Positions 1 through 64,000 of a stretch of DNA of 64,000 nucleotides are shown piece after piece. Positions within the stretch are counted from its first letter, which is position 1. Every line of letters starts with the position of its first letter. Both the position numbers and the translations under genes were made by a program. Source of the DNA: a virus (taxonomy: Duplodnaviria; Heunggongvirae; Uroviricota; Caudoviricetes). Location: IMG/VR virus record IMGVR_UViG_3300010347_002503, positions 1-64,000 of that record, one strand, 5' to 3'. The notes beneath the pieces are model-generated. The model had not been told where the DNA came from, did not search any database, and worked only from the letters and a program-made list of their open reading frames with translations.

Positions 1-286
1 ATTAACCCGTGCCATCGCTGAACTACAAGCTGAATCCGTATCGTTTGTTGTCATCAAGTACTTTAATCTCCCAGTTCAACATCAAGCAACATATTTGGCG
101 TTGTGGAAAGCCAACAAGGACGCCATTCGAGAAAATCTGACAACCATCAAAAAATGTGCTGATTTCATTATCGGTGAAATAGAAAAAATCAATGCAGCCA
201 AAGCTAAACAGGCTCCACAAACACCTGTAGCTGAACAACTTTTTGAGTGTGTTGGACAGCATACTTTCAGATTAAGAAAAGCTTGA
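1..286 (+). CDS. hypothetical protein (5' partial; ORF open to window start, alternative ATG at 95)
   Basis: Frame-2 ORF has no stop from position 2 to 286; its translation continues upstream of the window. Confidence 0.35.
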   Translation, partial: LTRAIAELQAESVSFVVIKYFNLPVQHQATYLALWKANKDAIRENLTTIKKCADFIIGEIEKINAAKAKQAPQTPVAEQLFECVGQHTFRLRKA

Positions 287-317
287 CACTTGTTTTATTT
301 CGTGGTAAGCTTTACCC

Positions 318-578
318 ATGAAAAAAATATGGGGCTTTGCCTTATTGTCGTTTTTGACAGGATGTCGTCCTCCACAGCCATCCATTCCCGAGACCGTAAC
401 CGATATTAATGGTTACGTGTATCGCTTAATATCTCCAGAAAAGTCTCTTGGAAACGGTATGGTTCAAGTAGAACTATGGGAAAGAATAGAGCCGTTGGAA
501 ACTAATCATTACTACACGCCAACGTTGGGTTCTAAAATTAATGGCGGCACGCCTATATTTATCTCACTTTCAAGGTAA
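318..578 (+). CDS. putative lipoprotein
   Basis: N-terminus MKKIWGFALLSFLTGC has a signal peptide plus lipobox (LTGC). Confidence 0.5.
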   Translation: MKKIWGFALLSFLTGCRPPQPSIPETVTDINGYVYRLISPEKSLGNGMVQVELWERIEPLETNHYYTPTLGSKINGGTPIFISLSR

Positions 579-580
579 TT

Positions 581-853
581 ATGGCTGGAGTTTGTAGCAG
601 GCATTTTCATGACGAGCCGGATTGTCCAATTTGCAAGTCAACCCCGGCTACTGTTCTCGGTGTAACCGAAGATGAGTTTGAAGAAAAATGTTGTCAATCA
701 AAAGCGGCTGGACTTCACAAATGCGAAAAATGTGGATTCGAATATTACAAAGTAAGTCTGACCACTAAAATCATATGCCCGAAGTGTTCCCATCCTCTTC
801 CAAAGTCTTTGTATCCACAGGACGGTGGCACTACTACAACCACTGGCTCATAG
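581..853 (+). CDS. Zn-ribbon protein (four CxxC pairs)
   Basis: CPIC...CEKC...CPKC motifs; tightly packed after the upstream gene. Confidence 0.5.
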   Translation: MAGVCSRHFHDEPDCPICKSTPATVLGVTEDEFEEKCCQSKAAGLHKCEKCGFEYYKVSLTTKIICPKCSHPLPKSLYPQDGGTTTTTGS

Positions 854-1173
854 TGGACTGCTGTGAAGAATTAGCTCGGTATTATCGCTCGTTAGTCCAT
901 GCTTATTCCCCATCAATTAATTTACAAATCCCAATGCACGGTTCTCATATTACCGTCATTGCAGGAAAATATGAACCCAACCACGATGAACGATTCTGGA
1001 GGAAATATGATGGACAGCCTGTCCAGTTCAGTTATTCCCCAGAGATTGAATCGGACGGTTGTTATTTCTGGCTTCCGGTTTATTGTCGAGACTTTGAAAA
1101 AGTACGAATTGAACTTGGTCTCAATCCCACAACACCAATACCTTGGCACCTTACAATAGGCAACCTAAAATAA
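853..1173 (+). CDS. hypothetical protein (start uncertain: GTG 853 overlapping the upstream stop, or ATG 934; long ORF from 775)
   Basis: Six-frame ORF 775..1173; TAGTG stop/start overlap is consistent with translational coupling. Confidence 0.35.
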   Translation: MDCCEELARYYRSLVHAYSPSINLQIPMHGSHITVIAGKYEPNHDERFWRKYDGQPVQFSYSPEIESDGCYFWLPVYCRDFEKVRIELGLNPTTPIPWHLTIGNLK

Positions 1174-1178
1174 TCAGC

Positions 1179-1206
1179 TTGACTTTTTCAGAAGAATCAA
1201 TACAGT
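1179..1206 (+). promoter_or_regulatory. sigma70-like early promoter TTGACT-N16-TACAGT
   Basis: -35 TTGACTTTTT and -10 TACAGT with a 16-nt spacer, about 25 nt upstream of ATG 1230. Confidence 0.45.
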
Positions 1207-1229
1207 AAGTGGAAACATCGGATACAGTT

Positions 1230-1472
1230 ATGCAAAAATCAAAAACGTTTATTTATTACGCAGGGTGGTCTATCTTTTGGATCATTGTTCTTGCGGGTGC
1301 AATTTGGTTTTCAGTTGAAACCAAAACGTTTCGCTTTACTGCTCCCATTATGTTCATCACTTTCATCGGGTATGCATTCTACGTAATGCTAAAAACCAAA
1401 CCCGAACTTTCTACCAAACACAATCTCGATGATCATTGTGATGAGAAATGTGATTGTAAGGAAGCGAAGTAA
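1230..1472 (+). CDS. small membrane protein (2 TM)
   Basis: Hydrophobic helices FIYYAGWSIFWIIVLAGAIWF and IMFITFIGYAFYVML; Cys-rich tail. Confidence 0.45.
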   Translation: MQKSKTFIYYAGWSIFWIIVLAGAIWFSVETKTFRFTAPIMFITFIGYAFYVMLKTKPELSTKHNLDDHCDEKCDCKEAK

Positions 1473-1553
1473 TTTCCAAACTTGGAAACTAAGAAAAAGT
1501 AGGAAACGTCGGAATAGTTAACTAAAATCACAAATACAAACACAAACACAGTT

Positions 1554-2747
1554 ATGACAGAATCAAATAGTATCGTTCGAACAATCAAACTTATAATGCT
1601 AGGCATCGTTGCTATTATTGGATTGATTGTGTTATTCACAATGGTTAAGTTCACCACCGTCAAAGGAAATGAATACGGTATTCTTGAAACATGGACTGAT
1701 GGTGTCATTAATCAAGTCTATCCTCCGAAAACCCATATTTTGTTTCCCGGTTTCATGAAACAAATGTACATTTATGATGGTGCTTCTCAAGTGTTCGTTA
1801 TGAATGACAAGACGGAGGAAGCAGGAGAAAAGGGAATCGGGCGTGATGCCGATGCATATCTCGTACAGTCTCAGGAAGGTCAGGACATGAAGATTTCCTT
1901 GAATCTTCGGTGGCGTATTGATCCCACGAAATTGGTTGAGATTCATAAGACTGTTCGCAACAATATTGAGGACAAAATCATTCGTCCAGTAGTGATGCGG
2001 GTCGTCAAGGACAAGGCCACCAAGATGAAAGCTATTGATGCTTATAGCGGTGAAGGTCTGGTTCGTCTGCAACAAGAGATTCAAGATGCCCTCTCAGGTG
2101 CAGATAAAAATGAGACCGACGAACTAGCCGAACGTGGTGTGATTGTCGAGAATTTCGTTATCGAACATATTGAGTTAGATCCTAACTATATCGCTGAAAT
2201 CAAAAAGAAGCAAATTGCTACGCAACAACAATTACGAGCCGTTGAAGAGGAAAAGGCAGCGATTGCCGAAGCACTCGTTGCTAAAGCAAGGGCGCAAGCA
2301 GACTTGAACACTCAAGTTGTCGGTGCCGAACGTGATGCCAAGATTATGGTTCTCCGTGCTCAAGCAGAAAACGAGAAAGTGGTAATTGCGGCCAAGGCAG
2401 CAGCAGAACAAGTTCGTATAGCCGCCGAAGCCATGAAAGAGCAAAAAGCTCTTGAGGGAGAGGGTGAAAAGTTGAAAATGATTGCCGAAGCAGAAGGTAC
2501 TCTCGCCAAGGGTAAGGCAGAAGCGGCTGCGAAGCAGTTGATGCTCGACTCTTATAAATCAGCGGGACCGGACGCTTTCGTGAAAGTAGAAATTGCAAAG
2601 GCATTATCCGAGGGAACTAAAGGTATTCAAGGGTATCTTCCCAACAACTTCAATCCAACTGTTATCTCGGGTAACTTTATGGATGCTATCATGACAATCC
2701 TGAAACCAACTCCTTCTCAAGTTGGTAATACAGAAACGGTGAAGTGA
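1554..2747 (+). CDS. SPFH/band-7 (prohibitin/flotillin-like) membrane protein
   Basis: N-terminal TM helix, then a band-7 core and a long Ala/Glu/Lys-rich coiled-coil (AEAMKEQKALEGEGEKLKMIAEAEG), typical of the HflK/C-flotillin family. Confidence 0.65.
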   Translation: MTESNSIVRTIKLIMLGIVAIIGLIVLFTMVKFTTVKGNEYGILETWTDGVINQVYPPKTHILFPGFMKQMYIYDGASQVFVMNDKTEEAGEKGIGRDADAYLVQSQEGQDMKISLNLRWRIDPTKLVEIHKTVRNNIEDKIIRPVVMRVVKDKATKMKAIDAYSGEGLVRLQQEIQDALSGADKNETDELAERGVIVENFVIEHIELDPNYIAEIKKKQIATQQQLRAVEEEKAAIAEALVAKARAQADLNTQVVGAERDAKIMVLRAQAENEKVVIAAKAAAEQVRIAAEAMKEQKALEGEGEKLKMIAEAEGTLAKGKAEAAAKQLMLDSYKSAGPDAFVKVEIAKALSEGTKGIQGYLPNNFNPTVISGNFMDAIMTILKPTPSQVGNTETVK

Positions 2748-2771
2748 ACTATCTCTGTTGATTTTGTTCAG

Positions 2772-2806
2772 CGGGGTCTGGGAAACCAGACCCCGACTTT
2801 CTTTAT
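2772..2806 (+). terminator. rho-independent terminator
   Basis: CGGGGTCTGG-GAAA-CCAGACCCCG hairpin followed by CTTTCTTTAT. Confidence 0.6.
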
Positions 2807-3721
2807 ATGAAATACTTTTTCCTTTCCATTCTTTTCGTTTGCAATCTTTGCAATGCCCAACCGTGGAGTTTTGTTGCCATGGGAGATACTCGTGGAACAA
2901 GTTCTTCTGACCCTCTAAACGAATCCATTATGTCAGAAATAGCAAACGAAATCGTTCGTCAACAAGCCGAGTTCGTCATTGTTGTTGGTGACTTGGCATA
3001 TTCAGGGTCATATACTTGGTTCAGTAATTGGAAAACCGTTATGGCTCCAGTTTATCAAGCAGGAATTCCCGTTTTTCCCGTGTTGGGAAATCACGATGTT
3101 AATGATATTACTTCCTACCTCTCTCTTTTCAAAAACGATCTTCCAACAAATGGACCCGCAGGGGAAACATATCGAACATTCGCATATTATCACAAAAATG
3201 TTCTCATGATTGGAATGGACAATTATGTAACTCCCGCACGAGTTAACCAGACATGGTTGAATCAGGTATTAGCCCAAAATAAACTTCCACACGTTTTCGT
3301 TTATGCTCACCAACCCGCATTCAAAGCAAATCACACCGATTGTATGGATGATTATCCTGCTAATCGGGATGTATTTTGGACGAGCTTGATAAACAGTGGT
3401 TGTAAAATTTATCTCTGTGGACATGACCATTTCTATGATCGTCTTAAAGCGGGAGGAATTTATCAAATGATTGTTGGAAATGGAGGAGCACCCATAAATT
3501 CATCATATTCGTATAATGGAAATAATTCGTCTTGGAATCCTGTGAACCAATATCATGCTGCTCAATACGGTTATATATTGGTTACTATTGATGGATACAA
3601 AGTTACGGTTTCAATGTTTGAAAGAGTGGGTGCAGGAATTTACACAGAAAAAGACAAGTGGAGTTATTTGGTCCCAGACCCCCATCCATTTCCTCCTCAA
3701 AATATGAGGACTTCAAAATAG
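2807..3721 (+). CDS. secreted calcineurin-like metallophosphoesterase
   Basis: Signal peptide; phosphoesterase motifs GDxxY (VVGDLAY), GNHD (VLGNHD) and GHDH (CGHDHFY). Confidence 0.75.
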   Translation: MKYFFLSILFVCNLCNAQPWSFVAMGDTRGTSSSDPLNESIMSEIANEIVRQQAEFVIVVGDLAYSGSYTWFSNWKTVMAPVYQAGIPVFPVLGNHDVNDITSYLSLFKNDLPTNGPAGETYRTFAYYHKNVLMIGMDNYVTPARVNQTWLNQVLAQNKLPHVFVYAHQPAFKANHTDCMDDYPANRDVFWTSLINSGCKIYLCGHDHFYDRLKAGGIYQMIVGNGGAPINSSYSYNGNNSSWNPVNQYHAAQYGYILVTIDGYKVTVSMFERVGAGIYTEKDKWSYLVPDPHPFPPQNMRTSK

Positions 3722-3734
3722 TTTTACTTTGTTG

Positions 3735-3762
3735 TTGACTTTTTCCGAAAAACTAGTATAGT
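3735..3762 (+). promoter_or_regulatory. sigma70-like early promoter TTGACT-N16-TATAGT
   Basis: TTGACTTTTTCCGAAAAACTAGTATAGT. Confidence 0.5.
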
Positions 3763-3839
3763 ATTCCATGTTGAAAGTAAGAAAGGATTCAACACATCGA
3801 CCTTGGCAACGAAAAAGTTGCGAAAAAGTGAGAAAGATG

Positions 3840-3867
3840 TTGACATTTTTCTGAAATCGTGTATAGT
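3840..3867 (+). promoter_or_regulatory. sigma70-like early promoter TTGACA-N16-TATAGT
   Basis: TTGACATTTTTCTGAAATCGTGTATAGT; second tandem promoter. Confidence 0.5.
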
Positions 3868-3873
3868 TATAGG

Positions 3874-4060
3874 CATAGGGTGAGAGTATCACCTAACAAA
3901 AGAAAATGAAACAATCAAAACAACATTGGTTTAAGTCAGCGGGCGAGCAAAGCCTTAATGGAAGTGCTTTGTATATTGATAATCGCCCAGAAAGGATCGG
4001 CTTCTGAGGTAAACCGTACATAGAAACCTCGAAGCCGACCAGAAAAAGGTCGGCTTTTTG
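3874..4060 (+). ncRNA. candidate small RNA / micro-ORF transcript (promoter-to-terminator unit without a long ORF)
   Basis: Bounded by promoter 3840-3867 and terminator 4031-4062; contains only a 33-codon ORF (3906..4007) with no SD. Confidence 0.3.
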
Positions 4061-4062
4061 TT
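4031..4062 (+). terminator. rho-independent terminator
   Basis: GCCGACC-AGAAAAA-GGTCGGC followed by TTTTTGTT. Confidence 0.65.
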
Positions 4063-4276
4063 GGAAAAATTTCAGAGATAGAGTTGGGTTTAAGCAAACT
4101 CCATCGGCCCTTTAAAAGGTCTGCTTTCCCAAGAGTGACAAAAAAGGTGATTGGTCAGTGGGTGTTATGACTGGAATAGTGCAGAACCCAACTGGCGATA
4201 AAGTAACTCTATGGATTACATGTGTATGGTGTCATCAATCGTATCACCGATGCAATACTCCGATAGAAAAGAAATA

Positions 4277-4353
4277 CGGAGTGTAATGTCAATTGGGAGA
4301 CGGCCTGATCTGGAGTCAGGAGGTTGGCGGTTCGAATCCGCCCATTCCGACCA
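4277..4353 (+). tRNA. tRNA-Pro(UGG)-like (weak D-arm, C33; possible degenerate paralog of the tRNA at 18244)
   Basis: Acceptor CGGAGTG/CATTCCG, T-arm GGCGG-TTCGAAT-CCGCC, encoded CCA; anticodon loop TCTGGAG. Confidence 0.5.
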
Positions 4354-4361
4354 TTTTGAAT

Positions 4362-4436
4362 GCACCGCTGGTGAAATGGATATCACGTTGCTCTACGGAA
4401 GCAAAATTCGGGGTTCAAATCCTCGGTGGTGTACCA
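4362..4436 (+). tRNA. tRNA-Arg(ACG)
   Basis: Full cloverleaf; anticodon arm TTGCT-CTACGGA-AGCAA; T-loop TTCAAAT; CCA encoded. Confidence 0.75.
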
Positions 4437-4598
4437 ATTTTGTTTGCCTGAAAAAGTATAGTATAGACGTGAGCAAGTAAAACATAAGAACTACCCAATC
4501 CGTATGTTCCGAATAGCATACTCCTTGACGCAATCTGAAAAGATTCCCTCTTGAGCTACGGCTTACAGAAATTCGGACAGGAACAAACAAATCTCTTT

Positions 4599-4685
4599 GG
4601 GCATGTCGCATAGTGGCTATTGCACGGGACTGTAAATCCTGCGTCTTTCGGGACTTCGGAGGTTCGAGTCCTCCCATGCCCACCA
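4599..4685 (+). tRNA. tRNA-Tyr(GUA), long variable arm
   Basis: GACTGTAAATC anticodon loop; variable-arm hairpin; T-loop TTCGAGT; CCA. Confidence 0.85.
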
Positions 4686-4707
4686 CTTTAGTCAATTACA
4701 AATGAAT

Positions 4708-4783
4708 AGGCGGGGTGCTTGGGCACGGGCAGGTCTCCAAAACCAGCTACGGGATAAGGGTTCGAATCCCCCACCGCCTGCCA
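4708..4783 (+). tRNA. tRNA-Trp(CCA)? (imperfect anticodon and T stems)
   Basis: Acceptor AGGCGGG/ACCGCCT, T-loop TTCGAAT, anticodon loop CTCCAAA, CCA. Confidence 0.4.
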
Positions 4784-4784
4784 T

Positions 4785-4860
4785 CCCAACCAAACTAATC
4801 TAGTGAAAGTGGCAGACTGAAAATCTGCAAAGCTCGGGGCAGAACCGAGGGTTGGGACCA
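4785..4860 (+). tRNA. tRNA-Phe(GAA), non-canonical (D-loop without GG, T-loop GGCAGAA)
   Basis: Acceptor CCCAACC/GGTTGGG 7 bp, perfect anticodon arm GCAGA-CTGAAAA-TCTGC, T-stem CTCGG/CCGAG, CCA. Confidence 0.45.
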
Positions 4861-4911
4861 TTTTCAACCCGAAAGTGTAAATCTTACGTTTGCCAAGTGA
4901 AAGACTTTTAT

Positions 4912-4985
4912 TGGCGATTGGTGTAATGGTAGCACACGGGTCTCTGAAACCTTTGGTGAAGGTTCGACTCCTTCATCGCTAGCCA
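4912..4985 (+). tRNA. tRNA-Gln(CUG)
   Basis: Acceptor TGGCGAT/ATCGCTA, D GTGT-AATGGTA-GCAC, loop CTCTGAA, T GAAGG-TTCGACT-CCTTC, CCA. Confidence 0.55.
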
Positions 4986-4992
4986 ATTTTAT

Positions 4993-5068
4993 TGTGGTGT
5001 AGTGTTAATTGGTAGCACGTCTGACTGTTACTCAGATAGTTCTGGTTCGAGTCCAGAGACCACAGCCA
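4993..5068 (+). tRNA. tRNA-Asn(GUU)
   Basis: Anticodon arm TCTGA-CTGTTAC-TCAGA; T-loop TTCGAGT; CCA. Confidence 0.7.
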
Positions 5069-5073
5069 TTTCA

Positions 5074-5150
5074 TTCCAGTGTAGCTCGAACGGTAGAGCG
5101 AGATGCTGTTAACATCAGGGTTGATGGTTCGAATCCATCCACTGGAGCCA
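5074..5150 (+). tRNA. tRNA-Asn(GUU) (second copy)
   Basis: Perfect acceptor TCCAGTG/CACTGGA; loop CTGTTAA; T GATGG-TTCGAAT-CCATC; CCA. Confidence 0.75.
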
Positions 5151-5199
5151 ATTTCAACCCGTCTGAAAGCAGGTAAGAACCCATAAACGAAAACTTTCT

Positions 5200-5285
5200 G
5201 CACACGTAGTCCCCTCTCGCTTCGAACGAGTTGATGCGGTAATTGGAAACTGAAACTGCGGGTTCGAATCCTGCCGTGTGTACCA
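5200..5285 (+). tRNA. atypical tRNA, 86 nt, probable Arg(UCG); D region only ~6 nt, with a 26-nt insert between the anticodon arm and the T-arm
   Basis: Perfect acceptor GCACACG/CGTGTGT, T-arm GCGGG-TTCGAAT-CCTGC, CCA; anticodon-like arm CTCG-CTTCGAA-CGAG. Confidence 0.4.
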
Positions 5286-5293
5286 CTTTTAAT

Positions 5294-5371
5294 GGCCTCG
5301 TCGTCTAGCTCAGGTTAGGACACTGCCCTCTCAAGGCGGAAAGTCGGGTTCGAATCCCGGTGAGGCTACCA
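5294..5371 (+). tRNA. tRNA-Glu(CUC)
   Basis: Anticodon arm CTGCC-CTCTCAA-GGCGG; T-loop TTCGAAT; CCA. Confidence 0.7.
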
Positions 5372-5434
5372 ATTTTTGGATTGTTTTCAGTATGGTTGGA
5401 CTATTTATAGGTTGAACTGTAATCAAAAACCTAT

Positions 5435-5932
5435 ATGTATATCATCACACCTTACGATCCATACGCTCCCAAGAAAAAGAAAACTTGGCAGGAGGAACTA
5501 TGGGAACAGCAACAAATTGCTGAAACCGAAGCTAAAATGTTGGCCGAAGCGGCTAGCAAAACACTTCCTCCAAATGCACCCGAAACTTCGGTTGCCACAG
5601 CAGGACCAATGGTGAATGCAATGGCAGGTGGTGGAGGTCAAGCAAGACCAGCATTTTATCAAAGAAACGATCTTTTGGTTGCTGGATTTACGTTTACTTC
5701 ATCGTCCAAAACTGCTCCTGCGAATATTACTTTCGTCAACACCTCCACTAATGGCGGTCCCGGTACTATGACTTATTTTTGGGATTTAGGTTCCGGAAGT
5801 TTGACTTCCACGGCAACAACTCCTCCGGTTCAAGCATATACGGTAGCAGGAACATACACCGTTACTTTGACAGTTACGGAGAATATGTATGGAACCACCA
5901 AGGTTACTATTGGAACATTTACTTTGGGATAA
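5435..5932 (+). CDS. PKD-domain protein
   Basis: C-terminal YFWDLGSGS...YTVAGTYTVTLTV matches the PKD consensus (Y.WDFGDG...Y...G.Y.V.L.V). Confidence 0.55.
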   Translation: MYIITPYDPYAPKKKKTWQEELWEQQQIAETEAKMLAEAASKTLPPNAPETSVATAGPMVNAMAGGGGQARPAFYQRNDLLVAGFTFTSSSKTAPANITFVNTSTNGGPGTMTYFWDLGSGSLTSTATTPPVQAYTVAGTYTVTLTVTENMYGTTKVTIGTFTLG

Positions 5933-5962
5933 TAGGAACAATTTTTACAGAAGATCACGAAA

Positions 5963-5990
5963 GGGGCGTCAAAAGACGCCTTTTTCTTTT
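5963..5990 (+). terminator. rho-independent terminator
   Basis: GGCGTC-AAAA-GACGCC followed by TTTTTCTTTT. Confidence 0.65.
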
Positions 5991-5998
5991 CTGTGTAT

Positions 5999-6074
5999 GG
6001 TGATAGTGGTGTAATAGTTAGCATTCCAGTTTGTGAAGCTGGCGGTGCGGGAGCATAACCCGTCTATCACCCCA
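5999..6074 (+). tRNA. tRNA-His(GUG) with G-1; non-canonical T-loop AGCATAA and D-loop without GG
   Basis: G-1 plus acceptor GTGATAG/CTATCAC, loop TTGTGAA, T GCGGG-AGCATAA-CCCGT, CCA. Confidence 0.65.
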
Positions 6075-6082
6075 ATTTTAAT

Positions 6083-6167
6083 GTCACTGTGATGGAATCG
6101 GCAGACATGGTTGCCTCAGAAGCAGCCGCCGAAAGGCGTGGGGGTTCAAATTCCCCCAGTGACACCA
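6083..6167 (+). tRNA. tRNA-Leu(CAG), class II
   Basis: D-arm TGGAATCGGCAGACA resembles the E. coli Leu D-arm; loop CTCAGAA; variable hairpin CGCC-GAAA-GGCG; TTCAAAT; CCA. Confidence 0.8.
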
Positions 6168-6177
6168 TTTTTCAAAT

Positions 6178-6259
6178 GCCAACGTGAGCCGAGTGGTTGA
6201 AGGCCCCTGTTTTGTAAACAGGAAAATCATCGTGGGTTCGAATCCCACCGTTGGCTCCA
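6178..6259 (+). tRNA. tRNA-Thr(UGU) (9-nt variable region)
   Basis: Acceptor GCCAACG/CGTTGGC; arm CCTGT-TTTGTAA-ACAGG; T GTGGG-TTCGAAT-CCCAC; CCA. Confidence 0.6.
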
Positions 6260-6468
6260 ATTTCTTAACAATCCTGAGAAGGCAATCTACTATGGTGTAT
6301 GTAGGAGCACAACAGCATGTAAGCTGGAAGAATCGGTGCAAGTCCGAATGATTGATGTAGTATCTTGATTGTAAAGATCTTGATAGACGGTGTGTACAGC
6401 CGGAACTTTAAGTGAAATCCAGAAACGTTTTTAGAAGCATCAAAAGGATCAGTAAACATGATCTTTAT

Positions 6469-6542
6469 GCCGAGTTGATGTAAGAGTAGCCTGCAAGTTT
6501 CGTAAACTTGATGCGTCGGAGCGTTACCGACACTCGGCTCCA
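6469..6542 (+). tRNA. tRNA-Thr(CGU), non-canonical T-loop AGCGTTA
   Basis: Perfect acceptor GCCGAGT/ACTCGGC; arm CAAGT-TTCGTAA-ACTTG; T GTCGG-AGCGTTA-CCGAC; CCA. Confidence 0.6.
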
Positions 6543-6592
6543 TTTGCCATATTATTGCTGCCCATTAACAATTCACAATCGTAAGAGTATTT

Positions 6593-6667
6593 GTCCCGGT
6601 ACCCAACTAGTGAAGGGGCCAGTCTGCAAAACTGGTATGGATGGAGCGTAACCATCACGGGACTCCA
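6593..6667 (+). tRNA. tRNA-Cys(GCA), non-canonical T-loop AGCGTAA
   Basis: Arm CCAGT-CTGCAAA-ACTGG; T GATGG-AGCGTAA-CCATC; CCA. Confidence 0.6.
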
Positions 6668-6721
6668 ATTTTAGAATAGTTCATCGTTTAGTAAGTCTTC
6701 TAAATATGATTTCGTCATAAA

Positions 6722-6796
6722 GGGATGGTCATCTAGCGGCTAGGATATCGCACTGTCACTGCGACAACGGGGGTTCGATTCCCCTCCATCCCGCCA
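6722..6796 (+). tRNA. tRNA-Asp(GUC)
   Basis: Perfect acceptor GGGATGG/CCATCCC; arm TCGCA-CTGTCAC-TGCGA; TTCGATT; CCA. Confidence 0.8.
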
Positions 6797-6798
6797 AT

Positions 6799-6873
6799 CA
6801 GGGTGTAGTGTAGCGGTAACACGCTCGGTTCGGGGCCGAGAGAACATGAGTTCGAATCTCATCATCCTGACCA
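6799..6873 (+). tRNA. tRNA-Pro(CGG)
   Basis: Acceptor CAGGGTG/CATCCTG; arm CTCGG-TTCGGGG-CCGAG; TTCGAAT; CCA. Confidence 0.8.
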
Positions 6874-6938
6874 ATTTCTCCCTTGTGCAAGGCAAGGGAT
6901 TGGGTGCATCAGCAAACCTCGCTGATTACCCTCTTCAC

Positions 6939-7017
6939 GTCGGTATGGTGTAATTGGCTAACACATCGCACTTTCACTGCGAAGACATGGTGGGTTCAAA
7001 TCCCCCTACCGATACCA
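6939..7017 (+). tRNA. tRNA-Glu(UUC)
   Basis: D GTGT-AATTGGCTA-ACAC; arm TCGCA-CTTTCAC-TGCGA; TTCAAAT; CCA. Confidence 0.7.
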
Positions 7018-7024
7018 GTTTTAT

Positions 7025-7110
7025 TGATCCGTGGTGTAATTGGTAACACGCCTGACTTTGACTCAGGAGACAGTTTGTTTATGTAGGTTCGACTCCTACC
7101 GGATCAGCCA
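7025..7110 (+). tRNA. tRNA-Gln(UUG) with an anomalous 15-nt unpaired variable region
   Basis: Perfect acceptor TGATCCG/CGGATCA, canonical D-arm, arm CCTGA-CTTTGAC-TCAGG, then AGACAGTTTGTTTAT before the T-arm GTAGG-TTCGACT-CCTAC; CCA. Confidence 0.6.
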
Positions 7111-7130
7111 TTTTTTGACTATTTATAGTC

Positions 7131-7904
7131 ATGAAACGAAAACTTGCTTGGAGACCTGATCTTCCCGATCAGCGAGATTATACCTTTTCTCAACTTACTA
7201 TTGATCAAAATATTCCTATCACCGCCTCAGTAACCTCAAGTCTTAGGTTCTGGTGTTCTTCTGTAGAGGACCAAGGAACTCTTGGAAGTTGCGTGAGTAA
7301 TGCAGTTGTTGGGCTTTATGAGTTCAATCGAAATTTCTCTGGTTTGGGAGGCTCAAACTATCGCAATTTCAGCCGTCTGTTTAACTATTACAACTCTCGG
7401 GTACTTTCAGAAAATGTCGATGAAGATTCCGGAACTTATATTCGAGATGCCATCAAAAGTGCTAAGTTGAATGGAATTTGCTATGAATTTCAATGGCCGT
7501 ATGACGTGAATGCTTGGATGAATGAACCTCCATTAGGATGCTATCGGGAAGCCATCAATCACAAAGTTAGCAAGTATTACAGAATTGAGACGTTGGATGA
7601 AATGAGGACATCTTTGGCAAATTTTCATCCGTTTGTTTTTGGTATTGCTGTTTACGAGTCTTTTCTGAGTGATGCTGTTGCTGCCACGGGTGATGTTCCC
7701 ATGCCCTCGTCAAGGGAACAAATGTTGGGTGGTCATGCAATGCTCTGCATAGGACACGATGATATTACTCGACGTTTCTTAGTTCGTAATTCATGGGGAA
7801 AAAATTGGGGAATTCCTTACGGAAATCTTGGAGGCTATTGTTGGATTCCTTACGATTACCTCACCGATAGAAATTTGAGTGACGACTTTTGGACTGCTTA
7901 TTGA
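7131..7904 (+). CDS. papain-like cysteine peptidase (family C1)
   Basis: Catalytic triad motifs Q-x4-C (DQGTLGSCVSNA), His (GGHAMLCIGHDD) and Asn-Trp (NSWGKNWG...GY). Confidence 0.8.
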   Translation: MKRKLAWRPDLPDQRDYTFSQLTIDQNIPITASVTSSLRFWCSSVEDQGTLGSCVSNAVVGLYEFNRNFSGLGGSNYRNFSRLFNYYNSRVLSENVDEDSGTYIRDAIKSAKLNGICYEFQWPYDVNAWMNEPPLGCYREAINHKVSKYYRIETLDEMRTSLANFHPFVFGIAVYESFLSDAVAATGDVPMPSSREQMLGGHAMLCIGHDDITRRFLVRNSWGKNWGIPYGNLGGYCWIPYDYLTDRNLSDDFWTAY

Positions 7905-7916
7905 TATTTATAAAAT

Positions 7917-8912
7917 ATGCGTCTTTCAGAACTGATTATACATAAAATTTCTCCAGATCATCTTTTTGAAACTTACACGCTTCCTGAAATGGCCGCTGGC
8001 GATGTAAAAGAAATCTCTCAAGAAGAATGGCAAGAGGGCATTCGGTTGGCGAAAGAACACAACGAGTCTCCAGCGATTGACCCACAAATCAAAGGGTTCT
8101 ATTACATTGATGTCACTGGAAGATATCAGGTGTATTTTACGCTATGGCGTTGGAAAGATGTTGATCCAACGGTTGCTCAATGGGTAAAGAACCCCATTTA
8201 CATGGGGAACATGACCACGAATTTTTTGACTTCGGTTAAAAAAGCATTGGAAAAAATTCCTCGAAGTGTCCGTTTTCAAATCATGACGGACAAAAATCGA
8301 GAAGGTCTCATTGGAAAGAATGTCGTTCGAAGTAATGAAGACATCAAATTTACTTTTGGAAAATACCGTGGAAAATCACTTGGAGAAGTTTACCTTGAAG
8401 ACCCTCGTTACATTATTTGGCTAGTTCAAAATCAAGATCCAAAATATGAGAATACGAAACTAGGTCAGGCATTAAGAGTATTCGCCAACATGTATTACGA
8501 GGAAGTCACCAAGCAAAATCAAGAAAAATACAAGGATGTTCAATACGTCGGTGCCATCGGAGACCAATATGAAGGGGAAATTGAGGTTTACAAGATTGAA
8601 ACTAAGGAGGGACGGTCGTTCAATCGATGGGAAAAGAATCCAACTTATACAGATGCCCGTGCAGTGGACGATAAAGGAAACAAGTTCATTATCTATAATC
8701 TTGATAAAGCATTTCCAAATCATATCATAACAAAAGGAACCAAGGTCAAAATTCGTGGAAAAATTAAAGACCAAAAGGAAATCCTTGGAATCAAATTCAA
8801 TCGAATCGGTTACGTCAAGGGTATTGATCCCGGCAATGCTCAACCAAAACATCCCGAACTTCAACTTCAATCACAGCCGGAAATTCCACACCCAGAAAAC
8901 CCAGAGTTTTAA
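7917..8912 (+). CDS. protein with DUF3820/QSregVF_b-like motif (FGKYRGKSLGEV..DPRYIIWL)
   Basis: FxFGKY+GK..EV...DP.Y..WL signature found in phage replication-associated proteins. Confidence 0.55.
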   Translation: MRLSELIIHKISPDHLFETYTLPEMAAGDVKEISQEEWQEGIRLAKEHNESPAIDPQIKGFYYIDVTGRYQVYFTLWRWKDVDPTVAQWVKNPIYMGNMTTNFLTSVKKALEKIPRSVRFQIMTDKNREGLIGKNVVRSNEDIKFTFGKYRGKSLGEVYLEDPRYIIWLVQNQDPKYENTKLGQALRVFANMYYEEVTKQNQEKYKDVQYVGAIGDQYEGEIEVYKIETKEGRSFNRWEKNPTYTDARAVDDKGNKFIIYNLDKAFPNHIITKGTKVKIRGKIKDQKEILGIKFNRIGYVKGIDPGNAQPKHPELQLQSQPEIPHPENPEF

Positions 8913-8914
8913 TG

Positions 8915-8985
8915 CGGTAGTCGTTCAATAGTAAGACACGACATTGCCAATGTTGAAAGGGAGTATTGCCTCCTTACCGCACCAC
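8915..8985 (+). tRNA. tRNA-Gly(GCC), non-canonical (D-loop AATAGTAA, T-arm GGAG-TATTGC-CTCC)
   Basis: Perfect acceptor GCGGTAG/TTACCGC, arm CGACA-TTGCCAA-TGTTG, CCA; lacks the GGTTC signature. Confidence 0.5.
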
Positions 8986-8986
8986 G

Positions 8987-9062
8987 CACGCATGATGTTT
9001 AACGGCAGCATATCTGCCTTCCAAGCAGATCGTGGGGGTTCAAATCCCCCTGCGTGCTCCAA
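8987..9062 (+). tRNA. tRNA-Gly(UCC)
   Basis: Perfect acceptor GCACGCA/TGCGTGC; arm TCTGC-CTTCCAA-GCAGA; T GGGGG-TTCAAAT-CCCCC; CCA. Confidence 0.8.
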
Positions 9063-9139
9063 TTTATCCCGGTATGCGTACTGCCACACAGCCAACATCC
9101 TCGCAGTAGGTGGAATTGACTAACTGGACCGGGAGAATG

Positions 9140-9214
9140 GGTTCGAAGCTTTAATAGTGAAGCACGAAGCTTTTAACTTTGAGAAGACGGAGCATTACCG
9201 TCCGAACCCACCAA
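9140..9214 (+). tRNA. tRNA-Lys(UUU), non-canonical T-loop AGCATTA
   Basis: Acceptor GGGTTCG/CGAACCC; D GCTT-TAATAGTGA-AGC; arm CGAAG-CTTTTAA-CTTTG; T GACGG-AGCATTA-CCGTC; CCA. Confidence 0.6.
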
Positions 9215-9225
9215 TTATTTTATTC

Positions 9226-9303
9226 GCCATGTAGCTCATCATTGGAAGAGCAGCGTCTTGATAAGGCGAAGGTGGCAGGTTCGAGTCCTGCCATGGCGAC
9301 CAT
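9226..9303 (+). tRNA. tRNA-Ile(GAU)
   Basis: Perfect acceptor CGCCATG/CATGGCG; D GCTC-ATCATTGGAA-GAGC; loop TTGATAA; TTCGAGT; CCA. Confidence 0.75.
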
Positions 9304-9308
9304 TTTTA

Positions 9309-9380
9309 TCGTACGGGGGGCAGAGTTTACGAGCCACCATCCATTCGGGATGGAGTAAATCAGGTGTGAGTCCTGAACGT
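9309..9380 (+). ncRNA. tRNA-like cloverleaf without canonical loops (pseudo-tRNA or structured element)
   Basis: 7-bp acceptor-like closure TCGTACG/CGTACGA; internal hairpins CCATC-CATTCGG-GATGG and TCAGG-TGTGAGT-CCTGA. Confidence 0.3.
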
Positions 9381-9408
9381 ACGACTATTTATTGACATAG
9401 ACAATACC

Positions 9409-10098
9409 ATGTTTTGTTTCTTTCATGTTACGAAAACGGCAGGAATGTCGCTTACGAAAATAGTGACAACGTGTCTTTCTCGGTCTTTTTTATACGAAAA
9501 CCACGTCGTTCTTTCAAATAATCGAACTCGATATCGTTCTCGTCCGTTGGTACAATCTCCGGACACCGATGCTGCCAAATATTTTACGGGGCATTTGGTC
9601 TATTACGGAATGCACGAAGATATCCAAAGACCGGGAAAGTACATTCTTTTTTTACGAGATCCCGTTCAGCGTATTATTTCTCTCTACCATCATGACAACA
9701 TTGAGACAGTAAGGAATGAAAGACCATTTCCGAATTTTACCGATTGGATAAAAGCGAATCTGGATAAAACCATGATTCATGGTATAACATCAGGATCGAA
9801 ATTTCCTGCAACATTAGATGGAGCAATTAAGATTTTGGAAAGGACAGCATTCATTGGTCTTCAAGAAACTTTTGCATTAGATGTTCAACAACTTTTCTAT
9901 CGGGATATTATTATTCCACACGAAAATGTAACTGAAAAACGAAAAAAAAAATATTTCGGAATAAAACTCAATGAAGTGAATAAATCGGATTATGATTTAA
10001 TGCAAATTGTTCTTGCTGATGATATCAAATTACATAAATATGCTTTGAAACTCAGAGCAGATGGTCACAACGAAGGATTTCGTTTGCCATTATTTTAA
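9409..10098 (+). CDS. carbohydrate sulfotransferase-like protein (Sulfotransfer_2/HS6ST-like)
   Basis: 5'-PSB-like motif FFHVTKTAGMSL and 3'-PB-like motif LRDPVQRIISLY. Confidence 0.55.
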   Translation: MFCFFHVTKTAGMSLTKIVTTCLSRSFLYENHVVLSNNRTRYRSRPLVQSPDTDAAKYFTGHLVYYGMHEDIQRPGKYILFLRDPVQRIISLYHHDNIETVRNERPFPNFTDWIKANLDKTMIHGITSGSKFPATLDGAIKILERTAFIGLQETFALDVQQLFYRDIIIPHENVTEKRKKKYFGIKLNEVNKSDYDLMQIVLADDIKLHKYALKLRADGHNEGFRLPLF

Positions 10099-10196
10099 CC
10101 TATTGAATGTTCTGCTAATTCCAAACTCCATTTAACCAAAAAGAAAAAAGAATAACAGATAGGAAATACAAAATAAATGTCCTATCAATTAACCAT

Positions 10197-10275
10197 GCAA
10201 GTGAAGCCATAGAGGACGGGCATCTGGCTTTTAACCAGACTATTCGTGTGGGTTCAAGTCCCACCACTTGCACCA
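10197..10275 (+). tRNA. tRNA-Lys(UUU) (canonical copy)
   Basis: Perfect acceptor GCAAGTG/CACTTGC; arm TCTGG-CTTTTAA-CCAGA; T GTGGG-TTCAAGT-CCCAC; CCA. Confidence 0.7.
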
Positions 10276-10279
10276 ATTT

Positions 10280-10314
10280 AGAGGAGTTGGGTTCAAATCC
10301 CAATATCCTCTCCA
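10280..10314 (+). ncRNA. tRNA acceptor/T-arm minihelix (top half of a tRNA only)
   Basis: AGAGGA-G-[TTGGG-TTCAAAT-CCCAA]-TA-TCCTCT-CCA; no D or anticodon arms. Confidence 0.35.
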
Positions 10315-10320
10315 CATTAT

Positions 10321-10416
10321 GGGGAGGTAGCTCAGAGGTTAGAGCGTCGAGCCAATGGTTGATTATATCTTCCAGTAACCCGAAGGTCGCAGGTTCAAAT
10401 CCTGCCCTCCCTGCCA
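10321..10416 (+). tRNA. tRNA with ~19-nt internal insertion (anticodon unresolved; possible intron or giant variable arm)
   Basis: Perfect acceptor GGGGAGG/CCTCCCT, canonical D GCTC-AGAGGTTA-GAGC and T GCAGG-TTCAAAT-CCTGC, CCA; 42 nt between D and T arms. Confidence 0.5.
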
Positions 10417-10491
10417 AATTCATGAAATCAATGACATTCATAGCATAGAAATCTCTAGCGTGATTCCGAGTGGTAACACCTATTTATAGGC

Positions 10492-10896
10492 ATGACAAAA
10501 GAAGAACTACGCCAATTGATTCAAGAAGCGATTCAGACTGCATTGAATGAAAGGCAAAATTTGGAATATTTAAGTGATGACATTCCAACTCGTACAATCA
10601 TTGGCGAAGCGTGGACTCAAATTATCCGGAAACTGGAAACTTTAATAGGAGAAGTTGAAAGTTTTAATGATTCTTTTGGATACACCATGCAGAAAATGGG
10701 AATGAAAGAAAAGCTCGCCGTTCAGTCTTACGTGGCGCAACTCCAGCAAATTGTGAAAATACTTGAGCAGCTTCATCCCGCCATCAAAATTATGACGAAA
10801 ATCGAACAATATGATGAACTGCATGAAGGTCATCCCCATGGGCGTTATGCACAGCAAGCGGGAGCAACTCCGTTTGACACGCCTCAAGATTTCTAA
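10492..10896 (+). CDS. hypothetical protein
   Basis: 134-aa ORF immediately after a CTATTTATAG motif. Confidence 0.5.
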   Translation: MTKEELRQLIQEAIQTALNERQNLEYLSDDIPTRTIIGEAWTQIIRKLETLIGEVESFNDSFGYTMQKMGMKEKLAVQSYVAQLQQIVKILEQLHPAIKIMTKIEQYDELHEGHPHGRYAQQAGATPFDTPQDF

Positions 10897-11470
10897 TGGG
10901 TTGCAAGCATTGCAGCGATGCAGCGGTCTCTTAAACCGCAGAGCACGGGGCAGCACCGTGGCGACCCACCATTACTTTTCATTTTTCATGTCTAATTCAT
11001 CACAAAATTTGGTGTGTTCATCTCATGAATATTCCGGTTCGTCTCATTTGAATTGTTTTGGATAATCAGATATGGTATGTCGTGAAGCCAAAAAACTTGG
11101 TGGATTCGACATGCGGAATACGCATGTAATAATGAAAGGTCAATACATATGAGATTATTCACTTCAATCGTTTGCACAAGATACGAACACGCCGCTTGAA
11201 AAAGGTAAACTCGTTATCGGTGAAGTTCAGGGCCGGGGTTTTCATGGTCCCGCATTTCAACATGGATGGAACCAACAAGGTCCAAGAGGTCCAATGTGGG
11301 CTCAACGTGGTCCCCGTGGTCCTATAATGTATCAAGATCTTGGGCAACAAGGTAAAGGTTGCTGCTGTCCTTGCCACGAAAAGCATGGTAAAAAACGAGG
11401 CAAGCAACATCGTCACGGACGCAAGTAAAAATATGGTCCCTGTCAATAACAGGTACTTTATAAAGGCTTG

Positions 11471-11509
11471 ACCGCTGTGCCAATCTAATAAAACAGCGGT
11501 ATCTTTATT
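11471..11509 (+). terminator. putative terminator hairpin
   Basis: ACCGCTGT...ACAGCGGT 8-bp stem followed by ATCTTTATT. Confidence 0.35.
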
Positions 11510-11582
11510 CCCTCTTGGTGTAATGGCAGCACAGAAGCCTTTGGAGCTTTTAGTTGGGGTTCAAATCCCTGAGAGGGAGCCA
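11509..11582 (+). tRNA. tRNA-Gln(UUG)
   Basis: Perfect acceptor TCCCTCT/AGAGGGA; D GTGT-AATGGCA-GCAC; loop CTTTGGA; TTCAAAT; CCA. Confidence 0.75.
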
Positions 11583-11583
11583 C

Positions 11584-11675
11584 GCAGCGGTAATCGGTGC
11601 GGTCTTCTAAGCCGTGGTCGTTAAACTCCGAAATTGGATTTGACCTTGTGGGTTCGAGCCCCACCCGCTGTGCCA
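11584..11675 (+). tRNA. atypical tRNA, 92 nt, probable Arg(UCU); D region ~6 nt, with a 32-nt insert before the T-arm
   Basis: Acceptor GCAGCGG/CCGCTGT, arm GCGGT-CTTCTAA-GCCGT, T GTGGG-TTCGAGC-CCCAC, CCA; same architecture as 5200-5285. Confidence 0.45.
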
Positions 11676-11685
11676 CTTTATATAT

Positions 11686-11762
11686 CAGGGTGTAGTTCAG
11701 CTTGGTAGAACGCAACACTGGGGGTGTTGAGGTCGTGGGTTCGAATCCCGCCATCCTGACCA
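11686..11762 (+). tRNA. tRNA-Pro(GGG)
   Basis: Acceptor CAGGGTG/CATCCTG (same as Pro-CGG); arm CAACA-CTGGGGG-TGTTG; TTCGAAT; CCA. Confidence 0.8.
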
Positions 11763-11772
11763 TTTTTTCTGA

Positions 11773-12000
11773 TTGACATGCTCCATGAAGTATGGTATGG
11801 TGTTTTTCATGAAACTGAAAAAAAGTGATATTGGCCGTTGGGCAACTGTAAAATGGGATGACGTGGGAAGAGTTGATTGTTTGATTGTTGATATCAATCA
11901 ATCGTCAAAAACACTAAGGATTTTTGAACCATTTAAGGGAACTTCAACGGTGGGTTTTTCTCAAATTACAGAACTGAGAAAGCACCAGACAGCACAATAG
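11773..12000 (+). CDS. hypothetical protein
   Basis: 75-aa ORF following the tRNA cluster; alternative start MKLKK at 11809. Confidence 0.4.
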   Translation: MTCSMKYGMVFFMKLKKSDIGRWATVKWDDVGRVDCLIVDINQSSKTLRIFEPFKGTSTVGFSQITELRKHQTAQ

Positions 12001-12326
12001 TTCTTTGATGCCCAGTTAAACCGTAAAATCGTGACGAGGATTTTCCTAGATAAAAAGCTCCCGCTAGGTTAAAAAGATGTAGGTCTTATGAGCGTAGGCT
12101 CAAAAAATGGGAGATTTTGACTCGTCTGAATATGGGTAATGATAGCAATTTCCTTGTCCCCGTGGCTGCGAGGGTACAACAAAGCCCAACGGGGTTGGTA
12201 CGTGGAAGTGGACGCACGGAAACGATACGTCGGTTGAAGTCCGACACTGGGCTCCTAATTTTGAAAGTAGAATATGTTCTTTCACAAAAACAAGTTGTTT
12301 TTCCACTTTGAGATACATTTATTGGC

Positions 12327-12851
12327 ATGAACCTGAAATATCCCAAAGAAATGTTGATCCCGCTTGTCAGGGGAAGCGTGAGTATATCCGACGTTATGAG
12401 AAAACTCGGCATTCGACGCTCTGGGGGAAGTCATTCTCACCTTTCCCGAAAACTGAAAGAGTATGAGATTGATACTTCCCATTTCACTGGCAAGACAGCG
12501 GCGAAAGGGAGACCTTCGCCTCGGAGAAAGCATTGGACCGAAATCTTAATTTTACGCACATCTGGAAAACGTCAACACGCCATCCAATTAAGAAGAGCGT
12601 TAATCGAGAGTGGTGTTCCATATCAATGCTCTGAATGTAGATCGGAGCCCGTATGGAGAAACAAAGAACTCCGATTTCAAGTTGACCATTTGAATAAAAA
12701 CTGGTTGGATGACAGGAGAGAAAATTTGAAGTTTCTTTGCCCGAATTGTCATTCACAAACGCCGGGATATAATGGTTCAAAAGGATATGCCGACATAATG
12801 GATTACAATCGGTATCAGCGAGAAAAGAGAAAACAAAAAATGGCACCGTAG
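12327..12851 (+). CDS. HNH endonuclease
   Basis: CxxC...H-N...CxxC core: CSEC...VDHLNKNWLDDRRENLKFLCPNCH. Confidence 0.75.
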   Translation: MNLKYPKEMLIPLVRGSVSISDVMRKLGIRRSGGSHSHLSRKLKEYEIDTSHFTGKTAAKGRPSPRRKHWTEILILRTSGKRQHAIQLRRALIESGVPYQCSECRSEPVWRNKELRFQVDHLNKNWLDDRRENLKFLCPNCHSQTPGYNGSKGYADIMDYNRYQREKRKQKMAP

Positions 12852-12919
12852 CCCAATTGGAAGATGGCAATACGCTTAGAACGTATGTAGTGCAGGTTCG
12901 AATCCTGTCGGTGCTACCA
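12842..12919 (+). tRNA. class-I tRNA with anticodon UAG (Leu codon CUA) but a short 5-nt variable loop
   Basis: Acceptor GGCACCG/CGGTGCT; perfect arm ATACG-CTTAGAA-CGTAT; T GCAGG-TTCGAAT-CCTGT; A73; CCA. Confidence 0.65.
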
Positions 12920-12926
12920 ATTTTAT

Positions 12927-13009
12927 GGCCGTGTGGTGTTAAGCGAAATTTGGAAGAAGCGGTGGTTTCAAAAAATACCCCCTTGGAGGTTCAAATCCTC
13001 TCACGGCTA
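12927..13009 (+). tRNA. atypical tRNA (83 nt, no encoded CCA, extended D region; possible Leu-CAA-like loop TTCAAAA)
   Basis: Acceptor GGCCGTG/CACGGCT and T GGAGG-TTCAAAT-CCTCT; interior not foldable as a standard cloverleaf. Confidence 0.4.
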
Positions 13010-13016
13010 CTACTTT

Positions 13017-13286
13017 ATGGAATTGACCTTAGACGAACGTTGTGTTACGAAGCAAGGAACTTGCTATCGTTCTTTCATTGGCGACTCGGAGACAACCAAA
13101 AAAGAAGTCATCGAGGAACAAGCCAAAATTGCCAAAGCTATCAAAGGGCAAACTGTTGCCATCAACGGAAAGGTTTCAAAAGTACTTGATGCCCGAATTG
13201 GAAAGTATTGCAACTTGGTGAATCATCGTTATTATTTGGAAATTTTAACGGACGAAGAATATGAGCGAACAAAAGAAAACAGTTGA
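13017..13286 (+). CDS. hypothetical protein
   Basis: ORF 12933..13286 trimmed to the first ATG after the tRNA at 12927-13009. Confidence 0.4.
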   Translation: MELTLDERCVTKQGTCYRSFIGDSETTKKEVIEEQAKIAKAIKGQTVAINGKVSKVLDARIGKYCNLVNHRYYLEILTDEEYERTKENS

Positions 13287-13530
13287 GCAGAACGAATTAA
13301 TTGCAACTCGTGTTCCTCCCGGTGACAAGTGGATGCTTGTTGACGACGAAAAGCGAGTTGTCCATCCGAGTCTGACTGATGTTCTTGAAGCATATTTCCG
13401 ACTTCACAAATTCGTGGGTGATTTCCGGATATCCCCGAAAGAAGGTAAGCTTTACGCCATCAAACAAGTGGAAGAAATCATTCCGCCGAAACCCGCCCGA
13501 GTCTTCAACATGTATGGTGATGGAGAATAA
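13261..13530 (+). CDS. hypothetical protein
   Basis: 89-aa ORF in a packed plus-strand series. Confidence 0.4.
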   Translation: MSEQKKTVEQNELIATRVPPGDKWMLVDDEKRVVHPSLTDVLEAYFRLHKFVGDFRISPKEGKLYAIKQVEEIIPPKPARVFNMYGDGE

Positions 13531-13533
13531 TTT

Positions 13534-14115
13534 ATGAGTATTCGACAAAAGGCCAACAAAATCAAAAAAGAGCGTTGCCGCACGTTGATTGCGGTACTCG
13601 AAAACCCCAAAACCATTGAAAATATTGGTTCAGTCATTCGAAACGTTGATGCCCTTGGGGTGAGTAAGTTATACGTAATTGACGGCTACAAATTATTACC
13701 GGATAATTGGCAGGATATGCGTGAGCGGAGAAGCTTAAATAAAATCTCTGCTTCCGCCGTCAAATGGACTTATATCCATCCTTTCAAAACCACAGCGGAA
13801 TGTATCGAACATTTGAAAAGAAAGCATTTCTTGTCGGTAGTAACATCGCCGCACGTAAAAGGTAAAAAGAACGTTTCCCTCGATGAGGCCGATTTCACAC
13901 AGCACCATCTGGCGGTCTGGTTTGGAAACGAAAGTCATGGGATTTCCGACGAAGCCGTTCAAGCTGCGGAATTCTGTGTGAGCATTCCGATGCACGGTAT
14001 CATTGAAAGCTTCAATCTGGGTACATGCTCGGGTATTGTTCTATATGAGGTCACCAAACAGCGAAGACTTTTCCGAAAAAATAAACAGCAGTGCCGAACG
14101 GCTGTAATGGACTAA
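13534..14115 (+). CDS. SpoU/TrmH-family RNA 2'-O-ribose methyltransferase
   Basis: SPOUT motifs ENIGSVIRNVDALGV, VWFGNESHGIS and IPMHGIIESFNLGTCSGIVLYEV. Confidence 0.8.
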   Translation: MSIRQKANKIKKERCRTLIAVLENPKTIENIGSVIRNVDALGVSKLYVIDGYKLLPDNWQDMRERRSLNKISASAVKWTYIHPFKTTAECIEHLKRKHFLSVVTSPHVKGKKNVSLDEADFTQHHLAVWFGNESHGISDEAVQAAEFCVSIPMHGIIESFNLGTCSGIVLYEVTKQRRLFRKNKQQCRTAVMD

Positions 14116-14139
14116 ATCCCGATTCGGCTCCATTTTTAC

Positions 14140-14328
14140 ATGACTTCATTTGTTTTCGAACGACAGAAATATTACGTCACAATGGCAGAAGCAAAGCAAA
14201 AACAACGCCAGAGAGAACTTCAAAGATTAACATCCCGACAGTGTTTCTTAGACATACCATCTGAGGAAGTTGGTAGTGAGCGGGGTGAATGGTGGACTAA
14301 ACGAGTCGGCGGTAACAAGCTCAACTAA
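14140..14328 (+). CDS. hypothetical small protein
   Basis: 62-aa ORF. Confidence 0.3.
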   Translation: MTSFVFERQKYYVTMAEAKQKQRQRELQRLTSRQCFLDIPSEEVGSERGEWWTKRVGGNKLN

Positions 14329-14366
14329 AGTTTCTCATTTCTCTCCATCCAGAATGAGAAACGAAT

Positions 14367-14442
14367 GCTCTCGTAGCTCAATTGGAAGAGTCAGTGCGTC
14401 CTAAGCACTCGGTTGCAGGTTCAAATCCTGCCGGGAGCACCA
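14367..14442 (+). tRNA. tRNA-Arg(CCU)
   Basis: Arm AGTGC-GTCCTAA-GCACT; T GCAGG-TTCAAAT-CCTGC; CCA. Confidence 0.8.
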
Positions 14443-14540
14443 ATTTCGTATGGAAAAGTATCGGAAACTATAACGTTCAAGTAACGGGTGTTTTATGATT
14501 AACGGTGCCGCTCTAACTTCGGAGGCTACTTATTCAAACT

Positions 14541-15002
14541 GTGGCCATAGGTGGATTTTTATTGACAAGTACGGTCCATTTTGCCATACTTGTTCTCTGT
14601 ATAAAAGAATCAGAAAAGAATAGTATGAGAAAGTGGATCAAACAACTGCCGGAAATGAAGAACTGCGGAGTAATAGCGGTGGCGATCATTGCGGAAGTCT
14701 CGGTTGAGGCTGCCGCTGAGGCTATAGGTAAAAAGGGGGCTACATTCACAAAAGACCTTGTCAAGGGTCTCAGAAAATTTGGATTCAAATGTCCAGACCG
14801 TTGTGTTCGAGTTAAATCAAATCAACCCCTTCCCAAATTGGCAATCGGCCATTTGTCCGACCCAAAACGAAAAAACGGCTGGCATTGGATTGTGATCGAT
14901 GGAGACAAAATCTGGGACGGTTTGTTTGGCGATCCCGATGGTAAACCGGTGTATTGGGAATCCGGGTGGAAAATCACATCGTATCTTCCTGTTACGAAAT
15001 GA
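14541..15002 (+). CDS. C39-like (papain-fold) peptidase domain protein
   Basis: Cys motif KNCGVIAVAII and His motif NGWHWIVIDG, resembling Peptidase_C39_2; N-terminal hydrophobic segment. Confidence 0.5.
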   Translation: MAIGGFLLTSTVHFAILVLCIKESEKNSMRKWIKQLPEMKNCGVIAVAIIAEVSVEAAAEAIGKKGATFTKDLVKGLRKFGFKCPDRCVRVKSNQPLPKLAIGHLSDPKRKNGWHWIVIDGDKIWDGLFGDPDGKPVYWESGWKITSYLPVTK

Positions 15003-15013
15003 TATTTATCGTG

Positions 15014-15181
15014 ATGGAAAATGATATTATATCAAAAACGTTTTACTGCCCCAGATGTCAAGCAGTCTTAAAAAAGAAACGACCATCGGACAAATTTCTG
15101 GTGGTAGATAAAGAACAGATTGTTCGGTTATTTTGTCCGTGTGGCTACTATCGGGATGAGAAGGTAAACGAAACCTCTTGA
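15014..15181 (+). CDS. Zn-ribbon mini-protein
   Basis: CPRC...CPCG. Confidence 0.4.
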   Translation: MENDIISKTFYCPRCQAVLKKKRPSDKFLVVDKEQIVRLFCPCGYYRDEKVNETS

Positions 15182-15214
15182 CAAATCTATTGGTTTTGAT
15201 ATAATTGCGGGTAT

Positions 15215-15310
15215 GGTAGGGTGGCAGAGTTTGGCTTATCGCATCCGACTTGAAATCGGAAGTCCCGGCAAAAACCGGGACCGGGGGTTCAAATCCCTCC
15301 CCTACCGCCA
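15215..15310 (+). tRNA. tRNA-Ser(UGA), class II
   Basis: Arm TCCGA-CTTGAAA-TCGGA; variable hairpin CCCGG...CCGGG; TTCAAAT; CCA. Confidence 0.85.
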
Positions 15311-15398
15311 ATTTATGTGGAACGAGCCAAGAACCAGATAAATGCGTGGTTCTTTGTTGTGTATGTCATCGTCATCGAGAACATAAAAACGAACTTAG

Positions 15399-15490
15399 GG
15401 AAGCGTGGCAGAGTCCGGTCTATTGCGACACTTTGCTAAAGTGTTGGGGTGTTACAGCCCCCGCTGGTTCGAATCCAGCCGCTTCCGCCA
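15399..15490 (+). tRNA. tRNA-Ser(GCU), class II
   Basis: Arm ACACT-TTGCTAA-AGTGT; variable hairpin GGGG...CCCC; TTCGAAT; CCA. Confidence 0.85.
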
Positions 15491-15644
15491 ATTCAAATGA
15501 AACCGTACTGTAAAGAAAAGTGTCCAATCACAAAAATACCACTTGGACGAAGGAAGATAGCGGGAATTCGAAAGTAAAACGTCTGCATCGTAGATGTTGT
15601 TTGCGATGGGATAAACACGCCGTAAAGTAGAAAGTAAGAGAACA

Positions 15645-15839
15645 ATGTTTTGGATTGGATTAGCATATTTGGCAATTGGATTCATTAGTGGCGTGTGGAT
15701 TCTTTTAACGCAACTTAATGACATTAAAGGCGTCGGGGAAGTTGTGGTTTGTCTGATTTGTAATATGGTTTTCTGGCCTTTCATATTGATATTGGCGGTG
15801 GCTGCCGGAAAAATGTTCAAAGGTATTGGAGGAAATTGA
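15645..15839 (+). CDS. small membrane protein
   Basis: Two hydrophobic helices. Confidence 0.35.
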   Translation: MFWIGLAYLAIGFISGVWILLTQLNDIKGVGEVVVCLICNMVFWPFILILAVAAGKMFKGIGGN

Positions 15840-16041
15840 ATTTATGCCTTATTGTTCATCATGCGGATCATTGATTCCAGAAGGACAAGGAAACAGTTGT
15901 TCGATGTGTTATGGAGATCCGTGGTATGGCCGGGATGGATATGCCCTGCGAGATTTAGAGCGTCAGATACACGAAGAACAGATTCGTCAACAGGAAATGG
16001 AAGAATATTGGCAGAATCAAGAATCGAATAAGGGCGACTAG
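15826..16041 (+). CDS. Zn-ribbon mini-protein
   Basis: CSSCGS...CSMC. Confidence 0.4.
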   Translation: MEEIEFMPYCSSCGSLIPEGQGNSCSMCYGDPWYGRDGYALRDLERQIHEEQIRQQEMEEYWQNQESNKGD

Positions 16042-16105
16042 TTTATCGGAAGAATGCGTCATTCACACTGACGAGAGACAGGTTCGATTCCTGTGTTGCC
16101 CACCA
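16032..16105 (+). tRNA. tRNA-Val(CAC)
   Basis: Arm CGTCA-TTCACAC-TGACG; T ACAGG-TTCGATT-CCTGT; CCA. Confidence 0.8.
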
Positions 16106-16157
16106 AACTTATGAGTTATAAAGTCAACGAAAGTTTCAACGAAATCATGATGCCGCT

Positions 16158-16469
16158 ATGTTGGGTGAGGTTCCTCAAATGAAAAAAGTAATCTATCTTC
16201 TCATTGTTCTTGTGTGGTTTACCATTGATATGAGAAACACTCTAATAGTGAATCGGCTTCAACGAGAGAATCGAGTTCTCATGACAAATAACGTCAATCT
16301 GGTTCTGTTGAACCAAGCTCTATCTAAGGGCGTGAGTGATATTGCAGATAAACTAATTGAAAAGGCAAAATGGGACGAACAAGTTGCGGCAAAATTTCGT
16401 GAATTTGATTCGCTTATGAAAGGACTATATGGACAAACAAATCAAGAGGTTTCAGGAGCAGTTCGTTGA
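16158..16469 (+). CDS. hypothetical protein (N-terminal TM)
   Basis: 103-aa ORF. Confidence 0.45.
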   Translation: MLGEVPQMKKVIYLLIVLVWFTIDMRNTLIVNRLQRENRVLMTNNVNLVLLNQALSKGVSDIADKLIEKAKWDEQVAAKFREFDSLMKGLYGQTNQEVSGAVR

Positions 16470-16689
16470 ATGTAGTGATGCTGGAATGCACAAACCGGGA
16501 GAACTTCAAAAGTTCAAAGACCATCCGGAAATGCTTCCAGCACCATGGCACAGGGCAGCGAAAATCGTTGCCGAGAAAATGAAGGGAGATCCGGATTTCG
16601 GATTGGCCCCTCTTCTATGTCTCCGTTTTGGCGGTGAGTGCAATTCAGGTAATCCCGGTTGCCGGAAACTGAGAGGATACACAGATTAA
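16429..16689 (+). CDS. hypothetical protein
   Basis: 86-aa ORF with a Cys-rich C-terminus. Confidence 0.4.
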   Translation: MDKQIKRFQEQFVECSDAGMHKPGELQKFKDHPEMLPAPWHRAAKIVAEKMKGDPDFGLAPLLCLRFGGECNSGNPGCRKLRGYTD

Positions 16690-16694
16690 CCAAT

Positions 16695-16768
16695 GGGCTG
16701 TTAGTTTAATAGTAGAATTCATCATTGACACTGATGAGACGGTGGAGCGTAACCACCATAGCCCACCA
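16695..16768 (+). tRNA. tRNA-Val(GAC), non-canonical T-loop AGCGTAA
   Basis: D GTTT-AATAGTA-GAAT; arm CATCA-TTGACAC-TGATG; T GGTGG-AGCGTAA-CCACC; CCA. Confidence 0.6.
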
Positions 16769-16772
16769 CTTT

Positions 16773-17051
16773 ATGACCAAAAAAGAAAAACTCAAAGCAA
16801 TTAATGAACGTCTGAAAGATTTGACGTTGGATAATGAACACATGGTTTCTGTACTTTTGATTGGCCATTATCTCGACAAAATGGCTAAGAAGGGACTTGT
16901 CGAGGCACCTTACTCATTTACAGACATGGGAAGTCGTGTTGCTTCCATTTGTGAAGAGTTTGATTGGGAAGTTACAGACGAAGAAATTCAACAGTTTTGT
17001 GAGGAATTAGTTCCCCCCCGAACAGAGAAACGCTTTTATTTACTTCATTAA
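16773..17051 (+). CDS. hypothetical protein
   Basis: ORF 16725..17051 trimmed to the first ATG after the tRNA. Confidence 0.45.
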   Translation: MTKKEKLKAINERLKDLTLDNEHMVSVLLIGHYLDKMAKKGLVEAPYSFTDMGSRVASICEEFDWEVTDEEIQQFCEELVPPRTEKRFYLLH

Positions 17052-17156
17052 AAAAGAAAGAGACAAAAATGAGTAGTTTACGATCATTGAAAAGACACCT
17101 AAACCCCCTGAATGTTTGGCGTGCAAAACAAAAAGTAATTCGAGAACAAGCAAAAA

Positions 17157-17498
17157 ATGAAAGTCAATCGAAGCAAGAAGAAATTACAAATCCGAGTGAG
17201 ATTGGAGAATCTGGGAACATCGTTTCCGCATCAGAATCTTCGCAAGCTTCTTGATTGGTTGACCGAAAAGGAGACGGAATACATTTCCAAAGGTTTTACT
17301 AATCTGGAGCTTCATTTTGATTCCGACTGGGATGGTCCAAGCGATTTGGTTATTTTTGGAACTCGTGAGGAAACCGAAGAGGAATACAACGCTCGTATGA
17401 GAGCAATTGCTGAGGAAGAACGTCAAGAAGCTTTCAGGATGCAAGAACATATGAAGTTTATCAAGGCGGAAGCAAGAAAACTAGGAATACTGAAATGA
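17157..17498 (+). CDS. hypothetical protein
   Basis: 113-aa ORF; overlaps the alternative 61-aa ORF 17069..17254. Confidence 0.35.
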   Translation: MKVNRSKKKLQIRVRLENLGTSFPHQNLRKLLDWLTEKETEYISKGFTNLELHFDSDWDGPSDLVIFGTREETEEEYNARMRAIAEEERQEAFRMQEHMKFIKAEARKLGILK

Positions 17499-17710
17499 AA
17501 AATAAATGGTTCTACGAAGAGATTCTCCAAAAGGCGGGAGATACGGTTATTGCTAGCGACATTCGTCCAGCTACAAAAGCTGATATTACTAAATCAAGGA
17601 CGCTTCACAAACAAGGCAAATGTCCCCACACAATCATTGTTGATACTGAAGGATGGCCTTATGATGTAAGAAATTGTGCCATTTGCGGAAAAGGATTGGG
17701 AATAGTATGA
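17495..17710 (+). CDS. Zn-binding mini-protein
   Basis: C...H...CAIC; ATGA overlap with the next gene. Confidence 0.45.
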   Translation: MKNKWFYEEILQKAGDTVIASDIRPATKADITKSRTLHKQGKCPHTIIVDTEGWPYDVRNCAICGKGLGIV

Positions 17711-18147
17711 GTAACATTGCCATAGACGATTCAATGGGCGATTTGATTGATGACACTTTGCAATTGGAATTTTTCAAAACACCCATGTACGAACATTTCG
17801 AAATCTATCCTCCTGATCCGAGGAAGGAATTCGAGGCTATCGACAAACCAATGTGGCATCCACTTTATTTTGTCGAATTCACTCGATGGAAGCCGGGGGA
17901 TAAGATGTACTGGCGGCTCTTCAAAAAGAACTTCATTGTTTCCAAGGAAGAATGGAACAAACTGGTTCTGGAAGACCCAGACCGTCTTCATCAATTGACC
18001 CTTACGGGCAACGAATACCACCCCTATCAGTTGGAATGTGGCGTTGTCAATGAACGAGAAGGAGTAGTCGATATGAATACGATGGAATTCCTCAAATTCA
18101 TGGTTGACGCCATCAACGACAGGGCCAGTACCCACGACATGTTCTGA
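17707..18147 (+). CDS. hypothetical protein
   Basis: ATGA-coupled start within ORF 17674..18147. Confidence 0.5.
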   Translation: MSNIAIDDSMGDLIDDTLQLEFFKTPMYEHFEIYPPDPRKEFEAIDKPMWHPLYFVEFTRWKPGDKMYWRLFKKNFIVSKEEWNKLVLEDPDRLHQLTLTGNEYHPYQLECGVVNEREGVVDMNTMEFLKFMVDAINDRASTHDMF

Positions 18148-18197
18148 GAAATGCTGGTGGAAGCCATAGGATGGGCAAAAAAAATCTCAAGATCCCA

Positions 18198-18225
18198 CTT
18201 GACTTTTTACTCAAAACATGTATAG
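18198..18225 (+). promoter_or_regulatory. sigma70-like early promoter TTGACT-N16-TATAGT ahead of a tRNA operon
   Basis: TTGACTTTTTACTCAAAACATGTATAGT, about 20 nt upstream of the tRNA at 18244. Confidence 0.5.
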
Positions 18226-18243
18226 TTATGTGCGTAATGATTA

Positions 18244-18321
18244 TCGGAGTGTAGCACAGCTTGGCGAGTGCGTCTGCTTTGGGAGCAGAAGGTCGTAGGT
18301 TCAAATCCTATCACTCCGACC
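18244..18321 (+). tRNA. tRNA-Pro(UGG)
   Basis: D GCAC-AGCTTGGCGA-GTGC; arm TCTGC-TTTGGGA-GCAGA; TTCAAAT; CCA. Confidence 0.8.
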
Positions 18322-18322
18322 A

Positions 18323-18400
18323 TGCGATTGTGGCACAGCGGCGACTGCGCCTCGTTTACACCGAGGTATCACCACAGGTTCGAGTCCTGTCAATCGCACC
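18323..18400 (+). tRNA. tRNA-Val(UAC)
   Basis: Perfect acceptor GCGATTG/CAATCGC; arm CCTCG-TTTACAC-CGAGG; TTCGAGT; CCA. Confidence 0.7.
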
Positions 18401-18407
18401 AATTTTA

Positions 18408-18481
18408 TGGGGCCGTCATTCAACGGGAGGATACAACTCTGGCAGAGTTGAGATAGGGGTTCGATTCCCCTCGGCTCCACC
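18408..18481 (+). tRNA. tRNA-Ala(GGC)
   Basis: Acceptor GGGGCCG/CGGCTCC (G3:U70); arm CAACT-CTGGCAG-AGTTG; TTCGATT; CCA. Confidence 0.75.
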
Positions 18482-18490
18482 AATTTAGTT

Positions 18491-18952
18491 ATGAAAAACA
18501 AAACAATTATCATTCTGTTGCTTCTGTTGGCTATTCTCACTCTGGGAACCATTGCTATCTCTATGGGAGCATCAGTAACTCTCGCATGGGATGGAAACTG
18601 TGATACGAATGTTATTGGTTATACCCTTTACTATGGCGGGCCAGCTACATCAATCAAAACAAACATTATTCGAGCTTACACAAATGATTGTGGAATTTTC
18701 ATCCCAAACAAAACGAACCTCTATTTCGGGGTGTACACAAACACACTAGAGATTAATGGTCGAACCAATAATATGTGTACCGTGAGCAACCTTACGGCTG
18801 GAGGTCAGTACTATTTTACAATAACGTCCAGAAGTAGAGATGGACTTGAAAGCGATTATGCCAATGAAGTTGGCTATTTGATACCGACAAATCTACCGTC
18901 TGGTATGCCTTCGGCGGTTTTGAATTTTCGGATTATCAAAATTGAACGTTAG
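18491..18952 (+). CDS. secreted FN3-like domain protein
   Basis: Signal peptide; W-D-x-N...GY.LYYG beta-sandwich signature. Confidence 0.5.
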   Translation: MKNKTIIILLLLLAILTLGTIAISMGASVTLAWDGNCDTNVIGYTLYYGGPATSIKTNIIRAYTNDCGIFIPNKTNLYFGVYTNTLEINGRTNNMCTVSNLTAGGQYYFTITSRSRDGLESDYANEVGYLIPTNLPSGMPSAVLNFRIIKIER

Positions 18953-18978
18953 ATTTTAACCTGACTATTTATAGACGT

Positions 18979-19326
18979 ATGAGAAAACTATTGACCACTC
19001 TCGTTCTGGTTCTCACCATCGCCATTACTGCTTTTGGTGAAGACATTTGGTTTACTTGGGATAAAAACCCCGCCAACGAGCTTATTGGCACCTATCGATT
19101 AGAATATATCAAACTTCCAGTGATTACCAATTGGACTTTATTAAGTAACATTCCCGGTACCACTAATGTTGCTGTTGTAAAAGGTGTCCAAGGCGGTTTT
19201 ACTTACAAATTCAGAATATTTGCTCAGAATTCAAAAGGTATTGGAACCAATCTTTCCAATATCATTGAAATTCCAACTAATGCACCAACAACAGTAAGCA
19301 ATTTTAACCTTACTACGCCTCGCTAA
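18979..19326 (+). CDS. secreted FN3-like domain protein (paralog of 18491)
   Basis: Signal peptide; FTWDKNP...YRLEY; preceded by CTATTTATAG. Confidence 0.5.
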   Translation: MRKLLTTLVLVLTIAITAFGEDIWFTWDKNPANELIGTYRLEYIKLPVITNWTLLSNIPGTTNVAVVKGVQGGFTYKFRIFAQNSKGIGTNLSNIIEIPTNAPTTVSNFNLTTPR

Positions 19327-19338
19327 TGCTAATCATCT

Positions 19339-19761
19339 TTGTTCAACTACTATTCTATGGTACATGATTTACCGTTTGGTAAATTCATAGATACCATGAG
19401 AATACAGCATAAATACTTAAGAAATCGTCACTTCCGATTGAAAAATTGGAAGCGCATTCGTAATACCGAACATCCATTCGAGACTGACATGCCTTGGTTT
19501 TTCTATAATTCGACGGAATGTTACTCAGCGGAAAAACAAATTGCCAATCACTTTGAGAGGATTACCAATCATGCTCGTGGCCTAGAAAGTGGTTTTAACC
19601 ATGTAGCACTGAACTACAAAAACGCTCCTTCCGATTATCGCCGTCGTTGTAATGCACGAGATAAGGCAAAGGTTCGTGCGGCGATGCAAAAAATTAACAA
19701 TGGACAATACGAGACCGAACTTCCGGTTTTCAAACAGGATGCGGGTTGGGACTATTGGTAA
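19339..19761 (+). CDS. hypothetical protein
   Basis: 140-aa ORF. Confidence 0.45.
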   Translation: MFNYYSMVHDLPFGKFIDTMRIQHKYLRNRHFRLKNWKRIRNTEHPFETDMPWFFYNSTECYSAEKQIANHFERITNHARGLESGFNHVALNYKNAPSDYRRRCNARDKAKVRAAMQKINNGQYETELPVFKQDAGWDYW

Positions 19762-19779
19762 AAAAGTTGTAGAAATCAC

Positions 19780-19807
19780 TTGATTTTTTTCTGGTTTCTG
19801 ATATAGT
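19780..19807 (+). promoter_or_regulatory. sigma70-like early promoter TTGATT-N16-TATAGT
   Basis: TTGATTTTTTTCTGGTTTCTGATATAGT. Confidence 0.45.
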
Positions 19808-19820
19808 TATTGACGATACT

Positions 19821-19836
19821 ACTAGCCTAGGCTAGT
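19821..19836. promoter_or_regulatory. perfect 16-bp palindrome ACTAGCCTAGGCTAGT (candidate operator)
   Basis: Exact inverted repeat between promoter 19780-19807 and the tRNA at 19843; overlaps a second TTGACG...TAGTGT promoter-like element. Confidence 0.4.
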
Positions 19837-19842
19837 GTGAAA

Positions 19843-19917
19843 GGGGTCATCCGTCTAACGGTAAGACGCCAGCTTTGCAAGCTGGAAATAGGGGTTCGAT
19901 TCCCCTTGGCTCCACCA
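19843..19917 (+). tRNA. tRNA-Ala(UGC)
   Basis: Acceptor GGGGTCA/TGGCTCC; arm CCAGC-TTTGCAA-GCTGG; TTCGATT; CCA. Confidence 0.8.
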
Positions 19918-19923
19918 ATTTAT

Positions 19924-20002
19924 AGCAGGTTGGAGAAGTCTGGCCTATCTCGCAACGCTCATAACGTTGAGAACCTTGGTTCGAATCCAAGACCTGCAAC
20001 CA
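19924..20002 (+). tRNA. tRNA-Met(CAU) (elongator or Ile2-type; A1:A72)
   Basis: D GAGA-AGTCTGGCCTA-TCTC; arm CAACG-CTCATAA-CGTTG; TTCGAAT; CCA. Confidence 0.7.
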
Positions 20003-20167
20003 ATTTTGTGAAGTTTGAATGCCAAGGTAAGAAGCAATATGAGTCTCAGGATGAAGCCAATCGGGAAGCATATCGGTTGATGGTTGAATCCCTGTCGAAC
20101 CAACCAAGTGTTCGGCCTTACAAGTGCAAATATTGCAAGAAATGGCATTTGACTTCTTTTAGATAAT

Positions 20168-20251
20168 GCTGCTGTGGTGGAATGGCAGACACGCCAGCTT
20201 GAGGTGCTGGTGGGGAAACCCGTGAAGGTTCAAATCCTTTCAGCAGCACCA
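20168..20251 (+). tRNA. tRNA-Leu(GAG), class II
   Basis: Perfect acceptor GCTGCTG/CAGCAGC; arm CCAGC-TTGAGGT-GCTGG; variable hairpin GGG-GAAA-CCC; TTCAAAT; CCA. Confidence 0.8.
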
Positions 20252-20256
20252 ATTTT

Positions 20257-20330
20257 GCCGGTGTAGTATAAAAGTATTACACTGCTTTGGTAAAGCAGAG
20301 AAGAGGGAGCGTTACCCTTCACTGGCTCCA
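20257..20330 (+). tRNA. tRNA-Thr(GGU), non-canonical T-loop AGCGTTA
   Basis: Arm CTGCT-TTGGTAA-AGCAG; T GAGGG-AGCGTTA-CCCTT; CCA. Confidence 0.6.
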
Positions 20331-20343
20331 TTTTTCGGAATTG

Positions 20344-20378
20344 GCCTTCATATTTATACGATATGAAGGCATTTTTTT
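20344..20378 (+). terminator. rho-independent terminator whose 3' arm contains the ATG of the downstream ORF
   Basis: GCCTTCATAT-TTATACG-ATATGAAGGC followed by ATTTTTTT; ATG 20363 lies in the stem. Confidence 0.55.
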
Positions 20379-20665
20379 ATGGTTTGACTCAATTCGTTCG
20401 GGATGATACGGGAGCATTATCATCCATGAGATTATTATTTTTGGCATGGGGATTTGCCGCTTTGGTAATTTGGGTAATAATCTGTTTGAAAACAGGTGCT
20501 ATTGCAGCGTTGCCGTGGTCTTTGACTTCGTTCATCATTAGTTTGGTAGGTGGAAAGGTTCTTCAAAGTTGGACCGAGAGCATTGGTCAACCTATAACCC
20601 CATCAGTATCACAACCGAAGATTGCTGTTGACAATACACCGAGAAACGATATAATGATGCCCTGA
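20363..20665 (+). CDS. small membrane protein (2 TM)
   Basis: 100-aa ORF with two hydrophobic helices; start is sequestered in the terminator hairpin. Confidence 0.4.
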   Translation: MKAFFYGLTQFVRDDTGALSSMRLLFLAWGFAALVIWVIICLKTGAIAALPWSLTSFIISLVGGKVLQSWTESIGQPITPSVSQPKIAVDNTPRNDIMMP

Positions 20666-21018
20666 TCTTTGAAATTTTGTCGTAAGCGAGTTCACGCTGG
20701 AAGGTTTGCCACAAGGCATTCACGCACCAGAGGAAGTTCGATACTCTACAGCAGCGGATTGGGAGGGCGCATTCTGAAAAGATCGCCCGAGAACACCACA
20801 ACGTAAGAGCAACCCGAAAAAGGCAAGGGTAGTGCTGCCCGTTATAAAGCCAAGGTTGGGGCACTCCGAATTACAATTTCGGAGCACGTCAAATGACGTG
20901 AGACAAATGTGAACATAAAACAGAATATCGGCTACGGCTGCGACAATATAACTCGATGTAGGAACTTAGTTCTGTAGATATCGAGTACAGGAGCGAGATT
21001 AAATACCTCGCTCCATCT

Positions 21019-21092
21019 GGGGTCATCGTTCAACGGTAGGATAAGTCACTCGCACTGACTAGATAGGGGTTCGATTCCCCTTGGCTCCACCA
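21019..21092 (+). tRNA. tRNA-Ala(CGC)
   Basis: Acceptor GGGGTCA/TGGCTCC; arm AGTCA-CTCGCAC-TGACT; TTCGATT; CCA. Confidence 0.8.
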
Positions 21093-21459
21093 GCTTAAAA
21101 GTTTTGCGTAGTCGCCGGATTGGAGTATTCTTTAACGGCTTGGGCGAAAGTGCCGCATCCCATGGGAAATAATAGCACTGACTACGTATTGGGGGGGTGC
21201 CAGAGAATTGCTGATCAGATGCTCAGATTATTTTGGGAATCCGACCAGCAATTTTTTTCTTGCTTTCTGGGCACTATTCTATTATATGTATGGACAGTTA
21301 AGTGTGCAGTTTAATTCTCGTAGTATGGATACACGAGATCGTCATGGACAAAAGTAGGGTGTTAAGTTCACCTCGAATACCGTGACAGGTGCCGTCACCG
21401 TAATGAAATGACGGCTTTGACGATGGGACAAGATTCTCATTTTACACTTAACTTATTAT

Positions 21460-21546
21460 GGCGGATTGCCAGAACGGTAATGGGCCTGCTTGGAAGGCAG
21501 AGGCACGGTTATCCGTGAACAGGTTCGACTCCTGTATCCGCCGCCA
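21460..21546 (+). tRNA. tRNA-Ser(GGA), class II
   Basis: Perfect acceptor GGCGGAT/ATCCGCC; loop TTGGAAG; variable hairpin CACGG-TTAT-CCGTG; TTCGACT; CCA. Confidence 0.8.
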
Positions 21547-21612
21547 ATTTTAAGATAATAGGTTGAACGTCAATATAAAAAATGTAAGACCTAAGTAATT
21601 TCTGAAACAATT

Positions 21613-21837
21613 ATGAGCACAAAAGCAAAACGAATTGGTGACGTTCAACGGGTTATTAACAAGAACCCGCATTGGGCCGCATTGTCTGAATACAATCATA
21701 TTCGGATTCAGTTTCCTGATGGCTGTGAACGAAGTCTTTTATTGACTGACAACGAATTGAAGCGAGCACTTGAAAGGGCAGACAAGAATCCAGAGGATTT
21801 GCCAAAGGTTTCTTGGCTTCGAGACATTCTCGATTAA
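21613..21837 (+). CDS. hypothetical protein
   Basis: 74-aa ORF between two Ser tRNAs. Confidence 0.45.
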   Translation: MSTKAKRIGDVQRVINKNPHWAALSEYNHIRIQFPDGCERSLLLTDNELKRALERADKNPEDLPKVSWLRDILD

Positions 21838-21839
21838 AC

Positions 21840-21930
21840 GGTAGGTTGGCCGAGTCTGGCTTATGGCACCAGTTTCGAAAACTGGAGTGGAGTAAACCCA
21901 CCGAGGGTTCGAATCCCTCACCTACCGCCA
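21840..21930 (+). tRNA. tRNA-Ser(CGA), class II
   Basis: Perfect acceptor GGTAGGT/ACCTACC; arm CCAGT-TTCGAAA-ACTGG; variable hairpin; TTCGAAT; CCA. Confidence 0.85.
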
Positions 21931-22033
21931 TTTCATACACCGATTTCATATCTTCCAACGGGAAAGAAAAAGTTTCAACATTTCTGTGGAAGTTATGTCA
22001 AACGCCTTTAGAGTTACTGAGAATAAGTTTAAC

Positions 22034-22492
22034 ATGAAACTAAAATTGTTATTGTCATTGGGTTTAGCAATTTCATTGGTGACTTCGGCTGTCGGAGGGG
22101 AAGTCCGAGGAATACGAAATAATAACCCCGGCAATATTAGAAAAAGTAACATCCAATGGAAGGGTGCAATTGGTGACGATGGGGTATTTGTAAAATTCGC
22201 CTCACCAGAATATGGTATTCGTGCTATGGCACGGATTCTCAGGGTGTACAATAACAAATATAAAATAAATACCGTTCGTGGTATTATTTCTCGATGGGCT
22301 CCTACATCTGAGAACCGAACGGATGATTATGTCGCTTTTGTTTCAAAAAAGATTGGAAAAAAACCAGACGAGCCAATAGATATAAACAACAAGCAAGAAC
22401 TTGCAAAGTTAATAACCGCTATCATTCAAAAAGAGGTAGGAAGGGTTCCCTATAATCATGTAACAATTTTGCGGGGTATAGAAAAACAATGA
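22034..22492 (+). CDS. secreted protein with RNNNPGNIR...W.G motif (possible cell-wall-active protein)
   Basis: Signal peptide MKLKLLLSLGLAISLVTSA; conserved NNPGNIR block. Confidence 0.45.
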   Translation: MKLKLLLSLGLAISLVTSAVGGEVRGIRNNNPGNIRKSNIQWKGAIGDDGVFVKFASPEYGIRAMARILRVYNNKYKINTVRGIISRWAPTSENRTDDYVAFVSKKIGKKPDEPIDINNKQELAKLITAIIQKEVGRVPYNHVTILRGIEKQ

Positions 22493-22719
22493 AAGAAGTT
22501 CGTACAATAACGGTTAATAACGAAACAGGGTTGCATTGCCGACCATCGGCATCTTTTGTTAAACTTGCCAACCAATTTGAATCGGATATTACGATTGAAA
22601 AGGATGGTGAATCCGTCAACGGAAAAAGTATTGTCGGGCTTCTCATGCTTGGGGCTGGTAAGGGATCCAAACTTCATATTTTGCCTCTACTGAATAATGG
22701 GCTTGACATTCCCTCCTAA
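22489..22719 (+). CDS. HPr-like phosphocarrier protein (PTS), C-terminally divergent or truncated
   Basis: Aligns with HPr: GLHCRPSASFVK (His15 site) and NGKSIVGLLMLG (Ser46 site); only 76 aa. Confidence 0.6.
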   Translation: MKEVRTITVNNETGLHCRPSASFVKLANQFESDITIEKDGESVNGKSIVGLLMLGAGKGSKLHILPLLNNGLDIPS

Positions 22720-22731
22720 ATGTGCTAGGAT
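22703..22731 (+). promoter_or_regulatory. sigma70-like promoter TTGACA-N17-TAGGAT
   Basis: TTGACATTCCCTCCTAAATGTGCTAGGAT upstream of ORF 22753. Confidence 0.35.
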
Positions 22732-22752
22732 GCCCTTACAAAGTAGAACACT

Positions 22753-22947
22753 ATGAACTTAAATACAACGGTTTTCGTGATTATTTTTTTATTGACGATT
22801 ATCTTTTTGGCACCACTCGCTTTGATTTGGGCATTTAATACCCTCTTTTCTTTTTCCATTGCTTTTACAGGAAAAACTTGGCTGGCAGCTTTAGTCCTCC
22901 TGATGGCTACAGGAGGAATTAAAGTATCTCTCTCAGCCAAAAATTAG
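22753..22947 (+). CDS. small membrane protein
   Basis: 64 aa with two hydrophobic helices. Confidence 0.4.
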   Translation: MNLNTTVFVIIFLLTIIFLAPLALIWAFNTLFSFSIAFTGKTWLAALVLLMATGGIKVSLSAKN

Positions 22948-22963
22948 AGTAAACCAATCCCAT

Positions 22964-23248
22964 ATGGGAAGAAAAAAACAAAAAACCAATGAAGCCGCCC
23001 CTGTTTCTCCACAGGGGACTACGGTCAAACCGGAGAACCCAGAATCCAAAGAATCTCGCTATGTCGTCGTTCGTGACGGATATAGAGTATCATCTAACGA
23101 GTATTCTGATCCAAACGACCAACAAGCAATTGCCGAGTTAGAGTTCTGGAAACTGGTAGAAAAAAACCATTCATGGGGAGCACCAGTGCTCATCGTGAAG
23201 TATGATAATAAACTCCACCGAGTTTGGGACTATGGGACTGAACGATAA
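22964..23248 (+). CDS. hypothetical protein
   Basis: 94-aa ORF. Confidence 0.45.
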   Translation: MGRKKQKTNEAAPVSPQGTTVKPENPESKESRYVVVRDGYRVSSNEYSDPNDQQAIAELEFWKLVEKNHSWGAPVLIVKYDNKLHRVWDYGTER

Positions 23249-23471
23249 ACTCAAAGCGGCGGCTACGCCAGTGGCCATTGATAAACTGCTCCTTGAGTCC
23301 GTTGAACTAAAGGACGCATCACCAAAAACAAAACGACGTTGGAAATATGTTGCTGCACGCCGTTTGAAAGAACTACAACAGATTCAAGAAGCAAAAGCTG
23401 CTTCCGACAAGAAAGCTGAGAATGCTGAAAAAAGCAATCGGTCAAACAAGGGAAAAAAGCAAAAGAAATAA
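23202..23471 (+). CDS. hypothetical protein (Lys-rich C-terminus)
   Basis: 89-aa ORF followed by a strong terminator. Confidence 0.45.
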   Translation: MIINSTEFGTMGLNDKLKAAATPVAIDKLLLESVELKDASPKTKRRWKYVAARRLKELQQIQEAKAASDKKAENAEKSNRSNKGKKQKK

Positions 23472-23490
23472 TTACATAACTATTTCACAT

Positions 23491-23530
23491 AACGCAGTCT
23501 TCTGAAAAGGAGGCTGCGTTTTTTTGTTGT
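23491..23530 (+). terminator. rho-independent terminator
   Basis: ACGCAGTCTTC...GGAGGCTGCGT stem followed by TTTTTTTGTTGTT. Confidence 0.65.
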
Positions 23531-23567
23531 TATATTCGACAACAAGCTATTTATGAAGTAGAACTTT

Positions 23568-23927
23568 ATGGCGATCCGTATAAAAAAATCAGGCCAAGAA
23601 AATCAGCCGTATGTTCTACCTGCTGATAATAAAGAGTTACAGGCTTTTGTTGACAAGTACAAGGTTGACATGACGGAACAAGTGGTATCTTCTATTGAAT
23701 TCGCCATCAACCATAAACTTCCAATCATTGAGGTGTTTCAGTTCAAAGACTCAAAGTTCGTTGTCACCGTTTGTCCGAAAGAGTTTGATATCAACCTTGA
23801 GGCAATTTACAAGTACTATCTGGAAACCGAACAGTATGAACTGTGCGGACGGGTAGCCAAGTTGCGGAATAAACTCAAAGCACAACTGAATGAAAAAAAG
23901 AAAAAAACTCCTACTAGAACAAAATGA
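23568..23927 (+). CDS. hypothetical protein
   Basis: 119-aa ORF. Confidence 0.5.
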   Translation: MAIRIKKSGQENQPYVLPADNKELQAFVDKYKVDMTEQVVSSIEFAINHKLPIIEVFQFKDSKFVVTVCPKEFDINLEAIYKYYLETEQYELCGRVAKLRNKLKAQLNEKKKKTPTRTK

Positions 23928-24648
23928 AAATCCACAGCCCAACCCTCCATATGACAAGAGTCCAATCATACCTCAACGAGAAAAACTACGTATTAATCTT
24001 GACATATTTCAACGCCAACTAACTCCTAAACAGCAATCATTCCTAGACTTAGCTCTAGACAAACAATCTAAACTCATTTTTGTCTCCGGACCAGCCGGAA
24101 CGGCAAAAACGTATCTGTCTGTACAGGCGGCTCTCACAATGATTAGTAATAAACGTGTCAGTGATTTGATTTACGTTCGAAGTGTAGTCGAAAGTGCCGA
24201 AACCAAAATGGGATTCTTACCGGGAGAAGTCGTAGATAAACTGGCCCCGTTTTTGGCCCCTATGATGGAAAAAGTCGAAGAACTTCTTCCCAAAAATCAG
24301 GTTGATTTACTCAAAAAAGAAGAGCGAATTTCGGGATTTCCAGTGGGGCATCTCAGGGGTAGAAACTGGAATGCCAAAGTTATTATTGGTGATGAGGCTC
24401 AAAATATGACAGAAAAAGAGCTTATCACTTTAATAACCAGAACTGGCGAATTTGCCAAAGTATTCATCATTGGAGACCCAGAACAGTCGGACATAAACGG
24501 AAAAAGTGGTTTTATAAAAATGATTTCTCGCTTCGATGATGAGGAGGCCAGAGAGAACGGAATTCACGTTTTTCGGTTTGACGATGATGACATCGTTCGT
24601 AGCGGTTTGGTGAGATTTATCTCAAAACGATTAAAAAAGGTTGTTTGA
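23890..24648 (+). CDS. phoH: PhoH-like ATPase
   Basis: Walker A GPAGTAKTYL and PhoH signature IIGDPEQSD. Confidence 0.85.
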   Translation: MKKRKKLLLEQNENPQPNPPYDKSPIIPQREKLRINLDIFQRQLTPKQQSFLDLALDKQSKLIFVSGPAGTAKTYLSVQAALTMISNKRVSDLIYVRSVVESAETKMGFLPGEVVDKLAPFLAPMMEKVEELLPKNQVDLLKKEERISGFPVGHLRGRNWNAKVIIGDEAQNMTEKELITLITRTGEFAKVFIIGDPEQSDINGKSGFIKMISRFDDEEARENGIHVFRFDDDDIVRSGLVRFISKRLKKVV

Positions 24649-24684
24649 CCGATATGTATAGGGTGTCACTCTACGTAGAAATAT

Positions 24685-25806
24685 ATGGCCAATAGACGTG
24701 TATCTGAACTCAATGAACTTCTGTCAACGCAAGTTGCCGCATCTGACTTGTTTTTGATTACAGACGTTAGTAACGTTGAGTCTAAGAAAATTAAAGCGTC
24801 CGAGTTACGAACGTTTGCACTGAACGGAACGTCAAGTTATACTTTAGCTTGCCTTACTTCCAGTTATGCTCTCTTTGCTCTCTCGGCATCATGGGCACCC
24901 GGTGCAGTATCCGCATCATATGCTCTTTCAGCTTCCTATGCTGATTGGGCCAAGACGGCTTCTTACGTTATATCAGCATCGTATGCATTATCGTCTTCTT
25001 ATGCATTCCGTTCATTTTGGTCTGAAACGGCTTCATATGCTTTAACTTCCTCTGTGCAATTGGTTATTTCCAGTGGTCTTGCAAACTATGCTGATACAGC
25101 TTCGTATTTGCTCTATGTACCCGGAAGAAACAACGGCACTGCTTCCCATGCCATGTCGGCATCAAGAGCCTTTGTTTCCAATACAGCAGACTTTTTGAAT
25201 TATGTTGCCGGAACCCCCAACGGTACCGCATCATATTCCATGACGGCTTCATTAGCCAGAACGGCGTCATTTTTGAGATATAACGGTTCTTTCAATGGAA
25301 CGGCGTCATATTCCATCCGATCCGACACTTGTCGAATGGCCGATTCCGCATCCACTGCGGATAGAACAGGTAACGCATTTCTGTTTAGAGAGTTTCCAAT
25401 CGTAACATCAAGTCTAGTCAACGACCAAACCGCTTCTTTCGGATGGATGCAATTTTCAGCATCTAATGGACCAGTTAAAGTTTCCATGGAAGCATGGGGA
25501 GATGTTCAAATCCCAATTAACGATTACTACGATTCCAGTGGCTCAATTCAACTTCATATGGATGGAACTGCTGGCCTTTATAACCTTGACAGATCAACGC
25601 TCAGAGGGTATTACACGGGCTCAAATACTCAAGGAACGGGATCAATAATCTGTCCATTTATTTTGAAGAGTCAATTTACAGTTATCCCGATTCCTCAAAG
25701 ATTTTCGGGATCTGTTAGGGCCTATAATGGAATTAGAATTTATACTGGAAGTCGTCAAGTACAAGCAATAGTTCGAGCGACAACCGATATTTTTGTGGAC
25801 GAATAA
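24685..25806 (+). CDS. tail-fibre-like protein with SASYA-type repeats
   Basis: Repeated SASYALSASYA/TASYV units; N-terminus MANRRVSELNELLS shared with the next gene. Confidence 0.55.
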   Translation: MANRRVSELNELLSTQVAASDLFLITDVSNVESKKIKASELRTFALNGTSSYTLACLTSSYALFALSASWAPGAVSASYALSASYADWAKTASYVISASYALSSSYAFRSFWSETASYALTSSVQLVISSGLANYADTASYLLYVPGRNNGTASHAMSASRAFVSNTADFLNYVAGTPNGTASYSMTASLARTASFLRYNGSFNGTASYSIRSDTCRMADSASTADRTGNAFLFREFPIVTSSLVNDQTASFGWMQFSASNGPVKVSMEAWGDVQIPINDYYDSSGSIQLHMDGTAGLYNLDRSTLRGYYTGSNTQGTGSIICPFILKSQFTVIPIPQRFSGSVRAYNGIRIYTGSRQVQAIVRATTDIFVDE

Positions 25807-25816
25807 GGAATAACAA

Positions 25817-27502
25817 ATGGCCTCAGTAAAAATCAGTGAACTCAATGTGCTATCCTCGATAACGAGTGATGATTTTATTCCTATCGTTGATAGTGGCTCA
25901 GGTACAACTTATCGTGTTACGTTCAATGTATTAAACAATTGGATGGCGGTGTCGGCTTCGTGTCTTTCTGCTTCGTATGCTCTATCTGCCTCATACGCTA
26001 CGACAGCTTCATATTCTAACTCATCAAGTTATTCTTTGTATGCGGTTTCGTCGAGTTATGCTACAACTGCTTCCTACTATGATATCAGTGGATATAGTCC
26101 TACGAATTCCGAATCTTCTTCTTATTCGGAAACCGCTAGTTGCTTGCATGGAGTAGGAACTTCGTGGGAACAAAGTCTTCAAATTAGTTCATCGTTGAAA
26201 GTTTCTGCAAGTGCATATATTGACTTACCCAGAAGACCAGCCGGAAGTGCATTCAAACAAAGTGCTATTCATTTCAATTCTGAATATGGAGTTGCTCCCG
26301 CCATAACCAATGATTTTGTTCAGATGTATTTCGAAGAAGAAACTTTGGATGCGGGTAGGTTGGTTTTTGAACATGGAGATAATATCGATCCGTTACTTCC
26401 CAGTGGTCCTAACCTCGATTTCCAAAATTCAAATAGTCCCGGTTTCACTTGGAGAACCAAATCTGGGGAAGTTACTGGAAGTCTGATGTTTCTCAAAACA
26501 GATGGGCGACTTTATGTTCGTTCAGTTGAAGCAAGAGATTTCACTTCCAGTTTAGATATTGGTTTGGGTTTTCAAGGAACAGCAAGTTATGCTCTAAATG
26601 CCGGAACCGCTTCGGTTCTTGTTGGAAACATTCCATCAACATCAATGCCTTGGACTGTTCAAGGATTGAGAGTATTTGCCAACTGGGCACCAATGTACGA
26701 CACCAATGATGACAAGTACCGAATCACAGTCCAAGCCCGTAGAATTGTTGTTCACAACGCAGTAGGAAATACACTTGAAATTTCCGGAGTGAACGCAACA
26801 AACAATCGAACCGTTTCGGGAATCGGAGGACTTCTTCTTGCTGGAGATGACGAATTCAAAGAAACAAAATGGTATGATATCTTTTTGATCTATCGCTCAG
26901 ATACACAACAAACTTCAACCGTCATCATGAAATCGGGCGATAGCGGTGATCAACTTTCTTTCGCAACCGATGTGTATCCCGAACTTGTTGATGAGGAGCT
27001 TTCAGAATGGGATTATGGTGTTAAAGTTGGAACAATCAAGTCGAATTCTGCGGGTGCATGGACACAGTGGTTTACTTATGGGGCACGTATGATGTTAACT
27101 TTCCAAGCCGCCCACCCAAAGGAACCCGGTGTTGGTGCTGGAACGGGCACTGATAATAAGGGGTTTGAAATCACTCATGGGCTTGGTATTCTTCCATCCG
27201 ATGTTAGAGTAGCAGTTATTCGACAAAAAAGTAATATAGCTAATGAGTGGCAAAATCACGGTTGGAATTTAGGAGATCAGTTCTTCCAAGAATGCAGCAT
27301 AAGTAGCCATACGGTTACTTTGGGAAATCCACCAATTGTGGAAAGACCAATTTGGTTCGTAAAGTGTACAACCACCACCGTTGAAATCGGTCATACTGAA
27401 CATGAAGGTGGTTATATAGTGGTAGATAAAAATGGAACCTTTTTTGACGCCGATCAGAGTCAAAAGGATTTAATGGTGATTGTTCGAATGTGGTTCGATT
27501 AA
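25817..27502 (+). CDS. tail-fibre-like protein with SASYA-type repeats (paralog)
   Basis: MASVKISELNVLSS N-terminus; SASYALSASYATTASYS repeats. Confidence 0.55.
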   Translation: MASVKISELNVLSSITSDDFIPIVDSGSGTTYRVTFNVLNNWMAVSASCLSASYALSASYATTASYSNSSSYSLYAVSSSYATTASYYDISGYSPTNSESSSYSETASCLHGVGTSWEQSLQISSSLKVSASAYIDLPRRPAGSAFKQSAIHFNSEYGVAPAITNDFVQMYFEEETLDAGRLVFEHGDNIDPLLPSGPNLDFQNSNSPGFTWRTKSGEVTGSLMFLKTDGRLYVRSVEARDFTSSLDIGLGFQGTASYALNAGTASVLVGNIPSTSMPWTVQGLRVFANWAPMYDTNDDKYRITVQARRIVVHNAVGNTLEISGVNATNNRTVSGIGGLLLAGDDEFKETKWYDIFLIYRSDTQQTSTVIMKSGDSGDQLSFATDVYPELVDEELSEWDYGVKVGTIKSNSAGAWTQWFTYGARMMLTFQAAHPKEPGVGAGTGTDNKGFEITHGLGILPSDVRVAVIRQKSNIANEWQNHGWNLGDQFFQECSISSHTVTLGNPPIVERPIWFVKCTTTTVEIGHTEHEGGYIVVDKNGTFFDADQSQKDLMVIVRMWFD

Positions 27503-27508
27503 AAAAAG

Positions 27509-27535
27509 TTGATTTTTTTTCTTGAATGATATATT
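27509..27535 (+). promoter_or_regulatory. putative promoter TTGATT-N15-TATATT
   Basis: Upstream of the Hsp20 gene. Confidence 0.25.
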
Positions 27536-27637
27536 TATTTGGCGATGATACAGATGTATCATCGTGGTAATGCCTCTTGTGAGGGTTACCGAACTTAACA
27601 GACAATAATTGTTGTTAAACAGAAAGGAAAATAGTGT

Positions 27638-28126
27638 ATGAATAGTCTAGTTCGTTATCAACGTCCGTCCTTCCCTTCATTCTTTGACCCAGACTTCTTC
27701 GGTCCTACCGATGCATTACTGGACAGAGTATTATCACAAGTATTTCCTGAATTCACGACGGTATTCGGCACGAAAGCATTTGAATCTGCTGCGTACCCAA
27801 AAGTAGATATTCGGGAAACAGAAAAGGAATTCATCATTGAAGCCGAGATTCCCGGTCTTTCCAAAGATCAGGTAAGAGTCGAAGTCAAGGATGATATTCT
27901 AGTTATCAAAGGAGAAAAGCGTTCCGAAGACAAGAAAGAAGGAAAGTACCATGTTCAGGAAATTAAACGTTCTTCGTTTGTACGGTCTTACACCCTTCCA
28001 CCCGACCTAGTAGATAAAAATACGGTAGAGGCGAAATTCCAAGATGGTGTTCTGGAAGTGAAGGTTCAAAAAGTAAAACCAACCCCGCCTCCAAAACCCG
28101 ATGTCAAGGTAATCGACATCAAATAA
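27638..28126 (+). CDS. small heat-shock protein (Hsp20/alpha-crystallin)
   Basis: Alpha-crystallin domain architecture (beta-strand-rich core with an A-x-F..GVL.V motif), similar to cyanophage Hsp20. Confidence 0.75.
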   Translation: MNSLVRYQRPSFPSFFDPDFFGPTDALLDRVLSQVFPEFTTVFGTKAFESAAYPKVDIRETEKEFIIEAEIPGLSKDQVRVEVKDDILVIKGEKRSEDKKEGKYHVQEIKRSSFVRSYTLPPDLVDKNTVEAKFQDGVLEVKVQKVKPTPPPKPDVKVIDIK

Positions 28127-28147
28127 AGACATACGTAGTTACGTTCA

Positions 28148-28176
28148 ACCCCGTCGAAAGACGGGGTTTTTTTATT
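28148..28176 (+). terminator. rho-independent terminator
   Basis: ACCCCGTC-GAAA-GACGGGGT followed by TTTTTTTATT. Confidence 0.7.
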
Positions 28177-28199
28177 GTACGGTATGATATTTATAAATT

Positions 28200-29225
28200 A
28201 TGAAAGATAAATTACTTGACCGTATTATTCGATTTGATGTATTGCTTGGAACTGTGGCTTTATTGATTGCTATCGTAGCTGCTTTTTTTAGCGTATATGG
28301 TATTGCAACCTTGTTTGCGGGTGCATTCGTTTCAACTGTAGTTATGGGAACCTCCCTTGAAATCGGAAAATTGGTTGCCGTAACTTATCTCTATAGATAT
28401 TGGAAAAAAACTAAAGCATGGCTTTCTTTATATCTTTCTCTGGCATTGGTAGTTCTGATGATTATAACATCCTTGGGTATATTTGGATACCTTTCCTCCG
28501 CATATCAAAAATCTTCAACGGCCTATAAAGCTCAACAAGATCAAATCGTTTTGATAGAAAAAACCAAAACTTACGCCAAAAATAAGATTGATCAAGCTCA
28601 ATTACGCATCGTTGCCCTCAATGAACTTCGAAAAGCACAAGAAGCTCGCATGTCTGAGGCGATGACAAATGCATTTATTTCACGTAATGCCATTTCTCTT
28701 AAACAGTTACAAGATCAAACCGCAGAAATGATTAAAGCCACCGAAGCTGATGTAAAAGCCGAACAAGCTAAAATCGACGCCGGAATCCAAGAAATCTCAG
28801 ATATCGATAAGAAAGTATCAGAAATGAAATTCGGTGAGAACAACAAAGACATTCGAACATTTGAATTTGTCGCTAAATTGTTCGGAACAGATTTAGATAC
28901 TGTTGCCAAATGGTTCATTTTTGCCCTTATCGTTGTTTTTGACCCCCTTGCAATTGCATTAATCCTTGCTTACAACGTGGTAGTTTATAAAAAACCGGAA
29001 GAGGTAATTAACGTCCCAAAAGCAGAAAAGGTAGAATTAGTTAACTCGATTCCAGAATCCGTCGTTGTAAAAAAGGTGGGAAAACCTAAAGCATTCAAAT
29101 TTCCTTTTCAGAAGATTCCAAAAACTAAACCAGTGGAGGAGAAACCCACCCCAGTTCCAGTTTCCCCAACACTTCCGTCTGCACCGGTTGATGACTTTAC
29201 TCAAAGATATTTCAAACAATATTGA
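28200..29225 (+). CDS. membrane protein with a long coiled-coil
   Basis: Four N-terminal TM helices, a heptad-rich middle and a Pro-rich C-terminus. Confidence 0.5.
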   Translation: MKDKLLDRIIRFDVLLGTVALLIAIVAAFFSVYGIATLFAGAFVSTVVMGTSLEIGKLVAVTYLYRYWKKTKAWLSLYLSLALVVLMIITSLGIFGYLSSAYQKSSTAYKAQQDQIVLIEKTKTYAKNKIDQAQLRIVALNELRKAQEARMSEAMTNAFISRNAISLKQLQDQTAEMIKATEADVKAEQAKIDAGIQEISDIDKKVSEMKFGENNKDIRTFEFVAKLFGTDLDTVAKWFIFALIVVFDPLAIALILAYNVVVYKKPEEVINVPKAEKVELVNSIPESVVVKKVGKPKAFKFPFQKIPKTKPVEEKPTPVPVSPTLPSAPVDDFTQRYFKQY

Positions 29226-29234
29226 AATTTTTGC

Positions 29235-29263
29235 TTGACTTTGTTTGAAACATTTGATATGGT
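29235..29263 (+). promoter_or_regulatory. sigma70-like promoter TTGACT-N17-TATGGT
   Basis: TTGACTTTGTTTGAAACATTTGATATGGT. Confidence 0.35.
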
Positions 29264-29296
29264 TAATGCGTCTTAAAATGAAGAAAAAGTTAGTTT

Positions 29297-29500
29297 TTGA
29301 AAAAAAAGGTTATATATATGAGCGATTCGACTAGAAGTAAAATTGTTCGAAATAATATGGATCAAACTGATATTGCATATGTAATCGAATTGCTCACAGA
29401 CGCATTACGAGACCAAGAATGGGAAACAGTAATTGAAGCCAAGCTTTTCTTACAAGAATATCTTGATGACGACGGTGGCTCCATTGAACTGGAAGAGTGA
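29297..29500 (+). CDS. acidic small protein
   Basis: 67-aa ORF. Confidence 0.4.
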   Translation: MKKKVIYMSDSTRSKIVRNNMDQTDIAYVIELLTDALRDQEWETVIEAKLFLQEYLDDDGGSIELEE

Positions 29501-29503
29501 TTT

Positions 29504-29773
29504 ATGTGGTTAACTATTTTGTTGGGATTTGTCATTGTTCTTCTTTTGACTGTGATTGGGTTTTTGACCAAAGCCTTATCGATTCAGGTTAGGAAGAATG
29601 AAATATACACACAATGGATTATTGAACTTCAAAATAAAGTCGAAGAGGTTCAGCAAAACATGATTCGTTTGGATGAGAAACAGATGTTCTCGAAAGACGA
29701 TGAAGTAGGGACAATTTTTCAACAGATGGTTGACTTGATTGCTTCTCTTAACGAGAAGACAACCAGAGAATAA
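29504..29773 (+). CDS. small TM plus coiled-coil protein
   Basis: 89 aa; N-terminal TM helix. Confidence 0.45.
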   Translation: MWLTILLGFVIVLLLTVIGFLTKALSIQVRKNEIYTQWIIELQNKVEEVQQNMIRLDEKQMFSKDDEVGTIFQQMVDLIASLNEKTTRE

Positions 29774-29776
29774 ATT

Positions 29777-30649
29777 ATGCTGAAAAAGAAAAGAATGTCC
29801 CATAAGAAGTCTGTACCCGAAAAGAAAAAGAAACAAGTTATAAAGAAGACAAAGACTCCAGTCGCCAAAGAAGTTCCTTGTACGCCGCCAGAAGTTAAAA
29901 AGAAAACTGGCACACGCAAACCAGCAGCCTCTCGAATGTATTGGACCGATGAAACAGAACAAGCTGTTATTCGTTATAATTCCACAACAGATAGCGAATT
30001 GAGAGAAAAGATTTATCGGGAACTTCTGGAGTTTCCTTTCCATAAACTCATTGAGAACGTTTTTAACCGTTTTGGTTTTACCTATTTCAGAACGGAGCCC
30101 AAAAAAGTACAAGAAGAAGCACTGGCTCATTTGGTATCAAATATAGGAAAATTTGACCCCAATCGTCCTAGTAAAGTTCATCGAAAAAAGAAAAGTAAAG
30201 CCTTCGCTTATTTTTCTGTCATTGCCAAGAACTGGTTTATTCTTCTCAACAATACCACCTACAAAGATTTTCAAACACATAGTCCCATCAGTGAAGAGAG
30301 AAGTGAAGATACCGTACAACTTCAAACGGTTGATAAACATTACGCACAAGCAGAACTCGATGAGTTCATGAAGTTAACCCTCGATTTTTGGGAAGCCAAT
30401 GTGAAGAAAATCTTTTCCAAGCAACGAGACTTGGAAATAGCGTATGCCGTCATGGAACTTCTAAGGAGCGCAAAGCGTATTGATGCCTTCAACAAAAAAG
30501 CACTCTACCTTTATATTAGAAACATGTCAGACTGCAAAACGCAACAGATAACCAAAGTGATTAATAAGATGCGCCAGTATCACAAAACAATTTACCGTTC
30601 CTACCTGAACGAGGGAAATATTTCAACTTCCACTCTTCATTTGTCCTAA
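29777..30649 (+). CDS. basic DNA-binding protein, possibly a late transcription factor (gp55-like sigma?)
   Basis: Lys-rich N-terminus; weak resemblance to the T4 gp55 core. Confidence 0.3.
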   Translation: MLKKKRMSHKKSVPEKKKKQVIKKTKTPVAKEVPCTPPEVKKKTGTRKPAASRMYWTDETEQAVIRYNSTTDSELREKIYRELLEFPFHKLIENVFNRFGFTYFRTEPKKVQEEALAHLVSNIGKFDPNRPSKVHRKKKSKAFAYFSVIAKNWFILLNNTTYKDFQTHSPISEERSEDTVQLQTVDKHYAQAELDEFMKLTLDFWEANVKKIFSKQRDLEIAYAVMELLRSAKRIDAFNKKALYLYIRNMSDCKTQQITKVINKMRQYHKTIYRSYLNEGNISTSTLHLS

Positions 30650-30714
30650 GAAGTTTTTATAACTTGAGACGAAAAGACACCCCAAAACGGGAGTGTTCTT
30701 CTATTTATTTGCGT

Positions 30715-31095
30715 ATGGACAATGAATTCGAAATATTCGAAGGTAAAAGTTTTAAGAACCTCTGTAAAGACATTTACGAGCGGTCTGAACATAAACACGA
30801 GCAGTTAGATCTATTGATTTCTGAACTAAGACCACTAGTAAAGAGTATCGATGACGCCCGTGAAGTGGTTCCGTTGATTCAAGGTTATTTTGAAATTGGG
30901 GTTAGAAATGACGAGCAACTCGTCAAACTTGCACAAGTTGTTCAACGGTTGCAAGCAGCCAAGATTGAAGGAGGGACTGGCGTAATTCTATCTGAGGCCG
31001 AAAAAGAACAACTTTGGAAAGAAGTAAAAGAAGTAGCTGCCGAAGTTCAGGCTCCCATACCCGATGCTCACGACATTCTTCTAAAGGAAAAATAA
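30715..31095 (+). CDS. hypothetical protein
   Basis: ATG preceded by CTATTTATTTG; the long ORF begins at TTG 30664. Confidence 0.45.
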   Translation: MDNEFEIFEGKSFKNLCKDIYERSEHKHEQLDLLISELRPLVKSIDDAREVVPLIQGYFEIGVRNDEQLVKLAQVVQRLQAAKIEGGTGVILSEAEKEQLWKEVKEVAAEVQAPIPDAHDILLKEK

Positions 31096-31098
31096 GAT

Positions 31099-32577
31099 AT
31101 GGCATACTGGAAAAACAAATCTCAAGGTAGCTCTAAAAGTGACAGCTTTGGTCTTGGATCTTCCATTTCTGCTGGAGGTGGAGGGGAATTTTATGAAATA
31201 GAACCAGCGATTGTGTTGGATGTTATTTTAGATAAAGACCATCCGTTTCTAAAACTGTCCAAGAATATTGAAACTGTAATTGATGCAGACCGATGGCCAG
31301 ATGATGTTCAAAAGAAAAAGGCCAATCCTACCGATATCGATTATTCGTGGGTTGGAAGAGCCTTGGTTAGAATGCAATTTTCCGATTCGACCACCGATAA
31401 AGAAAAACTTGTATGGGCGTATCCTTTGGATTCTGGTATTTCTGAATATCCAGTGCTAAATGAGATAGTGATGGTGATTACATATCGAAACAAACATTTT
31501 TATAGTCGCCGTCTAAACCTTCGCAACCTCCCAAACGAAAGTGTCGATTTTTCCATTAATAAAACAATTAGCGGTAAAGAAAACACAGAACTTTACACCA
31601 CGACGCCATATACCGGAAGGAGTTCAAAGACAAACCACGATGGTTCACTTGGGTACAAGGGTGTAGCTGGTAAGTATTACAAAATAAACAATAGGATTCG
31701 ACGGATCAAACGATATGAAGGAGACTTAGTAATTGAAAGTCGTTTCGGGCAATCTATTAGGTTTGGTGCGTATGATTCGAACAGGGACAACGATAAAGGA
31801 GATCCGAAAAACACGGATTACGCAGATTTCGGCGGCAATCCAATGATTATCATTCGAAATCGTCAACGAAAACTTCTCAAAAAAGGAGAGGCCCTTAAAC
31901 TCACAAATAGTCCCAATCCAGCTACTATTTTAGGAACAGAGGAAGAAAAAAATGCAGGTGGATATATCGAACCAGACATCAACCACGATGGTTCCACAAT
32001 TGCCATTACGACGGGACAAACGATTAGCAAGTGGGTGACGACTTGTTACAAGAAGATGTTTGGGGTCGGCGAGGAGGTTCCTGCATTCAATGGAACAACT
32101 TCGTTTACATATCCTGTTTTGAAAGGAGACCAAATTATCATTCAATCCGATAGATTGGTTCTGTCTTCCCGATATGCTGAAACATTCCATTATTCCAAGA
32201 AACGTTATGCTATTGTTACCGATTCCGAATATACCGTTGATGCTCATGATCAAATCGTAATGACAACTCACAATAAAACCGTTTTTAACTCCCCTGCTAT
32301 CTATCTTGGGGAATATGATACTACAGGAGAACCAGTATTACTTGGTCAAACAACGGTTGCGTGGTTGTATGCTCTATGTAATTGGCTTCTTGAGCACACC
32401 CATTGGTATAAACATTCTCATGTGGATGCTGGAAAAGAATCACCGTCACAAACTCAATTACCAGTTCAAATTGAAAAACTAAAACAACTTCGGGATTCCC
32501 TCCATACACTTTTGAGCCGCAGGGTTTTTGTGGTTGGTGGTGGATATGCACCGGGATCCGATGGAGCAAAGATTTAA
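31099..32577 (+). CDS. baseplate hub/spike-like structural protein
   Basis: 492 aa at the head of the baseplate module; Gly-rich C-terminus. Confidence 0.4.
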   Translation: MAYWKNKSQGSSKSDSFGLGSSISAGGGGEFYEIEPAIVLDVILDKDHPFLKLSKNIETVIDADRWPDDVQKKKANPTDIDYSWVGRALVRMQFSDSTTDKEKLVWAYPLDSGISEYPVLNEIVMVITYRNKHFYSRRLNLRNLPNESVDFSINKTISGKENTELYTTTPYTGRSSKTNHDGSLGYKGVAGKYYKINNRIRRIKRYEGDLVIESRFGQSIRFGAYDSNRDNDKGDPKNTDYADFGGNPMIIIRNRQRKLLKKGEALKLTNSPNPATILGTEEEKNAGGYIEPDINHDGSTIAITTGQTISKWVTTCYKKMFGVGEEVPAFNGTTSFTYPVLKGDQIIIQSDRLVLSSRYAETFHYSKKRYAIVTDSEYTVDAHDQIVMTTHNKTVFNSPAIYLGEYDTTGEPVLLGQTTVAWLYALCNWLLEHTHWYKHSHVDAGKESPSQTQLPVQIEKLKQLRDSLHTLLSRRVFVVGGGYAPGSDGAKI

Positions 32578-32578
32578 T

Positions 32579-33097
32579 ATGGCTTTACCTTCATTATCAC
32601 CAACTCCAAGTCTTCCTTCGTTGAGTTTACCAAAACCTCCAGCAGCTAACGTTAAAACTCCGAAGTTGAAGGCTCCAATCAAAATCAATGTCAAAACCGG
32701 AACGGGTACTCCCGGTGGATTTTCAGGTGCATCAACCAAAAAACCATCTACAGAATCGGCTAAACTTTCGGCGGCGGCAGGAACGGTTGCTGGTCAAATA
32801 GCTACTATTGCATCATTGGCAACCAATCCATTAGCGGCTGTGGCGTTGGCTCCTATTAAAGCAAAACTATCCTCACTTGCGGCTGGTTATAAAAAGAAAG
32901 CAGCGGATGTTACTAAATCGGCAAACGATTATTCGAGACCAGCAAAGGTTCCAAAACTTCCCTCGGCACCAAAAATTGATGTTCCAAAACTGGATATTCC
33001 GAAGTTGCCTGCAACACCACAAGTCTCTGTACCATCAATTCCATCTGTTCCTTCGGCACCTTCGGCATCGTCTTTGCCATCACTTCCAAAGGTGTAA
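32579..33097 (+). CDS. Pro-rich repeat protein (PKLPSAPKIDVPKLDIPKLP)
   Basis: ATG 32579 overlaps the upstream stop; P/K/L periodic repeats. Confidence 0.45.
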   Translation: MALPSLSPTPSLPSLSLPKPPAANVKTPKLKAPIKINVKTGTGTPGGFSGASTKKPSTESAKLSAAAGTVAGQIATIASLATNPLAAVALAPIKAKLSSLAAGYKKKAADVTKSANDYSRPAKVPKLPSAPKIDVPKLDIPKLPATPQVSVPSIPSVPSAPSASSLPSLPKV

Positions 33098-33873
33098 TGT
33101 CTAAAAATGAACTATTTATACACAACACACATATGAAAAAATCAGATCTAATCAAACTCATCAGGGAAATCGTGAGGCAAGAAATTAAAAAAGAGCTTCC
33201 GAATGCCCTCGCTCAGTGGTTCGCCCTCAATGTTATGGGCCAATCACAACAGTCAAGAGTTCAGTCCATCGACACGACTAAGAATCTTTCAAAGAATGAA
33301 CAACCTGTTTCTCAACCCCAAATTCCCGCCGATGAGGTGGATAAAATGGCATCATTGAAATCTCAACTTCAAGAAATGTTCAATGGTGGTGCTCCAATTC
33401 AGAAAGCAACATCTCAACAAACATCACCGCAACAAAAGAGATTTACAAGTAATCCAGTTTTGAATGAAATTTTGAATCAAACCAAACCATTTAATAATTC
33501 CGAAAGAATGGCAAACCGTGTAGGAGGTGGTGGAGCGGCGGTAATGTCTCCCGGCGTGGCAATGGCAGCAGCACAATTCACCCCCGCTGCCTCAACAACC
33601 GGAGTGGGGGAAATGATGAGCGAATCCGATTTGGAATTTATGAAGAATGTTCCCAGTATGCCGGGAGCTAATGATCCTGTTTTAACAGAATTGCCTGCTT
33701 GTACGGCTCCTGTCCTACAAGAAGGGCAAGAAGGCGGTCCTGCTCCAATGGAAGGAATGGCAATAGATTCGGCATTGGATTTGAAAAATCATCCTGCACT
33801 TCCAGATAGTATCAAAAATATTTTAAGTCGTGATTACCGTTCATTGGTAAGAGCGATGGATAAGAAGAAATAA
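33097..33873 (+). CDS. hypothetical structural-module protein
   Basis: TAATG coupling; Gln- and Ser-rich. Confidence 0.45.
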   Translation: MSKNELFIHNTHMKKSDLIKLIREIVRQEIKKELPNALAQWFALNVMGQSQQSRVQSIDTTKNLSKNEQPVSQPQIPADEVDKMASLKSQLQEMFNGGAPIQKATSQQTSPQQKRFTSNPVLNEILNQTKPFNNSERMANRVGGGGAAVMSPGVAMAAAQFTPAASTTGVGEMMSESDLEFMKNVPSMPGANDPVLTELPACTAPVLQEGQEGGPAPMEGMAIDSALDLKNHPALPDSIKNILSRDYRSLVRAMDKKK

Positions 33874-33876
33874 CAT

Positions 33877-34293
33877 ATGGCAACAACCAAGACGCCCCTT
33901 GGATTGATGATTCCAATCCAAAATGGAAATAGTGGGTATTTTGATCAAGCATACGACACTTTTACCCAAAAACGTATGAACATCATAAACCTGTTACGTA
34001 CTCGTATTGGGGAACGTCGAATGCAACCATTATTTGGGTCTCGTCTTTGGACTGTTGCTTTTGAACAAAATACAGAACTCCTTCCAGAAATCATCCGAAA
34101 TATTGTTACCGAAGATATAAATCGGTGGATTGATGGGGTTTCTGTAAAAAAAGTCACGGTATCTATCCCTAAAATCAACGAAACAACGGATTACCGAGAT
34201 ATTTATACAGTGCTGGTCCAAGTAAATTTTGTGGATGTGACTTCCCAACAGGAAGGTTCGATAGAGATTTATATTGACAGCGGCAAATTATAA
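33877..34293 (+). CDS. baseplate wedge protein, gp25/GPW family
   Basis: RMNIINLLRTRIGERRMQPLFGSRLW matches the gp25-type core (lysozyme-like fold). Confidence 0.75.
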   Translation: MATTKTPLGLMIPIQNGNSGYFDQAYDTFTQKRMNIINLLRTRIGERRMQPLFGSRLWTVAFEQNTELLPEIIRNIVTEDINRWIDGVSVKKVTVSIPKINETTDYRDIYTVLVQVNFVDVTSQQEGSIEIYIDSGKL

Positions 34294-34627
34294 TATGTCT
34301 AAATACACTAGAAAATGTCCGGAGTGTCGGCGGAAAATAGTCCACGCCAATAGAGACATTCTCTTAAAATCCGTTAAAGAAAACAGGTTGTGTAAATCGT
34401 GCTGTCAAACTGGTAAAACATTTTCAAAGGAACTTTGTTATATTGATGGATATGATAAAGAACATAATGTTGTTTTGGAATATGATTCAAAATACCATCT
34501 GAAACTTTCTCAGCAAAACAAGGATAAAAAGAGACAACAAAAAATTATAGATATTTTGAAACCACGTAGGTTTTGGAGATATGATGCGGTCAACAAAACG
34601 TTTGTTAACGTTGTAGGAGAATCATAA
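34274..34627 (+). CDS. small Zn-finger protein, possible free-standing nuclease
   Basis: CPECRR...CKSCC plus a DGYDKEHNVVLEYD acidic/His patch; sits between gp25 and gp6. Confidence 0.35.
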   Translation: MTAANYNMSKYTRKCPECRRKIVHANRDILLKSVKENRLCKSCCQTGKTFSKELCYIDGYDKEHNVVLEYDSKYHLKLSQQNKDKKRQQKIIDILKPRRFWRYDAVNKTFVNVVGES

Positions 34628-36606
34628 TGGCGACTACTGTTCAGAAATCATTTGCCCCTAACAGCAAAGATGTGCGATATCTCAACCGGGATTTTACCCA
34701 GTTAAGACAATCGCTTATGGACTTTGCCAAAACGTATTTTCCGAATACGTACAACGACTTCTCAACGGCTTCTCCCGGCACCATGTTCATCGAAATGGCG
34801 GCATATGTTGGAGACGTGTTGTCCTACTACACAGATTATGCTTTCAAAGAAAGTCTAATTCAAAATGCTACCGAAAGACGGAATATTTTGAACTTAGCAA
34901 AGTATTTGGGTTATAAAGTAAAACCCATTCAAGGAGCGGTTGGAACCGTAGAACTATATCAGCTTTGTCCTTCAAAGGTTTCTACATCAGATTCCTATGT
35001 TCCCGATTCTGATTATTGTCTGTTGATTAAAGAAGGTATGCAGGTTTCCAACAACGCCGGAGCTTATTTTATATTAAATGAGACAGTCGATTTTTCGGTA
35101 AGTACATCCTTATCTCCACGAATCGATACGGTTTATTCAAGGTTTCCAGATGGAACGCCTGAATTTTTCCTTCTTCAAAAAACGGGTAAGATATCGGCAG
35201 GAAGAATCGTCACAAAAACTTTCACGGTTGGAAATCCTGTTCCTTTTTATAAGATAAGTTTGGATGACACAAATGTTCTTGGAATTCTCGATGTCGTTGA
35301 CGACAATAATAACAAATGGTATGAAGTTGATTATCTAGCACAAGAGCTTGTTCCGATTGCCGTTCCCAACGATGCTGAACATGAAGGGGAACTTTCAACC
35401 TATAAGGATTCCGTTCCTTATATTTTAAGATATCTGAGAACCCCACGACGGTTTACAGTATCCATAGATGAAAACAATATAACATCGATAGAATTTGGAG
35501 CCGGAATAGAAGGATTTTCCGAAGAGTTCGTAACATTCGATTCTCGATTGATTGGTGTTGGTCTGAAAAATATCAACAAATACAATGTACCTCTAGATCC
35601 CGCAAACTTTCTCAAAAATGAAACATATGGCATTGCACCATCAAATACAACATTAACTGTAAGATATCTGGTGGGTGGAGGTATTGATTCAAATTCCCCC
35701 TCGAACTCTATTCGAAATATTGTTTCAGTTGAATTTGCGAATTCCACGGATGGATGGCCTCCGGAAAAGATAGAATTGATGACAACCGTTCAAAATTCTC
35801 TTCAAGTGGACAATTCAACTGCCGCAGTTGGTGGGAAAGAAGGGGAGACGGATGACGAAATCAAACAGAATGCCATTGCTCATTTTGCAACTCAGAATCG
35901 AGCGGTTACCCGAGACGATTATTTGGTTAGAGTGTATTCTATGCCATCCAAATTTGGATCAATTGCTAAAGCACAAGTCATCACCGATACAAATCTTGAT
36001 GTTGCATCTAACAGAGTTCTTAATGGTATCATCGATCCTTCCAATATAGGAGCCGTAACCAATATGGGTTTGGATACCTATTTCAGGAAACTGACATATG
36101 ATATCAATAATCCGTTTTCCATCAATGTGTATCTTTTAGCATATGATGCGAACAAAAACCTTGTTCCTGCTAATCGGGCTTTAGTGACAAATTTGATGAC
36201 TTATTTGAAACGATACCGCATGATGACAGATGGTATCAATATTATCGATGGTTATGTTATAAACATTGGTGTTAATTTTTCAATTACCGTTTTCAAAGGA
36301 TACACCAAAAAAGACGTATTGTATGATTGCATTACAGCAATTCAGAATTTTTTCAACATTGACAATTGGAACTTTTCACAGCCTATTAACTTGAGCCAAT
36401 TGCGTCTCGAAATCGCAAAGGTCGAAGGGGTTCAAGCCGTGGTTGACTTGGAAATCGTTAACAAAACAGTGTTGGACGGAAACTACTCAACGGTTGAGTA
36501 TGATATTCAGGCTGCAACCAAAAACGGAATCATTTATTCGTCAGTTGACCCCGCTATTTTTGAAATTAAATATCCGGACACGGATATTGTAGGAACTGCA
36601 CTCTAA
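34627..36606 (+). CDS. baseplate wedge protein, gp6/Baseplate_J-like
   Basis: 659 aa (T4 gp6 is 660 aa); positioned directly after gp25 with ATGA coupling. Confidence 0.55.
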   Translation: MATTVQKSFAPNSKDVRYLNRDFTQLRQSLMDFAKTYFPNTYNDFSTASPGTMFIEMAAYVGDVLSYYTDYAFKESLIQNATERRNILNLAKYLGYKVKPIQGAVGTVELYQLCPSKVSTSDSYVPDSDYCLLIKEGMQVSNNAGAYFILNETVDFSVSTSLSPRIDTVYSRFPDGTPEFFLLQKTGKISAGRIVTKTFTVGNPVPFYKISLDDTNVLGILDVVDDNNNKWYEVDYLAQELVPIAVPNDAEHEGELSTYKDSVPYILRYLRTPRRFTVSIDENNITSIEFGAGIEGFSEEFVTFDSRLIGVGLKNINKYNVPLDPANFLKNETYGIAPSNTTLTVRYLVGGGIDSNSPSNSIRNIVSVEFANSTDGWPPEKIELMTTVQNSLQVDNSTAAVGGKEGETDDEIKQNAIAHFATQNRAVTRDDYLVRVYSMPSKFGSIAKAQVITDTNLDVASNRVLNGIIDPSNIGAVTNMGLDTYFRKLTYDINNPFSINVYLLAYDANKNLVPANRALVTNLMTYLKRYRMMTDGINIIDGYVINIGVNFSITVFKGYTKKDVLYDCITAIQNFFNIDNWNFSQPINLSQLRLEIAKVEGVQAVVDLEIVNKTVLDGNYSTVEYDIQAATKNGIIYSSVDPAIFEIKYPDTDIVGTAL

Positions 36607-36607
36607 T

Positions 36608-39082
36608 ATGCACCATCACTTATATCCAGTCGAAGACACGTATATCACAAACTTGTCTGGTTATGAAGACAAGAATTTCGGGATAAACGAAATTCTTCGT
36701 ATTGGGACGTACAATAAACATGTGCGGTCTCTGCAAAACACAAAAGATTTCACTTATATAGGGGTTGTTTGGAACAATTATTGCGCCACAAGTTTTACCG
36801 GATTTTTTTCGGGTTCATTTTCTGGGAATGCCATATCAGTAGATGGCGTAATTGCATCAAGTGCATCTTTCACGGCATCATATTTTAGTGGTTCCATTGA
36901 TGGAGCGGCTATTGCCGAATACAGTGGGGGTATTTCCGGAAGTATTTCCGGTAGTGTAACGGGTTCCTTGAGTGCCAGTTTTGTTCCAAATTTCTCCGGA
37001 ACAATGACGGGTTCAAGCGGAAGATTTACCGGAACGGTTACCGGAATCGATACTATCAATGAAAAATGGTGGGATACGACAACTACAAAATTTATTGACC
37101 GAACTCTTATAAAGTTTGACATAACCGCCATTTCGGAATCTATCGCTAGCGGTGAGATTACAGATCCAAAATTTAAGCTAAATTTGAAGGTATGTAATGA
37201 ATGCGAACTTCCTATTACCTACGCAATTTACGCATTTCCAGTAAGCCAAAGTTGGATAATGGGAAATGGATATTACTCAGATGGTGGTTCGGACACAGGC
37301 GCAAGCTGGTATTACAGAGATTACAATCCCGGAACAGCTTGGTATTCTCCGATCACCACAAGTTTACGTCCGGTGGTTGATTTCCTAAATAATCCCGCCA
37401 ATGCAACAGCATCATTTGCCTATGGTGGTGGAACGTGGTATTACAATAGTAGCTCTAAACAGACATTCTCTTACGAATCATCGGATATTTCGATGGATGT
37501 AACGGATATCGTAATGGCGTGGATTAGCGGTACTCTTCCAAACCATGGATTCATTTTGATGTCATCGGATGAAATTGTGAACAGTGGTTCTGGTTTCTCC
37601 TTGACGTTTTATAGTAAAGATACCAATTCCATCAATTCTCCATACCTTGATGTCATGTGGAGTGACTACGTATGGAATGTTGGACAGGTTGGAACCTCTA
37701 GTGTAACGATTGAAACCGAATCAGGAATAGATGCTGTAGCCCAAACTGGTTCGACGTTTTCAATAAATGCTGGTGTGGACGGCACGTTTTCAGGGAATGC
37801 CATCATCTTCACTAACGTTTATTATATTACCGCAAGTAACGTAGCAGTTACGGAATCTGTTCAACAATTTACAGGAAGTTTCACAGGAAGCCTGACAACA
37901 AATTTTTCTACGGTAAACGGAACAGTAAGCGGAACAGTTACGTTGGCGAGTGCTACTTATTTTAGTGGTTCCATCGACGGTGGACCTATTTCCGAATCTC
38001 CTATTGGTCCATTAACTGGAAATTTCTTATTTGGGTTAATGACAGGTTCGTTAATTTCGGCCAGCCTTGATTATTTTGAAGGGTCACTAACCGCACAAAT
38101 GGCAACCATTACAGCCTTCATTACAGATGCTTATTATCTCGACACAATCAACTACTATGCAAGCGGTATTTTCCTTGGTAATGGATTAACTGGAAATATT
38201 GCTAATCTTCCAGTAATAGGTGCTTATACTGGTTCTTTAACTATTCTTTCACAATCAATAACTGGACCATGTGGTTCCGTATTCAATGCTCAAATTATTT
38301 CTGCATCATTTACGGACGGTGTTTGGAGCGAGTTGATGTTTTCCGGATACTATGTAGATGGTAGATTTGAAAATGTGTATTTTACGGGTCAATGGCCAGC
38401 TACAACAATCGTAGGGGCTCATGTGGTTATTCCACTCCCATCAGGTATTGACCCATATGCATACGCAACTGTAACCAGTCCGTTTGTCTGGGGAACAGCC
38501 TTTGGAACATATAACGTCACTCGGTCAATTGAAGATACGTCAAGTGTGGCATTAGATAGTGCTAGTTTCTCCGGTCAGTTTATCGACGGTCCATTAGTCG
38601 GAGGCTATTTGAACCTCCAGTTGAGCGGAAGTATCTACACTTCGAGTTATACTTACACAAGTAGCGTAGAAATAACTTCAAGCACATTCACTCCATTGGA
38701 TACCAATCGTGCCTTCACGGTTATTATAAAAGACCTCAAGCCGACCTACAAAGGTGGGGATCTTGCCAGAATAAAAGTATTCGGAAGACGAGAGTTTCCT
38801 CTTAAGACCTTCGAAAGGACTTCCCAACAATCTGGGTATGTCGTTCCTGAACTGTTGCCAACTTCGTCATACTATGCCATCAAGGATAATATGAGTGAAG
38901 AAATAATTGTGGACTTCGATAATTATACTAGGTTAAGCTGCGAGTATCCTTATGGAAACTTCTTTATATTGGATACCACTGGTTTAGCTCAAGAAAGATC
39001 CTATCGCATCCTTATCAGGGTCGAAAATAGTGGGTCGAAATATACGTTCGATAATGGCGACGTGTTCAAGATAACGAGATAA
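36608..39082 (+). CDS. large baseplate/fibre protein with Gly/Ser-rich (xTGS/xSGS) repeats
   Basis: 824 aa; the YFSGSIDGGPI module is shared with the 1987-aa protein. Confidence 0.5.
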   Translation: MHHHLYPVEDTYITNLSGYEDKNFGINEILRIGTYNKHVRSLQNTKDFTYIGVVWNNYCATSFTGFFSGSFSGNAISVDGVIASSASFTASYFSGSIDGAAIAEYSGGISGSISGSVTGSLSASFVPNFSGTMTGSSGRFTGTVTGIDTINEKWWDTTTTKFIDRTLIKFDITAISESIASGEITDPKFKLNLKVCNECELPITYAIYAFPVSQSWIMGNGYYSDGGSDTGASWYYRDYNPGTAWYSPITTSLRPVVDFLNNPANATASFAYGGGTWYYNSSSKQTFSYESSDISMDVTDIVMAWISGTLPNHGFILMSSDEIVNSGSGFSLTFYSKDTNSINSPYLDVMWSDYVWNVGQVGTSSVTIETESGIDAVAQTGSTFSINAGVDGTFSGNAIIFTNVYYITASNVAVTESVQQFTGSFTGSLTTNFSTVNGTVSGTVTLASATYFSGSIDGGPISESPIGPLTGNFLFGLMTGSLISASLDYFEGSLTAQMATITAFITDAYYLDTINYYASGIFLGNGLTGNIANLPVIGAYTGSLTILSQSITGPCGSVFNAQIISASFTDGVWSELMFSGYYVDGRFENVYFTGQWPATTIVGAHVVIPLPSGIDPYAYATVTSPFVWGTAFGTYNVTRSIEDTSSVALDSASFSGQFIDGPLVGGYLNLQLSGSIYTSSYTYTSSVEITSSTFTPLDTNRAFTVIIKDLKPTYKGGDLARIKVFGRREFPLKTFERTSQQSGYVVPELLPTSSYYAIKDNMSEEIIVDFDNYTRLSCEYPYGNFFILDTTGLAQERSYRILIRVENSGSKYTFDNGDVFKITR

Positions 39083-39083
39083 T

Positions 39084-39824
39084 ATGTCCTATAGAGAATA
39101 CTACAGTCAAGACATAGCAAATTTTCAGAGATACGGAACTTACAATTATCAGTATGATGAAGTTGGGAATCTCATTTTTAATTCGTCATCTGGAAATTTT
39201 CATCAAGTCTTTCTTGGGCTTCCGCTTCAAAACTTCATCTATGACACTACTAAAATCATAGGGTTTTATGACCCAACATTTACAGAGTTCGTTACGCAAA
39301 CCGAAAACGTAACAACAGAAGAACAACTTCAAGAAATGCAAGATGAATTAGAAGCTCAGAAAGCTCAAACCGAAGAATTGACAAACGAATTGGAAAGATT
39401 GATAGAGGCCAGTGAATCCAATACAACAGAAGCCGAAAAAGAAGCGGCACGTCAAGTTATTTTGGAACTGAGAAAGGCTCTTGGAGAAGGAAGAGTAGAT
39501 TCAGATTTTTCAACCGATTTTCCTTACACGCCTCTGATAAAGCCATCAAGTATTGCAGCACCAGAAGAAACTACATCTACACCAACAGTTACACCAACAC
39601 CAACACCAGTAACAATATCCTCTGTTGTACCCGTTCCGGAACCAACAACTAAAACCTTATCTCCAAGCGTAGAGGAACTAAAAGCACAGGCTTCGGCCTC
39701 AGCAGCTTTACAAGCTTCGGCCTCAGCAGCAGCACTAGCAACTGCAATGAAGAATGCCGTTAGCCAATGGAAAGAGGAAAACAGAACTCTCCGTGGCTCT
39801 CGAAAACCATACTATTCTAGATAA
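39084..39824 (+). CDS. coiled-coil / Thr-Pro linker structural protein
   Basis: TPTVTPTPTPV linker and ASASAALQASASAA repeats. Confidence 0.45.
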   Translation: MSYREYYSQDIANFQRYGTYNYQYDEVGNLIFNSSSGNFHQVFLGLPLQNFIYDTTKIIGFYDPTFTEFVTQTENVTTEEQLQEMQDELEAQKAQTEELTNELERLIEASESNTTEAEKEAARQVILELRKALGEGRVDSDFSTDFPYTPLIKPSSIAAPEETTSTPTVTPTPTPVTISSVVPVPEPTTKTLSPSVEELKAQASASAALQASASAAALATAMKNAVSQWKEENRTLRGSRKPYYSR

Positions 39825-39825
39825 T

Positions 39826-42800
39826 ATGGCTATCCCATATCCATACACAACAGATAACGTCAACCACATAAACACCGGTTCATATTTTGATGAAACCGAA
39901 ACCAAGATGTTTGTGAATGGCTATGGTACCGATTTGTGGTATGGTTTTGGAGAGACCGATGTTATCGAACTGTCTGTTTTTGATTTGGACCAAAATCCGT
40001 TAGGTTGGGCGACAATCAACTCCGAAAAATCCTACAAAACCGTCCAAATGACCTATCAGGATGCTTTGAATAGGCCAATAACATACAATTATCGAGAACT
40101 TCTAACAGACTTCATTCTCTACAAAAACGCAAAGATTCTTGTAAATCCGATTGAACAACTTTCGGCGTCATTTGGAATTACAAGTGGTAGCTATTTCGTA
40201 GCTTACAACTTTGTGCGTGAGATGGCCGGAACTCCATCTTTTCCATTGGCGGTAAAGGATATCTCTCCATCCAGAAAAGAAATCAAACTCATTCCAATTG
40301 GAAGCAATACGCCACGCTATGAGGCATTTTGCCGAAAGAAGTTTCAAGTTAAAGACGTTGCACCACTTCTTTTGCAGCTTACAAATCAATGTCCTTACGA
40401 CCAAATTTACAATCAAGTTAAAACAAAATACGCTAATGAAATAGCATTTCTTAAGCAGTTACTTTTCTTGACCTCCGATGGAGCAATGATGGCATTCCTC
40501 AAAACTATCTATGAGGATACTGTCATTTACACGAACCCAACCGGAACTCAACCCATCGAAAAAATCAAAAGAGTTCAAGGTATTCGAAATTATTATCAGA
40601 ATCTTCTCTTATCCAATTACGAAACCATTTCAGATTTTATCGCTATTGACGATGCCTATGATGCGTTTGTCATAGGTAGGATAGAACAACAGTTCAAACC
40701 TTACGGAAATCAAACAAGTCCGGAGTTTATTGCTGCCAAACAGTTCTTAGTGGAATTTTTCACAACGGAATTCTATCACAAAATAACCGTTTCAACGAAA
40801 GCGGCGTTTGAAGAAAAATACTTCTCATACTTTAAGAATGCTCTGAACATCGGCAATAATACGATGTTCCAAATCATCGACCACACTTATTTGGATGAAC
40901 GTCTTGTTGAAACAGACCCATTAACACTCCTAATCAAACTCAAAAGTGAGCTACCTGACGAAATTAAAATTCAGACACCGTGTTGGATTACTAACATAAG
41001 CATTGCTCCCTACATAATCAATGCAGTTGTGCGATCATCTGGTGGGCGTCAAACTATCAAAATTTCTCCTCCAAATTTCCTAGCTCATTCGGACAACATT
41101 AGTCTTTACAATAGCAATGAATCCTTCACTGCCGCCGATTTACGAAACGATCCGACGCTTCAACAAACGATCAACGTCAATAAAACGTTGAGCGAATTGC
41201 AAGTTGATTATACCGATTTTCATAACTTTGTTGTCTTTTCGTCTGCGGCTCAACGATTGAAGAACTTCAAAACCAAGATTTCAACATGGTACATGCTTAG
41301 TTCTTCTCTGGAGGCGTTAGAAACCGAAGCTAGTCGTTCTTTAGCATCTGGAACTCTTTATCCACAATACTCTCTGGAAAAAAGTTCTCTGGAGAGTCAA
41401 ATGAATGATATTGTCAACTCATTTGACGGCTATGAATCTTATTTATTTCAAACTGGTTCTTATGCTTACAACCCACAAACCAAAGAATTTGTAAATGCTT
41501 CCTATGTCGCCGACCAAGATACCGATGCAATTCTCTATGACAAATCCAATCGAGACAGTCTGATAAATAATACCCCAGACCACATTGTTTTAGATTCAAG
41601 TAATGATGAATACTTGACATTTTTAAACATGGTTGGTCATTTCTTTGACAACCTCTATCTTTACATAACCAACCTCCCATCGGAGAAGGTCATTCAGAAT
41701 AATTCAACCAGAGCATTCTCTAAGCAAATGGTTGATTATATGTTAGAAACGTTTGGGTGGAAGATTGGTACAACCTATGAAGATTTAACTTCCGAAGACG
41801 TTTATACAACCGGTTCATCGCAAATGACCGCTGAGGACAGAGCGAAGACCATTCAAACAAGAGTGCTTAATGCTCTCCCTCAAATCTACAAAACAAAAGG
41901 AACCGAAGAATGCATCCAACTTTTTCTTTCCTGTTATGGTATTCCATCAAATCTTTTGGATATTCGAGAATATGGTAACAATGACTATTCCACGTCATCT
42001 TTGGTAACTTATACCAAGAGAGAACGAGTTTGCATGTTGGAAAACTCGGCGTCATCTTCGACTATTTCAATTGGATATGCTCCGAAACCAAATATTAGAA
42101 CAATTGAATTCAAGCTTTTATTGGATAAGCCCGAGTCAGCTAACATCCGAGAACCTCAGTTTATCGTATCTTCCTATCAAAGCTACAGAATGTTATGGGA
42201 TTTTAATTGGTTTTATCATAGTCGATTTCCATATCTTGTCCCTAACTTCATTAATCTTGGATACTATATTTATTTCACCCTTCCCGCATGGCGTATTGGA
42301 TATGTTAGAGAATATGGAAATATGGGTAGAATCATTGCTGAAATTCCAGAAATTTCCGCAAGTTTATACTCCACCGGATTAATTGGAACATTTACGGGAG
42401 TTTGGTCTGGTAGTGCTCAAAGAGCAAATGGAAGTGTTTCATCTAATGCGTTTTTTATCTCTTCTTATTTCAGCGGATCGATTAATGGTGGTCCAATTGT
42501 TCAGATTTCTGGAAGTGTATCTGGAAGTGTATCCGGAATAGTTACGGGATCTCTCAAAACATTGACCGTTCTTAATTTTTCAGGAGAACTTACAGGAGCC
42601 AACGGTCAATTCCTCGATGGAACATTTAATCAAACTGGAAATACGTACGCCGTAACGTCACAATGTAATTCAAAAATTGCTTATAATTATCCTCCAGTTT
42701 TTCGATTAACCAGTAGCCTTTTACCTTTGTTTGACGGCGAGATTTTCAATGTCCGCTTGCGTCGAAACGCACCCGATCCAACCTACCAATATTTCCAAGA

Positions 42801-45789
42801 TGAAGAAAATGTTCCTACCGTTTATGATTTAACCGTTCAAAGGAATGAAAGGGGCCGAAGAATTTTCCGAAGTATCGATTCGAAAATTGGAACTTACGAA
42901 AATAACATGGTCTGGGACGGAAAATCAACACAAGATGTCTGGGAACAAACCGGAAGTCTTGGAAACATGACCACTCAATCCATTGTTATTGGAATCAATG
43001 ACTTCTCCGACGAAGCACACAAACCAAGTTATTGTATCGGAAATTTTATGGTCTGGGACGTTCCAATTTCCGATCAAGATTTTGAAATTCATTGTAATGA
43101 TTATAGTTCATTCGCTTACAGTGGATCGGAAGCCAAGCAGCATTTAATAACCAGAATTGATTATGACGAACCAGAATCATTTTACAATTCCTTCTACTCC
43201 TACGTTTACACCTACCCGAACAATTCACGGTTCGTTTACGGATCTGCCAATGGATATCTAAAAAGCAAATCCGAATATTACCCCACATATCAAGAATTGT
43301 ATTTGACGGCTTCCGAAACCCGTGAAGGTGTCGCCGTTTCTGGAAGTTGGACTGGAGCAAAAACAGGAAGTCTTTATAGTATTGAACGCTTTACAGGAAG
43401 TTTCAAAGGATACATGTCTGGAAGCATATCCGGAAGTGGTCAGGGGTTTTTCTTCTCACATAGTTTGTTCAGTGGAAAATTATTAGGTTCGGGAACTGGA
43501 AGTTTCAATGGAATTGCAACCGGAAGTATTAGCGGATCAGAAGCCATCGCTAAAGGCTTTTTCGGAGATGGCAAATGGTATGGAACATTAATTGATGTAA
43601 ACAATAACCTTTTAACACAGAGTTACTTCACTGGAAGTTTTTCGGGAAGAGTTTCCGGTACATTTTGGGGAGAAACTTATGGCCATATGACATCAAGTCA
43701 GTTTGGTACATTTTATGGTAGTAGGCTAGGACCATGGCAGGGACAATTAACCGGAAGCGTCACTGGGAGTGTTCGAAGTAATTACATGACTGGTTGTTTC
43801 ATTGGGTTTGCATCATCGAGTCAACACATCATCCAAAACCCCGGCAACTTTTTTGGAACTATTGATCAGATTTGGTTTGGTGCCCTATCTGGAAGTTTAA
43901 CTGGTAGCTTCACTGGAAGTGGAAATTGGGAGTTTAGTGGACATACTCCGTGGTTACAATATGATTATGGTTACGCTTATTATGATTTAGGTGCGGCTCC
44001 TTATTTAGGCCAAGTTGTTTTTAGCGGAAGCTTTTCTGGTGTCATGTCCAGTAGTAACTACAATCTCTCCGATCTTTTGCTCACTTACGCTACGGGAACG
44101 TTTTCCGGAAGTTTCTTACAAGTCTGGACTGGAAGTCCGGTAGTTCTTTACAACAAACCAGTTCTACCAACATCAATTTTGTGGTCCTCAGATGATGCTT
44201 ACTACCCATTGAATGCCACTCGTTCTTATTTTTTGAACGTTTGTAGTGGTTCTGTTATTTATGAGACTTATGTTCCAATATATCCATATGAATTTAGGGT
44301 TCTTGATGTGGAAAAAACCTATACAACTCAAAACTATGGACCCAATAGATTCAAAAATGAAAAAATTAAACCGAAAAGTCAAGGTGTAGCCACTCGTTTA
44401 GCAAACACAGAACGTTCAACCTTTGATTTGATTCGTGGAATTCAATCTGATTCCAACCTTCTGGGATTGTATTTGGACCCGCAAGATGCCAAAAATCGTG
44501 ATATTGTCAAGTATTACGGAAACAACAACATGATGGATTTGATTGCAGATCCATCAAACATGTACTCGGCATCTTACACGAATCTGAAAGCTTTGAATGA
44601 CGCCTATAATTCTTTCGGTTACCGCAAAGTTCTTTACAACGAACTCATAACTCTTTACAAGATTTATTTCAATCGTTCTATTTTTGAAAGCATCAAAAAC
44701 GTAATACCTGCAAGAGCAAGTGTTAGAACAGGAATTTTGATTGAGCCAACTATATTAGAACGCCCGAAGTATCAACACCGGCCCGTTTTCTCTGAAATTG
44801 GTAGTGGTTCTGTTCCTTATTTCGATGTGACCGCCAGTCATTATGCCAAAGATCCGGTTACTAAACTTGTTCGCTTTTCTGGGTCTGTAGGAAATACCTC
44901 AGCGGGTTACATGGAATTGTTGTTTGGAGAGTTTAATTGGAATCCGTCCTATTCCCAAACGTCGTTCAATGCTGCATCTCTTCCGGCCAATTCAACAATT
45001 TATTTGGATATGTCTTACGCTAATGAAGCGAATTTCATTTACCCTCAAAACTACAACAATGGATACATACCGGATCTTACCGATGAAATTCAATTTGGAC
45101 ATTTTGCTTCCGTTGGTGATTTTAATCCAAAAGGATTTATAGCTGAAAACTTCAAAACCAGTTCTTACTTGGTAAAGAAATGGAACAAGTACATCATATA
45201 TTCTAAAAGCGGTTCATACATTAGGAGTTCGAATAAAAAAGAAGATGTTTACACATCACATTCGGTTTGGTTGTATAGCCTTGTAAATATGTCCCCACTG
45301 GGATATAATCAACTATTTTACACGGCAAGTAAATATGAGCCATCGGGGTCGGTTTTAGATATTACAGACAACACGGATGTGGTTCAAATGAACGGTTACT
45401 ATTATTATTTACATCGTGCAAATACAGCAAAGAAAACCCCAAATCTTCCGATTACCCATATCAAAGCGTCAGAAAATCATATTGGATGGGCATTTACTAC
45501 CGCTACAACTCCTTACACGTCACTTGCCGAAGACACCTATTTCGAAGTATTCAATGGATACCCAAGAAATCACTATACGCACAAAAGAATGCAATTCAGT
45601 CCTGTTAAATTTAACAGTCTGAGTGGTAAATTTCGTGTTCAAAAAGCACAGATTTACACAAGGGGAAGTCAAACCATAAATACCACGATTGATGATAAAT
45701 CGGCATTGGAAGATGCTACGCTCCCAGTTCAAAGCATTGAAACCAGTAATGTCAACCTTGTTAAGAGTGACAACGTGATAAATCAGTAA
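39826..45789 (+). CDS. giant (1987 aa) tail-fibre / baseplate-associated protein
   Basis: ATG 39826 after a TAATATG junction; multiple FTGSFxGS Gly/Ser repeat blocks. Confidence 0.55.
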   Translation: MAIPYPYTTDNVNHINTGSYFDETETKMFVNGYGTDLWYGFGETDVIELSVFDLDQNPLGWATINSEKSYKTVQMTYQDALNRPITYNYRELLTDFILYKNAKILVNPIEQLSASFGITSGSYFVAYNFVREMAGTPSFPLAVKDISPSRKEIKLIPIGSNTPRYEAFCRKKFQVKDVAPLLLQLTNQCPYDQIYNQVKTKYANEIAFLKQLLFLTSDGAMMAFLKTIYEDTVIYTNPTGTQPIEKIKRVQGIRNYYQNLLLSNYETISDFIAIDDAYDAFVIGRIEQQFKPYGNQTSPEFIAAKQFLVEFFTTEFYHKITVSTKAAFEEKYFSYFKNALNIGNNTMFQIIDHTYLDERLVETDPLTLLIKLKSELPDEIKIQTPCWITNISIAPYIINAVVRSSGGRQTIKISPPNFLAHSDNISLYNSNESFTAADLRNDPTLQQTINVNKTLSELQVDYTDFHNFVVFSSAAQRLKNFKTKISTWYMLSSSLEALETEASRSLASGTLYPQYSLEKSSLESQMNDIVNSFDGYESYLFQTGSYAYNPQTKEFVNASYVADQDTDAILYDKSNRDSLINNTPDHIVLDSSNDEYLTFLNMVGHFFDNLYLYITNLPSEKVIQNNSTRAFSKQMVDYMLETFGWKIGTTYEDLTSEDVYTTGSSQMTAEDRAKTIQTRVLNALPQIYKTKGTEECIQLFLSCYGIPSNLLDIREYGNNDYSTSSLVTYTKRERVCMLENSASSSTISIGYAPKPNIRTIEFKLLLDKPESANIREPQFIVSSYQSYRMLWDFNWFYHSRFPYLVPNFINLGYYIYFTLPAWRIGYVREYGNMGRIIAEIPEISASLYSTGLIGTFTGVWSGSAQRANGSVSSNAFFISSYFSGSINGGPIVQISGSVSGSVSGIVTGSLKTLTVLNFSGELTGANGQFLDGTFNQTGNTYAVTSQCNSKIAYNYPPVFRLTSSLLPLFDGEIFNVRLRRNAPDPTYQYFQDEENVPTVYDLTVQRNERGRRIFRSIDSKIGTYENNMVWDGKSTQDVWEQTGSLGNMTTQSIVIGINDFSDEAHKPSYCIGNFMVWDVPISDQDFEIHCNDYSSFAYSGSEAKQHLITRIDYDEPESFYNSFYSYVYTYPNNSRFVYGSANGYLKSKSEYYPTYQELYLTASETREGVAVSGSWTGAKTGSLYSIERFTGSFKGYMSGSISGSGQGFFFSHSLFSGKLLGSGTGSFNGIATGSISGSEAIAKGFFGDGKWYGTLIDVNNNLLTQSYFTGSFSGRVSGTFWGETYGHMTSSQFGTFYGSRLGPWQGQLTGSVTGSVRSNYMTGCFIGFASSSQHIIQNPGNFFGTIDQIWFGALSGSLTGSFTGSGNWEFSGHTPWLQYDYGYAYYDLGAAPYLGQVVFSGSFSGVMSSSNYNLSDLLLTYATGTFSGSFLQVWTGSPVVLYNKPVLPTSILWSSDDAYYPLNATRSYFLNVCSGSVIYETYVPIYPYEFRVLDVEKTYTTQNYGPNRFKNEKIKPKSQGVATRLANTERSTFDLIRGIQSDSNLLGLYLDPQDAKNRDIVKYYGNNNMMDLIADPSNMYSASYTNLKALNDAYNSFGYRKVLYNELITLYKIYFNRSIFESIKNVIPARASVRTGILIEPTILERPKYQHRPVFSEIGSGSVPYFDVTASHYAKDPVTKLVRFSGSVGNTSAGYMELLFGEFNWNPSYSQTSFNAASLPANSTIYLDMSYANEANFIYPQNYNNGYIPDLTDEIQFGHFASVGDFNPKGFIAENFKTSSYLVKKWNKYIIYSKSGSYIRSSNKKEDVYTSHSVWLYSLVNMSPLGYNQLFYTASKYEPSGSVLDITDNTDVVQMNGYYYYLHRANTAKKTPNLPITHIKASENHIGWAFTTATTPYTSLAEDTYFEVFNGYPRNHYTHKRMQFSPVKFNSLSGKFRVQKAQIYTRGSQTINTTIDDKSALEDATLPVQSIETSNVNLVKSDNVINQ

Positions 45790-45847
45790 AAAAGGGTTAC
45801 AGAGCAATACTTATAGATGAGAGACCAACTTTTATAAAAAATGATAT

Positions 45848-46489
45848 ATGGCATACATTGATAATACCACCATCACCGTTGATGCGGTTCTTACCAAAAA
45901 AGGTCGTGAATTGCTTGCAAAAAATGGTAATCTAAACATCACGTCATTTGCATTAGCAGATGATGAAATTGATTATACGCTTTACCAACCAAATCACCCA
46001 AATGGCAGTGCTTTTTATGACATCGCTCTTAGAAATACTCCTGTTTTCGAGCCTTTCACAGATGAAACGCAAGTCATGAAGTACAAGCTGGTAACCCTTA
46101 ATCAAGGTGTTACATCCATCCCGGTTATTTCGATTGCTCAGGACAAGATTGCGGTTACTCGGGATTTCACTGGCGACATTATCATTTCTCCTTCTACCAA
46201 CCCTGCTTACAACTTGACCGCAGGTTATACAGCCATTCTCGGAAACAAGAACGTTGGAACTCTCGTGGTAGAAGAAAGTAACTCAATCAATGCTGTTTCG
46301 AATACGATCCCAACTTTTGCTGGTGACATCAATACTGCAAGTTCTCAGGTTGTTGTAGGAAAGAAGTTCCGCTTTATTCCAAACGCCCAACTTGGAAGAA
46401 CGACAACTACAAACTTGACTATTGTTGGAAACGAGTCTGGTGGAAACATCAGTATTGAAGTAACGATAACAGTTCCGACTACAAGCTAA
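45848..46489 (+). CDS. structural protein
   Basis: 213-aa beta-rich ORF. Confidence 0.45.
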   Translation: MAYIDNTTITVDAVLTKKGRELLAKNGNLNITSFALADDEIDYTLYQPNHPNGSAFYDIALRNTPVFEPFTDETQVMKYKLVTLNQGVTSIPVISIAQDKIAVTRDFTGDIIISPSTNPAYNLTAGYTAILGNKNVGTLVVEESNSINAVSNTIPTFAGDINTASSQVVVGKKFRFIPNAQLGRTTTTNLTIVGNESGGNISIEVTITVPTTS

Positions 46490-46496
46490 CAGACCT

Positions 46497-47648
46497 ATGA
46501 TATTTAATCAATTTCAACCAGAAGATATTGTTGCAGGACGAACGACTCGTGTTGCTAGTGGTTTTTGGCCAGAAGGCCAAACTAACTGGAGCCAGAGTTT
46601 GTTTGTGGACGATTTTTGGGATTTGACGGGCTCTTCGGCCACACCATATCCATCTTATGGATCTTCGTTGTATGATGTTCGTAGAACTATGTACTACGTT
46701 AACGTCTTCCCAAGCCTTACCGAAAAACTAAACAATGACCCATATTTCTCCGCAACATATGGACACATTGGAGGGAGTGGTTCTTTCTTAAACGAAACGG
46801 CAAGTATCAAAGCCAATCCAACAAAAGCGATTTACACTCAGTACAAAAACCTATTGCTTGGAACATCAGATTTGGATGGAAAGTTTAGTTTCAAAACGGG
46901 AAGTGTAGGAGGAACGGTCGATGCTCTTGATATTTTTGTATTGACCTTCTCAACCTATAAGATGAAAGACAGAATAGATGAAGGTATCTTTGAAATATCG
47001 ATTTCTGGAACTTTAGGTTGTCGAACTTACATTGATGATTCTCCAAATGAAACACAGGTAAAGACGGTTTATAATCTTATCAGTGGATCTTTGGAAACTG
47101 GAATTGTTGGAACTGCCTATGAAGGCGTGGGATTGTTCTATCCCCAAAATGGAATCGTTGTTTTCAATGCTGAAAAGTTGAATGAGGCCGTTGGAATGAA
47201 AGCTATGGGTAATTTCGCCGGATATAATTCGGATGGTGGTGGACCATATGCTTATAATAGTAGTTCATTCGGCACAGAATATGGACAAAATCACAAAGTG
47301 ATTGTTGAAGCTATCAAATTAGCCGGAAACAATGGAAATAATGGTAGAGTCAACTTCATGAAGGTTCGTAAGTCTGAATATGTTCCGGCAAGACACTACT
47401 TTGTTCGTGTAAAGAACCGTGACTTCAACTATAGCAATAATCCAACGTATGTTTACGATGGAACCGACGGAGAACACGCTCAAGGAACAATCAGAAACGC
47501 AGACTTTATTGATAATCCGAGGACGTACCCTACGACAGTTGGTCTTTACAATGATAACAACGAACTGGTAGCTGTCGCCAAATTGAGTCGTCCAGCGGTC
47601 AAAAGTTTCGATAATGAGCTTTTGATTAAGTGCAGGCTCGACTTTTGA
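46497..47648 (+). CDS. structural protein with tube/tube-initiator-like C-terminal domain
   Basis: C-terminus TTVGLYNDNNELVAVAKL...DF is shared with the 906-aa protein. Confidence 0.45.
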   Translation: MIFNQFQPEDIVAGRTTRVASGFWPEGQTNWSQSLFVDDFWDLTGSSATPYPSYGSSLYDVRRTMYYVNVFPSLTEKLNNDPYFSATYGHIGGSGSFLNETASIKANPTKAIYTQYKNLLLGTSDLDGKFSFKTGSVGGTVDALDIFVLTFSTYKMKDRIDEGIFEISISGTLGCRTYIDDSPNETQVKTVYNLISGSLETGIVGTAYEGVGLFYPQNGIVVFNAEKLNEAVGMKAMGNFAGYNSDGGGPYAYNSSSFGTEYGQNHKVIVEAIKLAGNNGNNGRVNFMKVRKSEYVPARHYFVRVKNRDFNYSNNPTYVYDGTDGEHAQGTIRNADFIDNPRTYPTTVGLYNDNNELVAVAKLSRPAVKSFDNELLIKCRLDF

Positions 47649-47693
47649 TACAGAGTTGCAAATAAAATGACGTTTTGAACATGTCACTCATTC

Positions 47694-50555
47694 ATGATCA
47701 AACAACTCAAAAAGTACGATGTACAGAATACTCCGTTCGTTGCGACCAAAGCTTGGGAACTGCTTAATGTTCAGCATCAAGATTTGGTTCTCGTCGAGGA
47801 AAACTCCGAGACGCCACTAGGACAGGATACATTTGTTGCTCTTGAGTTCATTGATTATAGCTTTGGTAATCCTCAAGGTGTTCTAAACACTGATTGTAAC
47901 ATTGCTCTTGAACAACAAATAGCCGATCCCGTATTATACGAAGAAGGCATCAGTGGCAGTGGATTATTTTATCCATCAGACCGTCAAAACCCCAACGGAA
48001 CTTATACCCGCCTTGTTTATCAGCAGATTCTTCGTGCTTTTTATAATAACTATCATAATCCACTCCGGATTTTTGGTATCGAAAATGTCGATTTCCAAAC
48101 CTCTGGAATGAAGCGATTTTTGAGTAATTATTTCAGGGTTTTCCGGCTGGAACAACAAAAATTTGGTGACAAAATTGTCGAAGGATCGGTTGAATTTATT
48201 GACAATACCTATGACGATAACTATACCATCACGGATGATTGTCAAGGCAATTTGATTGCGTGGCCAAATTTATTTTCAAGAATTCAAGAAGTTCGTCACA
48301 TTGAAAATGATATTCGTTCTGGTTCTGCGGATTATGATTGTCCATTACCTGTTACGGGGTCTCCAGAAGCACCAATATTGTTGACTGGTTCTTTGACTTC
48401 TTCAATTTCTGGTGGTGAATTTTTATTGCCGTACTTAGCATCTTTAAGTTGGAGTTATGATTCCACTAATGAGGATGGTTTTAATATCTATAGAAGCTTG
48501 ACGACAGATGGTGTCAATTGGAGTGCATTTGGCTTGCGACTCAGTACTCCTGCTGACATTACATGGTCTGTTGATAATATTGATTCTCGTGTGGCGGGTA
48601 TTTCATACTACGTTACCGCTTACAACATGTTTGGTGAATCGGCGGCTTCTAATACAATTGTTTTTGGTCCTCCTGATTCACCGACTTACATTTCGGCATC
48701 TGCTATTGCTTGGTCAGCATCTTATGTTGTATGGTCCGGATCGGCGGGAGCGTACGGCTATTATCTCTTTAGATCTGATGATAGCGGCTCATCGTGGATG
48801 AATGTTGCAACAACAAGTTTTGCAGTCACTAGTTCTTATGACCATACTTTGGAACAAACTAGTTCCTATTCTTATAGAGTAGCTGCTTATAATATCCTAT
48901 CATGGAGTTATTCACCAACGGCTAGTATTTCTACACCAGAATCAGCGAGTGCTGCTCCCGAATCTCTATTAATATTGGAAGTCTCTAGTGGTTCGGCTAT
49001 ATTAAGTTGGAGCTATGCTGAAACACCAAATAGTTATGCTATTTCAAAATCATTAAATGGTTCGACCTTTTTTGGTATAACCAATGTCCCCTACACGAGC
49101 CCAACTCAATCTTATAAAGACACAGATGTTTATGGAGATCCACGATCTGCTTCATACTTCTACAAAGTAAATGCAATCTTTCCCGCTTCTTCAAGTACGA
49201 GTAATGTGGCTAGTATTTCTTTTGTTAATCCACTTCCTCCGCTTCCATGTGCCGGATTCTCTCCTCTGACTAATATCACTGGAACTATAACAACTAATTA
49301 CACATCTCCATATCGGGGAGAGTCGTATTATGCCAATACCCATTCGTTTATTTTTGAAGACGGAGTAACATATAACATTTGGTTGAGATCACCAATTGAC
49401 AACTATTTGGTTCTCTATAATAGTTCAATGACACATATTTCTCATAGCGATTCAGATGGATGGAATCCGTCCAATGATAGCTACAATGGTGCATTAGTAT
49501 TTACAGCGGTGGGTTCGAATAATCCATACATAATTGAGGCAACAACATATGGCGAAGGACAAACTGGAGACTACACCTTGATTATTGAAACTGGTTCCAT
49601 TACACAATCGGTTGTTTGTAAAAATGCTCCCCAACAAATGTGGTATTGTTCGGCATCTAATAGAATTTTTGTCGGGGACGCACAAAGTCCGACGATGAGT
49701 ATCATCAATGCTGACACAAGGCAATTGGAAGGACAACTTATCAATCATCGTTATCTTGATTGGTTAGGAACGCCATATTACGATGTAACATGGGGGTGGC
49801 ATTGGAGTCCAAATACGATGACAGGATATTGGGTTGTTGGAATGAATCTCAACGATTGTTATATTTTGGAGACAGACTTATCGGGTTCTTCAACAGGAAG
49901 TTTAATCAGTTGCAGTGTAAAATCAAACGGCAATACTGTTTGGACGGCGTACGACAGTAAAAACGACCGTATTTTGTTAGTAGGAACGTCCACAACCGCT
50001 CGTCCAAACATTGAAATCTTTGATATTGGAACCACATCAACGATCTGGTCGGCAAATCTTTTATCACTGGGGCAATATTTGTGGACTTGTTGCTATGTAG
50101 AATCGACAAATGAGTTTTGGGTCCGTGGAGGATATACGGGTCAGATTTACAAGATTAACGCCGATACCTTTACGGTTACCACTTCTTCCATTCCCATTGG
50201 AATTTCAGGAAATTCTGGAATAGATTATGTAAAACAAATTGATAGGGTTTTTACGAAGCCAGCTTCGGGATATACTCTTGCCGCCATCAAGCCAGCGGAA
50301 GACAGAATTGAAGATTTTTCTTCGCCGTTAGGTCTTGGAAACATCGAGGGTATAGTTTATGATCAATGTCGAGAAGAATTGGTATTTGTTCAATGGGGTC
50401 TTGGAGCCTGTGCGTGTGATGCCGTAACATATGAGCCAAAACGCTTCTATGTATTTGATAATAACAACGAAGTCGAAGACATTGTTTATGCCGAAAAGAC
50501 CGGGGATACCTATGTTGTCGAAGACAACTATCGAGTTCTTCATGTTCTCGGATAA
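47694..50555 (+). CDS. large structural protein with Ser/Thr-rich FN3-like repeats
   Basis: 953 aa; repeated ~90-aa WS.SY.. modules. Confidence 0.5.
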   Translation: MIKQLKKYDVQNTPFVATKAWELLNVQHQDLVLVEENSETPLGQDTFVALEFIDYSFGNPQGVLNTDCNIALEQQIADPVLYEEGISGSGLFYPSDRQNPNGTYTRLVYQQILRAFYNNYHNPLRIFGIENVDFQTSGMKRFLSNYFRVFRLEQQKFGDKIVEGSVEFIDNTYDDNYTITDDCQGNLIAWPNLFSRIQEVRHIENDIRSGSADYDCPLPVTGSPEAPILLTGSLTSSISGGEFLLPYLASLSWSYDSTNEDGFNIYRSLTTDGVNWSAFGLRLSTPADITWSVDNIDSRVAGISYYVTAYNMFGESAASNTIVFGPPDSPTYISASAIAWSASYVVWSGSAGAYGYYLFRSDDSGSSWMNVATTSFAVTSSYDHTLEQTSSYSYRVAAYNILSWSYSPTASISTPESASAAPESLLILEVSSGSAILSWSYAETPNSYAISKSLNGSTFFGITNVPYTSPTQSYKDTDVYGDPRSASYFYKVNAIFPASSSTSNVASISFVNPLPPLPCAGFSPLTNITGTITTNYTSPYRGESYYANTHSFIFEDGVTYNIWLRSPIDNYLVLYNSSMTHISHSDSDGWNPSNDSYNGALVFTAVGSNNPYIIEATTYGEGQTGDYTLIIETGSITQSVVCKNAPQQMWYCSASNRIFVGDAQSPTMSIINADTRQLEGQLINHRYLDWLGTPYYDVTWGWHWSPNTMTGYWVVGMNLNDCYILETDLSGSSTGSLISCSVKSNGNTVWTAYDSKNDRILLVGTSTTARPNIEIFDIGTTSTIWSANLLSLGQYLWTCCYVESTNEFWVRGGYTGQIYKINADTFTVTTSSIPIGISGNSGIDYVKQIDRVFTKPASGYTLAAIKPAEDRIEDFSSPLGLGNIEGIVYDQCREELVFVQWGLGACACDAVTYEPKRFYVFDNNNEVEDIVYAEKTGDTYVVEDNYRVLHVLG

Positions 50556-50653
50556 CTTTCTTCGATGCATTTAGTCGGATTTGACATGGTTAATGACTGT
50601 AGATAGACCCAAATACTTTTGGGAAATAAACTTTTAATCTATTTATAAGTAAC

Positions 50654-53374
50654 ATGTACATTTTAGCGAAAAACGTCAACTACGGATATTCGGTAGCCAC
50701 CCACGGAAAATATGTCGCCGTTGGAAACCCCCCGCTTCTCCGATATGACCATCTAACCTCCAGTCTTTATCAAACTGGCTCTGTGGATGTTTTTCGTTAT
50801 GACATCAATACAGACCAACATTTTTACATTGACTCATTGACAAAACAGGTGGAAGAAGATGAGGCGATTTTGTTAGCCGAAGAGGTTGCTTCTGTTATGG
50901 GAGATGATCTCCAAACAGAAGAGTTTGGTCTAGACTGGGTAAATCGCCTCAAAAACATCCGAGTTGATTATCTCGAATATTTTACCCAATACGAATCCAG
51001 TTATGGAGAAGCATTAGATACTTACGATAATAAAATAGTAGTCGGGTGTCCATTTTATTGGGATCGGTTCGTTATTGATGGCCGAACATTCGATTTTACA
51101 TCCTCCTGCGTTGACATCTGGGATTACACATATTCCGAAAGAAACATTTATACTCACAACGCTGCACCAACCCGAGTAGGATATGGTTGGACGGGTTCTT
51201 CTGCACCAACAACTAGTTCTGGATATACCAGTTCACTTGATTTTGGAAATGTGGATTTGTCAACAACTCGTTTGTATTTCGAACAGATTTTAGTTCCATC
51301 GGGTTATGATTATTTGATTGTTTCTGTATCTTCTTCGTTTCAGACCGGGTCTCAGGTTGTAGCAAAAATTCCCGTGTCTCCCGAAGGTGAGTATGCAACA
51401 TATGCTTTCACTGCCTCATTAACCGCCTCGGTAAATGCTATTTTCTACGAAGGGCTTATTACGAATGAAATAAGACATTTTCACATTCCAAATCCAGAAT
51501 CGGTTTCGGGGTCATTTGGAAAGGCAGTGTCAATCAATCAGGATTGGGTGGCCGTTGGTTCTCCAAACTATGACAACTACAAGGGTGCTGTGTATCTCTA
51601 TAAAAACGAATGTACTGGAAGCACTTTAAGTTGGTCATTGTATCAAGTGTTGACACCTAGTTCGTTGGTTGCAAACCAAAAGTTTGGTTGGGATTTGTCC
51701 TTAAATAAAGAACCGGGAACTTGTCGAAATCGTTTGGTTGTTGGTTGTGGAGCACCAAATAACAATAATGTCTATCTATTTGAATTTTCCGGTTCGACTT
51801 GGTATGAATCTTATCAATTTCATCAGGTTACTAGTTCTTTGGCTCCATTGACGTTCAACACATCTAGTTACGGAATTCTCCTTTCTTCTAGTTATAAAAC
51901 AAGTTCATTTGGTTGGGCCGTATCGACTTATGGGGACACTGTAGTTATTGGTGCTCCAACGGAAAGAAACATATTTGAGTTTACTGGTTCGGTTGGTTAT
52001 GAACAAGGAACGGCATACATTTTTGAGCGTTGCAATGGTCCGTGTCCAGTAACGGCATCCGAATACCGCCTCGTCCAAAAAGTGTACGGAGATCTATATT
52101 CTCTCAAAAATAATAGATTGGGTTGGTCGGTAAGCGTTTATGACAAGAATATGATGATTGGTGTTCCAAAACGGGACGTTACTACAATGTCATCATGTTA
52201 CATTCGTGGTTCCCTCAACCAGCAACTTTATTGTGGTGTCGATTTGGAAAACGCAATCAATGGGCAATGGATATATTTAACAAAGAATACATCGTCTGGA
52301 AATTGGGATTTCCAAAAAACGTTCCAGAAGAAAAAGAAGTTCATGCGACCCTATCGAACATTTGGGTTCGATGTTAGTGTAGGAAATTTTTCTTTGGTTA
52401 CCGGGGCTCCAATGAACCTCGCCAATAAGGCTCGTGAAATCGATATTGCTTCCACCGGAAGTTTGGGAATTCCGCTAGACGATGTCATGGGTAAAGCATA
52501 CATTTACAATATTCATAATTACAGACCACAGTTCTATGTTGGCAATGTCTTCTATCGAAACGGAACGTTAGTCGTGAATACGTCTGGTTCTGGTTTTGAT
52601 GGAATCTTTTTCGACCCTACCAACCCCTACCAGTATGAGTATCTCCTTAGATACAAATCCCGCCATACCATCAACGAAAAACAAATCGTCTGTACAATTG
52701 AACCGGGGGAATTCAACGTTAGTACCAATCCTTCTGCTATCGTAAAAGCAACCTCTTCGTTTGATTTAAACAATAACGGTGTGTTTGATTTTCAAGATGC
52801 CGACATATTACTGAGATATATGCAGTACAAAAACAGCACGACATTAGGTGGATATTCTTTCGATTGGAGTTCATCTATCGTAAAAAACGATGACGAAGTG
52901 AGTTTTTATAACTGGAACGCCGAGCGATGGACAAATACTGATTCATTGTTTTTATCCAGTTTAAAGAGATTCGAAACCGTTGATACTTGGTTTCAAGATT
53001 TGTTGGATTTCAATGAGGATAGCAAAATCGATATCAATGATATGTCGATTCTCTGGAAGTATTTTTCCAATCGATTAACCGAAAAGAACTATCTATCTTA
53101 TATTAACTCCAACTGCCAGCGTCAACAGGTAAATCAAGCAATCTCTTATTTAGATGATCTTTCAAAACGTCATGCGGTTCCGGAGATTAATCCCAATTTC
53201 TATGACTATGAAGCTAAATGTTGTCTTGATAAGACAGGTTCTTATTTGGCTCCTTTTGTAACAACCATTGGCCTTTATGATGGATTAGACTTGGTTGCTG
53301 TGGCGAAACTTGGGTCTCCTATCAAATTACCAAAGAGTTTGCCAATAAATTTCGTTGTGAAAATGGACTTCTAA
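50654..53374 (+). CDS. large structural protein (sheath or tube-associated?)
   Basis: 906 aa; C-terminus TTIGLYDGLDLVAVAKL...MDF is paralogous to 46497..47648; preceded by CTATTTATAAG. Confidence 0.45.
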   Translation: MYILAKNVNYGYSVATHGKYVAVGNPPLLRYDHLTSSLYQTGSVDVFRYDINTDQHFYIDSLTKQVEEDEAILLAEEVASVMGDDLQTEEFGLDWVNRLKNIRVDYLEYFTQYESSYGEALDTYDNKIVVGCPFYWDRFVIDGRTFDFTSSCVDIWDYTYSERNIYTHNAAPTRVGYGWTGSSAPTTSSGYTSSLDFGNVDLSTTRLYFEQILVPSGYDYLIVSVSSSFQTGSQVVAKIPVSPEGEYATYAFTASLTASVNAIFYEGLITNEIRHFHIPNPESVSGSFGKAVSINQDWVAVGSPNYDNYKGAVYLYKNECTGSTLSWSLYQVLTPSSLVANQKFGWDLSLNKEPGTCRNRLVVGCGAPNNNNVYLFEFSGSTWYESYQFHQVTSSLAPLTFNTSSYGILLSSSYKTSSFGWAVSTYGDTVVIGAPTERNIFEFTGSVGYEQGTAYIFERCNGPCPVTASEYRLVQKVYGDLYSLKNNRLGWSVSVYDKNMMIGVPKRDVTTMSSCYIRGSLNQQLYCGVDLENAINGQWIYLTKNTSSGNWDFQKTFQKKKKFMRPYRTFGFDVSVGNFSLVTGAPMNLANKAREIDIASTGSLGIPLDDVMGKAYIYNIHNYRPQFYVGNVFYRNGTLVVNTSGSGFDGIFFDPTNPYQYEYLLRYKSRHTINEKQIVCTIEPGEFNVSTNPSAIVKATSSFDLNNNGVFDFQDADILLRYMQYKNSTTLGGYSFDWSSSIVKNDDEVSFYNWNAERWTNTDSLFLSSLKRFETVDTWFQDLLDFNEDSKIDINDMSILWKYFSNRLTEKNYLSYINSNCQRQQVNQAISYLDDLSKRHAVPEINPNFYDYEAKCCLDKTGSYLAPFVTTIGLYDGLDLVAVAKLGSPIKLPKSLPINFVVKMDF

Positions 53375-53405
53375 CCACTATTTATAAGCAGAAACAATTT
53401 GACCT

Positions 53406-53708
53406 ATGCCAACACTACAAATCGCAACTGAAAATAAGCGTCCATCGCTGACACAAAACATCGAGGCTCTTTATGCTACATTTCACGCTGGCGGGGCGTT
53501 TGACGCCAAGGCCGATATTGTTTCCGATGGAACTCGAAATGAAAGAGTCACCAGTTTAAATTCTCGTCATAACACTCCAAAGGGATTCAAAACCAAGATG
53601 CGTGAACAACAAACAGAACTGTTCATGGCAATGGATTCAAAGACAGTAACTACTTCATTAAGAACCAGTATTTACGGCGATCATTCCAGTAAAAAATACG
53701 CTGGATAA
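53406..53708 (+). CDS. hypothetical protein
   Basis: 100-aa ORF. Confidence 0.4.
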   Translation: MPTLQIATENKRPSLTQNIEALYATFHAGGAFDAKADIVSDGTRNERVTSLNSRHNTPKGFKTKMREQQTELFMAMDSKTVTTSLRTSIYGDHSSKKYAG

Positions 53709-53725
53709 CCATCTTCAAATGAGTT

Positions 53726-54220
53726 ATGGTTTTAGGACTTGATGCCAGTACCACTGTTTGTGGTTGGGCTTTGTCCAATAGTAATAGTATTGAACGTGCT
53801 GGTTTTATAGACATTTCCAATCTGGAAACCAACAAAGAAAAAGCTCATTATATTCTCGAAGTCATTTCACCCTATCTTCATAATGTCAAAGAAATCAAGT
53901 TAGAAGCCGCTTTGAGCGGTTTTATGAGGGGTCGAACTTCCCAACAGGTGGTTATCAAGCTTGCAAGGTTTAATGCGGTCCTAGAATATGTTTTAAATGA
54001 AAAAACGGGAATTCCGGTAACTCTGGTTAATGCCGCCACGGCCCGAAAGAAAGTTCTAGGAAAGGCTTTTATAAAAGGCATGACGGCCAAGGAATACGTT
54101 CGTCAGGAACTCCCTAAAATACATCCAGAGATTCGTCAATTCGAAAAATTAAACAAAAAGGGCCAATGGAACGTAAAAAATAGTGATATGTATGATGCAG
54201 TAGTAATAAGCTGTTTTTAA
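53726..54220 (+). CDS. RuvC-like Holliday junction resolvase
   Basis: N-terminus MVLGLDASTTVCGWAL, compared with RuvC ILGIDPGSRVTGYGV; size typical of phage RuvC/A22-like resolvases. Confidence 0.65.
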   Translation: MVLGLDASTTVCGWALSNSNSIERAGFIDISNLETNKEKAHYILEVISPYLHNVKEIKLEAALSGFMRGRTSQQVVIKLARFNAVLEYVLNEKTGIPVTLVNAATARKKVLGKAFIKGMTAKEYVRQELPKIHPEIRQFEKLNKKGQWNVKNSDMYDAVVISCF

Positions 54221-54236
54221 TGAACTCTACTACAAT

Positions 54237-54413
54237 ATGAATACCGAAGTTTTTATCACTTGTGACCGCTGCGGTAAAACCGTTCACGGTGTCATTATTG
54301 AAGAAGAGGGATTACCTAAAATTACAGGTGGGTTTTATGATGTAACACCTCCTAGTTATTGGGGAATGTTTGCGTTTCAAGGTGAACAAACAGTTTGTGA
54401 TGCGTGCATGTGA
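54237..54413 (+). CDS. Zn-ribbon mini-protein (58 aa)
   Basis: TCDRCGK...VCDACM; below the ORF-track cutoff. Confidence 0.4.
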   Translation: MNTEVFITCDRCGKTVHGVIIEEEGLPKITGGFYDVTPPSYWGMFAFQGEQTVCDACM

Positions 54414-54428
54414 GCCAATCCCGAATTT

Positions 54429-54683
54429 TTGAAACTTTATCCCGTCGAAAGAAAAATCCCAAAAGGAGAAATTACGTCGCCTATGACCGTTTCTCCAGAG
54501 TATCTCGAACAAATAAAAGCTCAACGAAAACAAGAACGGGCCAAAAGTGGGCGGGAAAGAAAACTTGTCGAAATGGAACGTTTGGGAATTGATAAACTAG
54601 AAAAGCCAGAGAAACCAGAGAAACCAGAAAAGCCAGATAAACCGGATAAACCGGATAAACTAGATAAACCGGATAAGAAATGA
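54429..54683 (+). CDS. protein with PEK/PDK tripeptide tandem repeats
   Basis: KPEKPEKPEKPDKPDKPDKLDKPDKK, encoded by 9-bp DNA repeats at 54603-54677. Confidence 0.45.
   Translation: MKLYPVERKIPKGEITSPMTVSPEYLEQIKAQRKQERAKSGRERKLVEMERLGIDKLEKPEKPEKPEKPDKPDKPDKLDKPDKK
54603..54677 (+). repeat. eight tandem 9-bp repeats (AARCCRGAW), in-frame coding
   Basis: aagccagag aaaccagag aaaccagaa aagccagat aaaccggat aaaccggat aaactagat aaaccggat. Confidence 0.7.
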
Positions 54684-54988
54684 AAGCAGGTTACCTTTAC
54701 ATCATTACAAACGCCGCTTTTCCCGGTTGGGTTAAAGTAGGCACCACTTGGAATCTCACTGAACGTTTACACACTTATCAAACGGGTGATCCATTTCGTG
54801 GGTACAAACTCCAATATTCCCTCCACCATCCTTCATTCCGTGAAGCGGAGAAGAAAATCAAAGAAGCCATGAAACACTTCGCATTAGAAATCCGTGGGGA
54901 GTGGTTTCGAGTGGATCTTAACATAGCAAAAAGCCGTCTCGACGAAGCACTTGAATCATATAATAATGGCGAGTGGACGGAAGTATAA
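54680..54988 (+). CDS. T5orf172/GIY-YIG-superfamily domain protein
   Basis: N-terminus GYLYIITNAAFPGWVKVGTT matches the T5orf172 (MUG113) domain. Confidence 0.6.
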   Translation: MKAGYLYIITNAAFPGWVKVGTTWNLTERLHTYQTGDPFRGYKLQYSLHHPSFREAEKKIKEAMKHFALEIRGEWFRVDLNIAKSRLDEALESYNNGEWTEV

Positions 54989-55372
54989 AAAGTTGACTGG
55001 TTTTCTGTTTCTGTTATAGTTATACACAAAAAATAAAAATATCTTCGCTTTCAAACAAAACGTTTGGAGGCAATTACATGAATGGATTGTTTCTATACCC
55101 CAAAGTTTAATGAACCACCTACTTGCTAAAGTAGGTAGATTTTCCGGTTAGGATTTTTAAAAGTATCACAGCTATTAAATTATTTAAGAAATACCCAAAG
55201 TTAAAATCTTTTTATGGTAGATGTGGTTCTCTTTGGTCAGTAGGTAAATTTATATCCACTGTTGGCAATGTTTCTGCCGAAACAATCAAAAAATATATTG
55301 CTGACCAAAAAGGGACGTAAGATATGTTAATACAACGAGGATATAAAATTAGCTAATTTAATTTGTGAAAAA

Positions 55373-55864
55373 TTGGCTTTATTTAAAAGCAAAATATATC
55401 ACAATAAAGGGAACAATGCTTTTTATGTAAGTACTCCTGTTCACCATATTTTTACAAATATGTATGATTCGTGGTATATTGAAAAAGAGAAAATTTCCAT
55501 TCCAATTGATTGCAACCTTACAAAAACACATTTGCTTTATCTCTATATTGGAGATGGGAATTTAGCGAAAAACACAAAGAACACCTATAAAATTCATCTT
55601 TCGACAAACTGTTTTGATGATGATAGTCTAAATAAAATTGTGAGTAAATTAAAAACATTCCTTCCATTTCCAAACAGTATAAAAATATATAGCAGAAGAG
55701 ATGGTAAAGTGATAGTGATTTTAAAAAATAAAAATGTTTTATCGTTTTTAAATTATATTGGTGAATGCCCAGTTAAGGATTTAAGTATCTCTAAAAAATG
55801 GGCTTGTGGAGATGGTTCAATAGAACTGTCGTTGAAGCAAGAAAAAGAATGCTTAGTAAACTAA
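55373..55864 (+). CDS. LAGLIDADG-type homing endonuclease (single-motif), in an AT-rich insertion
   Basis: LLYLYIGDGNL LAGLIDADG-like motif; the locus has much lower GC than its flanks. Confidence 0.45.
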   Translation: MALFKSKIYHNKGNNAFYVSTPVHHIFTNMYDSWYIEKEKISIPIDCNLTKTHLLYLYIGDGNLAKNTKNTYKIHLSTNCFDDDSLNKIVSKLKTFLPFPNSIKIYSRRDGKVIVILKNKNVLSFLNYIGECPVKDLSISKKWACGDGSIELSLKQEKECLVN

Positions 55865-55967
55865 GCAGAAGCCACAGGGCTTGCCCTGTGGAGTGTCACT
55901 AACAAAACGTTCAATCCTTCGGATATAATATTTTGACTTCTAACCCAATTTCTGTCATCATCTTCGT

Positions 55968-56924
55968 ATGATTCTTCAAAGTAAGCTGCTTGCCCTTGTT
56001 AACGAAGTGCTGTCACAGAATGCCAAACTCCGAAAGGGAGGGTCACAAGCTACGTACTTTTGTCCCTTCTGTAATCACTATAAACGAAAACTTGAAGTCA
56101 ATTTGGATTATGGTCAGTGGCATTGTTGGGTTTGTCACGCAAAGGGTTCATATTTAGGGAGTTTATTCACTAAAGTCAAAGCTCCACGACACTTTAGAGA
56201 CCGGCTCTTTGAATTAACGAAGGATGTTCGGCTTCAACGTAAATTGAAGCCAAGGAGGGGAGAAGAAGAAGAGCTTAAACTTCCAGATGATTTCATTTCA
56301 TTAGCAGTCCCCCCCAAACACGATGTTCATTTCACTGAGCACCATCAAGAATATCGCCGTGCGATGGCTTACTTAAAAAATCGTGGAATCACAATGGAGG
56401 ATATATGTAGGTACAATATCGGTTATTGCGAATCGGGTGAATACCGAGATTGTATTGTTATTCCTTCGTATGATGATGAAGGAAAATTAAACTATTTTTC
56501 ATGTCGTTCTTATTATTCTTCCACATGGTCGAAGTATAAGAATGCTCCCGGTTCGAAAAACATTGTTGGTTTTGAAAGTTTTGTTAATTATAATGAGCCC
56601 GTTACATTGGTTGAGGGTGTTTTTGATGCTATTGCCGTTAGGAACAATGCGGTTCCCCTGTTCGGGACGATGCCCTCGTTGCGTCTCAAAGAACAACTCG
56701 TTCTCCACAAAACTAAAAGAGTGAATCTAGTTTTGGACAATGATGCATTAAGAGAGGCAATCAAAATCGCTCAAGATTTGTGGCAATGGGGAATCACTGT
56801 CCATCTAGTAAAGTTACCAGAAAAAGACCCCTCGGATGTAGGTTTTTATGTGGTACACGATTTGATTGAACGTTCGAAACCATTTGAATACGCCGATTTG
56901 ATTTACTCCAAACTAATGGAATAG
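55968..56924 (+). CDS. DNA primase (Zn-ribbon plus Toprim; gp61/DnaG-like)
   Basis: CPFCNH...CWVCH zinc ribbon; Toprim TLVEGVFDAIAV and VLDNDALRE. Confidence 0.8.
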   Translation: MILQSKLLALVNEVLSQNAKLRKGGSQATYFCPFCNHYKRKLEVNLDYGQWHCWVCHAKGSYLGSLFTKVKAPRHFRDRLFELTKDVRLQRKLKPRRGEEEELKLPDDFISLAVPPKHDVHFTEHHQEYRRAMAYLKNRGITMEDICRYNIGYCESGEYRDCIVIPSYDDEGKLNYFSCRSYYSSTWSKYKNAPGSKNIVGFESFVNYNEPVTLVEGVFDAIAVRNNAVPLFGTMPSLRLKEQLVLHKTKRVNLVLDNDALREAIKIAQDLWQWGITVHLVKLPEKDPSDVGFYVVHDLIERSKPFEYADLIYSKLME

Positions 56925-57008
56925 CATGATTACGATCAGAGAAACGTTAACCATCATTCAAATGGTAGGTATTGGTTTCGCATTCCTCTCGATTATTTTA
57001 CTTAGCTT

Positions 57009-60000
57009 ATGATATTTGAAAAACTAACATCTACCGTTTCGGATTTTACCCACATCATTCATATCGCCGACATTCACATTCGGTTGACAAAGCGTCATCA
57101 GGAATACCGAGAGGTTTTTCAGAGACTTTATAATGACGTTGCAGCGTCTCCACCAACAACAATTATTTGTGTTCTTGGCGATGTCTGTCATAGCAAATCA
57201 GATCTGAGCCCAGAATGCGTCCAGATGGTATCTGATTTTCTTTGGAATCTGGCCAATTTACGTGAAACGATTTTGATTCCCGGCAACCATGACGCTACGC
57301 TTTCAAACAAAACTCGTCTGGATAGTTTATCCCCAATTGTAGATGCACTAGCTCATCCGAAACTTCATTATTTGAAAGAAAGCAAGTTATATGGAATAGG
57401 AAATATCCTGTTCAATAACATGTGTATATTCGACCCACCCGAAAAATACATTCATGGGCAAAACATTCCAGAAGTCTATCGAAATACGTACAAACACGTC
57501 ATTGCACTGTTTCACGGCCCCGTCGATAGATCTGTAACGGACACTGGGTTTGCTATCTCAAATCCAGAGATTATGCCTCCATTATTCGATTGGCACCATA
57601 TTGCTCTTCTGGGAGATATACATCGCCGTCAAAATATACAAGAAGCAGTACCGGAAGAACATAAACCCTGTGTTCACTACCCCGGTTCTTTAATTCAACA
57701 AAACCACGGTGAACCACTTCATCCCCATGGTTATACATTATGGGATTTATCAACATATGATTACAAGTACGTGGAGGTTCCCAATGACTATGGATACTTT
57801 ACAATTGAGTTAAACGGTGCCAAAATTTTGACCGACCTTTCCGATTTACCGAAAAAAACATATCTTCGTGTTAAGTGCATGGACTCCATCGCCACGGAAA
57901 TAAAAGGAGCCGAAGCACTGGTAGGTGGTCTGACCGAAATTCATGAAATTGCTCGTTTACGTATCGAATCCGAGGCCGATAAAAAAGCCAAGGAAGCTTT
58001 GGTCTGTAAGGATGTAAAACTTTCCCAGATTGCCGACATTGATTATCAGGCCAAACTCATCACTGAGTTCCTTCAAACAAAATGTAGTCTGCTCGACCAA
58101 ACGAAAATTGACAAAATTTTGCTTATAAACCGGGATGTTAATACCGAGATTAAGCAAGATGAGTTTTCTCGAAATTTACGATGGAAACCCATTCGTTTTG
58201 AATTTGACAACATGTTTGCTTATGGTGAGGGAAATGTAATCGACTTCACACAAATGCAAGGCGTCTATGGTATTTTCGGACCAAATACTTGCGGTAAATC
58301 GAGTATTTTCTCTGCCATGTGTTTTTGTTTATTCGACAAATGGGATCGTGGTTTCAAAGCTATAGTTGCCCGAAACGTTGCTAAGCAAACGTTTCGATGT
58401 AAATTCGAATTTGAAATAAGCGGTATCCGTTATTTCATTGAGAAAAAAGGCGAAACCACCAAAACCGGAAACGTAAAGGTGGATGTCAATTTCTGGCGAG
58501 TCGTCAATGGAGTAAATGAAGACCTAACCGACCAACAAAGACGCAAAACCAATGATGTTATTCGTGAGTATATTGGAACGTTTGAGGATTTCATTCTCAC
58601 AACTCTTTCTATCCAAAATACAACAAAGAATAATATCAGCTTTATTGACATGGGCAATACCGAAAGAAAGGATTTGCTTGTACAAATCATGGGCCTGAAT
58701 ATATTTGATCGGCTATATGAAAAAGCATATGAAAAGAGCAAGGAGTTAACCACAAAACTCAAACCCCACAAAGATAAGAATTACATAAAAGATTTGGATG
58801 CCGCCGAGACCAATTTGGCGTATGCAGAGTCATCCATCAAAGATTGTCAAGCGGCGATGGATGATTTATCCAGACAGATCAAACAGGTCAATGACAATAT
58901 CGTTGAAGAGACCACCAAGCTTATTAAGTTGGACGGTGACATTCCTACCGACCTCTCGACTTTAGAGAAAAAACGAACCATTACAAAGGCGGCAATTGAA
59001 AAATTGATGTCTCAACTTGAAAAAGACAAAACCGAACTTGCGTTGAGAAAAACCAAGATGGAACGCTTGGCCGAGGAACTTTCCGAAATCATCGCCGAGG
59101 ATCTAGTCAAAGCTCACAATACCTATAATGATTATAGGAAAAAACTGGAGTTGGCTCGTCAAACATTGGAACTCAAACGAACTTTGGTAAAACATTTGTC
59201 GGCTAAACTTGAACAACTTCGGAAGAAATATAGTTATGATCCCAACTGTAAATTTTGCGTTGATAATCTTGCCGAAAAGAACGCCGACGCATCTAAGACT
59301 GAAAAAGACCTTCATTCTGAAACCGAAGCAATGAATGCCTCTGAGGTTTCTGTTAAAGAACTCACAACAAAATTAGAAGAATGGGCATGGGTTGACGTGG
59401 CATACCAAAACTATACCAAGCTTCTAAACGATCACAGCAAAGCCAAAGACGAATTTACCACTTTGAATACAAAGGTTTTGGTAAATGAAAAAGAAGCCGA
59501 AAAACTGACTCAAGCTCTCTTAGAAGTCGAAAAGAAAATCGAATTGTATCACCGAAATCAGGTAGCGTTAGACAATAATCAGAAGGTCAACATGACCATT
59601 TTGAGTTACAAAAATGCTCTGAGCAAACTAGAAGGAAACTACAATGTTCAAAACAAGAGGTTATTACAACTCATAGGAGAGCGTGAAGTTTTCAAGAAAC
59701 AAATAGCCGACATTAATGCCACTATTTTGGACCTTATTGAAACCGAAGAAACCCGAGAACTTTATGAATACTACTGCAAAGCAGTTGGTCGCAATGGTAT
59801 TCCATATCAGGTTATTATAAACACCATTCCTGAAATCACCAAAGAAATCAATTCCATTCTTACCCAGACTTCGGAGTTTACGGTAGAAATTGAAACAGAC
59901 GAGAAAAACCTAATGCCTTATGTAAACTACGAAACGAAGGGTCGCTGGCCAATCGAAATGACCAGTGGATTTGAACGATTTGTTGTTTCTATTGCCATTC

Positions 60001-60236
60001 GGGTTGCATTAAACAATATTACCAATCTCCCTCGTACAAACATGCTATTAATTGACGAAGGTTGGGGTGCGATGGATAAAGAAAATAAAGCCAATGTTCC
60101 TATGCTTTTGGCGGCATTGAAACATCACTATGACTTCGTTATTCTGATATCCCACTTGGATGAACTTAGGGACTTTGTTGATAGTCAGATAGAAATAACA
60201 AAGGTAGGGGTTTTTTCTAAAGTAGTCTTCGAGTAA
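57009..60236 (+). CDS. fused Mre11-Rad50 (SbcD-SbcC) recombination nuclease/ATPase
   Basis: N-terminal phosphoesterase motifs IIHIADIHI, GDVCH and GNHD; Walker A GPNTCGKSSIF; coiled-coil with a CKFC zinc hook; D-loop LLIDEGWGAMD. Confidence 0.8.
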   Translation: MIFEKLTSTVSDFTHIIHIADIHIRLTKRHQEYREVFQRLYNDVAASPPTTIICVLGDVCHSKSDLSPECVQMVSDFLWNLANLRETILIPGNHDATLSNKTRLDSLSPIVDALAHPKLHYLKESKLYGIGNILFNNMCIFDPPEKYIHGQNIPEVYRNTYKHVIALFHGPVDRSVTDTGFAISNPEIMPPLFDWHHIALLGDIHRRQNIQEAVPEEHKPCVHYPGSLIQQNHGEPLHPHGYTLWDLSTYDYKYVEVPNDYGYFTIELNGAKILTDLSDLPKKTYLRVKCMDSIATEIKGAEALVGGLTEIHEIARLRIESEADKKAKEALVCKDVKLSQIADIDYQAKLITEFLQTKCSLLDQTKIDKILLINRDVNTEIKQDEFSRNLRWKPIRFEFDNMFAYGEGNVIDFTQMQGVYGIFGPNTCGKSSIFSAMCFCLFDKWDRGFKAIVARNVAKQTFRCKFEFEISGIRYFIEKKGETTKTGNVKVDVNFWRVVNGVNEDLTDQQRRKTNDVIREYIGTFEDFILTTLSIQNTTKNNISFIDMGNTERKDLLVQIMGLNIFDRLYEKAYEKSKELTTKLKPHKDKNYIKDLDAAETNLAYAESSIKDCQAAMDDLSRQIKQVNDNIVEETTKLIKLDGDIPTDLSTLEKKRTITKAAIEKLMSQLEKDKTELALRKTKMERLAEELSEIIAEDLVKAHNTYNDYRKKLELARQTLELKRTLVKHLSAKLEQLRKKYSYDPNCKFCVDNLAEKNADASKTEKDLHSETEAMNASEVSVKELTTKLEEWAWVDVAYQNYTKLLNDHSKAKDEFTTLNTKVLVNEKEAEKLTQALLEVEKKIELYHRNQVALDNNQKVNMTILSYKNALSKLEGNYNVQNKRLLQLIGEREVFKKQIADINATILDLIETEETRELYEYYCKAVGRNGIPYQVIINTIPEITKEINSILTQTSEFTVEIETDEKNLMPYVNYETKGRWPIEMTSGFERFVVSIAIRVALNNITNLPRTNMLLIDEGWGAMDKENKANVPMLLAALKHHYDFVILISHLDELRDFVDSQIEITKVGVFSKVVFE

Positions 60237-60262
60237 AATTACCAGCCATGCTATTTATAGGC

Positions 60263-63040
60263 ATGGCTTTATTATCATCATTTGGAAAAGAAGGCGTAAA
60301 ATTAGGTCTTCTTACTCGCAAAGTTGACATCGAAGATACTTCCACGACCTCGAAGTACTTTGCCGTTACCGAATTCCCCAAAATCCTCACAGCGGGGAAA
60401 AACTCATTTGCCTTTAACGGTTCTCAATTTCTTAAAGACAAATCGGAGATACAAGTTGAATGTCTAGATTCCAACAACAATTCTCTCTATCTTGAACAGG
60501 CAAAATCCCAAGAAAGTCAGTTCACCGATGCATCGAAATTCGTAGTTTCCATTCATGTTTACGATGAAACCTACAACGGTCCAGCGAAAATTATCTTGGT
60601 TGGAACTACCACAAAGGGGGAAATAGTTCGATGGATTGGAACGGTGACTATTGACAAAACACTTAACAACAATTCCAAAGTTAGGTTTGTAAATCGTCCA
60701 TCGTTAGAAGTTCGTCCTCTTCTTTATCCCGTCGTCTCACTTACTCGTGCGGCTGTAGATTACCCCCCGCCACCAGTTATTTCCCAAGCGGCTGGATATG
60801 CCGTCATCCGGAGTTATGTTAAATCGGTTACTTTGACTGGTGTAGGTGCTGGCTATACTAGCGTTAAAGTCACTGTCGATAACACTGGTACCGGAGGAAG
60901 TGGATGTCAATTAGAAGCAACGATTGCACCAGACGGTTCTATTGAATCGGTGACGGTTGTTAATGGAGGTTCTGGATATAAGAAGGCACCAAAAATAAGC
61001 ATTGGAGGAACATACACAACAAAAGCTTCGGCAATAGCCGTCCTCAAAAGCGAAGTTGTTGATGTGGTTATCACAAAACCCGGTTCTGGTTATACATTCG
61101 TTCCAGAAGTTGTATTTACTCCAGTAGGAGGTCATGGATCAGGAGCGTCGGCAACGGCTATAGTCCAAAATGGAAAGGTTATCGACGTAACGATAGATCA
61201 ACCAGATGGTGGAGGCGATGGATATACAGAAGTTCCAGCCGTATCATTTACTGTTCCAAATGCGCCGCCACCGCCTGATATGAATGTTTGGGTATCGTTC
61301 TCGGCAAGTTTTTCTTCTTATGGAGCAACCCCACCAACGGATACCAACAAGAATACTATAAACCCCAAACAAACCGATATTGACTATAGATTGGTCATTA
61401 CAAGTTCTGCATTTTCTCCATTAACTCCGGCAGATCTTGGCTCTATGACATTTCCATACAAGGTTTTCAACACCCAAATGGAAGGTCATCCAATAACTCT
61501 TCATATTACAAAAATAAAAAAACCGTATTCCAGAGAAAACATTTCGGTTAATATCACTTCATCGTTCACAATCAAAAAAGTCCTGAATAGTACTACCATA
61601 CAACTCAACGACCCATTCTATTACACCATAGGAAAAAATCAGTTCGTCGCAAATATTATTGAAGGAAGATGTTTTGCTCCATATCGGTTTATCTTATATA
61701 ATACGGCACCCGACTCAAGTCAATTTTATCAAGTTTCTCCGTCAGTAGCTCTTCCTGTAAAAGACTCCTACGCAGAAGTCATTTATAGAAACATCAAATG
61801 TTTTACTGGATTCGTAGCACGCCACAAAATCTACCGAAAAAGCTCATATTTTCCCGGCGATTTCCAGTTGGTTTCTGATGAACTTTTAACCCCTCCGGAA
61901 TTACTTTCGGATCAAGTTACATTCAATAAGTTCTATGACCGACTAGGAGTATTTTACAATCAACCCCACGTTAATAAATATTGGTTTTCCGAAACTCCCA
62001 ATTTTAAGCTTTATCATTCTACCAATCCAATAAACTCAATGCGGGTTCAAATGGACTCGTTCACATATGCCGATGGAACAAAAGGAATAATAGTTAAAAA
62101 TGATACTTTAGGTGGAGTCAATGATTCGATATACAGAGCATACAATGCTTCGGAATACGCTCGGCTTTCGGGTTCATCTTATAATTCAAACTTTATTAGC
62201 CTCAAAAAAGATGTCTTGTACGTTTTGGGGACCAACATCTCCTTAGAGAAAAACGCTTCGGAGACGGATGCAAAAGTGTCGTTTTACTTTACTAGTTCCA
62301 TTCCAAGCATTAAAAACGAAAAAACTTACGATGCCACTCTAAAAAAGTTGAAACTGGGAGAAATATCGACAAAAGATAAGGTTTCCATAAAGTATTTCAA
62401 CGACAGACAATACATCTACTTTACTCCTCAAGATGACTATTACGGAACTTTGGTGATAGTTCCTTACAAATGTTCTCCGACGCTTTCGGATATATCGCTG
62501 AAAGTGTATGCCGATTACGGGTTCTCTGGAGATTGTCAAGAGATCAGAATTCCTTTTGACGTAAAGACCGCAAACGAAGCATTTGATATTAGGTCAGAAC
62601 TCTTAGATTTGAATTCTGTGATTGTGTATTCAGAGCTCCGAACTGTTCAATCTTTTGACCCCGGTGGGGAAAGTTTAGTTGGAAAAACAAACACAAGTAA
62701 TATCAATACCAATATAACAATTGTCCAAGGGAACAATGGGGGAGGCGGGTCTGTTACCGTGACTGGAGAACCATATTTTCCAGATTTGACTCTATGTGAC
62801 ACAACAACTCGTTTCGTAGGATGGCACGCCACCACGGGGGATTCAACGACAGACGGAAAACTATGTTATACAAATGTTGCCCGACTTTTCGTAAGTTCTA
62901 GTGAATATATTCAACTTCATGAATACCAAGCTGGAGTGGAAGTAGTTGGGAAAGCCATTGCCGTGCAATATGACTTAGAAAACGGAATGGGTAGAAAAAT
63001 TTTCATCGATGCCTTCGGCACAAAAGAAATCTATCCATAA
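60263..63040 (+). CDS. structural protein with repeated GSGY..P.V Ig-like modules
   Basis: Start moved to the ATG directly after CTATTTATAG (long ORF from 60248); repeats VNGGSGYKKAPKISIGG, KPGSGYTFVPEVVF and GGDGYTEVPAVSF. Confidence 0.5.
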   Translation: MALLSSFGKEGVKLGLLTRKVDIEDTSTTSKYFAVTEFPKILTAGKNSFAFNGSQFLKDKSEIQVECLDSNNNSLYLEQAKSQESQFTDASKFVVSIHVYDETYNGPAKIILVGTTTKGEIVRWIGTVTIDKTLNNNSKVRFVNRPSLEVRPLLYPVVSLTRAAVDYPPPPVISQAAGYAVIRSYVKSVTLTGVGAGYTSVKVTVDNTGTGGSGCQLEATIAPDGSIESVTVVNGGSGYKKAPKISIGGTYTTKASAIAVLKSEVVDVVITKPGSGYTFVPEVVFTPVGGHGSGASATAIVQNGKVIDVTIDQPDGGGDGYTEVPAVSFTVPNAPPPPDMNVWVSFSASFSSYGATPPTDTNKNTINPKQTDIDYRLVITSSAFSPLTPADLGSMTFPYKVFNTQMEGHPITLHITKIKKPYSRENISVNITSSFTIKKVLNSTTIQLNDPFYYTIGKNQFVANIIEGRCFAPYRFILYNTAPDSSQFYQVSPSVALPVKDSYAEVIYRNIKCFTGFVARHKIYRKSSYFPGDFQLVSDELLTPPELLSDQVTFNKFYDRLGVFYNQPHVNKYWFSETPNFKLYHSTNPINSMRVQMDSFTYADGTKGIIVKNDTLGGVNDSIYRAYNASEYARLSGSSYNSNFISLKKDVLYVLGTNISLEKNASETDAKVSFYFTSSIPSIKNEKTYDATLKKLKLGEISTKDKVSIKYFNDRQYIYFTPQDDYYGTLVIVPYKCSPTLSDISLKVYADYGFSGDCQEIRIPFDVKTANEAFDIRSELLDLNSVIVYSELRTVQSFDPGGESLVGKTNTSNINTNITIVQGNNGGGGSVTVTGEPYFPDLTLCDTTTRFVGWHATTGDSTTDGKLCYTNVARLFVSSSEYIQLHEYQAGVEVVGKAIAVQYDLENGMGRKIFIDAFGTKEIYP

Positions 63041-63098
63041 CTTTTTATAAAGTTTTTCTAGATTCATACGTAGATACTTATGAATAGAAGTTATTATT

Positions 63099-63749
63099 AT
63101 GAAACCAAAGAAAAGCAATATCGAAATCATTAAATCATATCTCGCCGGAGAACGTCCTTTTGTCCAAGTTGGGTACACGCCAAGGGTTGTTGAACGGAAA
63201 GAGGGCGAAGAATGGGAAGATGCCCAAGGCAGAAGATGGGTTCAACGAAATGGTTACAGAACTCAAATTAACAAGCAAGCTCAGTTAATTCGTGAAGCCA
63301 CTAATCAAGTATGTAAGTGTGGCCAGAACATTAAGTTTGGAAATCGTTTTGACGAAAAGTTTTTCGCAAAGACAGGAATGTGCTATGATTGCACAATCAA
63401 ACACGAAACAGAACTTAGAGTGTTAGGTGTTTTTGCCCATTATGAACGATGGAAGCTTTTATCCAACTATCTTAGCTATTTGGAAGATATCAAGCGAAAA
63501 ATCGAAGATAGCATTAAATATCTACAAAATGAGCCAGATACGTTAAGTATCCTTTGTAATGGAGAGGGTTTCCTCGAAAAGTTCAAAGGAATCAATACCA
63601 CAGATTTGCTTACTTCTGCTCAAAAAGACTTGGAAGAAATAGAACAAACAATTAAGAAGGTTGCAAAAGATAAGGCAGACGCCAAGAAAATCTATGATTC
63701 GGAACTAACCAAAGCCAAGAAAGCAGCTAAGGCGGCTTTAAAAAAGTAA
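63099..63749 (+). CDS. hypothetical protein, possible small terminase subunit
   Basis: Sits directly upstream of the large terminase; CKCG...CYDC Zn motif and a C-terminal coiled-coil. Confidence 0.35.
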   Translation: MKPKKSNIEIIKSYLAGERPFVQVGYTPRVVERKEGEEWEDAQGRRWVQRNGYRTQINKQAQLIREATNQVCKCGQNIKFGNRFDEKFFAKTGMCYDCTIKHETELRVLGVFAHYERWKLLSNYLSYLEDIKRKIEDSIKYLQNEPDTLSILCNGEGFLEKFKGINTTDLLTSAQKDLEEIEQTIKKVAKDKADAKKIYDSELTKAKKAAKAALKK

Positions 63750-63751
63750 CC

Positions 63752-64000
63752 ATGAGCAACCAACAAACTCCAAGAAAAACCCTCCAAGAAATCATCAGGG
63801 AGGAATATAAGAAGTGCCTGACGGACCCCGTATATTTCATGCGGAAGTACGTTAAAATTCAACATCCAATTCGTGGAACCATAAATTTTGATTTGTATCC
63901 TTTTCAGGCCAAAACTCTAGAAGAATTTGCAAAACACGATTTCAACATTGTGTTGAAATCTCGTCAGATGGGGATTTCAACCTTGGTTGCAGCGTATTCG
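63752..64000 (+). CDS. terL: terminase large subunit (5' partial; continues beyond window)
   Basis: N-terminal ATPase lead-in HPIRGTINFDLYPFQAKTLEE...VLKSRQMGISTLVAAY, typical of T4 gp17-like terminases. Confidence 0.7.
   Translation, partial: MSNQQTPRKTLQEIIREEYKKCLTDPVYFMRKYVKIQHPIRGTINFDLYPFQAKTLEEFAKHDFNIVLKSRQMGISTLVAAYS

Follow-up and report, generated by a model that had tools for sequence, protein, structure and literature searches.

Organisation of the tRNA island

The window, a 64,000-nucleotide stretch of viral DNA, carries a 17.7-kb (17.65 kb) island at 4277..21930 with 45 tRNA-type genes and one 39-nt minihelix, all on the plus strand (Table 1). The 3' CCA is encoded in every gene, and also in the minihelix. 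The genes form tight clusters, in which 17 spacers are no longer than 15 nt, and small ORFs lie between the clusters. The limits of the island agree exactly with the preliminary description of this DNA.

ARAGORN with default settings called 37 genes in the island. With the Rfam model RF00005, 39 reached the gathering score of 29 bits (37 in the first run, and Ser(GGA) and Thr(CGU) in addition), and the union of both tools is 41 genes. Relaxed ARAGORN added or agreed on Thr(CGU), Lys(UUU) at 9139 and Thr(GGU). A further scan required CCA together with a complete acceptor stem (7/7) and T stem (5/5); it gave four more genes beyond this union, Phe(GAA), Lys(CUU), Arg(UCG) and Arg(UCU), recognised by manual or custom-model evidence. 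The earlier figure of at least 45 tRNA genes is correct, but only when the non-canonical genes are counted. The concern that most genes might fall below covariance-model thresholds is removed, as 39 of the 45 pass. The earlier tally per amino acid agrees overall, except that Lys has three genes instead of two and the possible fourth Leu gene is Thr-derived.

Table 1. Features of the tRNA island and its surroundings. Bits without a model name are Rfam scores.
Feature	Coordinates	Strand	Evidence
tRNA-Pro(UGG)	4277..4353	+	ARAGORN; 38.2 bits
tRNA-Arg(ACG)	4362..4436	+	ARAGORN; 51.4 bits
tRNA-Tyr(GUA), long variable arm	4599..4685	+	ARAGORN; 57.6 bits
tRNA-Trp(CCA), irregular, doubtful	4708..4783	+	ARAGORN only
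tRNA-Phe(GAA), class C, T loop GGCAGAA, D loop 3 nt	4785..4860	+	stem/CCA scan
tRNA-Gln(CUG)	4912..4985	+	ARAGORN; 58.3 bits
tRNA-Asn(GUU)	4993..5068	+	ARAGORN; 50.7 bits
tRNA-Asn(GUU)	5075..5150	+	ARAGORN; 58.2 bits
tRNA-Arg(UCG), D-arm-less	5200..5285	+	stem/CCA scan; custom model R1 71.0 bits
tRNA-Glu(CUC)	5294..5371	+	ARAGORN; 47.4 bits
tRNA-His(GUG), class B, encoded G-1	6000..6074	+	ARAGORN; 46.8 bits; L006 ortholog
tRNA-Leu(CAG), long variable arm	6083..6167	+	ARAGORN; 44.4 bits; register from stem/CCA scan
tRNA-Thr(UGU), D loop 11 nt, variable loop 9 nt	6178..6259	+	ARAGORN; 57.2 bits
tRNA-Thr(CGU), class B, T loop AGCGTTA	6469..6542	+	relaxed ARAGORN; 39.8 bits
tRNA-Cys(GCA), class B, T loop AGCGTAA	6593..6667	+	ARAGORN; below RF00005 gathering score
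tRNA-Asp(GUC)	6722..6796	+	ARAGORN; 58.8 bits
tRNA-Pro(CGG)	6799..6873	+	ARAGORN; 63.2 bits
tRNA-Glu(UUC)	6939..7017	+	ARAGORN; 55.3 bits
tRNA-Gln(UUG), long variable arm	7025..7110	+	ARAGORN; 63.2 bits
331-aa protein, ExoX-like_C motif (FTFGKYRG), C-terminal OB fold	7917..8912	+	
tRNA-Gly(GCC), degenerate T arm (6-nt loop)	8914..8984	+	30.5 bits; z = -2.60
tRNA-Gly(UCC)	8986..9061	+	ARAGORN; 40.1 bits
tRNA-Lys(UUU), class B, T loop AGCATTA	9139..9213	+	relaxed ARAGORN; 42.4 bits
tRNA-Ile(GAU)	9225..9302	+	ARAGORN; 54.7 bits
tRNA-Lys(UUU)	10197..10275	+	ARAGORN; 49.4 bits
acceptor/T-arm minihelix with CCA (tRNA top half only)	10276..10314	+	stem/CCA scan; fold z = -3.95
Thr-derived tRNA-like gene	10321..10416	+	55 bits
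tRNA-Lys(CUU), class C, T loop GGCAGCA	10898..10971	+	stem/CCA scan
tRNA-Gln(UUG)	11509..11582	+	ARAGORN; 57.5 bits
tRNA-Arg(UCU), D-arm-less	11584..11675	+	custom model R1 71.7 bits
tRNA-Pro(GGG)	11686..11762	+	ARAGORN; 61.8 bits
HNH endonuclease	12327..12851	+	phrog_10822 E = 7e-51
tRNA-Leu(UAG), without long variable arm	12842..12919	+	ARAGORN; 59.4 bits
SpoU/TrmH-superfamily RNA 2'-O-methyltransferase	13534..14115	+	PF00588 E = 7e-27
tRNA-Arg(CCU)	14367..14442	+	ARAGORN; 59.6 bits
candidate sigma-70-type promoter (TTGACA, 16 nt, TG-TATAAT), 12/12	15178..15205	+	motif match
tRNA-Ser(UGA)	15215..15310	+	ARAGORN; 49.5 bits
tRNA-Ser(GCU)	15399..15490	+	ARAGORN; 52.8 bits
tRNA-Val(CAC)	16032..16105	+	ARAGORN; 55 bits
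tRNA-Val(GAC), class B, T loop AGCGTAA	16695..16768	+	ARAGORN; 50.2 bits
candidate sigma-70-like promoter, 10/12, upstream of Pro-Val-Ala cluster	18199..18226	+	
tRNA-Pro(UGG)	18245..18322	+	ARAGORN; 66.7 bits
tRNA-Val(UAC)	18324..18401	+	ARAGORN; 55.8 bits
tRNA-Ala(GGC)	18409..18482	+	ARAGORN; 55.2 bits
tRNA-Ala(UGC)	19843..19917	+	ARAGORN; 61.1 bits
tRNA-Met(CAU), A1/A72 unpaired; initiator, elongator or Ile2	19924..20002	+	ARAGORN; 50.6 bits
tRNA-Leu(GAG), long variable arm	20168..20251	+	ARAGORN; 55.9 bits
tRNA-Thr(GGU), class B, T loop AGCGTTA	20257..20330	+	relaxed ARAGORN; 48 bits
intrinsic-terminator-like hairpin (11 bp + T run), after Thr(GGU)	20344..20370	+	
tRNA-Ala(CGC)	21019..21092	+	ARAGORN; 56.8 bits
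tRNA-Ser(GGA)	21460..21546	+	ARAGORN; 46.4 bits
tRNA-Ser(CGA)	21840..21930	+	ARAGORN; 55 bits
PhoH	23890-24648		same contig
baseplate wedge	34627-36606		same contig
primase	55968-56924		same contig

Embedded protein genes and phage context

The SpoU assignment in the preliminary description holds, with 94.6 bits for PF00588 against a cut-off of 29.7. The best NCBIfam match of this protein is TrmH, at 80.5 bits far under the cut-off of 227, and the enzyme may act on the island tRNAs. The HNH assignment was equally borne out by the phrog_10822 match, and the motif DH..N..CPNCH is visible in the translation; the score against Pfam HNH (20.4 bits) is slightly under the cut-off of 21.4. The last 10 nt of the HNH gene overlap tRNA-Leu(UAG). 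Relatives of the ExoX-like protein are often neighbours of phage tRNA clusters: among loci of at least 8 kb, 14 of 26 had at least five tRNAs, one of them 50 tRNAs in 20.8 kb, while none of 13 control loci had any. One homolog is filed under a Chitinophagia MAG.

By sequence comparison the island is a mosaic. A divergent relative, L006, is 99% identical to it over 11684-14682, a tract with the HNH gene inside it, and upstream it is only 66-92% identical and rearranged. The boundary at 11684 lies at tRNA-Pro(GGG), with which the 99% tract opens. Since this tract surrounds the HNH gene, the earlier idea that the endonuclease mobilises the region gains indirect support, and the enzyme may drive exchange between phages. 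T4 SegB is a precedent, and so is a homing endonuclease that adjoins the tRNA array of Anabaena (PMC8421152).

Phage structural and replication genes are contiguous with the island on the same strand over 42 kb. For the baseplate protein, identity is 42% with its counterpart in Microcystis phage Mel-JY01, 40% with that in an uncultured 484-kb phage and 38% with those in Flavobacterium phages. The source is an uncultivated large tailed phage infecting bacteria, without a close cultured relative. Bacterial L-arrays can contain as many as 43 genes and often have homing endonucleases beside them (PMC8421152), which together with the Chitinophagia homolog would fit a cellular array or an assembly chimera. 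However, besides the 42-kb contiguity, three independent assemblies are 100% identical across the island with the same junctions, and the relatives are viral contigs carrying holin and tail genes. We consider a non-phage origin highly improbable.

Non-canonical tRNA architectures

Fifteen of the 45 genes, about one third, have a non-canonical architecture of a kind missed by annotation tools. This share had been overlooked. Comparison with orthologs relies mostly on L006 as the one divergent relative, the near-identical strains being uninformative.

Six genes (His, Thr(CGU), Cys, Lys(UUU) at 9139, Val(GAC) and Thr(GGU)) have in common the T loop AGCRTWA, which we call class B. In tRNA-His the T loop is AGCATAA and the D loop is AATAGTTA. 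The Cys gene scores 24.6 bits on the Sec model. Class B genes and their orthologs differ at 18 positions, including three compensatory pairs and four G-U-type changes, and none of the differences breaks a pair; relative to L006 there are two compensatory pairs in Thr(CGU) and one in Cys. The class B genes appear to be under selection. Phe(GAA) and Lys(CUU) share the T loop GGCAGMA (class C), and the minimum-free-energy fold of both is a cloverleaf (z = -2.86 and -2.91). ARAGORN called neither; Phe(GAA) reached 20.6 bits with Rfam, below the gathering score, and Lys(CUU) had no Rfam match.

The two D-arm-less Arg genes score 71 bits on the custom covariance model R1, on which ordinary tRNAs score 46 bits at most. 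Arg(UCG) had no RF00005 match, and the Rfam tRNA-Sec model gave Arg(UCU) only 27.5 bits. In Arg(UCG) the anticodon stem is lengthened by a 3-bp helix, and a connector containing GG lies 3' of the helix. The architecture is recurrent: the family comprises 17 sequences, both island genes and others from unrelated viral contigs, and decodes AGA, AGG, CGR and AUA. In this alignment 96.8% of cells are paired and 18 of 20 pairs show compensatory change, values that none of 500 shuffles reached.

The variable-arm class is swapped in two genes. Gln(UUG) at 7025 has a 15-nt variable arm with a 4-bp stem, U1-A72 and G73, and its L006 ortholog has the anticodon UUA with a compensated anticodon stem. Leu(UAG) is 78 nt long, with a variable loop of 5 nt and A73. 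In the gene at 10321 the acceptor, D and T arms are normal and the 3' half is of Thr type. Inserted behind nt 31 are 20 nt that pair with the anticodon loop (CCAGUAA) into a single long hairpin, and the Rfam alignment has 31 nt where the model expects 11. All three compensatory changes relative to L006 fall within this extended arm. The gene cannot decode as encoded; being Thr-derived and lacking a usable anticodon loop, it was rejected as a fourth Leu tRNA.

Some members look degenerate. Trp at 4708 has a 3-bp T stem, a 4-nt D loop and a 6-bp anticodon stem. RF00005 did not match it, the tRNA-Sec model gave it 23.7 bits and its fold z was +0.67, so that neither thermodynamics nor covariance models support it. 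In Gly(GCC) at 8914 the T arm is damaged relative to the L006 and L094 orthologs, which retain a class B T loop. The minihelix is remnant-like and is not conserved in the L006 alignment, and two of the odd genes have L006 copies with a terminal TCA in place of CCA. This would be expected if the non-canonical members were decaying pseudogenes or recombination scars and the working repertoire were about 30-35 genes. Nevertheless, every odd gene in the window retains an acceptor stem of 6-7 bp and CCA, the 5-bp T stem is intact in all but Trp and Gly(GCC), and the anticodon loop is conventional in all but gene 10321. Ortholog substitutions break no pair, and both the compensatory changes in gene 10321 and the covariation of the D-arm-less sequences from many contigs speak against decay. 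We find general decay doubtful. Since the architectures are kept intact in relatives, the odd genes are probably working tRNAs and not debris.

Decoding capacity and probable function of the island

Among the 44 readable genes there are 40 different anticodons, which serve all 20 amino acids and 58 of the 61 sense codons. With complete isoacceptor sets and phage genes on the same contig, the near-complete phage-encoded repertoire proposed earlier stands. It is indeed far larger than in most phages, but there are precedents: XacN1 has 56 tRNA genes, 29 per terminal repeat (PMC5852040), and freshwater jumbophages have 0-62 (PMC13573597). Large tRNA arrays are already established in phages, the highest reported numbers being 56-62 genes; what is unexpected here is the structure of the tRNAs.

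None of the readable genes decodes UUA, UUG or AUA. UUA and UUG make up 45% of the phage Leu codons, and AUA 17% of the Ile codons. There is only one CAU tRNA, none of the ORFs scanned was recognised as an aminoacyl-tRNA synthetase, and the decoding of Trp, Phe, Cys and two Arg codons rests on non-canonical genes. For these reasons independence from the host tRNA pool was overstated. The preliminary description is confirmed in its observation of a real island and partly supported in its interpretation as a whole.

We estimate a probability of about three in four that this is a genuine phage tRNA island which sustains translation for the phage irrespective of the condition of the host tRNA pool. 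The island tRNAs would be expressed, aminoacylated and used in translation, as a supply independent of the host pool. The problem countered could be a mismatch in codon usage, or the loss of tRNAs through host shut-off or a tRNA-cleaving defence; tRNA arrays countering depletion or cleavage have been described (PMC7824862, PMC10264068, PMC11464382). Against this reading, the set is incomplete exactly where the need of the phage is greatest (UUA/UUG and AUA).

[quoted passage not shown] The phage (~40% GC) does have a marked preference for A/T-ending codons. However, the complete isoacceptor sets include decoders for the phage-rare CGG (9% of Arg), CUG (8% of Leu) and GCG (13% of Ala), the commonest phage Leu codons have none, and a near-complete set resembles pool replacement more than fine tuning. 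Pure codon compensation is therefore an unlikely, though possible, account.

The non-canonical scaffolds (altered T and D loops, a missing D arm, an exchanged variable-arm class) could also have been selected because they evade host nucleases or toxins that target tRNAs, or because they need no host modification enzymes, and yet remain competent on the ribosome. The conserved structure of these 15 genes and the recurrence of the D-arm-less family would agree with that, and evasion of anticodon nucleases and of PARIS by phage tRNAs has been documented (PMC10264068, PMC11464382). Published escape variants mostly alter the anticodon loop, though, which is conventional in the island, and odd structures could also have arisen because redundancy in the gene set relaxes the constraint on them. 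Escape from host defence is thus a tentative reading.

For the translation-sustaining island that we prefer, at least some clusters would be transcribed from sigma-70-type promoters. Promoter-like sites overall were not enriched (44 versus 38 +/- 6 in shuffled sequence). A perfect sigma-70 match (12/12) occurs at two sites, one of which precedes tRNA-Ser(UGA) by 9 nt, and two terminators are strong. The island grows and changes as genes are duplicated locally with a shift of anticodon and as it recombines with related phages, probably with the aid of the embedded homing-type HNH endonuclease. The three Ala genes are 79-83% identical to each other; Ala(UGC) is 83% identical to Ala(CGC) and is therefore a duplicate whose anticodon has shifted. 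Ser(UGA) and Ser(CGA), 75% identical, likewise show duplication with a changed anticodon. The tRNA-Pro(UGG) at 18245 is 91% identical over 58 nt to a tRNA-Pro of Xanthomonas phage RiverRider.

Gene content of the tRNA island

With default settings, ARAGORN found 37 tRNA genes in the 64-kb window, all on the plus strand between 4277 and 21930, and none outside this stretch. The Rfam tRNA model RF00005, scanned over the whole window, likewise reached its gathering score (29 bits) 37 times, and laxer filters added Ser-GGA 21460 (46.4 bits) and Thr-CGU 6469 (39.8 bits), which gives 39 (where needed, genes are named by their first nucleotide). The union of both tools was 41 genes, and relaxed ARAGORN concurred on Thr-CGU, Lys-UUU 9139 and Thr-GGU 20257. 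Since the preliminary description had claimed at least 45 genes, including a Phe gene that no tool reported, we ran a top-half scan for a 7/7 acceptor stem, a 5/5 T stem and a CCA end. Of the known genes it missed only the irregular Trp 4708 and Gly-GCC 8914, and it exposed five additional elements, which are marked in the table of features. For Phe 4785 and Lys-CUU 10898 the minimum-free-energy fold was a perfect cloverleaf (z about -2.9); the Rfam score of the former was only 20.6 bits and the latter had no match.

In total, 45 tRNA-type genes, each encoding its CCA, and one minihelix are found in 17.65 kb. The number, coordinates and amino-acid tally in the preliminary description were therefore essentially right. 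Its author had accepted that the array would fall if most of the tRNAs failed covariance-model thresholds, and this did not occur, because 39 of the 45 genes reached the RF00005 gathering score. Trp 4708, Phe 4785, Arg 5200, Cys 6593, Lys-CUU 10898 and Arg 11584 scored below it; Trp 4708 is of irregular structure and has little support. With the tRNA-Sec model, Trp 4708 and Cys 6593 reached only 23.7 and 24.6 bits, respectively (gathering score 47), and were rejected. Judged by sequence, 44 genes have a regular anticodon arm (7-nt loop, U33, purine at position 37 and a 5-bp stem), and the exception is the gene at 10321-10416, whose loop is sequestered inside a long hairpin. Default tools report 37-39 of the 45 genes and miss the sole Phe decoder, one Lys decoder and two Arg decoders, so a routine tRNA complement would falsely show missing amino acids.

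Features of the tRNA island and its surroundings (window coordinates)
Feature	Position	Strand	Particulars
SPFH/Band-7 protein	1554-2747		directly upstream of the island
Calcineurin-like phosphoesterase	2807-3721		directly upstream of the island
Phe-GAA	4785-4860	+	anticodon loop CUGAAAA; top-half scan
Arg-UCG	5200-5285	+	anticodon loop CUUCGAA; top-half scan
PKD-domain protein	5435-5932		between tRNA clusters
Gln-UUG with long arm	7025-7110	+	
Papain-family (C1-like) peptidase	7131-7904		between tRNA clusters
ExoX-like protein	7917-8912	+	331 aa; ExoX-like_C motif, C-terminal OB fold
Sulfotransferase-like protein	9409-10098		between tRNA clusters
Acceptor/T minihelix	10276-10314	+	39 nt, CCA-ended; top-half scan
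Thr-derived gene	10321-10416	+	
Lys-CUU	10898-10971	+	anticodon loop CUCUUAA; top-half scan
Arg-UCU	11584-11675	+	anticodon loop CUUCUAA; top-half scan
HNH endonuclease	12327-12851	+	
Leu-UAG with short arm	12842-12919	+	
SpoU methyltransferase	13534-14115	+	
HPr-family PTS phosphocarrier	22489-22719		directly downstream of the island; TIGR01003 75 bits, cut-off 47.9
PhoH	23890-24648	+	
Hsp20 chaperone	27638-28126		
Baseplate wedge protein	34627-36606	+	
2011-aa single ORF	39754-45789	+	within the structural module
Primase	55968-56924	+	
SbcCD-like fusion protein	57009-60236	+	1075 aa; Metallophos+SMC

Decoding capacity

The 44 genes with a readable anticodon loop represent 40 anticodons and all 20 amino acids, and cover 58 of the 61 sense codons. 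None of them decodes UUA, UUG or AUA. Across the 55 ORFs of the window (16,380 codons), UUA and UUG account for 45% of the Leu codons and AUA for 17% of the Ile codons. This means that the phage still relies on its host for some of its commonest codons. The proposed independence from the host tRNA pool would thus be no more than partial, and the tRNA set is not a simple mirror of the phage's own codon preferences.

Readable anticodons of the island
Amino acid	Anticodons
Ala	GGC, UGC, CGC
Arg	ACG, CCU, UCG, UCU
Asn	GUU x2
Asp	GUC
Cys	GCA
Gln	CUG, UUG x2
Glu	CUC, UUC
Gly	UCC, GCC
His	GUG
Ile	GAU
Leu	CAG, UAG, GAG
Lys	UUU x2, CUU
Met	CAU
Phe	GAA
Pro	UGG x2, CGG, GGG
Ser	UGA, CGA, GGA, GCU
Thr	UGU, CGU, GGU
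Trp	CCA
Tyr	GUA
Val	UAC, CAC, GAC

The island is a large further example of the documented phage tRNA arrays, which have been explained by codon compensation or by replacement of depleted or cleaved tRNAs (PMC5852040, PMC7824862, PMC10264068, PMC11464382, PMC13573597). The near-complete isoacceptor sets, with decoders of codons rare in the phage among them, would fit pool replacement better than fine tuning.

We also considered stop-codon suppression or recoding. This reading was rejected for the window, since ARAGORN, default or relaxed, found no stop-codon anticodon in it and the long ORFs are uninterrupted under code 11. Of the 55 window ORFs, 37 end in TAA, the most frequent stop codon. 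A UUA anticodon was seen only outside the window, in the divergent relative L006, where the ortholog (2106-2193) of the long-arm Gln-UUG gene carries it and resembles an ochre suppressor. The anticodon stem of that gene is fully compensated; it has one acceptor mismatch, U37 and a 3' end reading TCA instead of CCA. We take its anticodon to be the same single change as in E. coli supB.

Arg and Ile genes lacking a D arm

When all genes were parsed, about 15 of the 45 deviated from the standard cloverleaf in several recurring ways. To a specialist, the unexpected part is the number of tRNA genes that are structurally non-canonical and yet conserved. We put at somewhat below even odds (about 0.4) that the island holds undescribed tRNA architectures invisible to annotation: Arg (UCU, CCU, UCG, CCG) and Ile (UAU) tRNAs without a D arm, rewired T and D loops with the T-loop sequences AGCRTWA and GGCAGMA, exchange of variable arms, and a Thr tRNA with a masked anticodon. 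The D-arm-less class would be the clearest case among them. Its support is the best among the non-canonical types, since unrelated viral contigs also contain it and its covariation is strong.

In Arg 5200 and Arg 11584 the acceptor and anticodon stems are separated by only 8 nt, and 26-32 nt follow the anticodon arm. We defined the class by an acceptor stem of 7 bp, an anticodon stem of 5 bp that is flanked by a 3-bp helix, the lack of a D stem-loop, a 3' connector containing GG, a canonical T arm and a score well above that of ordinary tRNAs. When the retrieved loci were scanned for this layout, an unrelated IMG/VR contig (L104) proved to carry two further Arg genes, UCU and CCU, which lie between called tRNAs at the usual tRNA spacing. 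Searching IMG/VR with the shared anticodon arm returned mainly ordinary Arg tRNAs and about nine with the alternative layout. For ten sequences RNAalifold predicted acceptor, anticodon and T stems, a 3-bp helix abutting the anticodon stem and no D arm, with compensatory changes at 16 of 20 pairs.

A covariance model, R1, was built on the ten-sequence alignment, which includes both window copies. Over 1.8 Mb of loci its members scored 51-93 bits and ordinary tRNAs at most 46. Arg 11584 (71.7 bits) and Arg 5200 (71.0 bits) are training sequences and match by construction; independent support comes from seven non-training sequences at 51-82 bits. Further members with other anticodon arms were Arg-UCG, Arg-CCU, Arg-CCG and two Ile-UAU. 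Across 17 sequences, 96.8% of the cells were paired and both sides had changed at 18 of 20 pairs in an alignment that was fitted to R1 and so favours structure; the independent RNAalifold result concurs. None of 500 shuffles attained the observed values and slid controls stayed below 49% paired. The connector 3' of the anticodon arm retains GUAR and GG motifs. A transposed D arm was considered for this region, and since nt 8-11 showed no consistent pairing or covariation with the connector in the family, we dropped it in favour of a single-stranded GG connector.

Like metazoan mt-tRNA-Ser, Arg 5200 and Arg 11584 keep the acceptor, anticodon and T arms and have no D stem-loop (PMC7609411). However, the phage genes differ from mitochondrial tRNAs lacking the D arm in the 3-bp helix that directly extends the anticodon stem, in the 14-27-nt 3' connector with its D-loop-like GG motif, in a fully canonical T arm (TTCRANT) and in decoding Arg or Ile. 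We found no published description of long-arm or D-arm-less phage tRNAs, which, given incomplete literature coverage, is weak evidence of novelty. If charged and used, the D-arm-less class would represent the counterpart in the bacterial world of the truncated tRNAs of mitochondria, would be a candidate for an orthogonal scaffold, and would test whether tRNA-directed immunity shapes architecture besides anticodon loops. If the non-canonical genes as a whole are working tRNAs, phage tRNA repertoires would be systematically undercounted, and phages would offer naturally occurring minimal or orthogonal scaffolds, in whose shaping tRNA-targeting immunity may have taken part. The wider point is methodological and structural, and the array itself adds one large example to a known phenomenon.

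Altered T loops and exchanged variable arms

Two groups of genes differ in the T loop. In class B (His, Thr-CGU, Cys, Lys-UUU 9139, Val-GAC and Thr-GGU) AGCRTWA replaces TTCRANT, and the D loop is AATAGTR with a single G. The 18 differences between four ortholog pairs comprised three compensatory pairs, four changes of G-U type and eight in loops, and none broke a pair. Gly-GCC 8914 is a damaged class B derivative whose orthologs in L006 and another contig (L094) retain the class B loop. Class C consists of Phe and Lys-CUU, with the T loop GGCAGMA; a Thr-UGU gene in L006 is also of this type. Additional T-loop variants (TGAAAAT, ATCGATA and ATCGTAT) were seen in contigs L093, L094 and L095. 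L093 (1-4455) is a 69%-identity relative with 17 tRNA genes within 4.4 kb.

The long variable arm is exchanged between tRNA classes. A stem-loop variable arm is present in Gln-UUG 7025. This gene shares U1-A72, G73 and the D arm with the island's two ordinary Gln genes and so resembles a Gln tRNA to which an arm was added. The variable loop of Leu-UAG 12842 is only 5 nt. A long variable arm together with G73 is read by SerRS in class II tRNAs and allo-tRNAs (PMC7609411), and Gln-UUG 7025 shares both features with them. However, its acceptor/T geometry is 7/5 and not the 8/4 or 9/3 of allo-tRNAs, so we rejected an allo-tRNA or tRNA-Sec-like reading, in which the long arm goes with 8/4, 9/3 or 8/5. 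Long-arm tRNAs outside the Leu, Ser and Tyr anticodons occur repeatedly in this phage lineage, namely in the relatives L009, L011, L012, L038, L054, L055, L058, L059 and L072-L074, as Ile-UAU (every copy 91-94 nt), Trp (6 of 9 long), Asn, Lys, Arg, Val, Met and Thr. Short-arm Leu genes are present in L093 (Leu-CAA, 74 nt; Leu-GAG, 78 nt).

A Thr-derived gene with a masked anticodon

The gene at 10321-10416 scores 55 bits with Rfam and has 31 nt where the model expects 11 central anticodon-arm nucleotides. Its 3' half is of Thr type. Comparison with the L006 ortholog shows that the anticodon arm of the gene is one long hairpin, and three compensatory double changes all lie within the arm. Just before the 3' stem strand, the final seven nucleotides are CCAGUAA (window) or CUGGUAA (L006). 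Most simply, the gene would be described as a Thr tRNA, with the anticodon AGU or GGU, respectively, in which 20-21 nt inserted after nt 31 pair with the anticodon loop. As encoded, the gene is predicted to be unable to decode.

This insertion resembles introns of archaeal and eukaryotic pre-tRNAs, since 20 inserted nucleotides pair with the anticodon loop and compensatory changes keep the pairing despite the AGU/GGU difference. However, it follows nt 31 instead of 37/38 and the host is bacterial. The bulge-helix-bulge motif consists of two 3-nt bulges with 4 bp between them. By inspection, an uninterrupted helix follows a symmetric CC/AA internal loop in the covariation-supported hairpin, so an intron of this type was rejected and, with a bacterial host, the known splicing routes are inapplicable. 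For a group I intron the insertion is far too short. ARAGORN in intron mode gave only implausible calls on the window. The exact D-arm/T-arm pattern of the gene had no match in IMG/VR. Matches to its 3'-half motif were ordinary Thr tRNAs and two tRNA 3' halves, and not homologs of the insertion. These two (L101 and L103, from IMG/VR) are isolated Thr-tRNA 3' halves that end in CCA and adjoin protein genes, and they resemble duplicated attachment sites of integrating phages. In one of them, 33 nt are identical to the 3' half of 10321-10416.

Phage setting, mosaicism and neighbouring genes

The island sits in a phage genome. The tRNA genes are dense and on one strand, phage hallmark genes (PhoH, baseplate wedge protein and primase) follow downstream on the same strand together with the 2011-aa ORF and the SbcCD-like fusion protein, and the junctions are identical in three assemblies. 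Since protein genes flank it on both sides, the island is wholly inside the window. Microcystis phage Mel-JY01 has a baseplate protein 42% identical to that of the window; the values are 40% for a 484-kb uncultured phage and 38% for Flavobacterium phages. Looking up exact proteins recovered the island from several metagenome assemblies, three of which (L003, L004 and L005) are 100% identical to the window. By megablast the island had no nucleotide-level relative among 50,697 phage records, and the sole match in phage GenBank records was 58 nt of tRNA-Pro (18252-18309, inside Pro-UGG). A 561-aa ORF had no tblastn match in phage GenBank records, and a search of IMG/VR with the SpoU protein returned no relatives. 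When upstream extension was attempted, contigs bearing the SPFH gene were short and ended near the window start. Independent assemblies (L096 and L097) break about 740 nt upstream of this gene (window about 1-750), and the break may be a genome terminus or a repeat.

In the arrays of large and jumbo phages (XacN1, T4/T5, freshwater jumbophages), too, tRNA genes number in the dozens, lie on one strand among small ORFs and homing endonucleases, cover all 20 amino acids and have translation-related enzymes nearby. The island differs from them in its single copy of about 45 different genes, against the 29 per repeat, present twice, of XacN1 (PMC5852040), and in its unusually high proportion of structurally non-canonical genes. 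Bacterial L-arrays, such as that of Anabaena PCC 7120, are also long, non-periodic and horizontally mobile, with up to 43 tRNA genes and a neighbouring homing endonuclease (PMC8421152), but they lie in a chromosome or plasmid and not in a phage genome.

Of the 44 spacers within the island, 17 do not exceed 15 nt. A full match to the sigma-70 consensus (12 of 12 positions) was found at two promoter-like sites, of which one precedes Ser-UGA by 9 nt, and two further sites match at 11 of 12; the overall density of such sites is not above that of shuffled sequence. There are also two strong terminator-like hairpins. The three Ala genes are 79-83% identical pairwise and Ser-UGA is 75% identical to Ser-CGA, which indicates duplication followed by anticodon change.

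The HNH endonuclease and the SpoU/TrmH-type enzyme described earlier among the tRNAs were both confirmed. The former matches phrog_10822 (E = 7e-51) and has the catalytic motif DH...N...CPNCH, with a Pfam PF01844 score (20.4) slightly under the cut-off of 21.4. The latter is a secure SPOUT methyltransferase by Pfam PF00588 (94.6 bits, gathering score 29.7, E = 7e-27). It scores 80.5 bits with the TrmH (tRNA Gm18) equivalog NCBIfam NF008295, under the curated cut-off of 227, and the RlmB, TrmJ and TrmL models likewise match weakly. Both genes lie in a tract of 99% identity between L006 and the window that runs from 11684, the first base region of Pro-GGG, to 14682. Upstream of 11684, L006 is only 66-92% identical and rearranged, with other tRNA genes at equivalent positions. 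This mosaic pattern and the HNH gene would fit homing-endonuclease-assisted exchange, for which T4 SegB and the Anabaena array are precedents (PMC8421152). As with T4 SegB, an endonuclease gene lies among tRNA genes, here inside a high-identity tract of an otherwise diverged relative; SegB, however, is a GIY-YIG enzyme and the one in the island is HNH.

Homologs of the ExoX-like protein are common in freshwater metagenomes (414 matching contigs) and often adjoin tRNA clusters, such as 50 tRNAs in 20.8 kb in L009 and 17 tRNAs with a tmRNA in L012. Among such loci of at least 8 kb, 14 of 26 had at least five tRNAs, and none of 13 control loci had any. The link is frequent but not strict. The peptidase, sulfotransferase-like and PKD-domain proteins have no obvious tie to tRNA biology. 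Metallophosphoesterases like the one upstream of the island also occur near the arrays of L011 and L012. The tmRNA gene of L012, a distant relative, lies in its tRNA region (19240-19620) and encodes the tag peptide AETIEAYDFAPEMDVVAVA.

Follow-up and report, generated by a model that had tools for sequence, protein, structure and literature searches.

Two putative arginine tRNA genes of a tailed phage as members of a widespread class with a D-loop-like motif 3' of the anticodon arm

What is a tRNA-like sequence in which a sound acceptor, an arginine anticodon arm and a canonical T-arm go together with no D-arm at all and a long additional segment before the T-arm: a decayed gene, a tRNA of a known unusual kind, or something else? 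Two such loci, here called L1 and L2, occur in the window, by which we mean the entire stretch of 64,000 nucleotides that was analysed (positions 1 to 64,000 of IMG/VR record IMGVR_UViG_3300010347_002503). It derives from a divergent tailed-phage genome that encodes a baseplate wedge protein and an SbcCD-like nuclease and has its large open reading frames all on the + strand. Neither megablast of the tRNA region nor tblastn of a 561-aa open reading frame gave a match in the phage collection, implying that this phage has no close sequenced relative. A dense tRNA cluster extends from about 4.2 to 22 kb. Neither L1 nor L2 is among the 37 tRNAs that ARAGORN calls in the window; an encoded CCA is found in all 37 (36 in register, one call being one base off) and in L1 and L2 as well. 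Both loci lie in tRNA arrays on the same strand as the neighbouring genes, L2 starting 1 nt past the CCA of a tRNA-Gln. Another tRNA of the window, at 10321-10416, has about 20 extra nucleotides inside its anticodon arm.

The original prediction held that the sequences at 5200-5285 (anticodon UCG) and 11584-11675 (anticodon UCU) share one odd layout, and reading of both sequences bears this out. Each has a good anticodon arm, then an insert (26 nt in L1, 32 nt in L2) and a canonical T-arm, as had been described, and the motif AAUUGGA is indeed present in both inserts, at 5241-5247 and 11632-11638. Two details need amendment. The acceptor, said to be a perfect 7-bp helix, has seven pairs in both genes, but the first is G1.U72 in each, so that not all are Watson-Crick; and although a D-arm is truly absent, acceptor and anticodon stem are separated by 8 nt, not by about 6. 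The parts of the two genes are given below in the fold suggested by comparison with their relatives, in which positions 8-11 pair with the sequence RYUG 3' of a bulge (helix A) and positions 12-14 pair with the three nucleotides 5' of the bulge (helix B). R1 and R2 are models of the class to which the loci are assigned.

Locus L1, tRNA-Arg(UCG):
5200..5285, + strand: putative rewired tRNA-Arg(UCG) gene including encoded CCA (sequence; R1, R2 and Rfam tRNA scores)
5200..5206, + strand: acceptor 5' strand GCACACG, pairing with 5275-5281, with G1.U72
5207..5210, + strand: predicted helix A 5' strand U8 A9 G10 U11, pairing with ACUG at 5249-5252 (mutual-information peaks 10x(T-8) and 11x(T-9))
5211..5213, + strand: predicted helix B 5' strand CCC, pairing with CGG at 5237-5239, where two of three pairs form
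5215..5231, + strand: anticodon arm UCUCG-CUUCGAA-CGAGU, with anticodon UCG at 5222-5224
5240..5248, + strand: D-loop-like bulge UAAUUGGAA, with GG and then an A20-like A (class bulge UAANNGGA)
5249..5252, + strand: predicted helix A 3' strand ACUG (covariation)
5253..5257, + strand: 5-nt linker AAACU in the place of the variable loop (class consensus AAAAU)
5258..5274, + strand: T-arm GCGGG-UUCGAAU-CCUGC (sequence, Rfam alignment, RNAalifold)
5275..5285, + strand: acceptor 3' strand CGUGUGU, discriminator A and encoded CCA (sequence)

Locus L2, tRNA-Arg(UCU):
11584..11675, + strand: putative divergent rewired tRNA-Arg(UCU) gene including encoded CCA (sequence; R1 and R2 scores)
11591..11594, + strand: predicted helix A 5' strand UAAU, pairing with UUUG at 11639-11642, with A10:U in place of G10:C and a U11.U mismatch
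11595..11597, + strand: predicted helix B 5' strand CGG, pairing with CCG at 11628-11630
11599..11615, + strand: anticodon arm GCGGU-CUUCUAA-GCCGU, with anticodon UCU at 11606-11608
11616..11627, + strand: L2-specific long joiner GGUCGUUAAACU, 12 nt compared with 3 in the class, where it is usually UAA
11628..11630, + strand: predicted helix B 3' strand CCG
11631..11638, + strand: D-loop-like bulge AAAUUGGA (sequence)
11639..11642, + strand: predicted helix A 3' strand UUUG
11648..11664, + strand: T-arm GUGGG-UUCGAGC-CCCAC (sequence, tRNA-Sec match, RNAalifold)
11665..11675, + strand: acceptor 3' strand CCGCUGU, discriminator G and encoded CCA (sequence)

Between its acceptor and anticodon arm L1 reads UAGUCCCC. 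All four pairs of helix A can form, with two of the three in helix B, so that the gene has one mismatch in helix B and another in the anticodon stem. L1 scores 78.9 bits with R1 and 69.5 bits (E 2.8e-15) with the independent model R2. The Rfam tRNA family (RF00005) gives it 31.7 bits, against a gathering threshold of 29, only when the locus is searched alone; in a scan of 18.5 kb with RF00005 it is not reported. The Rfam alignment shrinks the D-arm to 3 nt and places an insertion of about 23 nt at the variable position, just as the first reading had drawn it. For L2, the acceptor is GCAGCGG/CCGCUGU, again with G1.U72 as its first pair, and its 5' strand is followed by UAAUCGGU. Three of four pairs form in helix A and all three in helix B. 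L2 scores 63.6 bits with R1 and 51.7 bits with R2 (E 8.6e-11); RF00005 gives no match, and its best Rfam match is tRNA-Sec (RF01852) at 27.5 bits, under the family threshold of 47. L2 is the outlier of the class by its 12-nt joiner, its linker ACCUU, its U.U in helix A and its score, the lowest in the class, and an insert as long as its own is found in only 3 of 148 members. Given these features, L2 could be impaired.

A sensitive blastn search with L1 led to LR745206.1, a 635-kb uncultured huge phage in which a sequence of the same layout, with anticodon UCU, lies directly upstream of a canonical tRNA-Arg(UCU). The first two sequence patterns yielded little but noise: nothing new turned up with GTAGTCCCC...CTTCNAA, and a single member with GGTAA..GGAA.CTG.AA. 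Pattern scans of IMG/VR then added about 15 members, and a stricter pattern with 20 fixed bases found 21 stretches in GTDB genome assemblies and at least 119 in metagenomes. A covariance model of the proposed fold gives 60-97 bits to virtually all of the strict-pattern finds, and to ordinary tRNAs at these loci mostly less than 35 bits and never more than 41. The collected set comprises 167 distinct sequences: metagenomes (where the matches are a lower bound) supply 126, genome assemblies 21, IMG/VR 15 and phage records 3, and the window genes are the other 2. Model R2, which was built solely from non-window sequences, identifies exactly two members in the window, L1 and L2, and gives the window's ordinary tRNAs no more than 30 bits, compared with 69.5 and 51.7 for the two loci. 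Their membership of the class is thus far beyond chance. Among the 156 of these sequences that could be analysed, 148 have arginine anticodons (UCU in 104, ACG in 22, UCG in 17 and CCU in 5), and the 8 with Ile-type anticodons constitute a lower-scoring sister form.

Where do such genes occur, and how are they annotated? With a consensus query the class was detected in 305 phage records, and in 297 the match spans at least 80% of the query. The carriers include Pseudomonas phage PA11 and its relatives TC6, IME180, PSA11, vB_PaeM_Ty and PP21, Maribacter phage Panino, a second huge phage (LR756502.1) and about 288 Vibrio phages of about 114 kb. Among the 40 phage records listed, none bears a tRNA annotation at the match; the features under the matches listed are "none", "hypothetical protein" or "homing/HNH endonuclease", and in some a CDS has been drawn over the gene. 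Plasmid and complete E. coli genome collections contain no match to the class. Copies are also present in bacterial assemblies, several of them within tRNA arrays. An isolated Arg-UCU copy in Brucella haematophila has genes for a histidine kinase and a catalase close by, and the 8 kb of its context that were analysed show neither a phage nor an integrase signal; Ochrobactrum sp. CM-21-5 has an isolated copy too. ARAGORN missed every member on which it was run directly, namely the window genes and those of PA11 and Vibrio phage D419, and its relaxed, intron and mitochondrial (-mt, -mtmam) modes did not recover L1 or L2. A jump in the tRNA locus tags of Vibrio phage D419 was considered as the trace of a dropped prediction for its class gene and set aside, since a nearby unannotated tRNA-Asp, called by ARAGORN, could explain the gap.

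From 5' to 3', the class consensus begins with a 7-bp acceptor, U8 A9 R10 Y11 (helix A), C12 N13 N14 (helix B), one nucleotide and the anticodon arm; it continues with a joiner (usually UAA), the triplet NNG (helix B), a bulge UAANNGGA of 7-9 nt, RYUG (helix A), the linker AAAAU, the T-arm and the acceptor 3' strand. The conventional stems, a 7-bp acceptor and anticodon and T stems of 5 bp with 7-nt loops, are present in L1 and L2 and covary across the class; acceptor pairs are 97.8% paired, with double changes at all seven. The same kind of evidence exists for the two unconventional helices. In a MAFFT alignment of 17 members, made with no structure fitting, helix A is 92.6% paired and helix B 81.6%, double changes are found in four of the seven pairs of the two helices, and sliding the partners by 1-3 columns brings overall pairing down to 39-47%. 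For 105 distinct model-aligned sequences the corresponding values are 97.3% and 89.5%, the pair types being GC58/AU36 at 10:52, CG68/UA20/UG5 at 11:51, GC71/AU17/CG12 at 13:40 and AU27/GC27/CG15 at 14:39.

A model-based alignment leans towards its model, and RNAalifold did not itself propose helices A and B. For these reasons we used a mutual-information scan of all position pairs in 148 distinct Arg members, anchored only by indexing positions from the 5' end, from the end of the anticodon stem and from the start of the T-stem. Peaks were obtained for helix A at 10x(T-8) (1.0 bit, 97% paired) and 11x(T-9) (0.5 bit, 90%), and for helix B at 13x(AC+5) (0.9 bit, 93%) and 14x(AC+4) (0.6 bit, 63%). 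There are no other peaks, and the two antiparallel diagonals that they form are helices A and B, flanked by the near-invariant 8.G, 9:U and 12:G. Three pairs hardly vary, 8.54 being always U.G, 9:53 always A:U and 12:41 C:G in 101 of 105 sequences, so that covariation cannot confirm them; U8 and A9 could be engaged in tertiary contacts instead, as in normal tRNAs. Run blind, RNAalifold returns the acceptor, anticodon and T arms only, omitting helices A and B and proposing neither a D-arm nor a hairpin in the insert. Thermodynamic folding does not favour helices as short as these, and single-sequence folds are no better than shuffles (z -1.3 and -1.2).

Two further pairings were considered. One, between the GG of the motif and C12 C13 (AGUCC/GGAAACU in L1, AAUCG/CGAAAUU in L2), was rejected because the homologues show the preceding triplet to be the partner and the GG to be invariant; the other, an additional pair 15:33, reaches no more than 69% pairing, and we make no claim for it. 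In 101 of 105 sequences the bulge is preceded by G, and it is followed by G or A, so that it cannot close on itself into a local hairpin like that of a D-arm. Comparative analysis thus points to an arrangement in which the anticodon arm caps a helix that starts where the D-stem usually starts, with the D-loop motif as a bulge in the 3' strand of that helix, and in which the insert is not, as judged from these alignments, an independent variable arm. The original prediction had taken AAUUGGA for displaced D-arm material, and across the class this motif does behave as a displaced D-loop, UAANNGGA, with an invariant GG and then A. Its description of the genes as D-armless can be refined: they appear not to be simply D-armless, as positions 8-14 are still predicted to be paired, with both flanks of the displaced D-loop. 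The hidden canonical cloverleaf that was named as a finding that would overturn it did not emerge, the blind RNAalifold fold having neither D hairpin nor cloverleaf.

Bacterial arginine tRNAs are recognised through A20, C35, U or G at 36 and A, G or U at 73; for E. coli ArgRS, A20 is the determinant that counts most (PMC9976931). In the present class 134 of 134 members, L1 and L2 included, have an A directly after the GG of the bulge; all have C35, with U or G at position 36, and the discriminators are A52/G43/U38. With UCG and A73 in L1, and UCU and G73 in L2, both window genes match the set C35, U/G36, A/G/U73. By analogy, we infer that the bulge A is the equivalent of A20 and the bulge GG that of G18 G19. 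In the sister form with Ile anticodons the bulge has GGU and the discriminator is A, in agreement with U20 and A73 of the Ile identity elements. Anticodon loops in the class are of 7 nt with U33 and a purine at 37, the T-loop is UUCGANY, and a CCA is encoded past the discriminator in 63 of 166 members where 2.6 would be expected by chance, a 24-fold excess.

The anticodons also correspond to codon demand. AGA is the commonest Arg codon in 23 open reading frames of the window (27.0%) and CGA the third (23.3%), the two together making up 50%. The analysis revealed no other UCU or UCG tRNA in the window, whose remaining Arg tRNAs are ACG and CCU only. Should A34 of the canonical Arg-ACG tRNA be deaminated, this tRNA could also read CGA, and L1 is thus not strictly required. 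Phage PA11, with a genome of 49.6 kb and 44.8% GC, carries one textbook member, an Arg-UCU gene with CCA that scores 86.7 bits, and ARAGORN finds no tRNA in this genome. AGA and AGG account for 38% of its Arg codons. The genome of its host, P. aeruginosa, has about 66% GC and makes little use of AGR codons.

How do these genes compare with known tRNAs? With canonical tRNA-Arg (RF00005) they share the 7-bp acceptor, the 5-bp anticodon arm with its 7-nt loop, the 5-bp T-stem with a UUCGANY loop, the 5-nt connector before the T-stem, the U8 A9 start, nucleotides of the Arg identity set (an A after GG, C35, U/G36, A/G/U73), CCA and a location in phage tRNA arrays. They differ in having no D hairpin between positions 9 and 26, and in a D-loop-like bulge 3' of the anticodon arm with the post-acceptor strand predicted to pair with both of its flanks. 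The absence of a D hairpin and the short link between acceptor and anticodon stem recall mitochondrial D-armless tRNAs such as mammalian and nematode mt-tRNA-Ser(AGY/UCU). Those, however, have a short unpaired connector, no D-loop motif, degenerate T-loops and a Y or boomerang shape (PMC7609411, PMC11551756), whereas the present class keeps the GG D-loop motif and a canonical T-loop, has connector nucleotides that covary with the insert in two helices, and belongs to a bacterial host system. The synthetic D-armless 'mini HisT', which was evolved to function in E. coli, lacks bases 11-25 and needed a pnp mutation to be stable. It demonstrates that a tRNA with no normal D-arm is usable by the bacterial synthetase, EF-Tu and the ribosome (PMC11551756); it is artificial, whereas the rewired genes are natural and widespread and have a D-loop equivalent. 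Class II tRNAs, tRNA-Sec and allo-tRNAs resemble them in carrying extra sequence between anticodon and T arms, for a total of 80-92 nt, but have a D-arm of their own and a self-paired hairpin, where the present class has the D-loop motif within its extra sequence, which is predicted to pair with the 5' strand. A 2024 paper describes all known bacterial tRNAs as cloverleaves, with arm length the sole structural variation among cytosolic tRNAs (PMC11551756), and a 2020 review of non-canonical natural tRNAs contains nothing that resembles the rewired class (PMC7609411). A full-text literature search found no description of it, in a corpus whose coverage of subscription journals is thin, so that an earlier description is possible; the class is apparently previously undescribed.

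Could the two loci nevertheless be something other than functional tRNA genes of this class? That they are pseudogenes or chimaeras, having lost a D-arm and gained junk sequence, might be suggested by the failure of ARAGORN in all modes, by the marginal Rfam scores, by the private 9-nt insertion in L2 and by the mismatch or two that each gene contains. Decay would not, however, be expected to leave a single layout, with compensatory changes in each of the five helices, across 167 distinct sequences that come from unrelated samples, nor an invariant GGA in the bulge, anticodons restricted to Arg or Ile types and the excess of CCA; we regard it as extremely improbable, and the argument against decay that the original prediction drew from two loci gains greatly from compensatory changes in every stem across so many relatives. 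Just as improbable is an interrupted or permuted gene that would give a canonical cloverleaf once an intervening segment was removed. The window tRNA with the enlarged anticodon arm shows that insertions do occur in this genome, and ARAGORN calls one homologue as a 90-nt tRNA-Arg with shifted ends. Yet when every single deletion of 3-45 nt was made in L1, L2 and the PA11 gene (3,498 variants), ARAGORN found no canonical Arg tRNA for L1 or PA11, and L2 was 'rescued' only by removal of its own anticodon loop, with the CCG of helix B read as the anticodon; permutation is contradicted by the acceptor halves, which already stand at the two ends of the gene.

Another explanation is a D-armless tRNA with an independent long variable arm, of class II or tRNA-Sec type, in which the insert would form a hairpin of its own, with the 5' nucleotides no more than a connector, as in mitochondrial tRNA-Ser(AGY). 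The L2 insert can indeed form a local hairpin, GGUC...GACC, tRNA-Sec is the best Rfam match of L2, and the Rfam tRNA model puts the insert at the variable-loop position. But this hairpin depends on the private insertion of L2, its tRNA-Sec score lies below the 47 bits of the family, and its anticodon is UCU where tRNA-Sec expects UCA. RNAalifold finds no conserved hairpin in the insert, the bases flanking the bulge cannot close it locally, and mutual information ties the insert to positions 10-14 and not to itself. The comparison with armless mitochondrial models that had been proposed was made with ARAGORN -mt, and neither L1 nor L2 was recognised. An independent variable arm is thus very unlikely. 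A role outside translation, as decoy for a tRNA-targeting nuclease or for ArgRS, as regulator, or as target for integration or homing, is better regarded as unlikely. The unusual core could hinder use by EF-Tu or the ribosome, members often adjoin HNH or homing endonuclease genes (as in PA11), isolated copies exist in Brucella and Ochrobactrum chromosomes, and in one huge phage a canonical Arg-UCU gene adjoins the rewired one. Against this, the anticodons of the window and PA11 genes supply what the phage's own tRNA set lacks and correspond to codons in heavy use; the identity set, the 7/5 acceptor and T-stem geometry, the 7-nt anticodon loop and CCA are conserved jointly, which is more than an anticodon-nuclease decoy needs; and since a synthetic D-armless tRNA works in E. 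coli translation (PMC11551756), a rewired core is no barrier in principle.

We conclude that L1 and L2 are probably genes for arginine-accepting elongator tRNAs, with anticodons UCG and UCU, that belong to a widespread phage class with a rewired core in which the D-loop lies 3' of the anticodon arm. In such a tRNA there would be no D hairpin, the strand after the acceptor (U8 A9 R10 Y11 C12 N13 N14) running straight on to the anticodon stem. Positions 12-14 would pair with the three nucleotides before the bulge UAANNGGA and positions 8-11 with the RYUG after it, and a 5-nt A-rich linker would join the 3' strand of helix A to the T-stem. The anticodon arm would then stand where the D-loop usually is, and the D-loop itself would bulge out of the 3' strand of a single long helix. 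This helix, of 4 + 3 bp and the anticodon stem, would stand in for the D-stem and the stacking layers of the core. The invariant GG of the bulge is expected to dock on the T-loop to give a tRNA elbow, with the invariant A that follows it serving as the A20 identity element for the host ArgRS, and the U that ends the linker may form a 15:48-like Levitt pair with the second A of the bulge. Such tRNAs would be processed, charged and used to read AGA/AGG and CGA, codons that are heavily used by these phages.

Why should phages have tRNAs of this kind? Our guess is that the rewired core is a tolerated alternative solution that has spread among phage tRNA clusters; more speculatively, rewiring may let these tRNAs escape host or phage factors that recognise a normal D-arm. 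As a broader proposition, we lean towards the view, from sequence comparison, that a natural and widespread non-cloverleaf tRNA works in bacterial translation, with its D-loop 3' of the anticodon arm, its D-stem built from three strand segments, Arg decoding accompanied by a sister form for Ile, and genes that standard finders overlook. The statement that all known bacterial tRNAs are cloverleaves (PMC11551756) would find an exception in a natural class whose strand topology differs. Members are present in cultured phages of Pseudomonas aeruginosa, Vibrio and Maribacter, making the claim directly testable.

If the proposition is true, RNase P, ArgRS or IleRS, EF-Tu and the ribosome must all accept a rewired tRNA core, and phages thought to be free of tRNAs, such as PA11, do carry one. 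Phage tRNA repertoires would be undercounted and analyses of codon compensation incomplete, since standard finders miss the class. The fold would offer a ready-made scaffold for the engineering of orthogonal tRNAs. As to what the core of a tRNA needs, the GG contact at the elbow and position 20 appear to be required, and the D hairpin appears to be dispensable.

The rewired layout, in which the D hairpin is missing and a D-loop-like bulge lies 3' of the anticodon arm, recurs in an Ile-type sister form at eight of the collected relative loci (L numbers; coordinates are local to each locus).

L151 12513-12594: Ile-type sister form
L153 6041-6121: Ile-type sister form
L162 6975-7055: Ile-type sister form
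L164 1967-2046: Ile-type sister form
L217 1223-1302: Ile-type sister form
L229 3812-3891: Ile-type sister form
L239 1029-1109: Ile-type sister form
L291 6565-6646: Ile-type sister form

These genes carry the anticodons GAU, UAU and CAU with discriminator A, and their bulge has GGU where the Arg class has GGA. Helix B is displaced by one position, with covarying pairs CGA/UCG, CAG/CUG and CCC/GGG. The window has no member of the sister form, its Ile-GAU gene at 9225 being canonical. Within the Arg class, 62 of 134 members, both window genes among them (5200/5281 in the Arg-UCG gene and 11584/11671 in the Arg-UCU gene), begin the acceptor with a G1.U72 wobble. Such a start to the acceptor is unusual among bacterial elongator tRNAs.

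The cluster that houses the two window genes is itself larger than the ARAGORN calls indicate and contains several odd members.

8914-8981: tRNA found by Rfam only, 30.5 bits
9139-9210: tRNA found by Rfam only, 42.4 bits
20257-20327: tRNA found by Rfam only, 48 bits
10321-10416: tRNA with enlarged anticodon arm, CCA encoded
7025-7110: tRNA-Gln(UUG), 86 nt
12927-13012: tRNA-like element
13534-14112: SpoU-family methyltransferase ORF

The three Rfam-only tRNAs all score above the Rfam threshold and escape ARAGORN, which brings the window's total to at least 42 tRNA genes. The 10321-10416 tRNA (Rfam, 55 bits) is called '???' by ARAGORN, with a 2-base anticodon; its anticodon arm contains ∼20 extra nt (a stretch of 31 nt for which the model has 11) and the rest is canonical. 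This phage tRNA could thus carry a short intervening sequence. The fold of the 86-nt tRNA-Gln includes a long variable arm of 5 bp, a feature unusual in tRNA-Gln; another Gln(UUG) gene, at 11509-11582, is of normal length. The tRNA-like element has a 7-bp acceptor and a T-arm (GGAGG-UUCAAAU-CCUCU), and a helix, GGUGUU/AAUACC, spans a long range in it, with an inner hairpin carrying the D-loop-like AAUUUGGAA. It has neither a 7-nt anticodon loop nor CCA, ending in A-CUA; it is detected by neither ARAGORN nor Rfam, and scores 19 bits against R1, the covariance model of the rewired fold. Gene decay is one possible reading of it, a further odd form another. The SpoU-family ORF lies within the tRNA cluster (Pfam E-value 7e-27); this family includes tRNA 2'-O-methylases such as TrmH, which forms Gm18 in the D-loop.

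Rewired Arg genes also occur singly in bacterial chromosomes, and beside ordinary tRNAs in other phages.

L175 6519-6598: isolated rewired Arg-UCU, Brucella haematophila chromosome (NZ_VCPE01000001.1)
L185 7152-7231: isolated rewired Arg-UCU, Ochrobactrum sp. CM-21-5 chromosome
L313 3997-4076: rewired Arg-ACG, Vibrio phage D419 (OZ195672.1)
L313 3706-3780: tRNA-Asp, same phage, called by ARAGORN
L001 5999-6078: rewired Arg-UCU, huge phage LR745206.1
L001 6084-6156: canonical Arg-UCU, same phage

The Brucella copy has a catalase nearby, as well as an HWE histidine kinase, and the 8 kb covered there gave no phage protein matches. Both chromosomal copies could be either island remnants or true cellular genes. 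In D419, the tRNA-Asp is absent from the record's annotation, and the tRNA locus tags pass from 0009 to 0011; the missing 0010 could be either this gene or the rewired Arg-ACG. In LR745206.1, the rewired Arg-UCU lies just 5 nt upstream of the canonical Arg-UCU, and it is therefore possible for both forms to coexist with the same anticodon.

Follow-up and report, generated by a model that had tools for sequence, protein, structure and literature searches.

Late promoters of bacteriophage T4 (TATAAATA) are AT-rich -10-type elements of 8 bp that lack a -35 box and are read by the sigma factor gp55 together with gp33 and the sliding clamp gp45. Late mRNAs of T4 carry leaders with Shine-Dalgarno sites, and in genes e and soc the late promoter lies in a hairpin that hides the translation start on early read-through transcripts. 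Leaderless mRNAs are known for lambda cI transcribed from PRM and for many genes of Actinobacteria and Deinococcus. They have also been described in mycobacteria (PMC4633059). The T4 late motif spans positions -13 to -6 (PMC1524935), and gp55 inserts A-12, A-9 and A-8 into pockets (PMC7892883). Aeromonas phage Aeh1 harbors a variant late promoter, CTAAATA from position -12, and a divergent gp55 (PMC1524935), a precedent for late-promoter word and gp55 sequence drifting jointly in T4-like phages.

A stretch of 64,000 nt from a T4-related myovirus (the window) was analyzed here for a motif with the core TATTTATA, which matches the T4 word at six of eight positions. Most probably it belongs to the known kind of T4-type late promoter, the new feature being a TATTTATA variant that abuts start codons. 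The sequence-only reading had distinguished the motif from T4-type late promoters. This distinction was not upheld, as the motif is a close variant in which two central bases differ, TT here and AA in T4, and neither word is accompanied by a -35 element. Both have an A at the equivalents of -12 and -8, whereas the base preceding the motif is C or A here, unlike in T4. The change is also of another type than in Aeh1, where the first positions differ and the AAA core is preserved; in this phage the core itself goes from AA to TT, and its sigma has diverged much further.

Orientation and position of the motif

The 10-mer CTATTTATAG occurs five times in the window, always on the + strand. Only 0.07 copies are expected on both strands together, and none of 100 shuffled windows contained five or more. 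The core TATTTATA is present in 12 copies on the + strand and in none on the - strand, and the looser form [C/A]TATTTAT[A/T/G] (MTATTTATD) in 17 and 2, respectively, compared to 6.1 expected on both strands. The non-coding part makes up 12.8% of the window, yet it holds 15 of the 17 + strand MTATTTATD sites (binomial P = 4e-12). Positional enrichment relative to gene starts, which the sequence-only reading had proposed as a check, was evident: 14 of the 17 sites end 0-25 nt 5' of a gene start (P = 1e-19) and eight end 2-5 nt 5' of one (P = 3e-15), where the starts 30715, 33134 and 60263 were picked partly with the motif in mind and the first two are backed by N-terminal conservation among relatives. 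In the window and 14 relatives, 30 of 91 + strand matches, but only 2 of 25 on the - strand, lie at most 8 nt before the ATG of an ORF with 50 or more codons. The T4 word TATAAATA had been described as absent, which holds for the coding (+) strand with 0 copies; the - strand has 12, these being the reverse complement of the motif.

This strand bias bears on the nature of the motif. Five window copies form the near-palindrome CTATTTATAG (CTAT-TT-ATAG), with extended symmetry for example in GACTATTTATAGTC at 7117-7130, which suggests binding by a regulator of phage or host origin, either an activator or a repressor. We consider this very unlikely, because on the coding strand the two central bases are TT and never AA (12 versus 0), so that orientation matters, and because the palindromy is not conserved, the flanking bases varying among 64 aligned sites. 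Moreover, a regulator would not do away with the need for an adjacent promoter, of which there is no sign between terminator and ATG.

The eight + strand sites reported in the sequence-only reading, and the ATG codons assigned to them, were found at the positions given there. Five are copies of CTATTTATAG: at 5401-5410, 24 nt from ATG 5435 of a PKD-domain protein and 30 nt downstream of a tRNA gene; at 7119-7128, 2 nt from ATG 7131 (peptidase-like) and 9 nt downstream of a tRNA gene; at 10480-10489, 2 nt from ATG 10492; at 18965-18974, 4 nt from ATG 18979 (fn3-like protein); and at 60251-60260, 2 nt from ATG 60263 of a 925-aa virion-protein-like product. CTATTTATAA occurs at 50639-50648 (CTATTTATAAG at 50639), 5 nt from ATG 50654 of a 906-aa protein, and at 53378-53387 (CTATTTATAAG at 53378), 18 nt from ATG 53406. 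The variant CTATTTATTT at 30701-30710 (CTATTTATTTG at 30701) is preceded by a hairpin and lies 4 nt from ATG 30715.

Additional + strand sites were absent from the earlier list. ATATTTATAA is located at 7904-7913, 3 nt from ATG 7917 of a protein with an ExoX-like C-terminal domain, and at 28187-28196, 3 nt from ATG 28200 of a conserved 341-aa protein (MKDK...). ATATTTATAC is found at 20350-20359, 3 nt from ATG 20363, and at 34199-34208 within a gp25-like gene (codons GAT ATT TAT A..), about 95 nt upstream of the next gene. CTATTTATAC at 33112-33121 lies 12 nt from ATG 33134, probably the true start of the gene called at 33097. Variants comprise CTATTTATTG at 9385-9394, 14 nt from ATG 9409; CTATTTATGA at 23547-23556, 11 nt from ATG 23568 and 27 nt past a terminator at 23491-23520, an arrangement kept in two relatives (L016 and L041); and ATATTTATT at 27531-27539, which is intergenic and 98 nt upstream of the Hsp20 gene (27638). 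The weaker ACATTTATT at 12315-12323, 3 nt from ATG 12327 of an HNH endonuclease, is a candidate only.

As in T4, the motif precedes virion-like genes (T4-type portal, gp25-like and Baseplate_J-like genes occur in this phage): such genes start behind it at 28200, 33134, 50654 and 60263, as does the portal gene on L009, which covers part of the roughly 35 kb of genome that lie past the window. It also precedes genes amid tRNAs (5435, 7131, 7917 and 10492). As these are non-structural, the motif may act late or in the middle period, and "late" is used here in a conditional sense. Gene callers misplace the starts of several motif genes (60248 for 60263, TTG 30664 for 30715 and 33097 for 33134), and in relatives some called GTG starts sit within terminator hairpins. 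At 20344-20370 and 60244-60268 the motif occupies the loop of a stable hairpin and the ATG is paired within the stem, which resembles T4 genes e and soc. A transcript that starts past the motif would lack the 5' arm of these hairpins. Unlike in T4, this concerns only 2 of about 15 sites, and the start codon itself is hidden rather than a Shine-Dalgarno site.

Spacing, terminators and conservation among relatives

Among 64 non-redundant sites the motif ends 3 nt (9 sites), 4 nt (11), 5 nt (16) or 6 nt (5) before the ATG, so that 41 of the 64 fall within 3-6 nt, with a mode of 5. The other distances are 12, 15-25, about 49 (portal gene on L009) and about 98 nt (Hsp20). Across these sites, C (33), A (27) and T (4) occur immediately 5' of the motif, and A (30), G (12), C (10) and T (12) immediately 3' of the 8-mer. 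A -35-like element is absent from the 64 aligned sites, in which all upstream columns stay at or below 0.36 bit. Intrinsic terminators precede many copies by 10-20 nt, and the terminator hairpins are structurally conserved. The terminator at 28147-28168 (+ strand), with a 9-bp stem and a T-run, ends 18 nt upstream of the 28187 motif, and its hairpin is maintained by compensatory changes among relatives.

Orthologous positions carry the motif in 17 related uncultured phages with GC contents of 29-48% and contigs of up to 401 kb. The best-conserved copy is that at 28187, which is found in 11 of 14 IMG/VR relatives and additionally in L040 and L042. The 30701 site is kept in most relatives, including the cultured phage immuto (L032, 38841) and L028. 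Before the 341-aa gene, the gene following the sigma gene and the 33134 gene, the motif is retained while its flanks diverge. At the 33112 site the leader cacaacacacat is common to the window, L016 and L041, whereas the spacing is 3-5 nt in the other relatives. In the internal copy at 34199 the D-I-Y codons are free of synonymous changes in 14 of 15 relatives although adjacent codons vary, a pattern which makes an internal promoter probable. The signal is weak in the most distant cultured phages that bear the sigma gene, which speaks against the promoter interpretation: TATTTATA occurs 7 times on the + and 4 times on the - strand of immuto (50 kb), and no enrichment was seen in 8.7 kb of Mel-JY01.

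The sequence-only reading had considered either a phage-specific promoter giving leaderless or near-leaderless mRNAs or a translation-initiation element. In the latter case the motif would be an mRNA signal replacing Shine-Dalgarno pairing, with transcripts starting further upstream. Such a role would suit an AU-rich word, as translation enhancers tend to be, that mostly lies 3-6 nt from the ATG in a phage without Shine-Dalgarno sequences. It fits poorly with the variable ATG distance and with the many copies 10-20 nt past a terminator, where there is no space for an upstream promoter. In addition, about 50 of the 69 genes lack the motif and are presumably translated anyway, one conserved copy is intragenic and about 95 nt from the next start, and the retention of an exact word of 7-8 nt across 29-48% GC points to a protein that recognizes it on DNA. 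A translation signal is thus quite unlikely. Still less can be said for an RNA processing site at which an endoribonuclease cuts long transcripts near the ATG. AU-rich single-stranded sites are typical endonuclease targets, and the motif follows tRNA genes in a region where processing happens anyway, but its placement right after strong terminators favors new initiation over the cutting of RNA that has read through them. Transcription also accounts more simply for a gp55-like sigma alongside a motif that differs from the gp55 promoter by two bases, and we regard processing as highly improbable.

The promoter interpretation is favored by strand specificity, post-terminator position and variable distance to the ATG. 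As the T4 late motif spans -13 to -6, +1 would coincide with the A of the ATG at a spacing of 5. If the T4 geometry applied strictly, +1 would fall on the G or the T of this codon at the 20 of 64 sites with a spacing of 3 or 4 nt, so that initiation at these sites would have to occur 1-2 nt nearer to the motif than in T4. Transcription at the sites with 3-6 nt would then begin at, or at most 1-2 nt from, the A of the ATG, and transcripts from the remaining sites would have leaders that are either short (about 7-20 nt) or about 45-95 nt long. Leaderless and near-leaderless mRNAs would fit a phage that is essentially devoid of Shine-Dalgarno sequences. Shine-Dalgarno-like 4-mers are at background (11 of 69 genes versus 11%) and were not found before any of 11 motif-proximal genes. 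The start codons 3-6 nt past the motif are ATG in 41 cases, TTG in 3 and GTG in none. These two features do not discriminate leaderless mRNAs, because the whole phage lacks Shine-Dalgarno sequences and uses ATG nearly exclusively. A -10 element about 5-8 nt before the start codon, the missing Shine-Dalgarno sequence and the ATG start resemble known leaderless mRNAs. In contrast to those, a phage-specific sigma would be responsible for the arrangement here, which is known from sequence and is conserved at individual genes throughout a large phage clade.

A gp55-like sigma protein and its operon

One of the best motif sites is located 1.5 kb from a highly conserved, unannotated gene at 29777-30649 (+ strand), which encodes a 290-aa sigma-like protein; ATG 30715 opens the gene directly downstream. 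The best match of its predicted fold is T4 gp55, the late sigma factor, followed by other sigma factors. The AF2 model (pLDDT about 90 over residues 60-170) comprises a gp55-like sigma-R2 domain at about 58-168 and an extra C-terminal four-helix domain at 187-279. Predicted structure and alignment both point to a sigma region 2 fold with -10-recognizing residues. In a colinear hhalign alignment, F86, Y97 and T99 of gp55 pair with F126, Y145 and S147; the latter two are invariant in the family, and position 126 is F or Y. H95, the -9 pocket residue of gp55, pairs with F143. Homology at the sequence level is weak (hhalign probability 9.8%), the Foldseek matches have E > 0.1, and Pfam, PHROG and PDB sequence searches gave no match. 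Compared to gp55, the protein has a lysine-rich N-terminal tail and the second helical domain, and shows no obvious C-terminal clamp-binding tail. The C-terminal domain, which gp55 lacks, could read some upstream element.

The gene is found in all relatives that cover the region, with 51-72% identity among phages bearing the motif. The family comprises more than 1,250 clusters from genomes of about 100 kb to more than 400 kb, and was not found in 185,579 GTDB species genomes. All its members, among them those of Flavobacterium phage immuto and Microcystis phage Mel-JY01, currently go by the label "hypothetical protein".

A sigma-70-type promoter, TTGACT-N17-TATGGT at 29235-29263 (+ strand), is located upstream of the operon of small ORFs and the sigma gene, and TTGACA-N17-TAnnnT occurs at the equivalent place in 10 of 12 relatives. 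An acidic 60-aa ORF of this operon (29318-29500) is a candidate co-factor. Host-type promoters of the form TTGAC[AT]-N16-TATA[AG]T occur six times on the + and never on the - strand of the window. The motif would thus constitute a second promoter class beside them, and a separate class of host-type early promoters is shared with T4. A Bacteroidota-type promoter (-33 TTTG / -7 TAnnTTTG) was also considered and rejected, as TAnnTTTG occurs 30 times on the + and 42 times on the - strand and is mostly intragenic.

The motif might instead be read by a housekeeping or alternative sigma of the host and not by the 290-aa protein. Bacterial promoters with a -10 element alone exist, and the phage sigma is tied to the motif by co-occurrence. 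However, the evident host-type promoters of this phage are canonical (TTGACA-N16/17-TATAAT-like), whereas TATTTA is not accompanied by a -35 box and does not end in the T that closes the -10 hexamer of sigma-70. The motif is also kept, and the sigma remains 51-72% identical, across phages of 29-48% GC from various habitats, which probably have different hosts. A host sigma is thus an unlikely reader.

Proposed regulation and its meaning for the phage group

The motif probably represents a variant T4-type late promoter, read by the phage gp55-like sigma and giving leaderless or near-leaderless mRNAs. The phage-specific promoter of the sequence-only reading gains further support from the orthologous conservation across a large clade and the co-occurring gp55-like sigma. 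In the proposed cascade the host sigma would act on the conserved promoter of the sigma operon, and the phage sigma (29777-30649), together with the host RNA polymerase core, would then transcribe the TATTTATA genes from [C/A]TATTTAT[A/T/G], a -10-type element without -35 box and a two-base variant of TATAAATA. This implies that transcription by core polymerase and the 290-aa protein would be sensitive to changes from TATTTATA to TATGGATA.

If the leaderless interpretation is true, gp55-type sigma and promoter word would co-evolve, with the pockets for A-12 and A-8 kept and the -9 pocket changed, and the phage would represent a rare case of systematic leaderless expression among late genes. 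More tentatively, a very large, T4-related phage group with hardly any members outside metagenomes may have replaced the T4 late system by a two-domain gp55-like sigma, the word TATTTATA and transcription starting on the start codon, so that late mRNAs would generally be leaderless. Promoter choice would then be coupled directly to translation in hosts without Shine-Dalgarno pairing. The analysis provides a widespread, nearly all-uncultured phage group with a concrete regulatory code, consisting of a promoter word, its probable sigma and a host-type promoter driving this sigma, and a family of "hypothetical proteins" could now receive an annotation.

Distribution of the motif in the window

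The AT-rich motif was analyzed on both strands of the window. All eight sites reported by the sequence-only reading are located on the plus strand exactly where it had placed them, with the assigned ATGs downstream. Its claim that the word is rare by chance also holds, as the exact 10-mer CTATTTATAG occurs five times compared to 0.07 expected. The 8-base core TATTTATA was found 12 times on the plus strand and not once on the minus strand. For the looser form [C/A]TATTTAT[A/T/G], 17 sites are present on the plus and two on the minus strand, against approximately six expected on both strands together. Every protein and tRNA gene in the window is encoded on the plus strand. Fifteen of the 17 plus-strand sites are positioned in non-coding DNA, which makes up 12.8% of the window (P = 4e-12), and 14 of the 17 end 0-25 nt upstream of a gene start (P = 1e-19). 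A chance origin of the motif is excluded by these counts and positional statistics. Sites that had not been listed before precede the ATGs at 7917, 9409, 20363, 23568, 28200 and 33134; further copies are located at 27531 (intergenic) and 34199 (within a gene), and a weaker variant precedes 12327. The T4 late promoter word TATAAATA is the reverse complement of TATTTATA and is thus confined to the non-coding strand. Recognition of the motif as a palindromic site by a regulator is counted against by its strict orientation, with a central TT that is never AA, and by a symmetry that is not conserved. In the literature on TATTTATA promoters, leaderless late promoters and the phages immuto and Mel-JY01, no account of the motif was found.

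The phage and conservation of the motif in its relatives

No close relative was detected among 50,697 phage records by megablast with 7 kb of the window or by tblastn with a 561-aa protein. A matching contig of 93.4 kb (ena:ERZ27257402:k141_650656) and identical pieces in several JGI, ENA and Logan samples were identified. A large terminase of 1825 aa and a T4-type portal of 1003 aa are encoded immediately past the window end (7882-13359 and 13436-16447 of the fetched record L009), both of them carrying inteins with Intein_splicing, LAGLIDADG or HNH domains. Based on the portal, the nearest cultured phages are Microcystis phage Mel-JY01 (53%) and Flavobacterium phage vB_FspM_immuto (50%), with Rhodothermus phage RM378 as a more distant relative. 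Together with the T4-type portal itself, these relationships indicate a distant T4-like myovirus. The window is a section of an uncultured phage and harbors genes for PhoH, Hsp20, an HPr-like protein, an SbcCD-like nuclease and a primase, as well as a module of baseplate genes that includes a gp25-like protein and a weak Baseplate_J match. Between 4277 and 21930, 37-40 tRNA genes are very densely arranged, 37 of them predicted by ARAGORN and others added by Rfam at 8914-8981, 9139-9210 and 20257-20327. An unusually long tRNA-like gene at 10321-10416 has no assigned anticodon, and the small ORFs scattered between the tRNAs each carry their own TATTTATA motif. LAGLIDADG and HNH homing-endonuclease genes are present at 55460-55864 and 12327-12851, a small ORF ends in a tandem repeat (54620-54683) that codes for PEKPEKPDKPDK, and a 246-aa ORF (39084-39824) overlaps the start of a 2011-aa ORF (39754-45789) by 71 nt.

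The motif was compared among 14 IMG/VR relatives, in which the 341-aa protein encoded from ATG 28200 is 33-73% identical, and three more contigs of 101, 380 and 401 kb obtained via homologues of the putative sigma factor described below. The GC content of the relatives ranges from 29 to 48%, and the motif is located at the same orthologous positions. Upstream of the 341-aa gene, where the window motif lies at 28187, compensatory changes preserve a terminator hairpin; after it come a T-run, 13-17 variable nucleotides, [C/A]TATTTATA, a spacer of 3-6 nt and ATGAAAGA. The gene after the sigma gene has also kept its copy, again downstream of a hairpin and even in immuto. At the 33134 gene the motif lies 3-5 nt from the ATG in most relatives, and 12-14 nt from it in the window and in the related records L016 and L041, which have the leader cacaacacacat in common. 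A copy within the gp25-like gene, read as GAT ATT TAT A.., is identical in 14 of 15 relatives. Asp and Tyr codons nearby vary synonymously, and this difference suggests that the DNA word itself is under selection. The order PhoH, two ORFs, 341-aa protein, two small ORFs and sigma is kept in phages of approximately 100 kb to more than 400 kb, and continues past sigma with ORFs of 126-148, 492-656 and 231-260 aa, the gp25-like protein and a 659-aa baseplate protein. Contigs with this order are L040 (GCA_902730405.1, 401 kb), L041 (380 kb) and L042 (about 102 kb).

In the window and its relatives, 30 of 91 plus-strand matches lie at most 8 nt before the ATG of an ORF with 50 or more codons, compared to two of 25 on the minus strand. 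In a set of 64 non-redundant sites the preceding base is mostly C (33) or A (27), and no conserved upstream element was detected (maximum 0.36 bit). The 8-mer and the ATG are separated by 3 nt at nine sites, 4 nt at 11, 5 nt at 16, 6 nt at five, 12 nt at four and 15-25 nt at 14. A translation signal in the mRNA, which the sequence-only reading had offered besides a promoter, is counted against by these variable distances, by the copies downstream of terminators, by the conserved copy inside a gene and by the many genes that lack the motif. The possibility that immuto uses the canonical TATAAATA at the orthologous site is not supported by its 50-kb sample, in which TATTTATA(TA) is found ahead of several genes and TATAAATA is comparably placed only once. 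Immuto also contains another, longer repeated word, approximately ATATTTAGGTATCAATAATTAAAA, before at least 10-14 small ORFs (66.7-76 kb of its record L032), which may represent its early promoter class.

A putative gp55-like sigma factor

The reader of the motif is probably a sigma factor related to gp55, the T4 late sigma factor, that is encoded in the window at 29777-30649 on the plus strand. Sequence and profile searches of this 290-aa protein against Pfam, PHROGs and PDB gave no match, and its identity derives from fold comparison only. Its first domain is modeled confidently by AlphaFold (pLDDT ~90), and Foldseek matches in the PDB are non-significant but mostly sigma factors. Homologues of the protein form more than 1,250 clusters; the best 120 are 53-99% identical, and none of these 120 carries a Pfam domain or a name. 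The alignment shows a variable lysine-rich tail followed by two strongly conserved helical domains. The gene is present in every relative covering the region, and homologues with 30-34% identity, all annotated as hypothetical, occur in immuto, Mel-JY01 and an uncultured 484-kb phage. A pattern scan derived from the alignment detected no relatives in the genomes of 185,579 bacterial and archaeal species, and the names of cluster members gave no indication of a host. The sigma operon begins with a gene (29318-29500) for a very acidic 60-aa protein, which has orthologues in all relatives examined and is a candidate for a gp33-like or AsiA-like sigma partner.

A gp55 family alignment was built from T4 and phages of Aeromonas, Vibrio, Acinetobacter, Stenotrophomonas, Methylophilales and Synechococcus. 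Its profile-profile match to the window sigma is weak (probability 9.8%, E = 0.0033) but colinear. In the cryo-EM structure of the T4 late complex, three bases are taken up in pockets of gp55: A-12, stacked on Y97, A-9 (N13 and H95) and A-8 (T99) (PMC7892883). In the low-confidence alignment F86, Y97 and T99 of the gp55 pockets correspond to F126, Y145 and S147 of the window sigma, and H95 to F143. Throughout the sigma family Y145 and S147 do not vary, and residue 126 is either F or Y. The T4 late motif extends from -13 to -6 (PMC1524935). Placed on these positions, the window motif has the sequence T A T T T A T A, which retains the A at -12 and -8 and is altered at -10 and -9. The sole pocket residue that differs, with F in place of H95, is part of the -9 pocket, so that, as far as this low-confidence alignment allows, the sigma pockets would fit the motif changes at residue level. 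The sequence-only reading had set the motif apart from T4-type late promoters. This has to be corrected, as the comparison supports a variant of the T4 late promoter that differs from it at two bases.

Proposed start positions and order of expression

Since the T4 motif ends at -6, a T4-type +1 corresponds to the sixth nucleotide past the motif. At the modal spacing of 5 nt it would fall on the A of the ATG, and at spacings of 3, 4 and 6 nt this A would be 1-2 nt off, which may lie within the assumed flexibility of start-site selection. Other copies would give short leaders of 12-25 nt, or longer ones, approximately 49 nt at the portal gene (L009) and 98 nt at Hsp20. The ATGs are regarded as true starts because conservation of the N-termini sets in at the first Met; the 341-aa protein begins with MKDK... 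in every orthologue. In public gene calls, motif-preceded starts are placed too far upstream or at non-ATG codons, some within the terminator hairpin. Starts at 30664, 33097 and 60248 were called in the window, where the motif-proximal ATGs are 30715, 33134 and 60263; L041 (6434) and L040 (1292) are likewise affected. The ATG right after the motif agrees with the conserved N-terminus at the miscalled genes. Start codons 3-6 nt past the motif are ATG (41) or TTG (3), never GTG, but this preference is non-discriminating because the phage uses ATG almost everywhere. A pyrimidine at -1 was rejected as a start-site signature, as approximately 75% of all window genes have a T there. SD-like 4-mers within positions -22 to -1 precede 11 of 69 genes, compared to a background of 11%, and none of 11 motif-proximal genes. 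The phage is essentially without Shine-Dalgarno sequences, and the background level of these 4-mers implies an SD-independent host. The proposal of a phage promoter giving leaderless or near-leaderless mRNAs is supported; promoter activity and start nucleotide are inferred.

Stable hairpins are predicted at 20344-20370 (z = -4.2) and 60244-60268 (z = -3.0); in each, the loop holds the motif and the 3' arm pairs the start codon. RNA started past the motif would leave the start codon exposed, while read-through RNA would hide it, and the hairpins may block translation of read-through transcripts. This arrangement is similar to T4 gene e and soc, known precedents for a start hidden on read-through RNA. 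A general RNA-structure element was rejected, as significant folding occurs at only two of 15 sites and Rfam finds tRNAs only. An RNA processing site is a possible but less economical explanation than a promoter.

Six near-consensus sigma-70-type promoters (TTGAC[AT]-N16-TATA[AG]T) are located on the plus strand at 3735-3764, 3840-3867, 15178-15205, 18199-18226, 20628-20655 and 54993-55020, and none on the minus strand. Those at 15178 and 18199, and a looser one at 19810, lie 5-20 nt upstream of tRNA genes. This class is probably early and read by the host. The promoters are of the canonical TTGACA/TATAAT rather than the Bacteroidota type, even though an SD-independent host is implied. Reading of the motif itself by a host sigma is possible but not favored: TATTTA matches the sigma-70 -10 box poorly and lacks a -35 partner, so the host primary sigma is an unlikely reader, and Bacteroidota-type promoters (TAnnTTTG) are not enriched. 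Archaeal TATA boxes are located approximately 25 nt from the start, a spacing that does not fit. Directly past the stop of the 341-aa gene, TTGACT-N17-TATGGT (29235-29263) lies ahead of two small ORFs and sigma, and 10 of 12 relatives carry TTGACA-N17-TAnnnT at the equivalent position. In the proposed cascade the host holoenzyme would transcribe the tRNAs and the sigma operon, and the phage sigma would next drive transcription from the TATTTATA sites; both its link to the motif and the timing are inferred. The analysis gives a name to a large unannotated sigma family and proposes a regulatory code for a widespread clade of phages, known for the most part from metagenomic data. It predicts systematic leaderless expression in these phages, which is directly testable.
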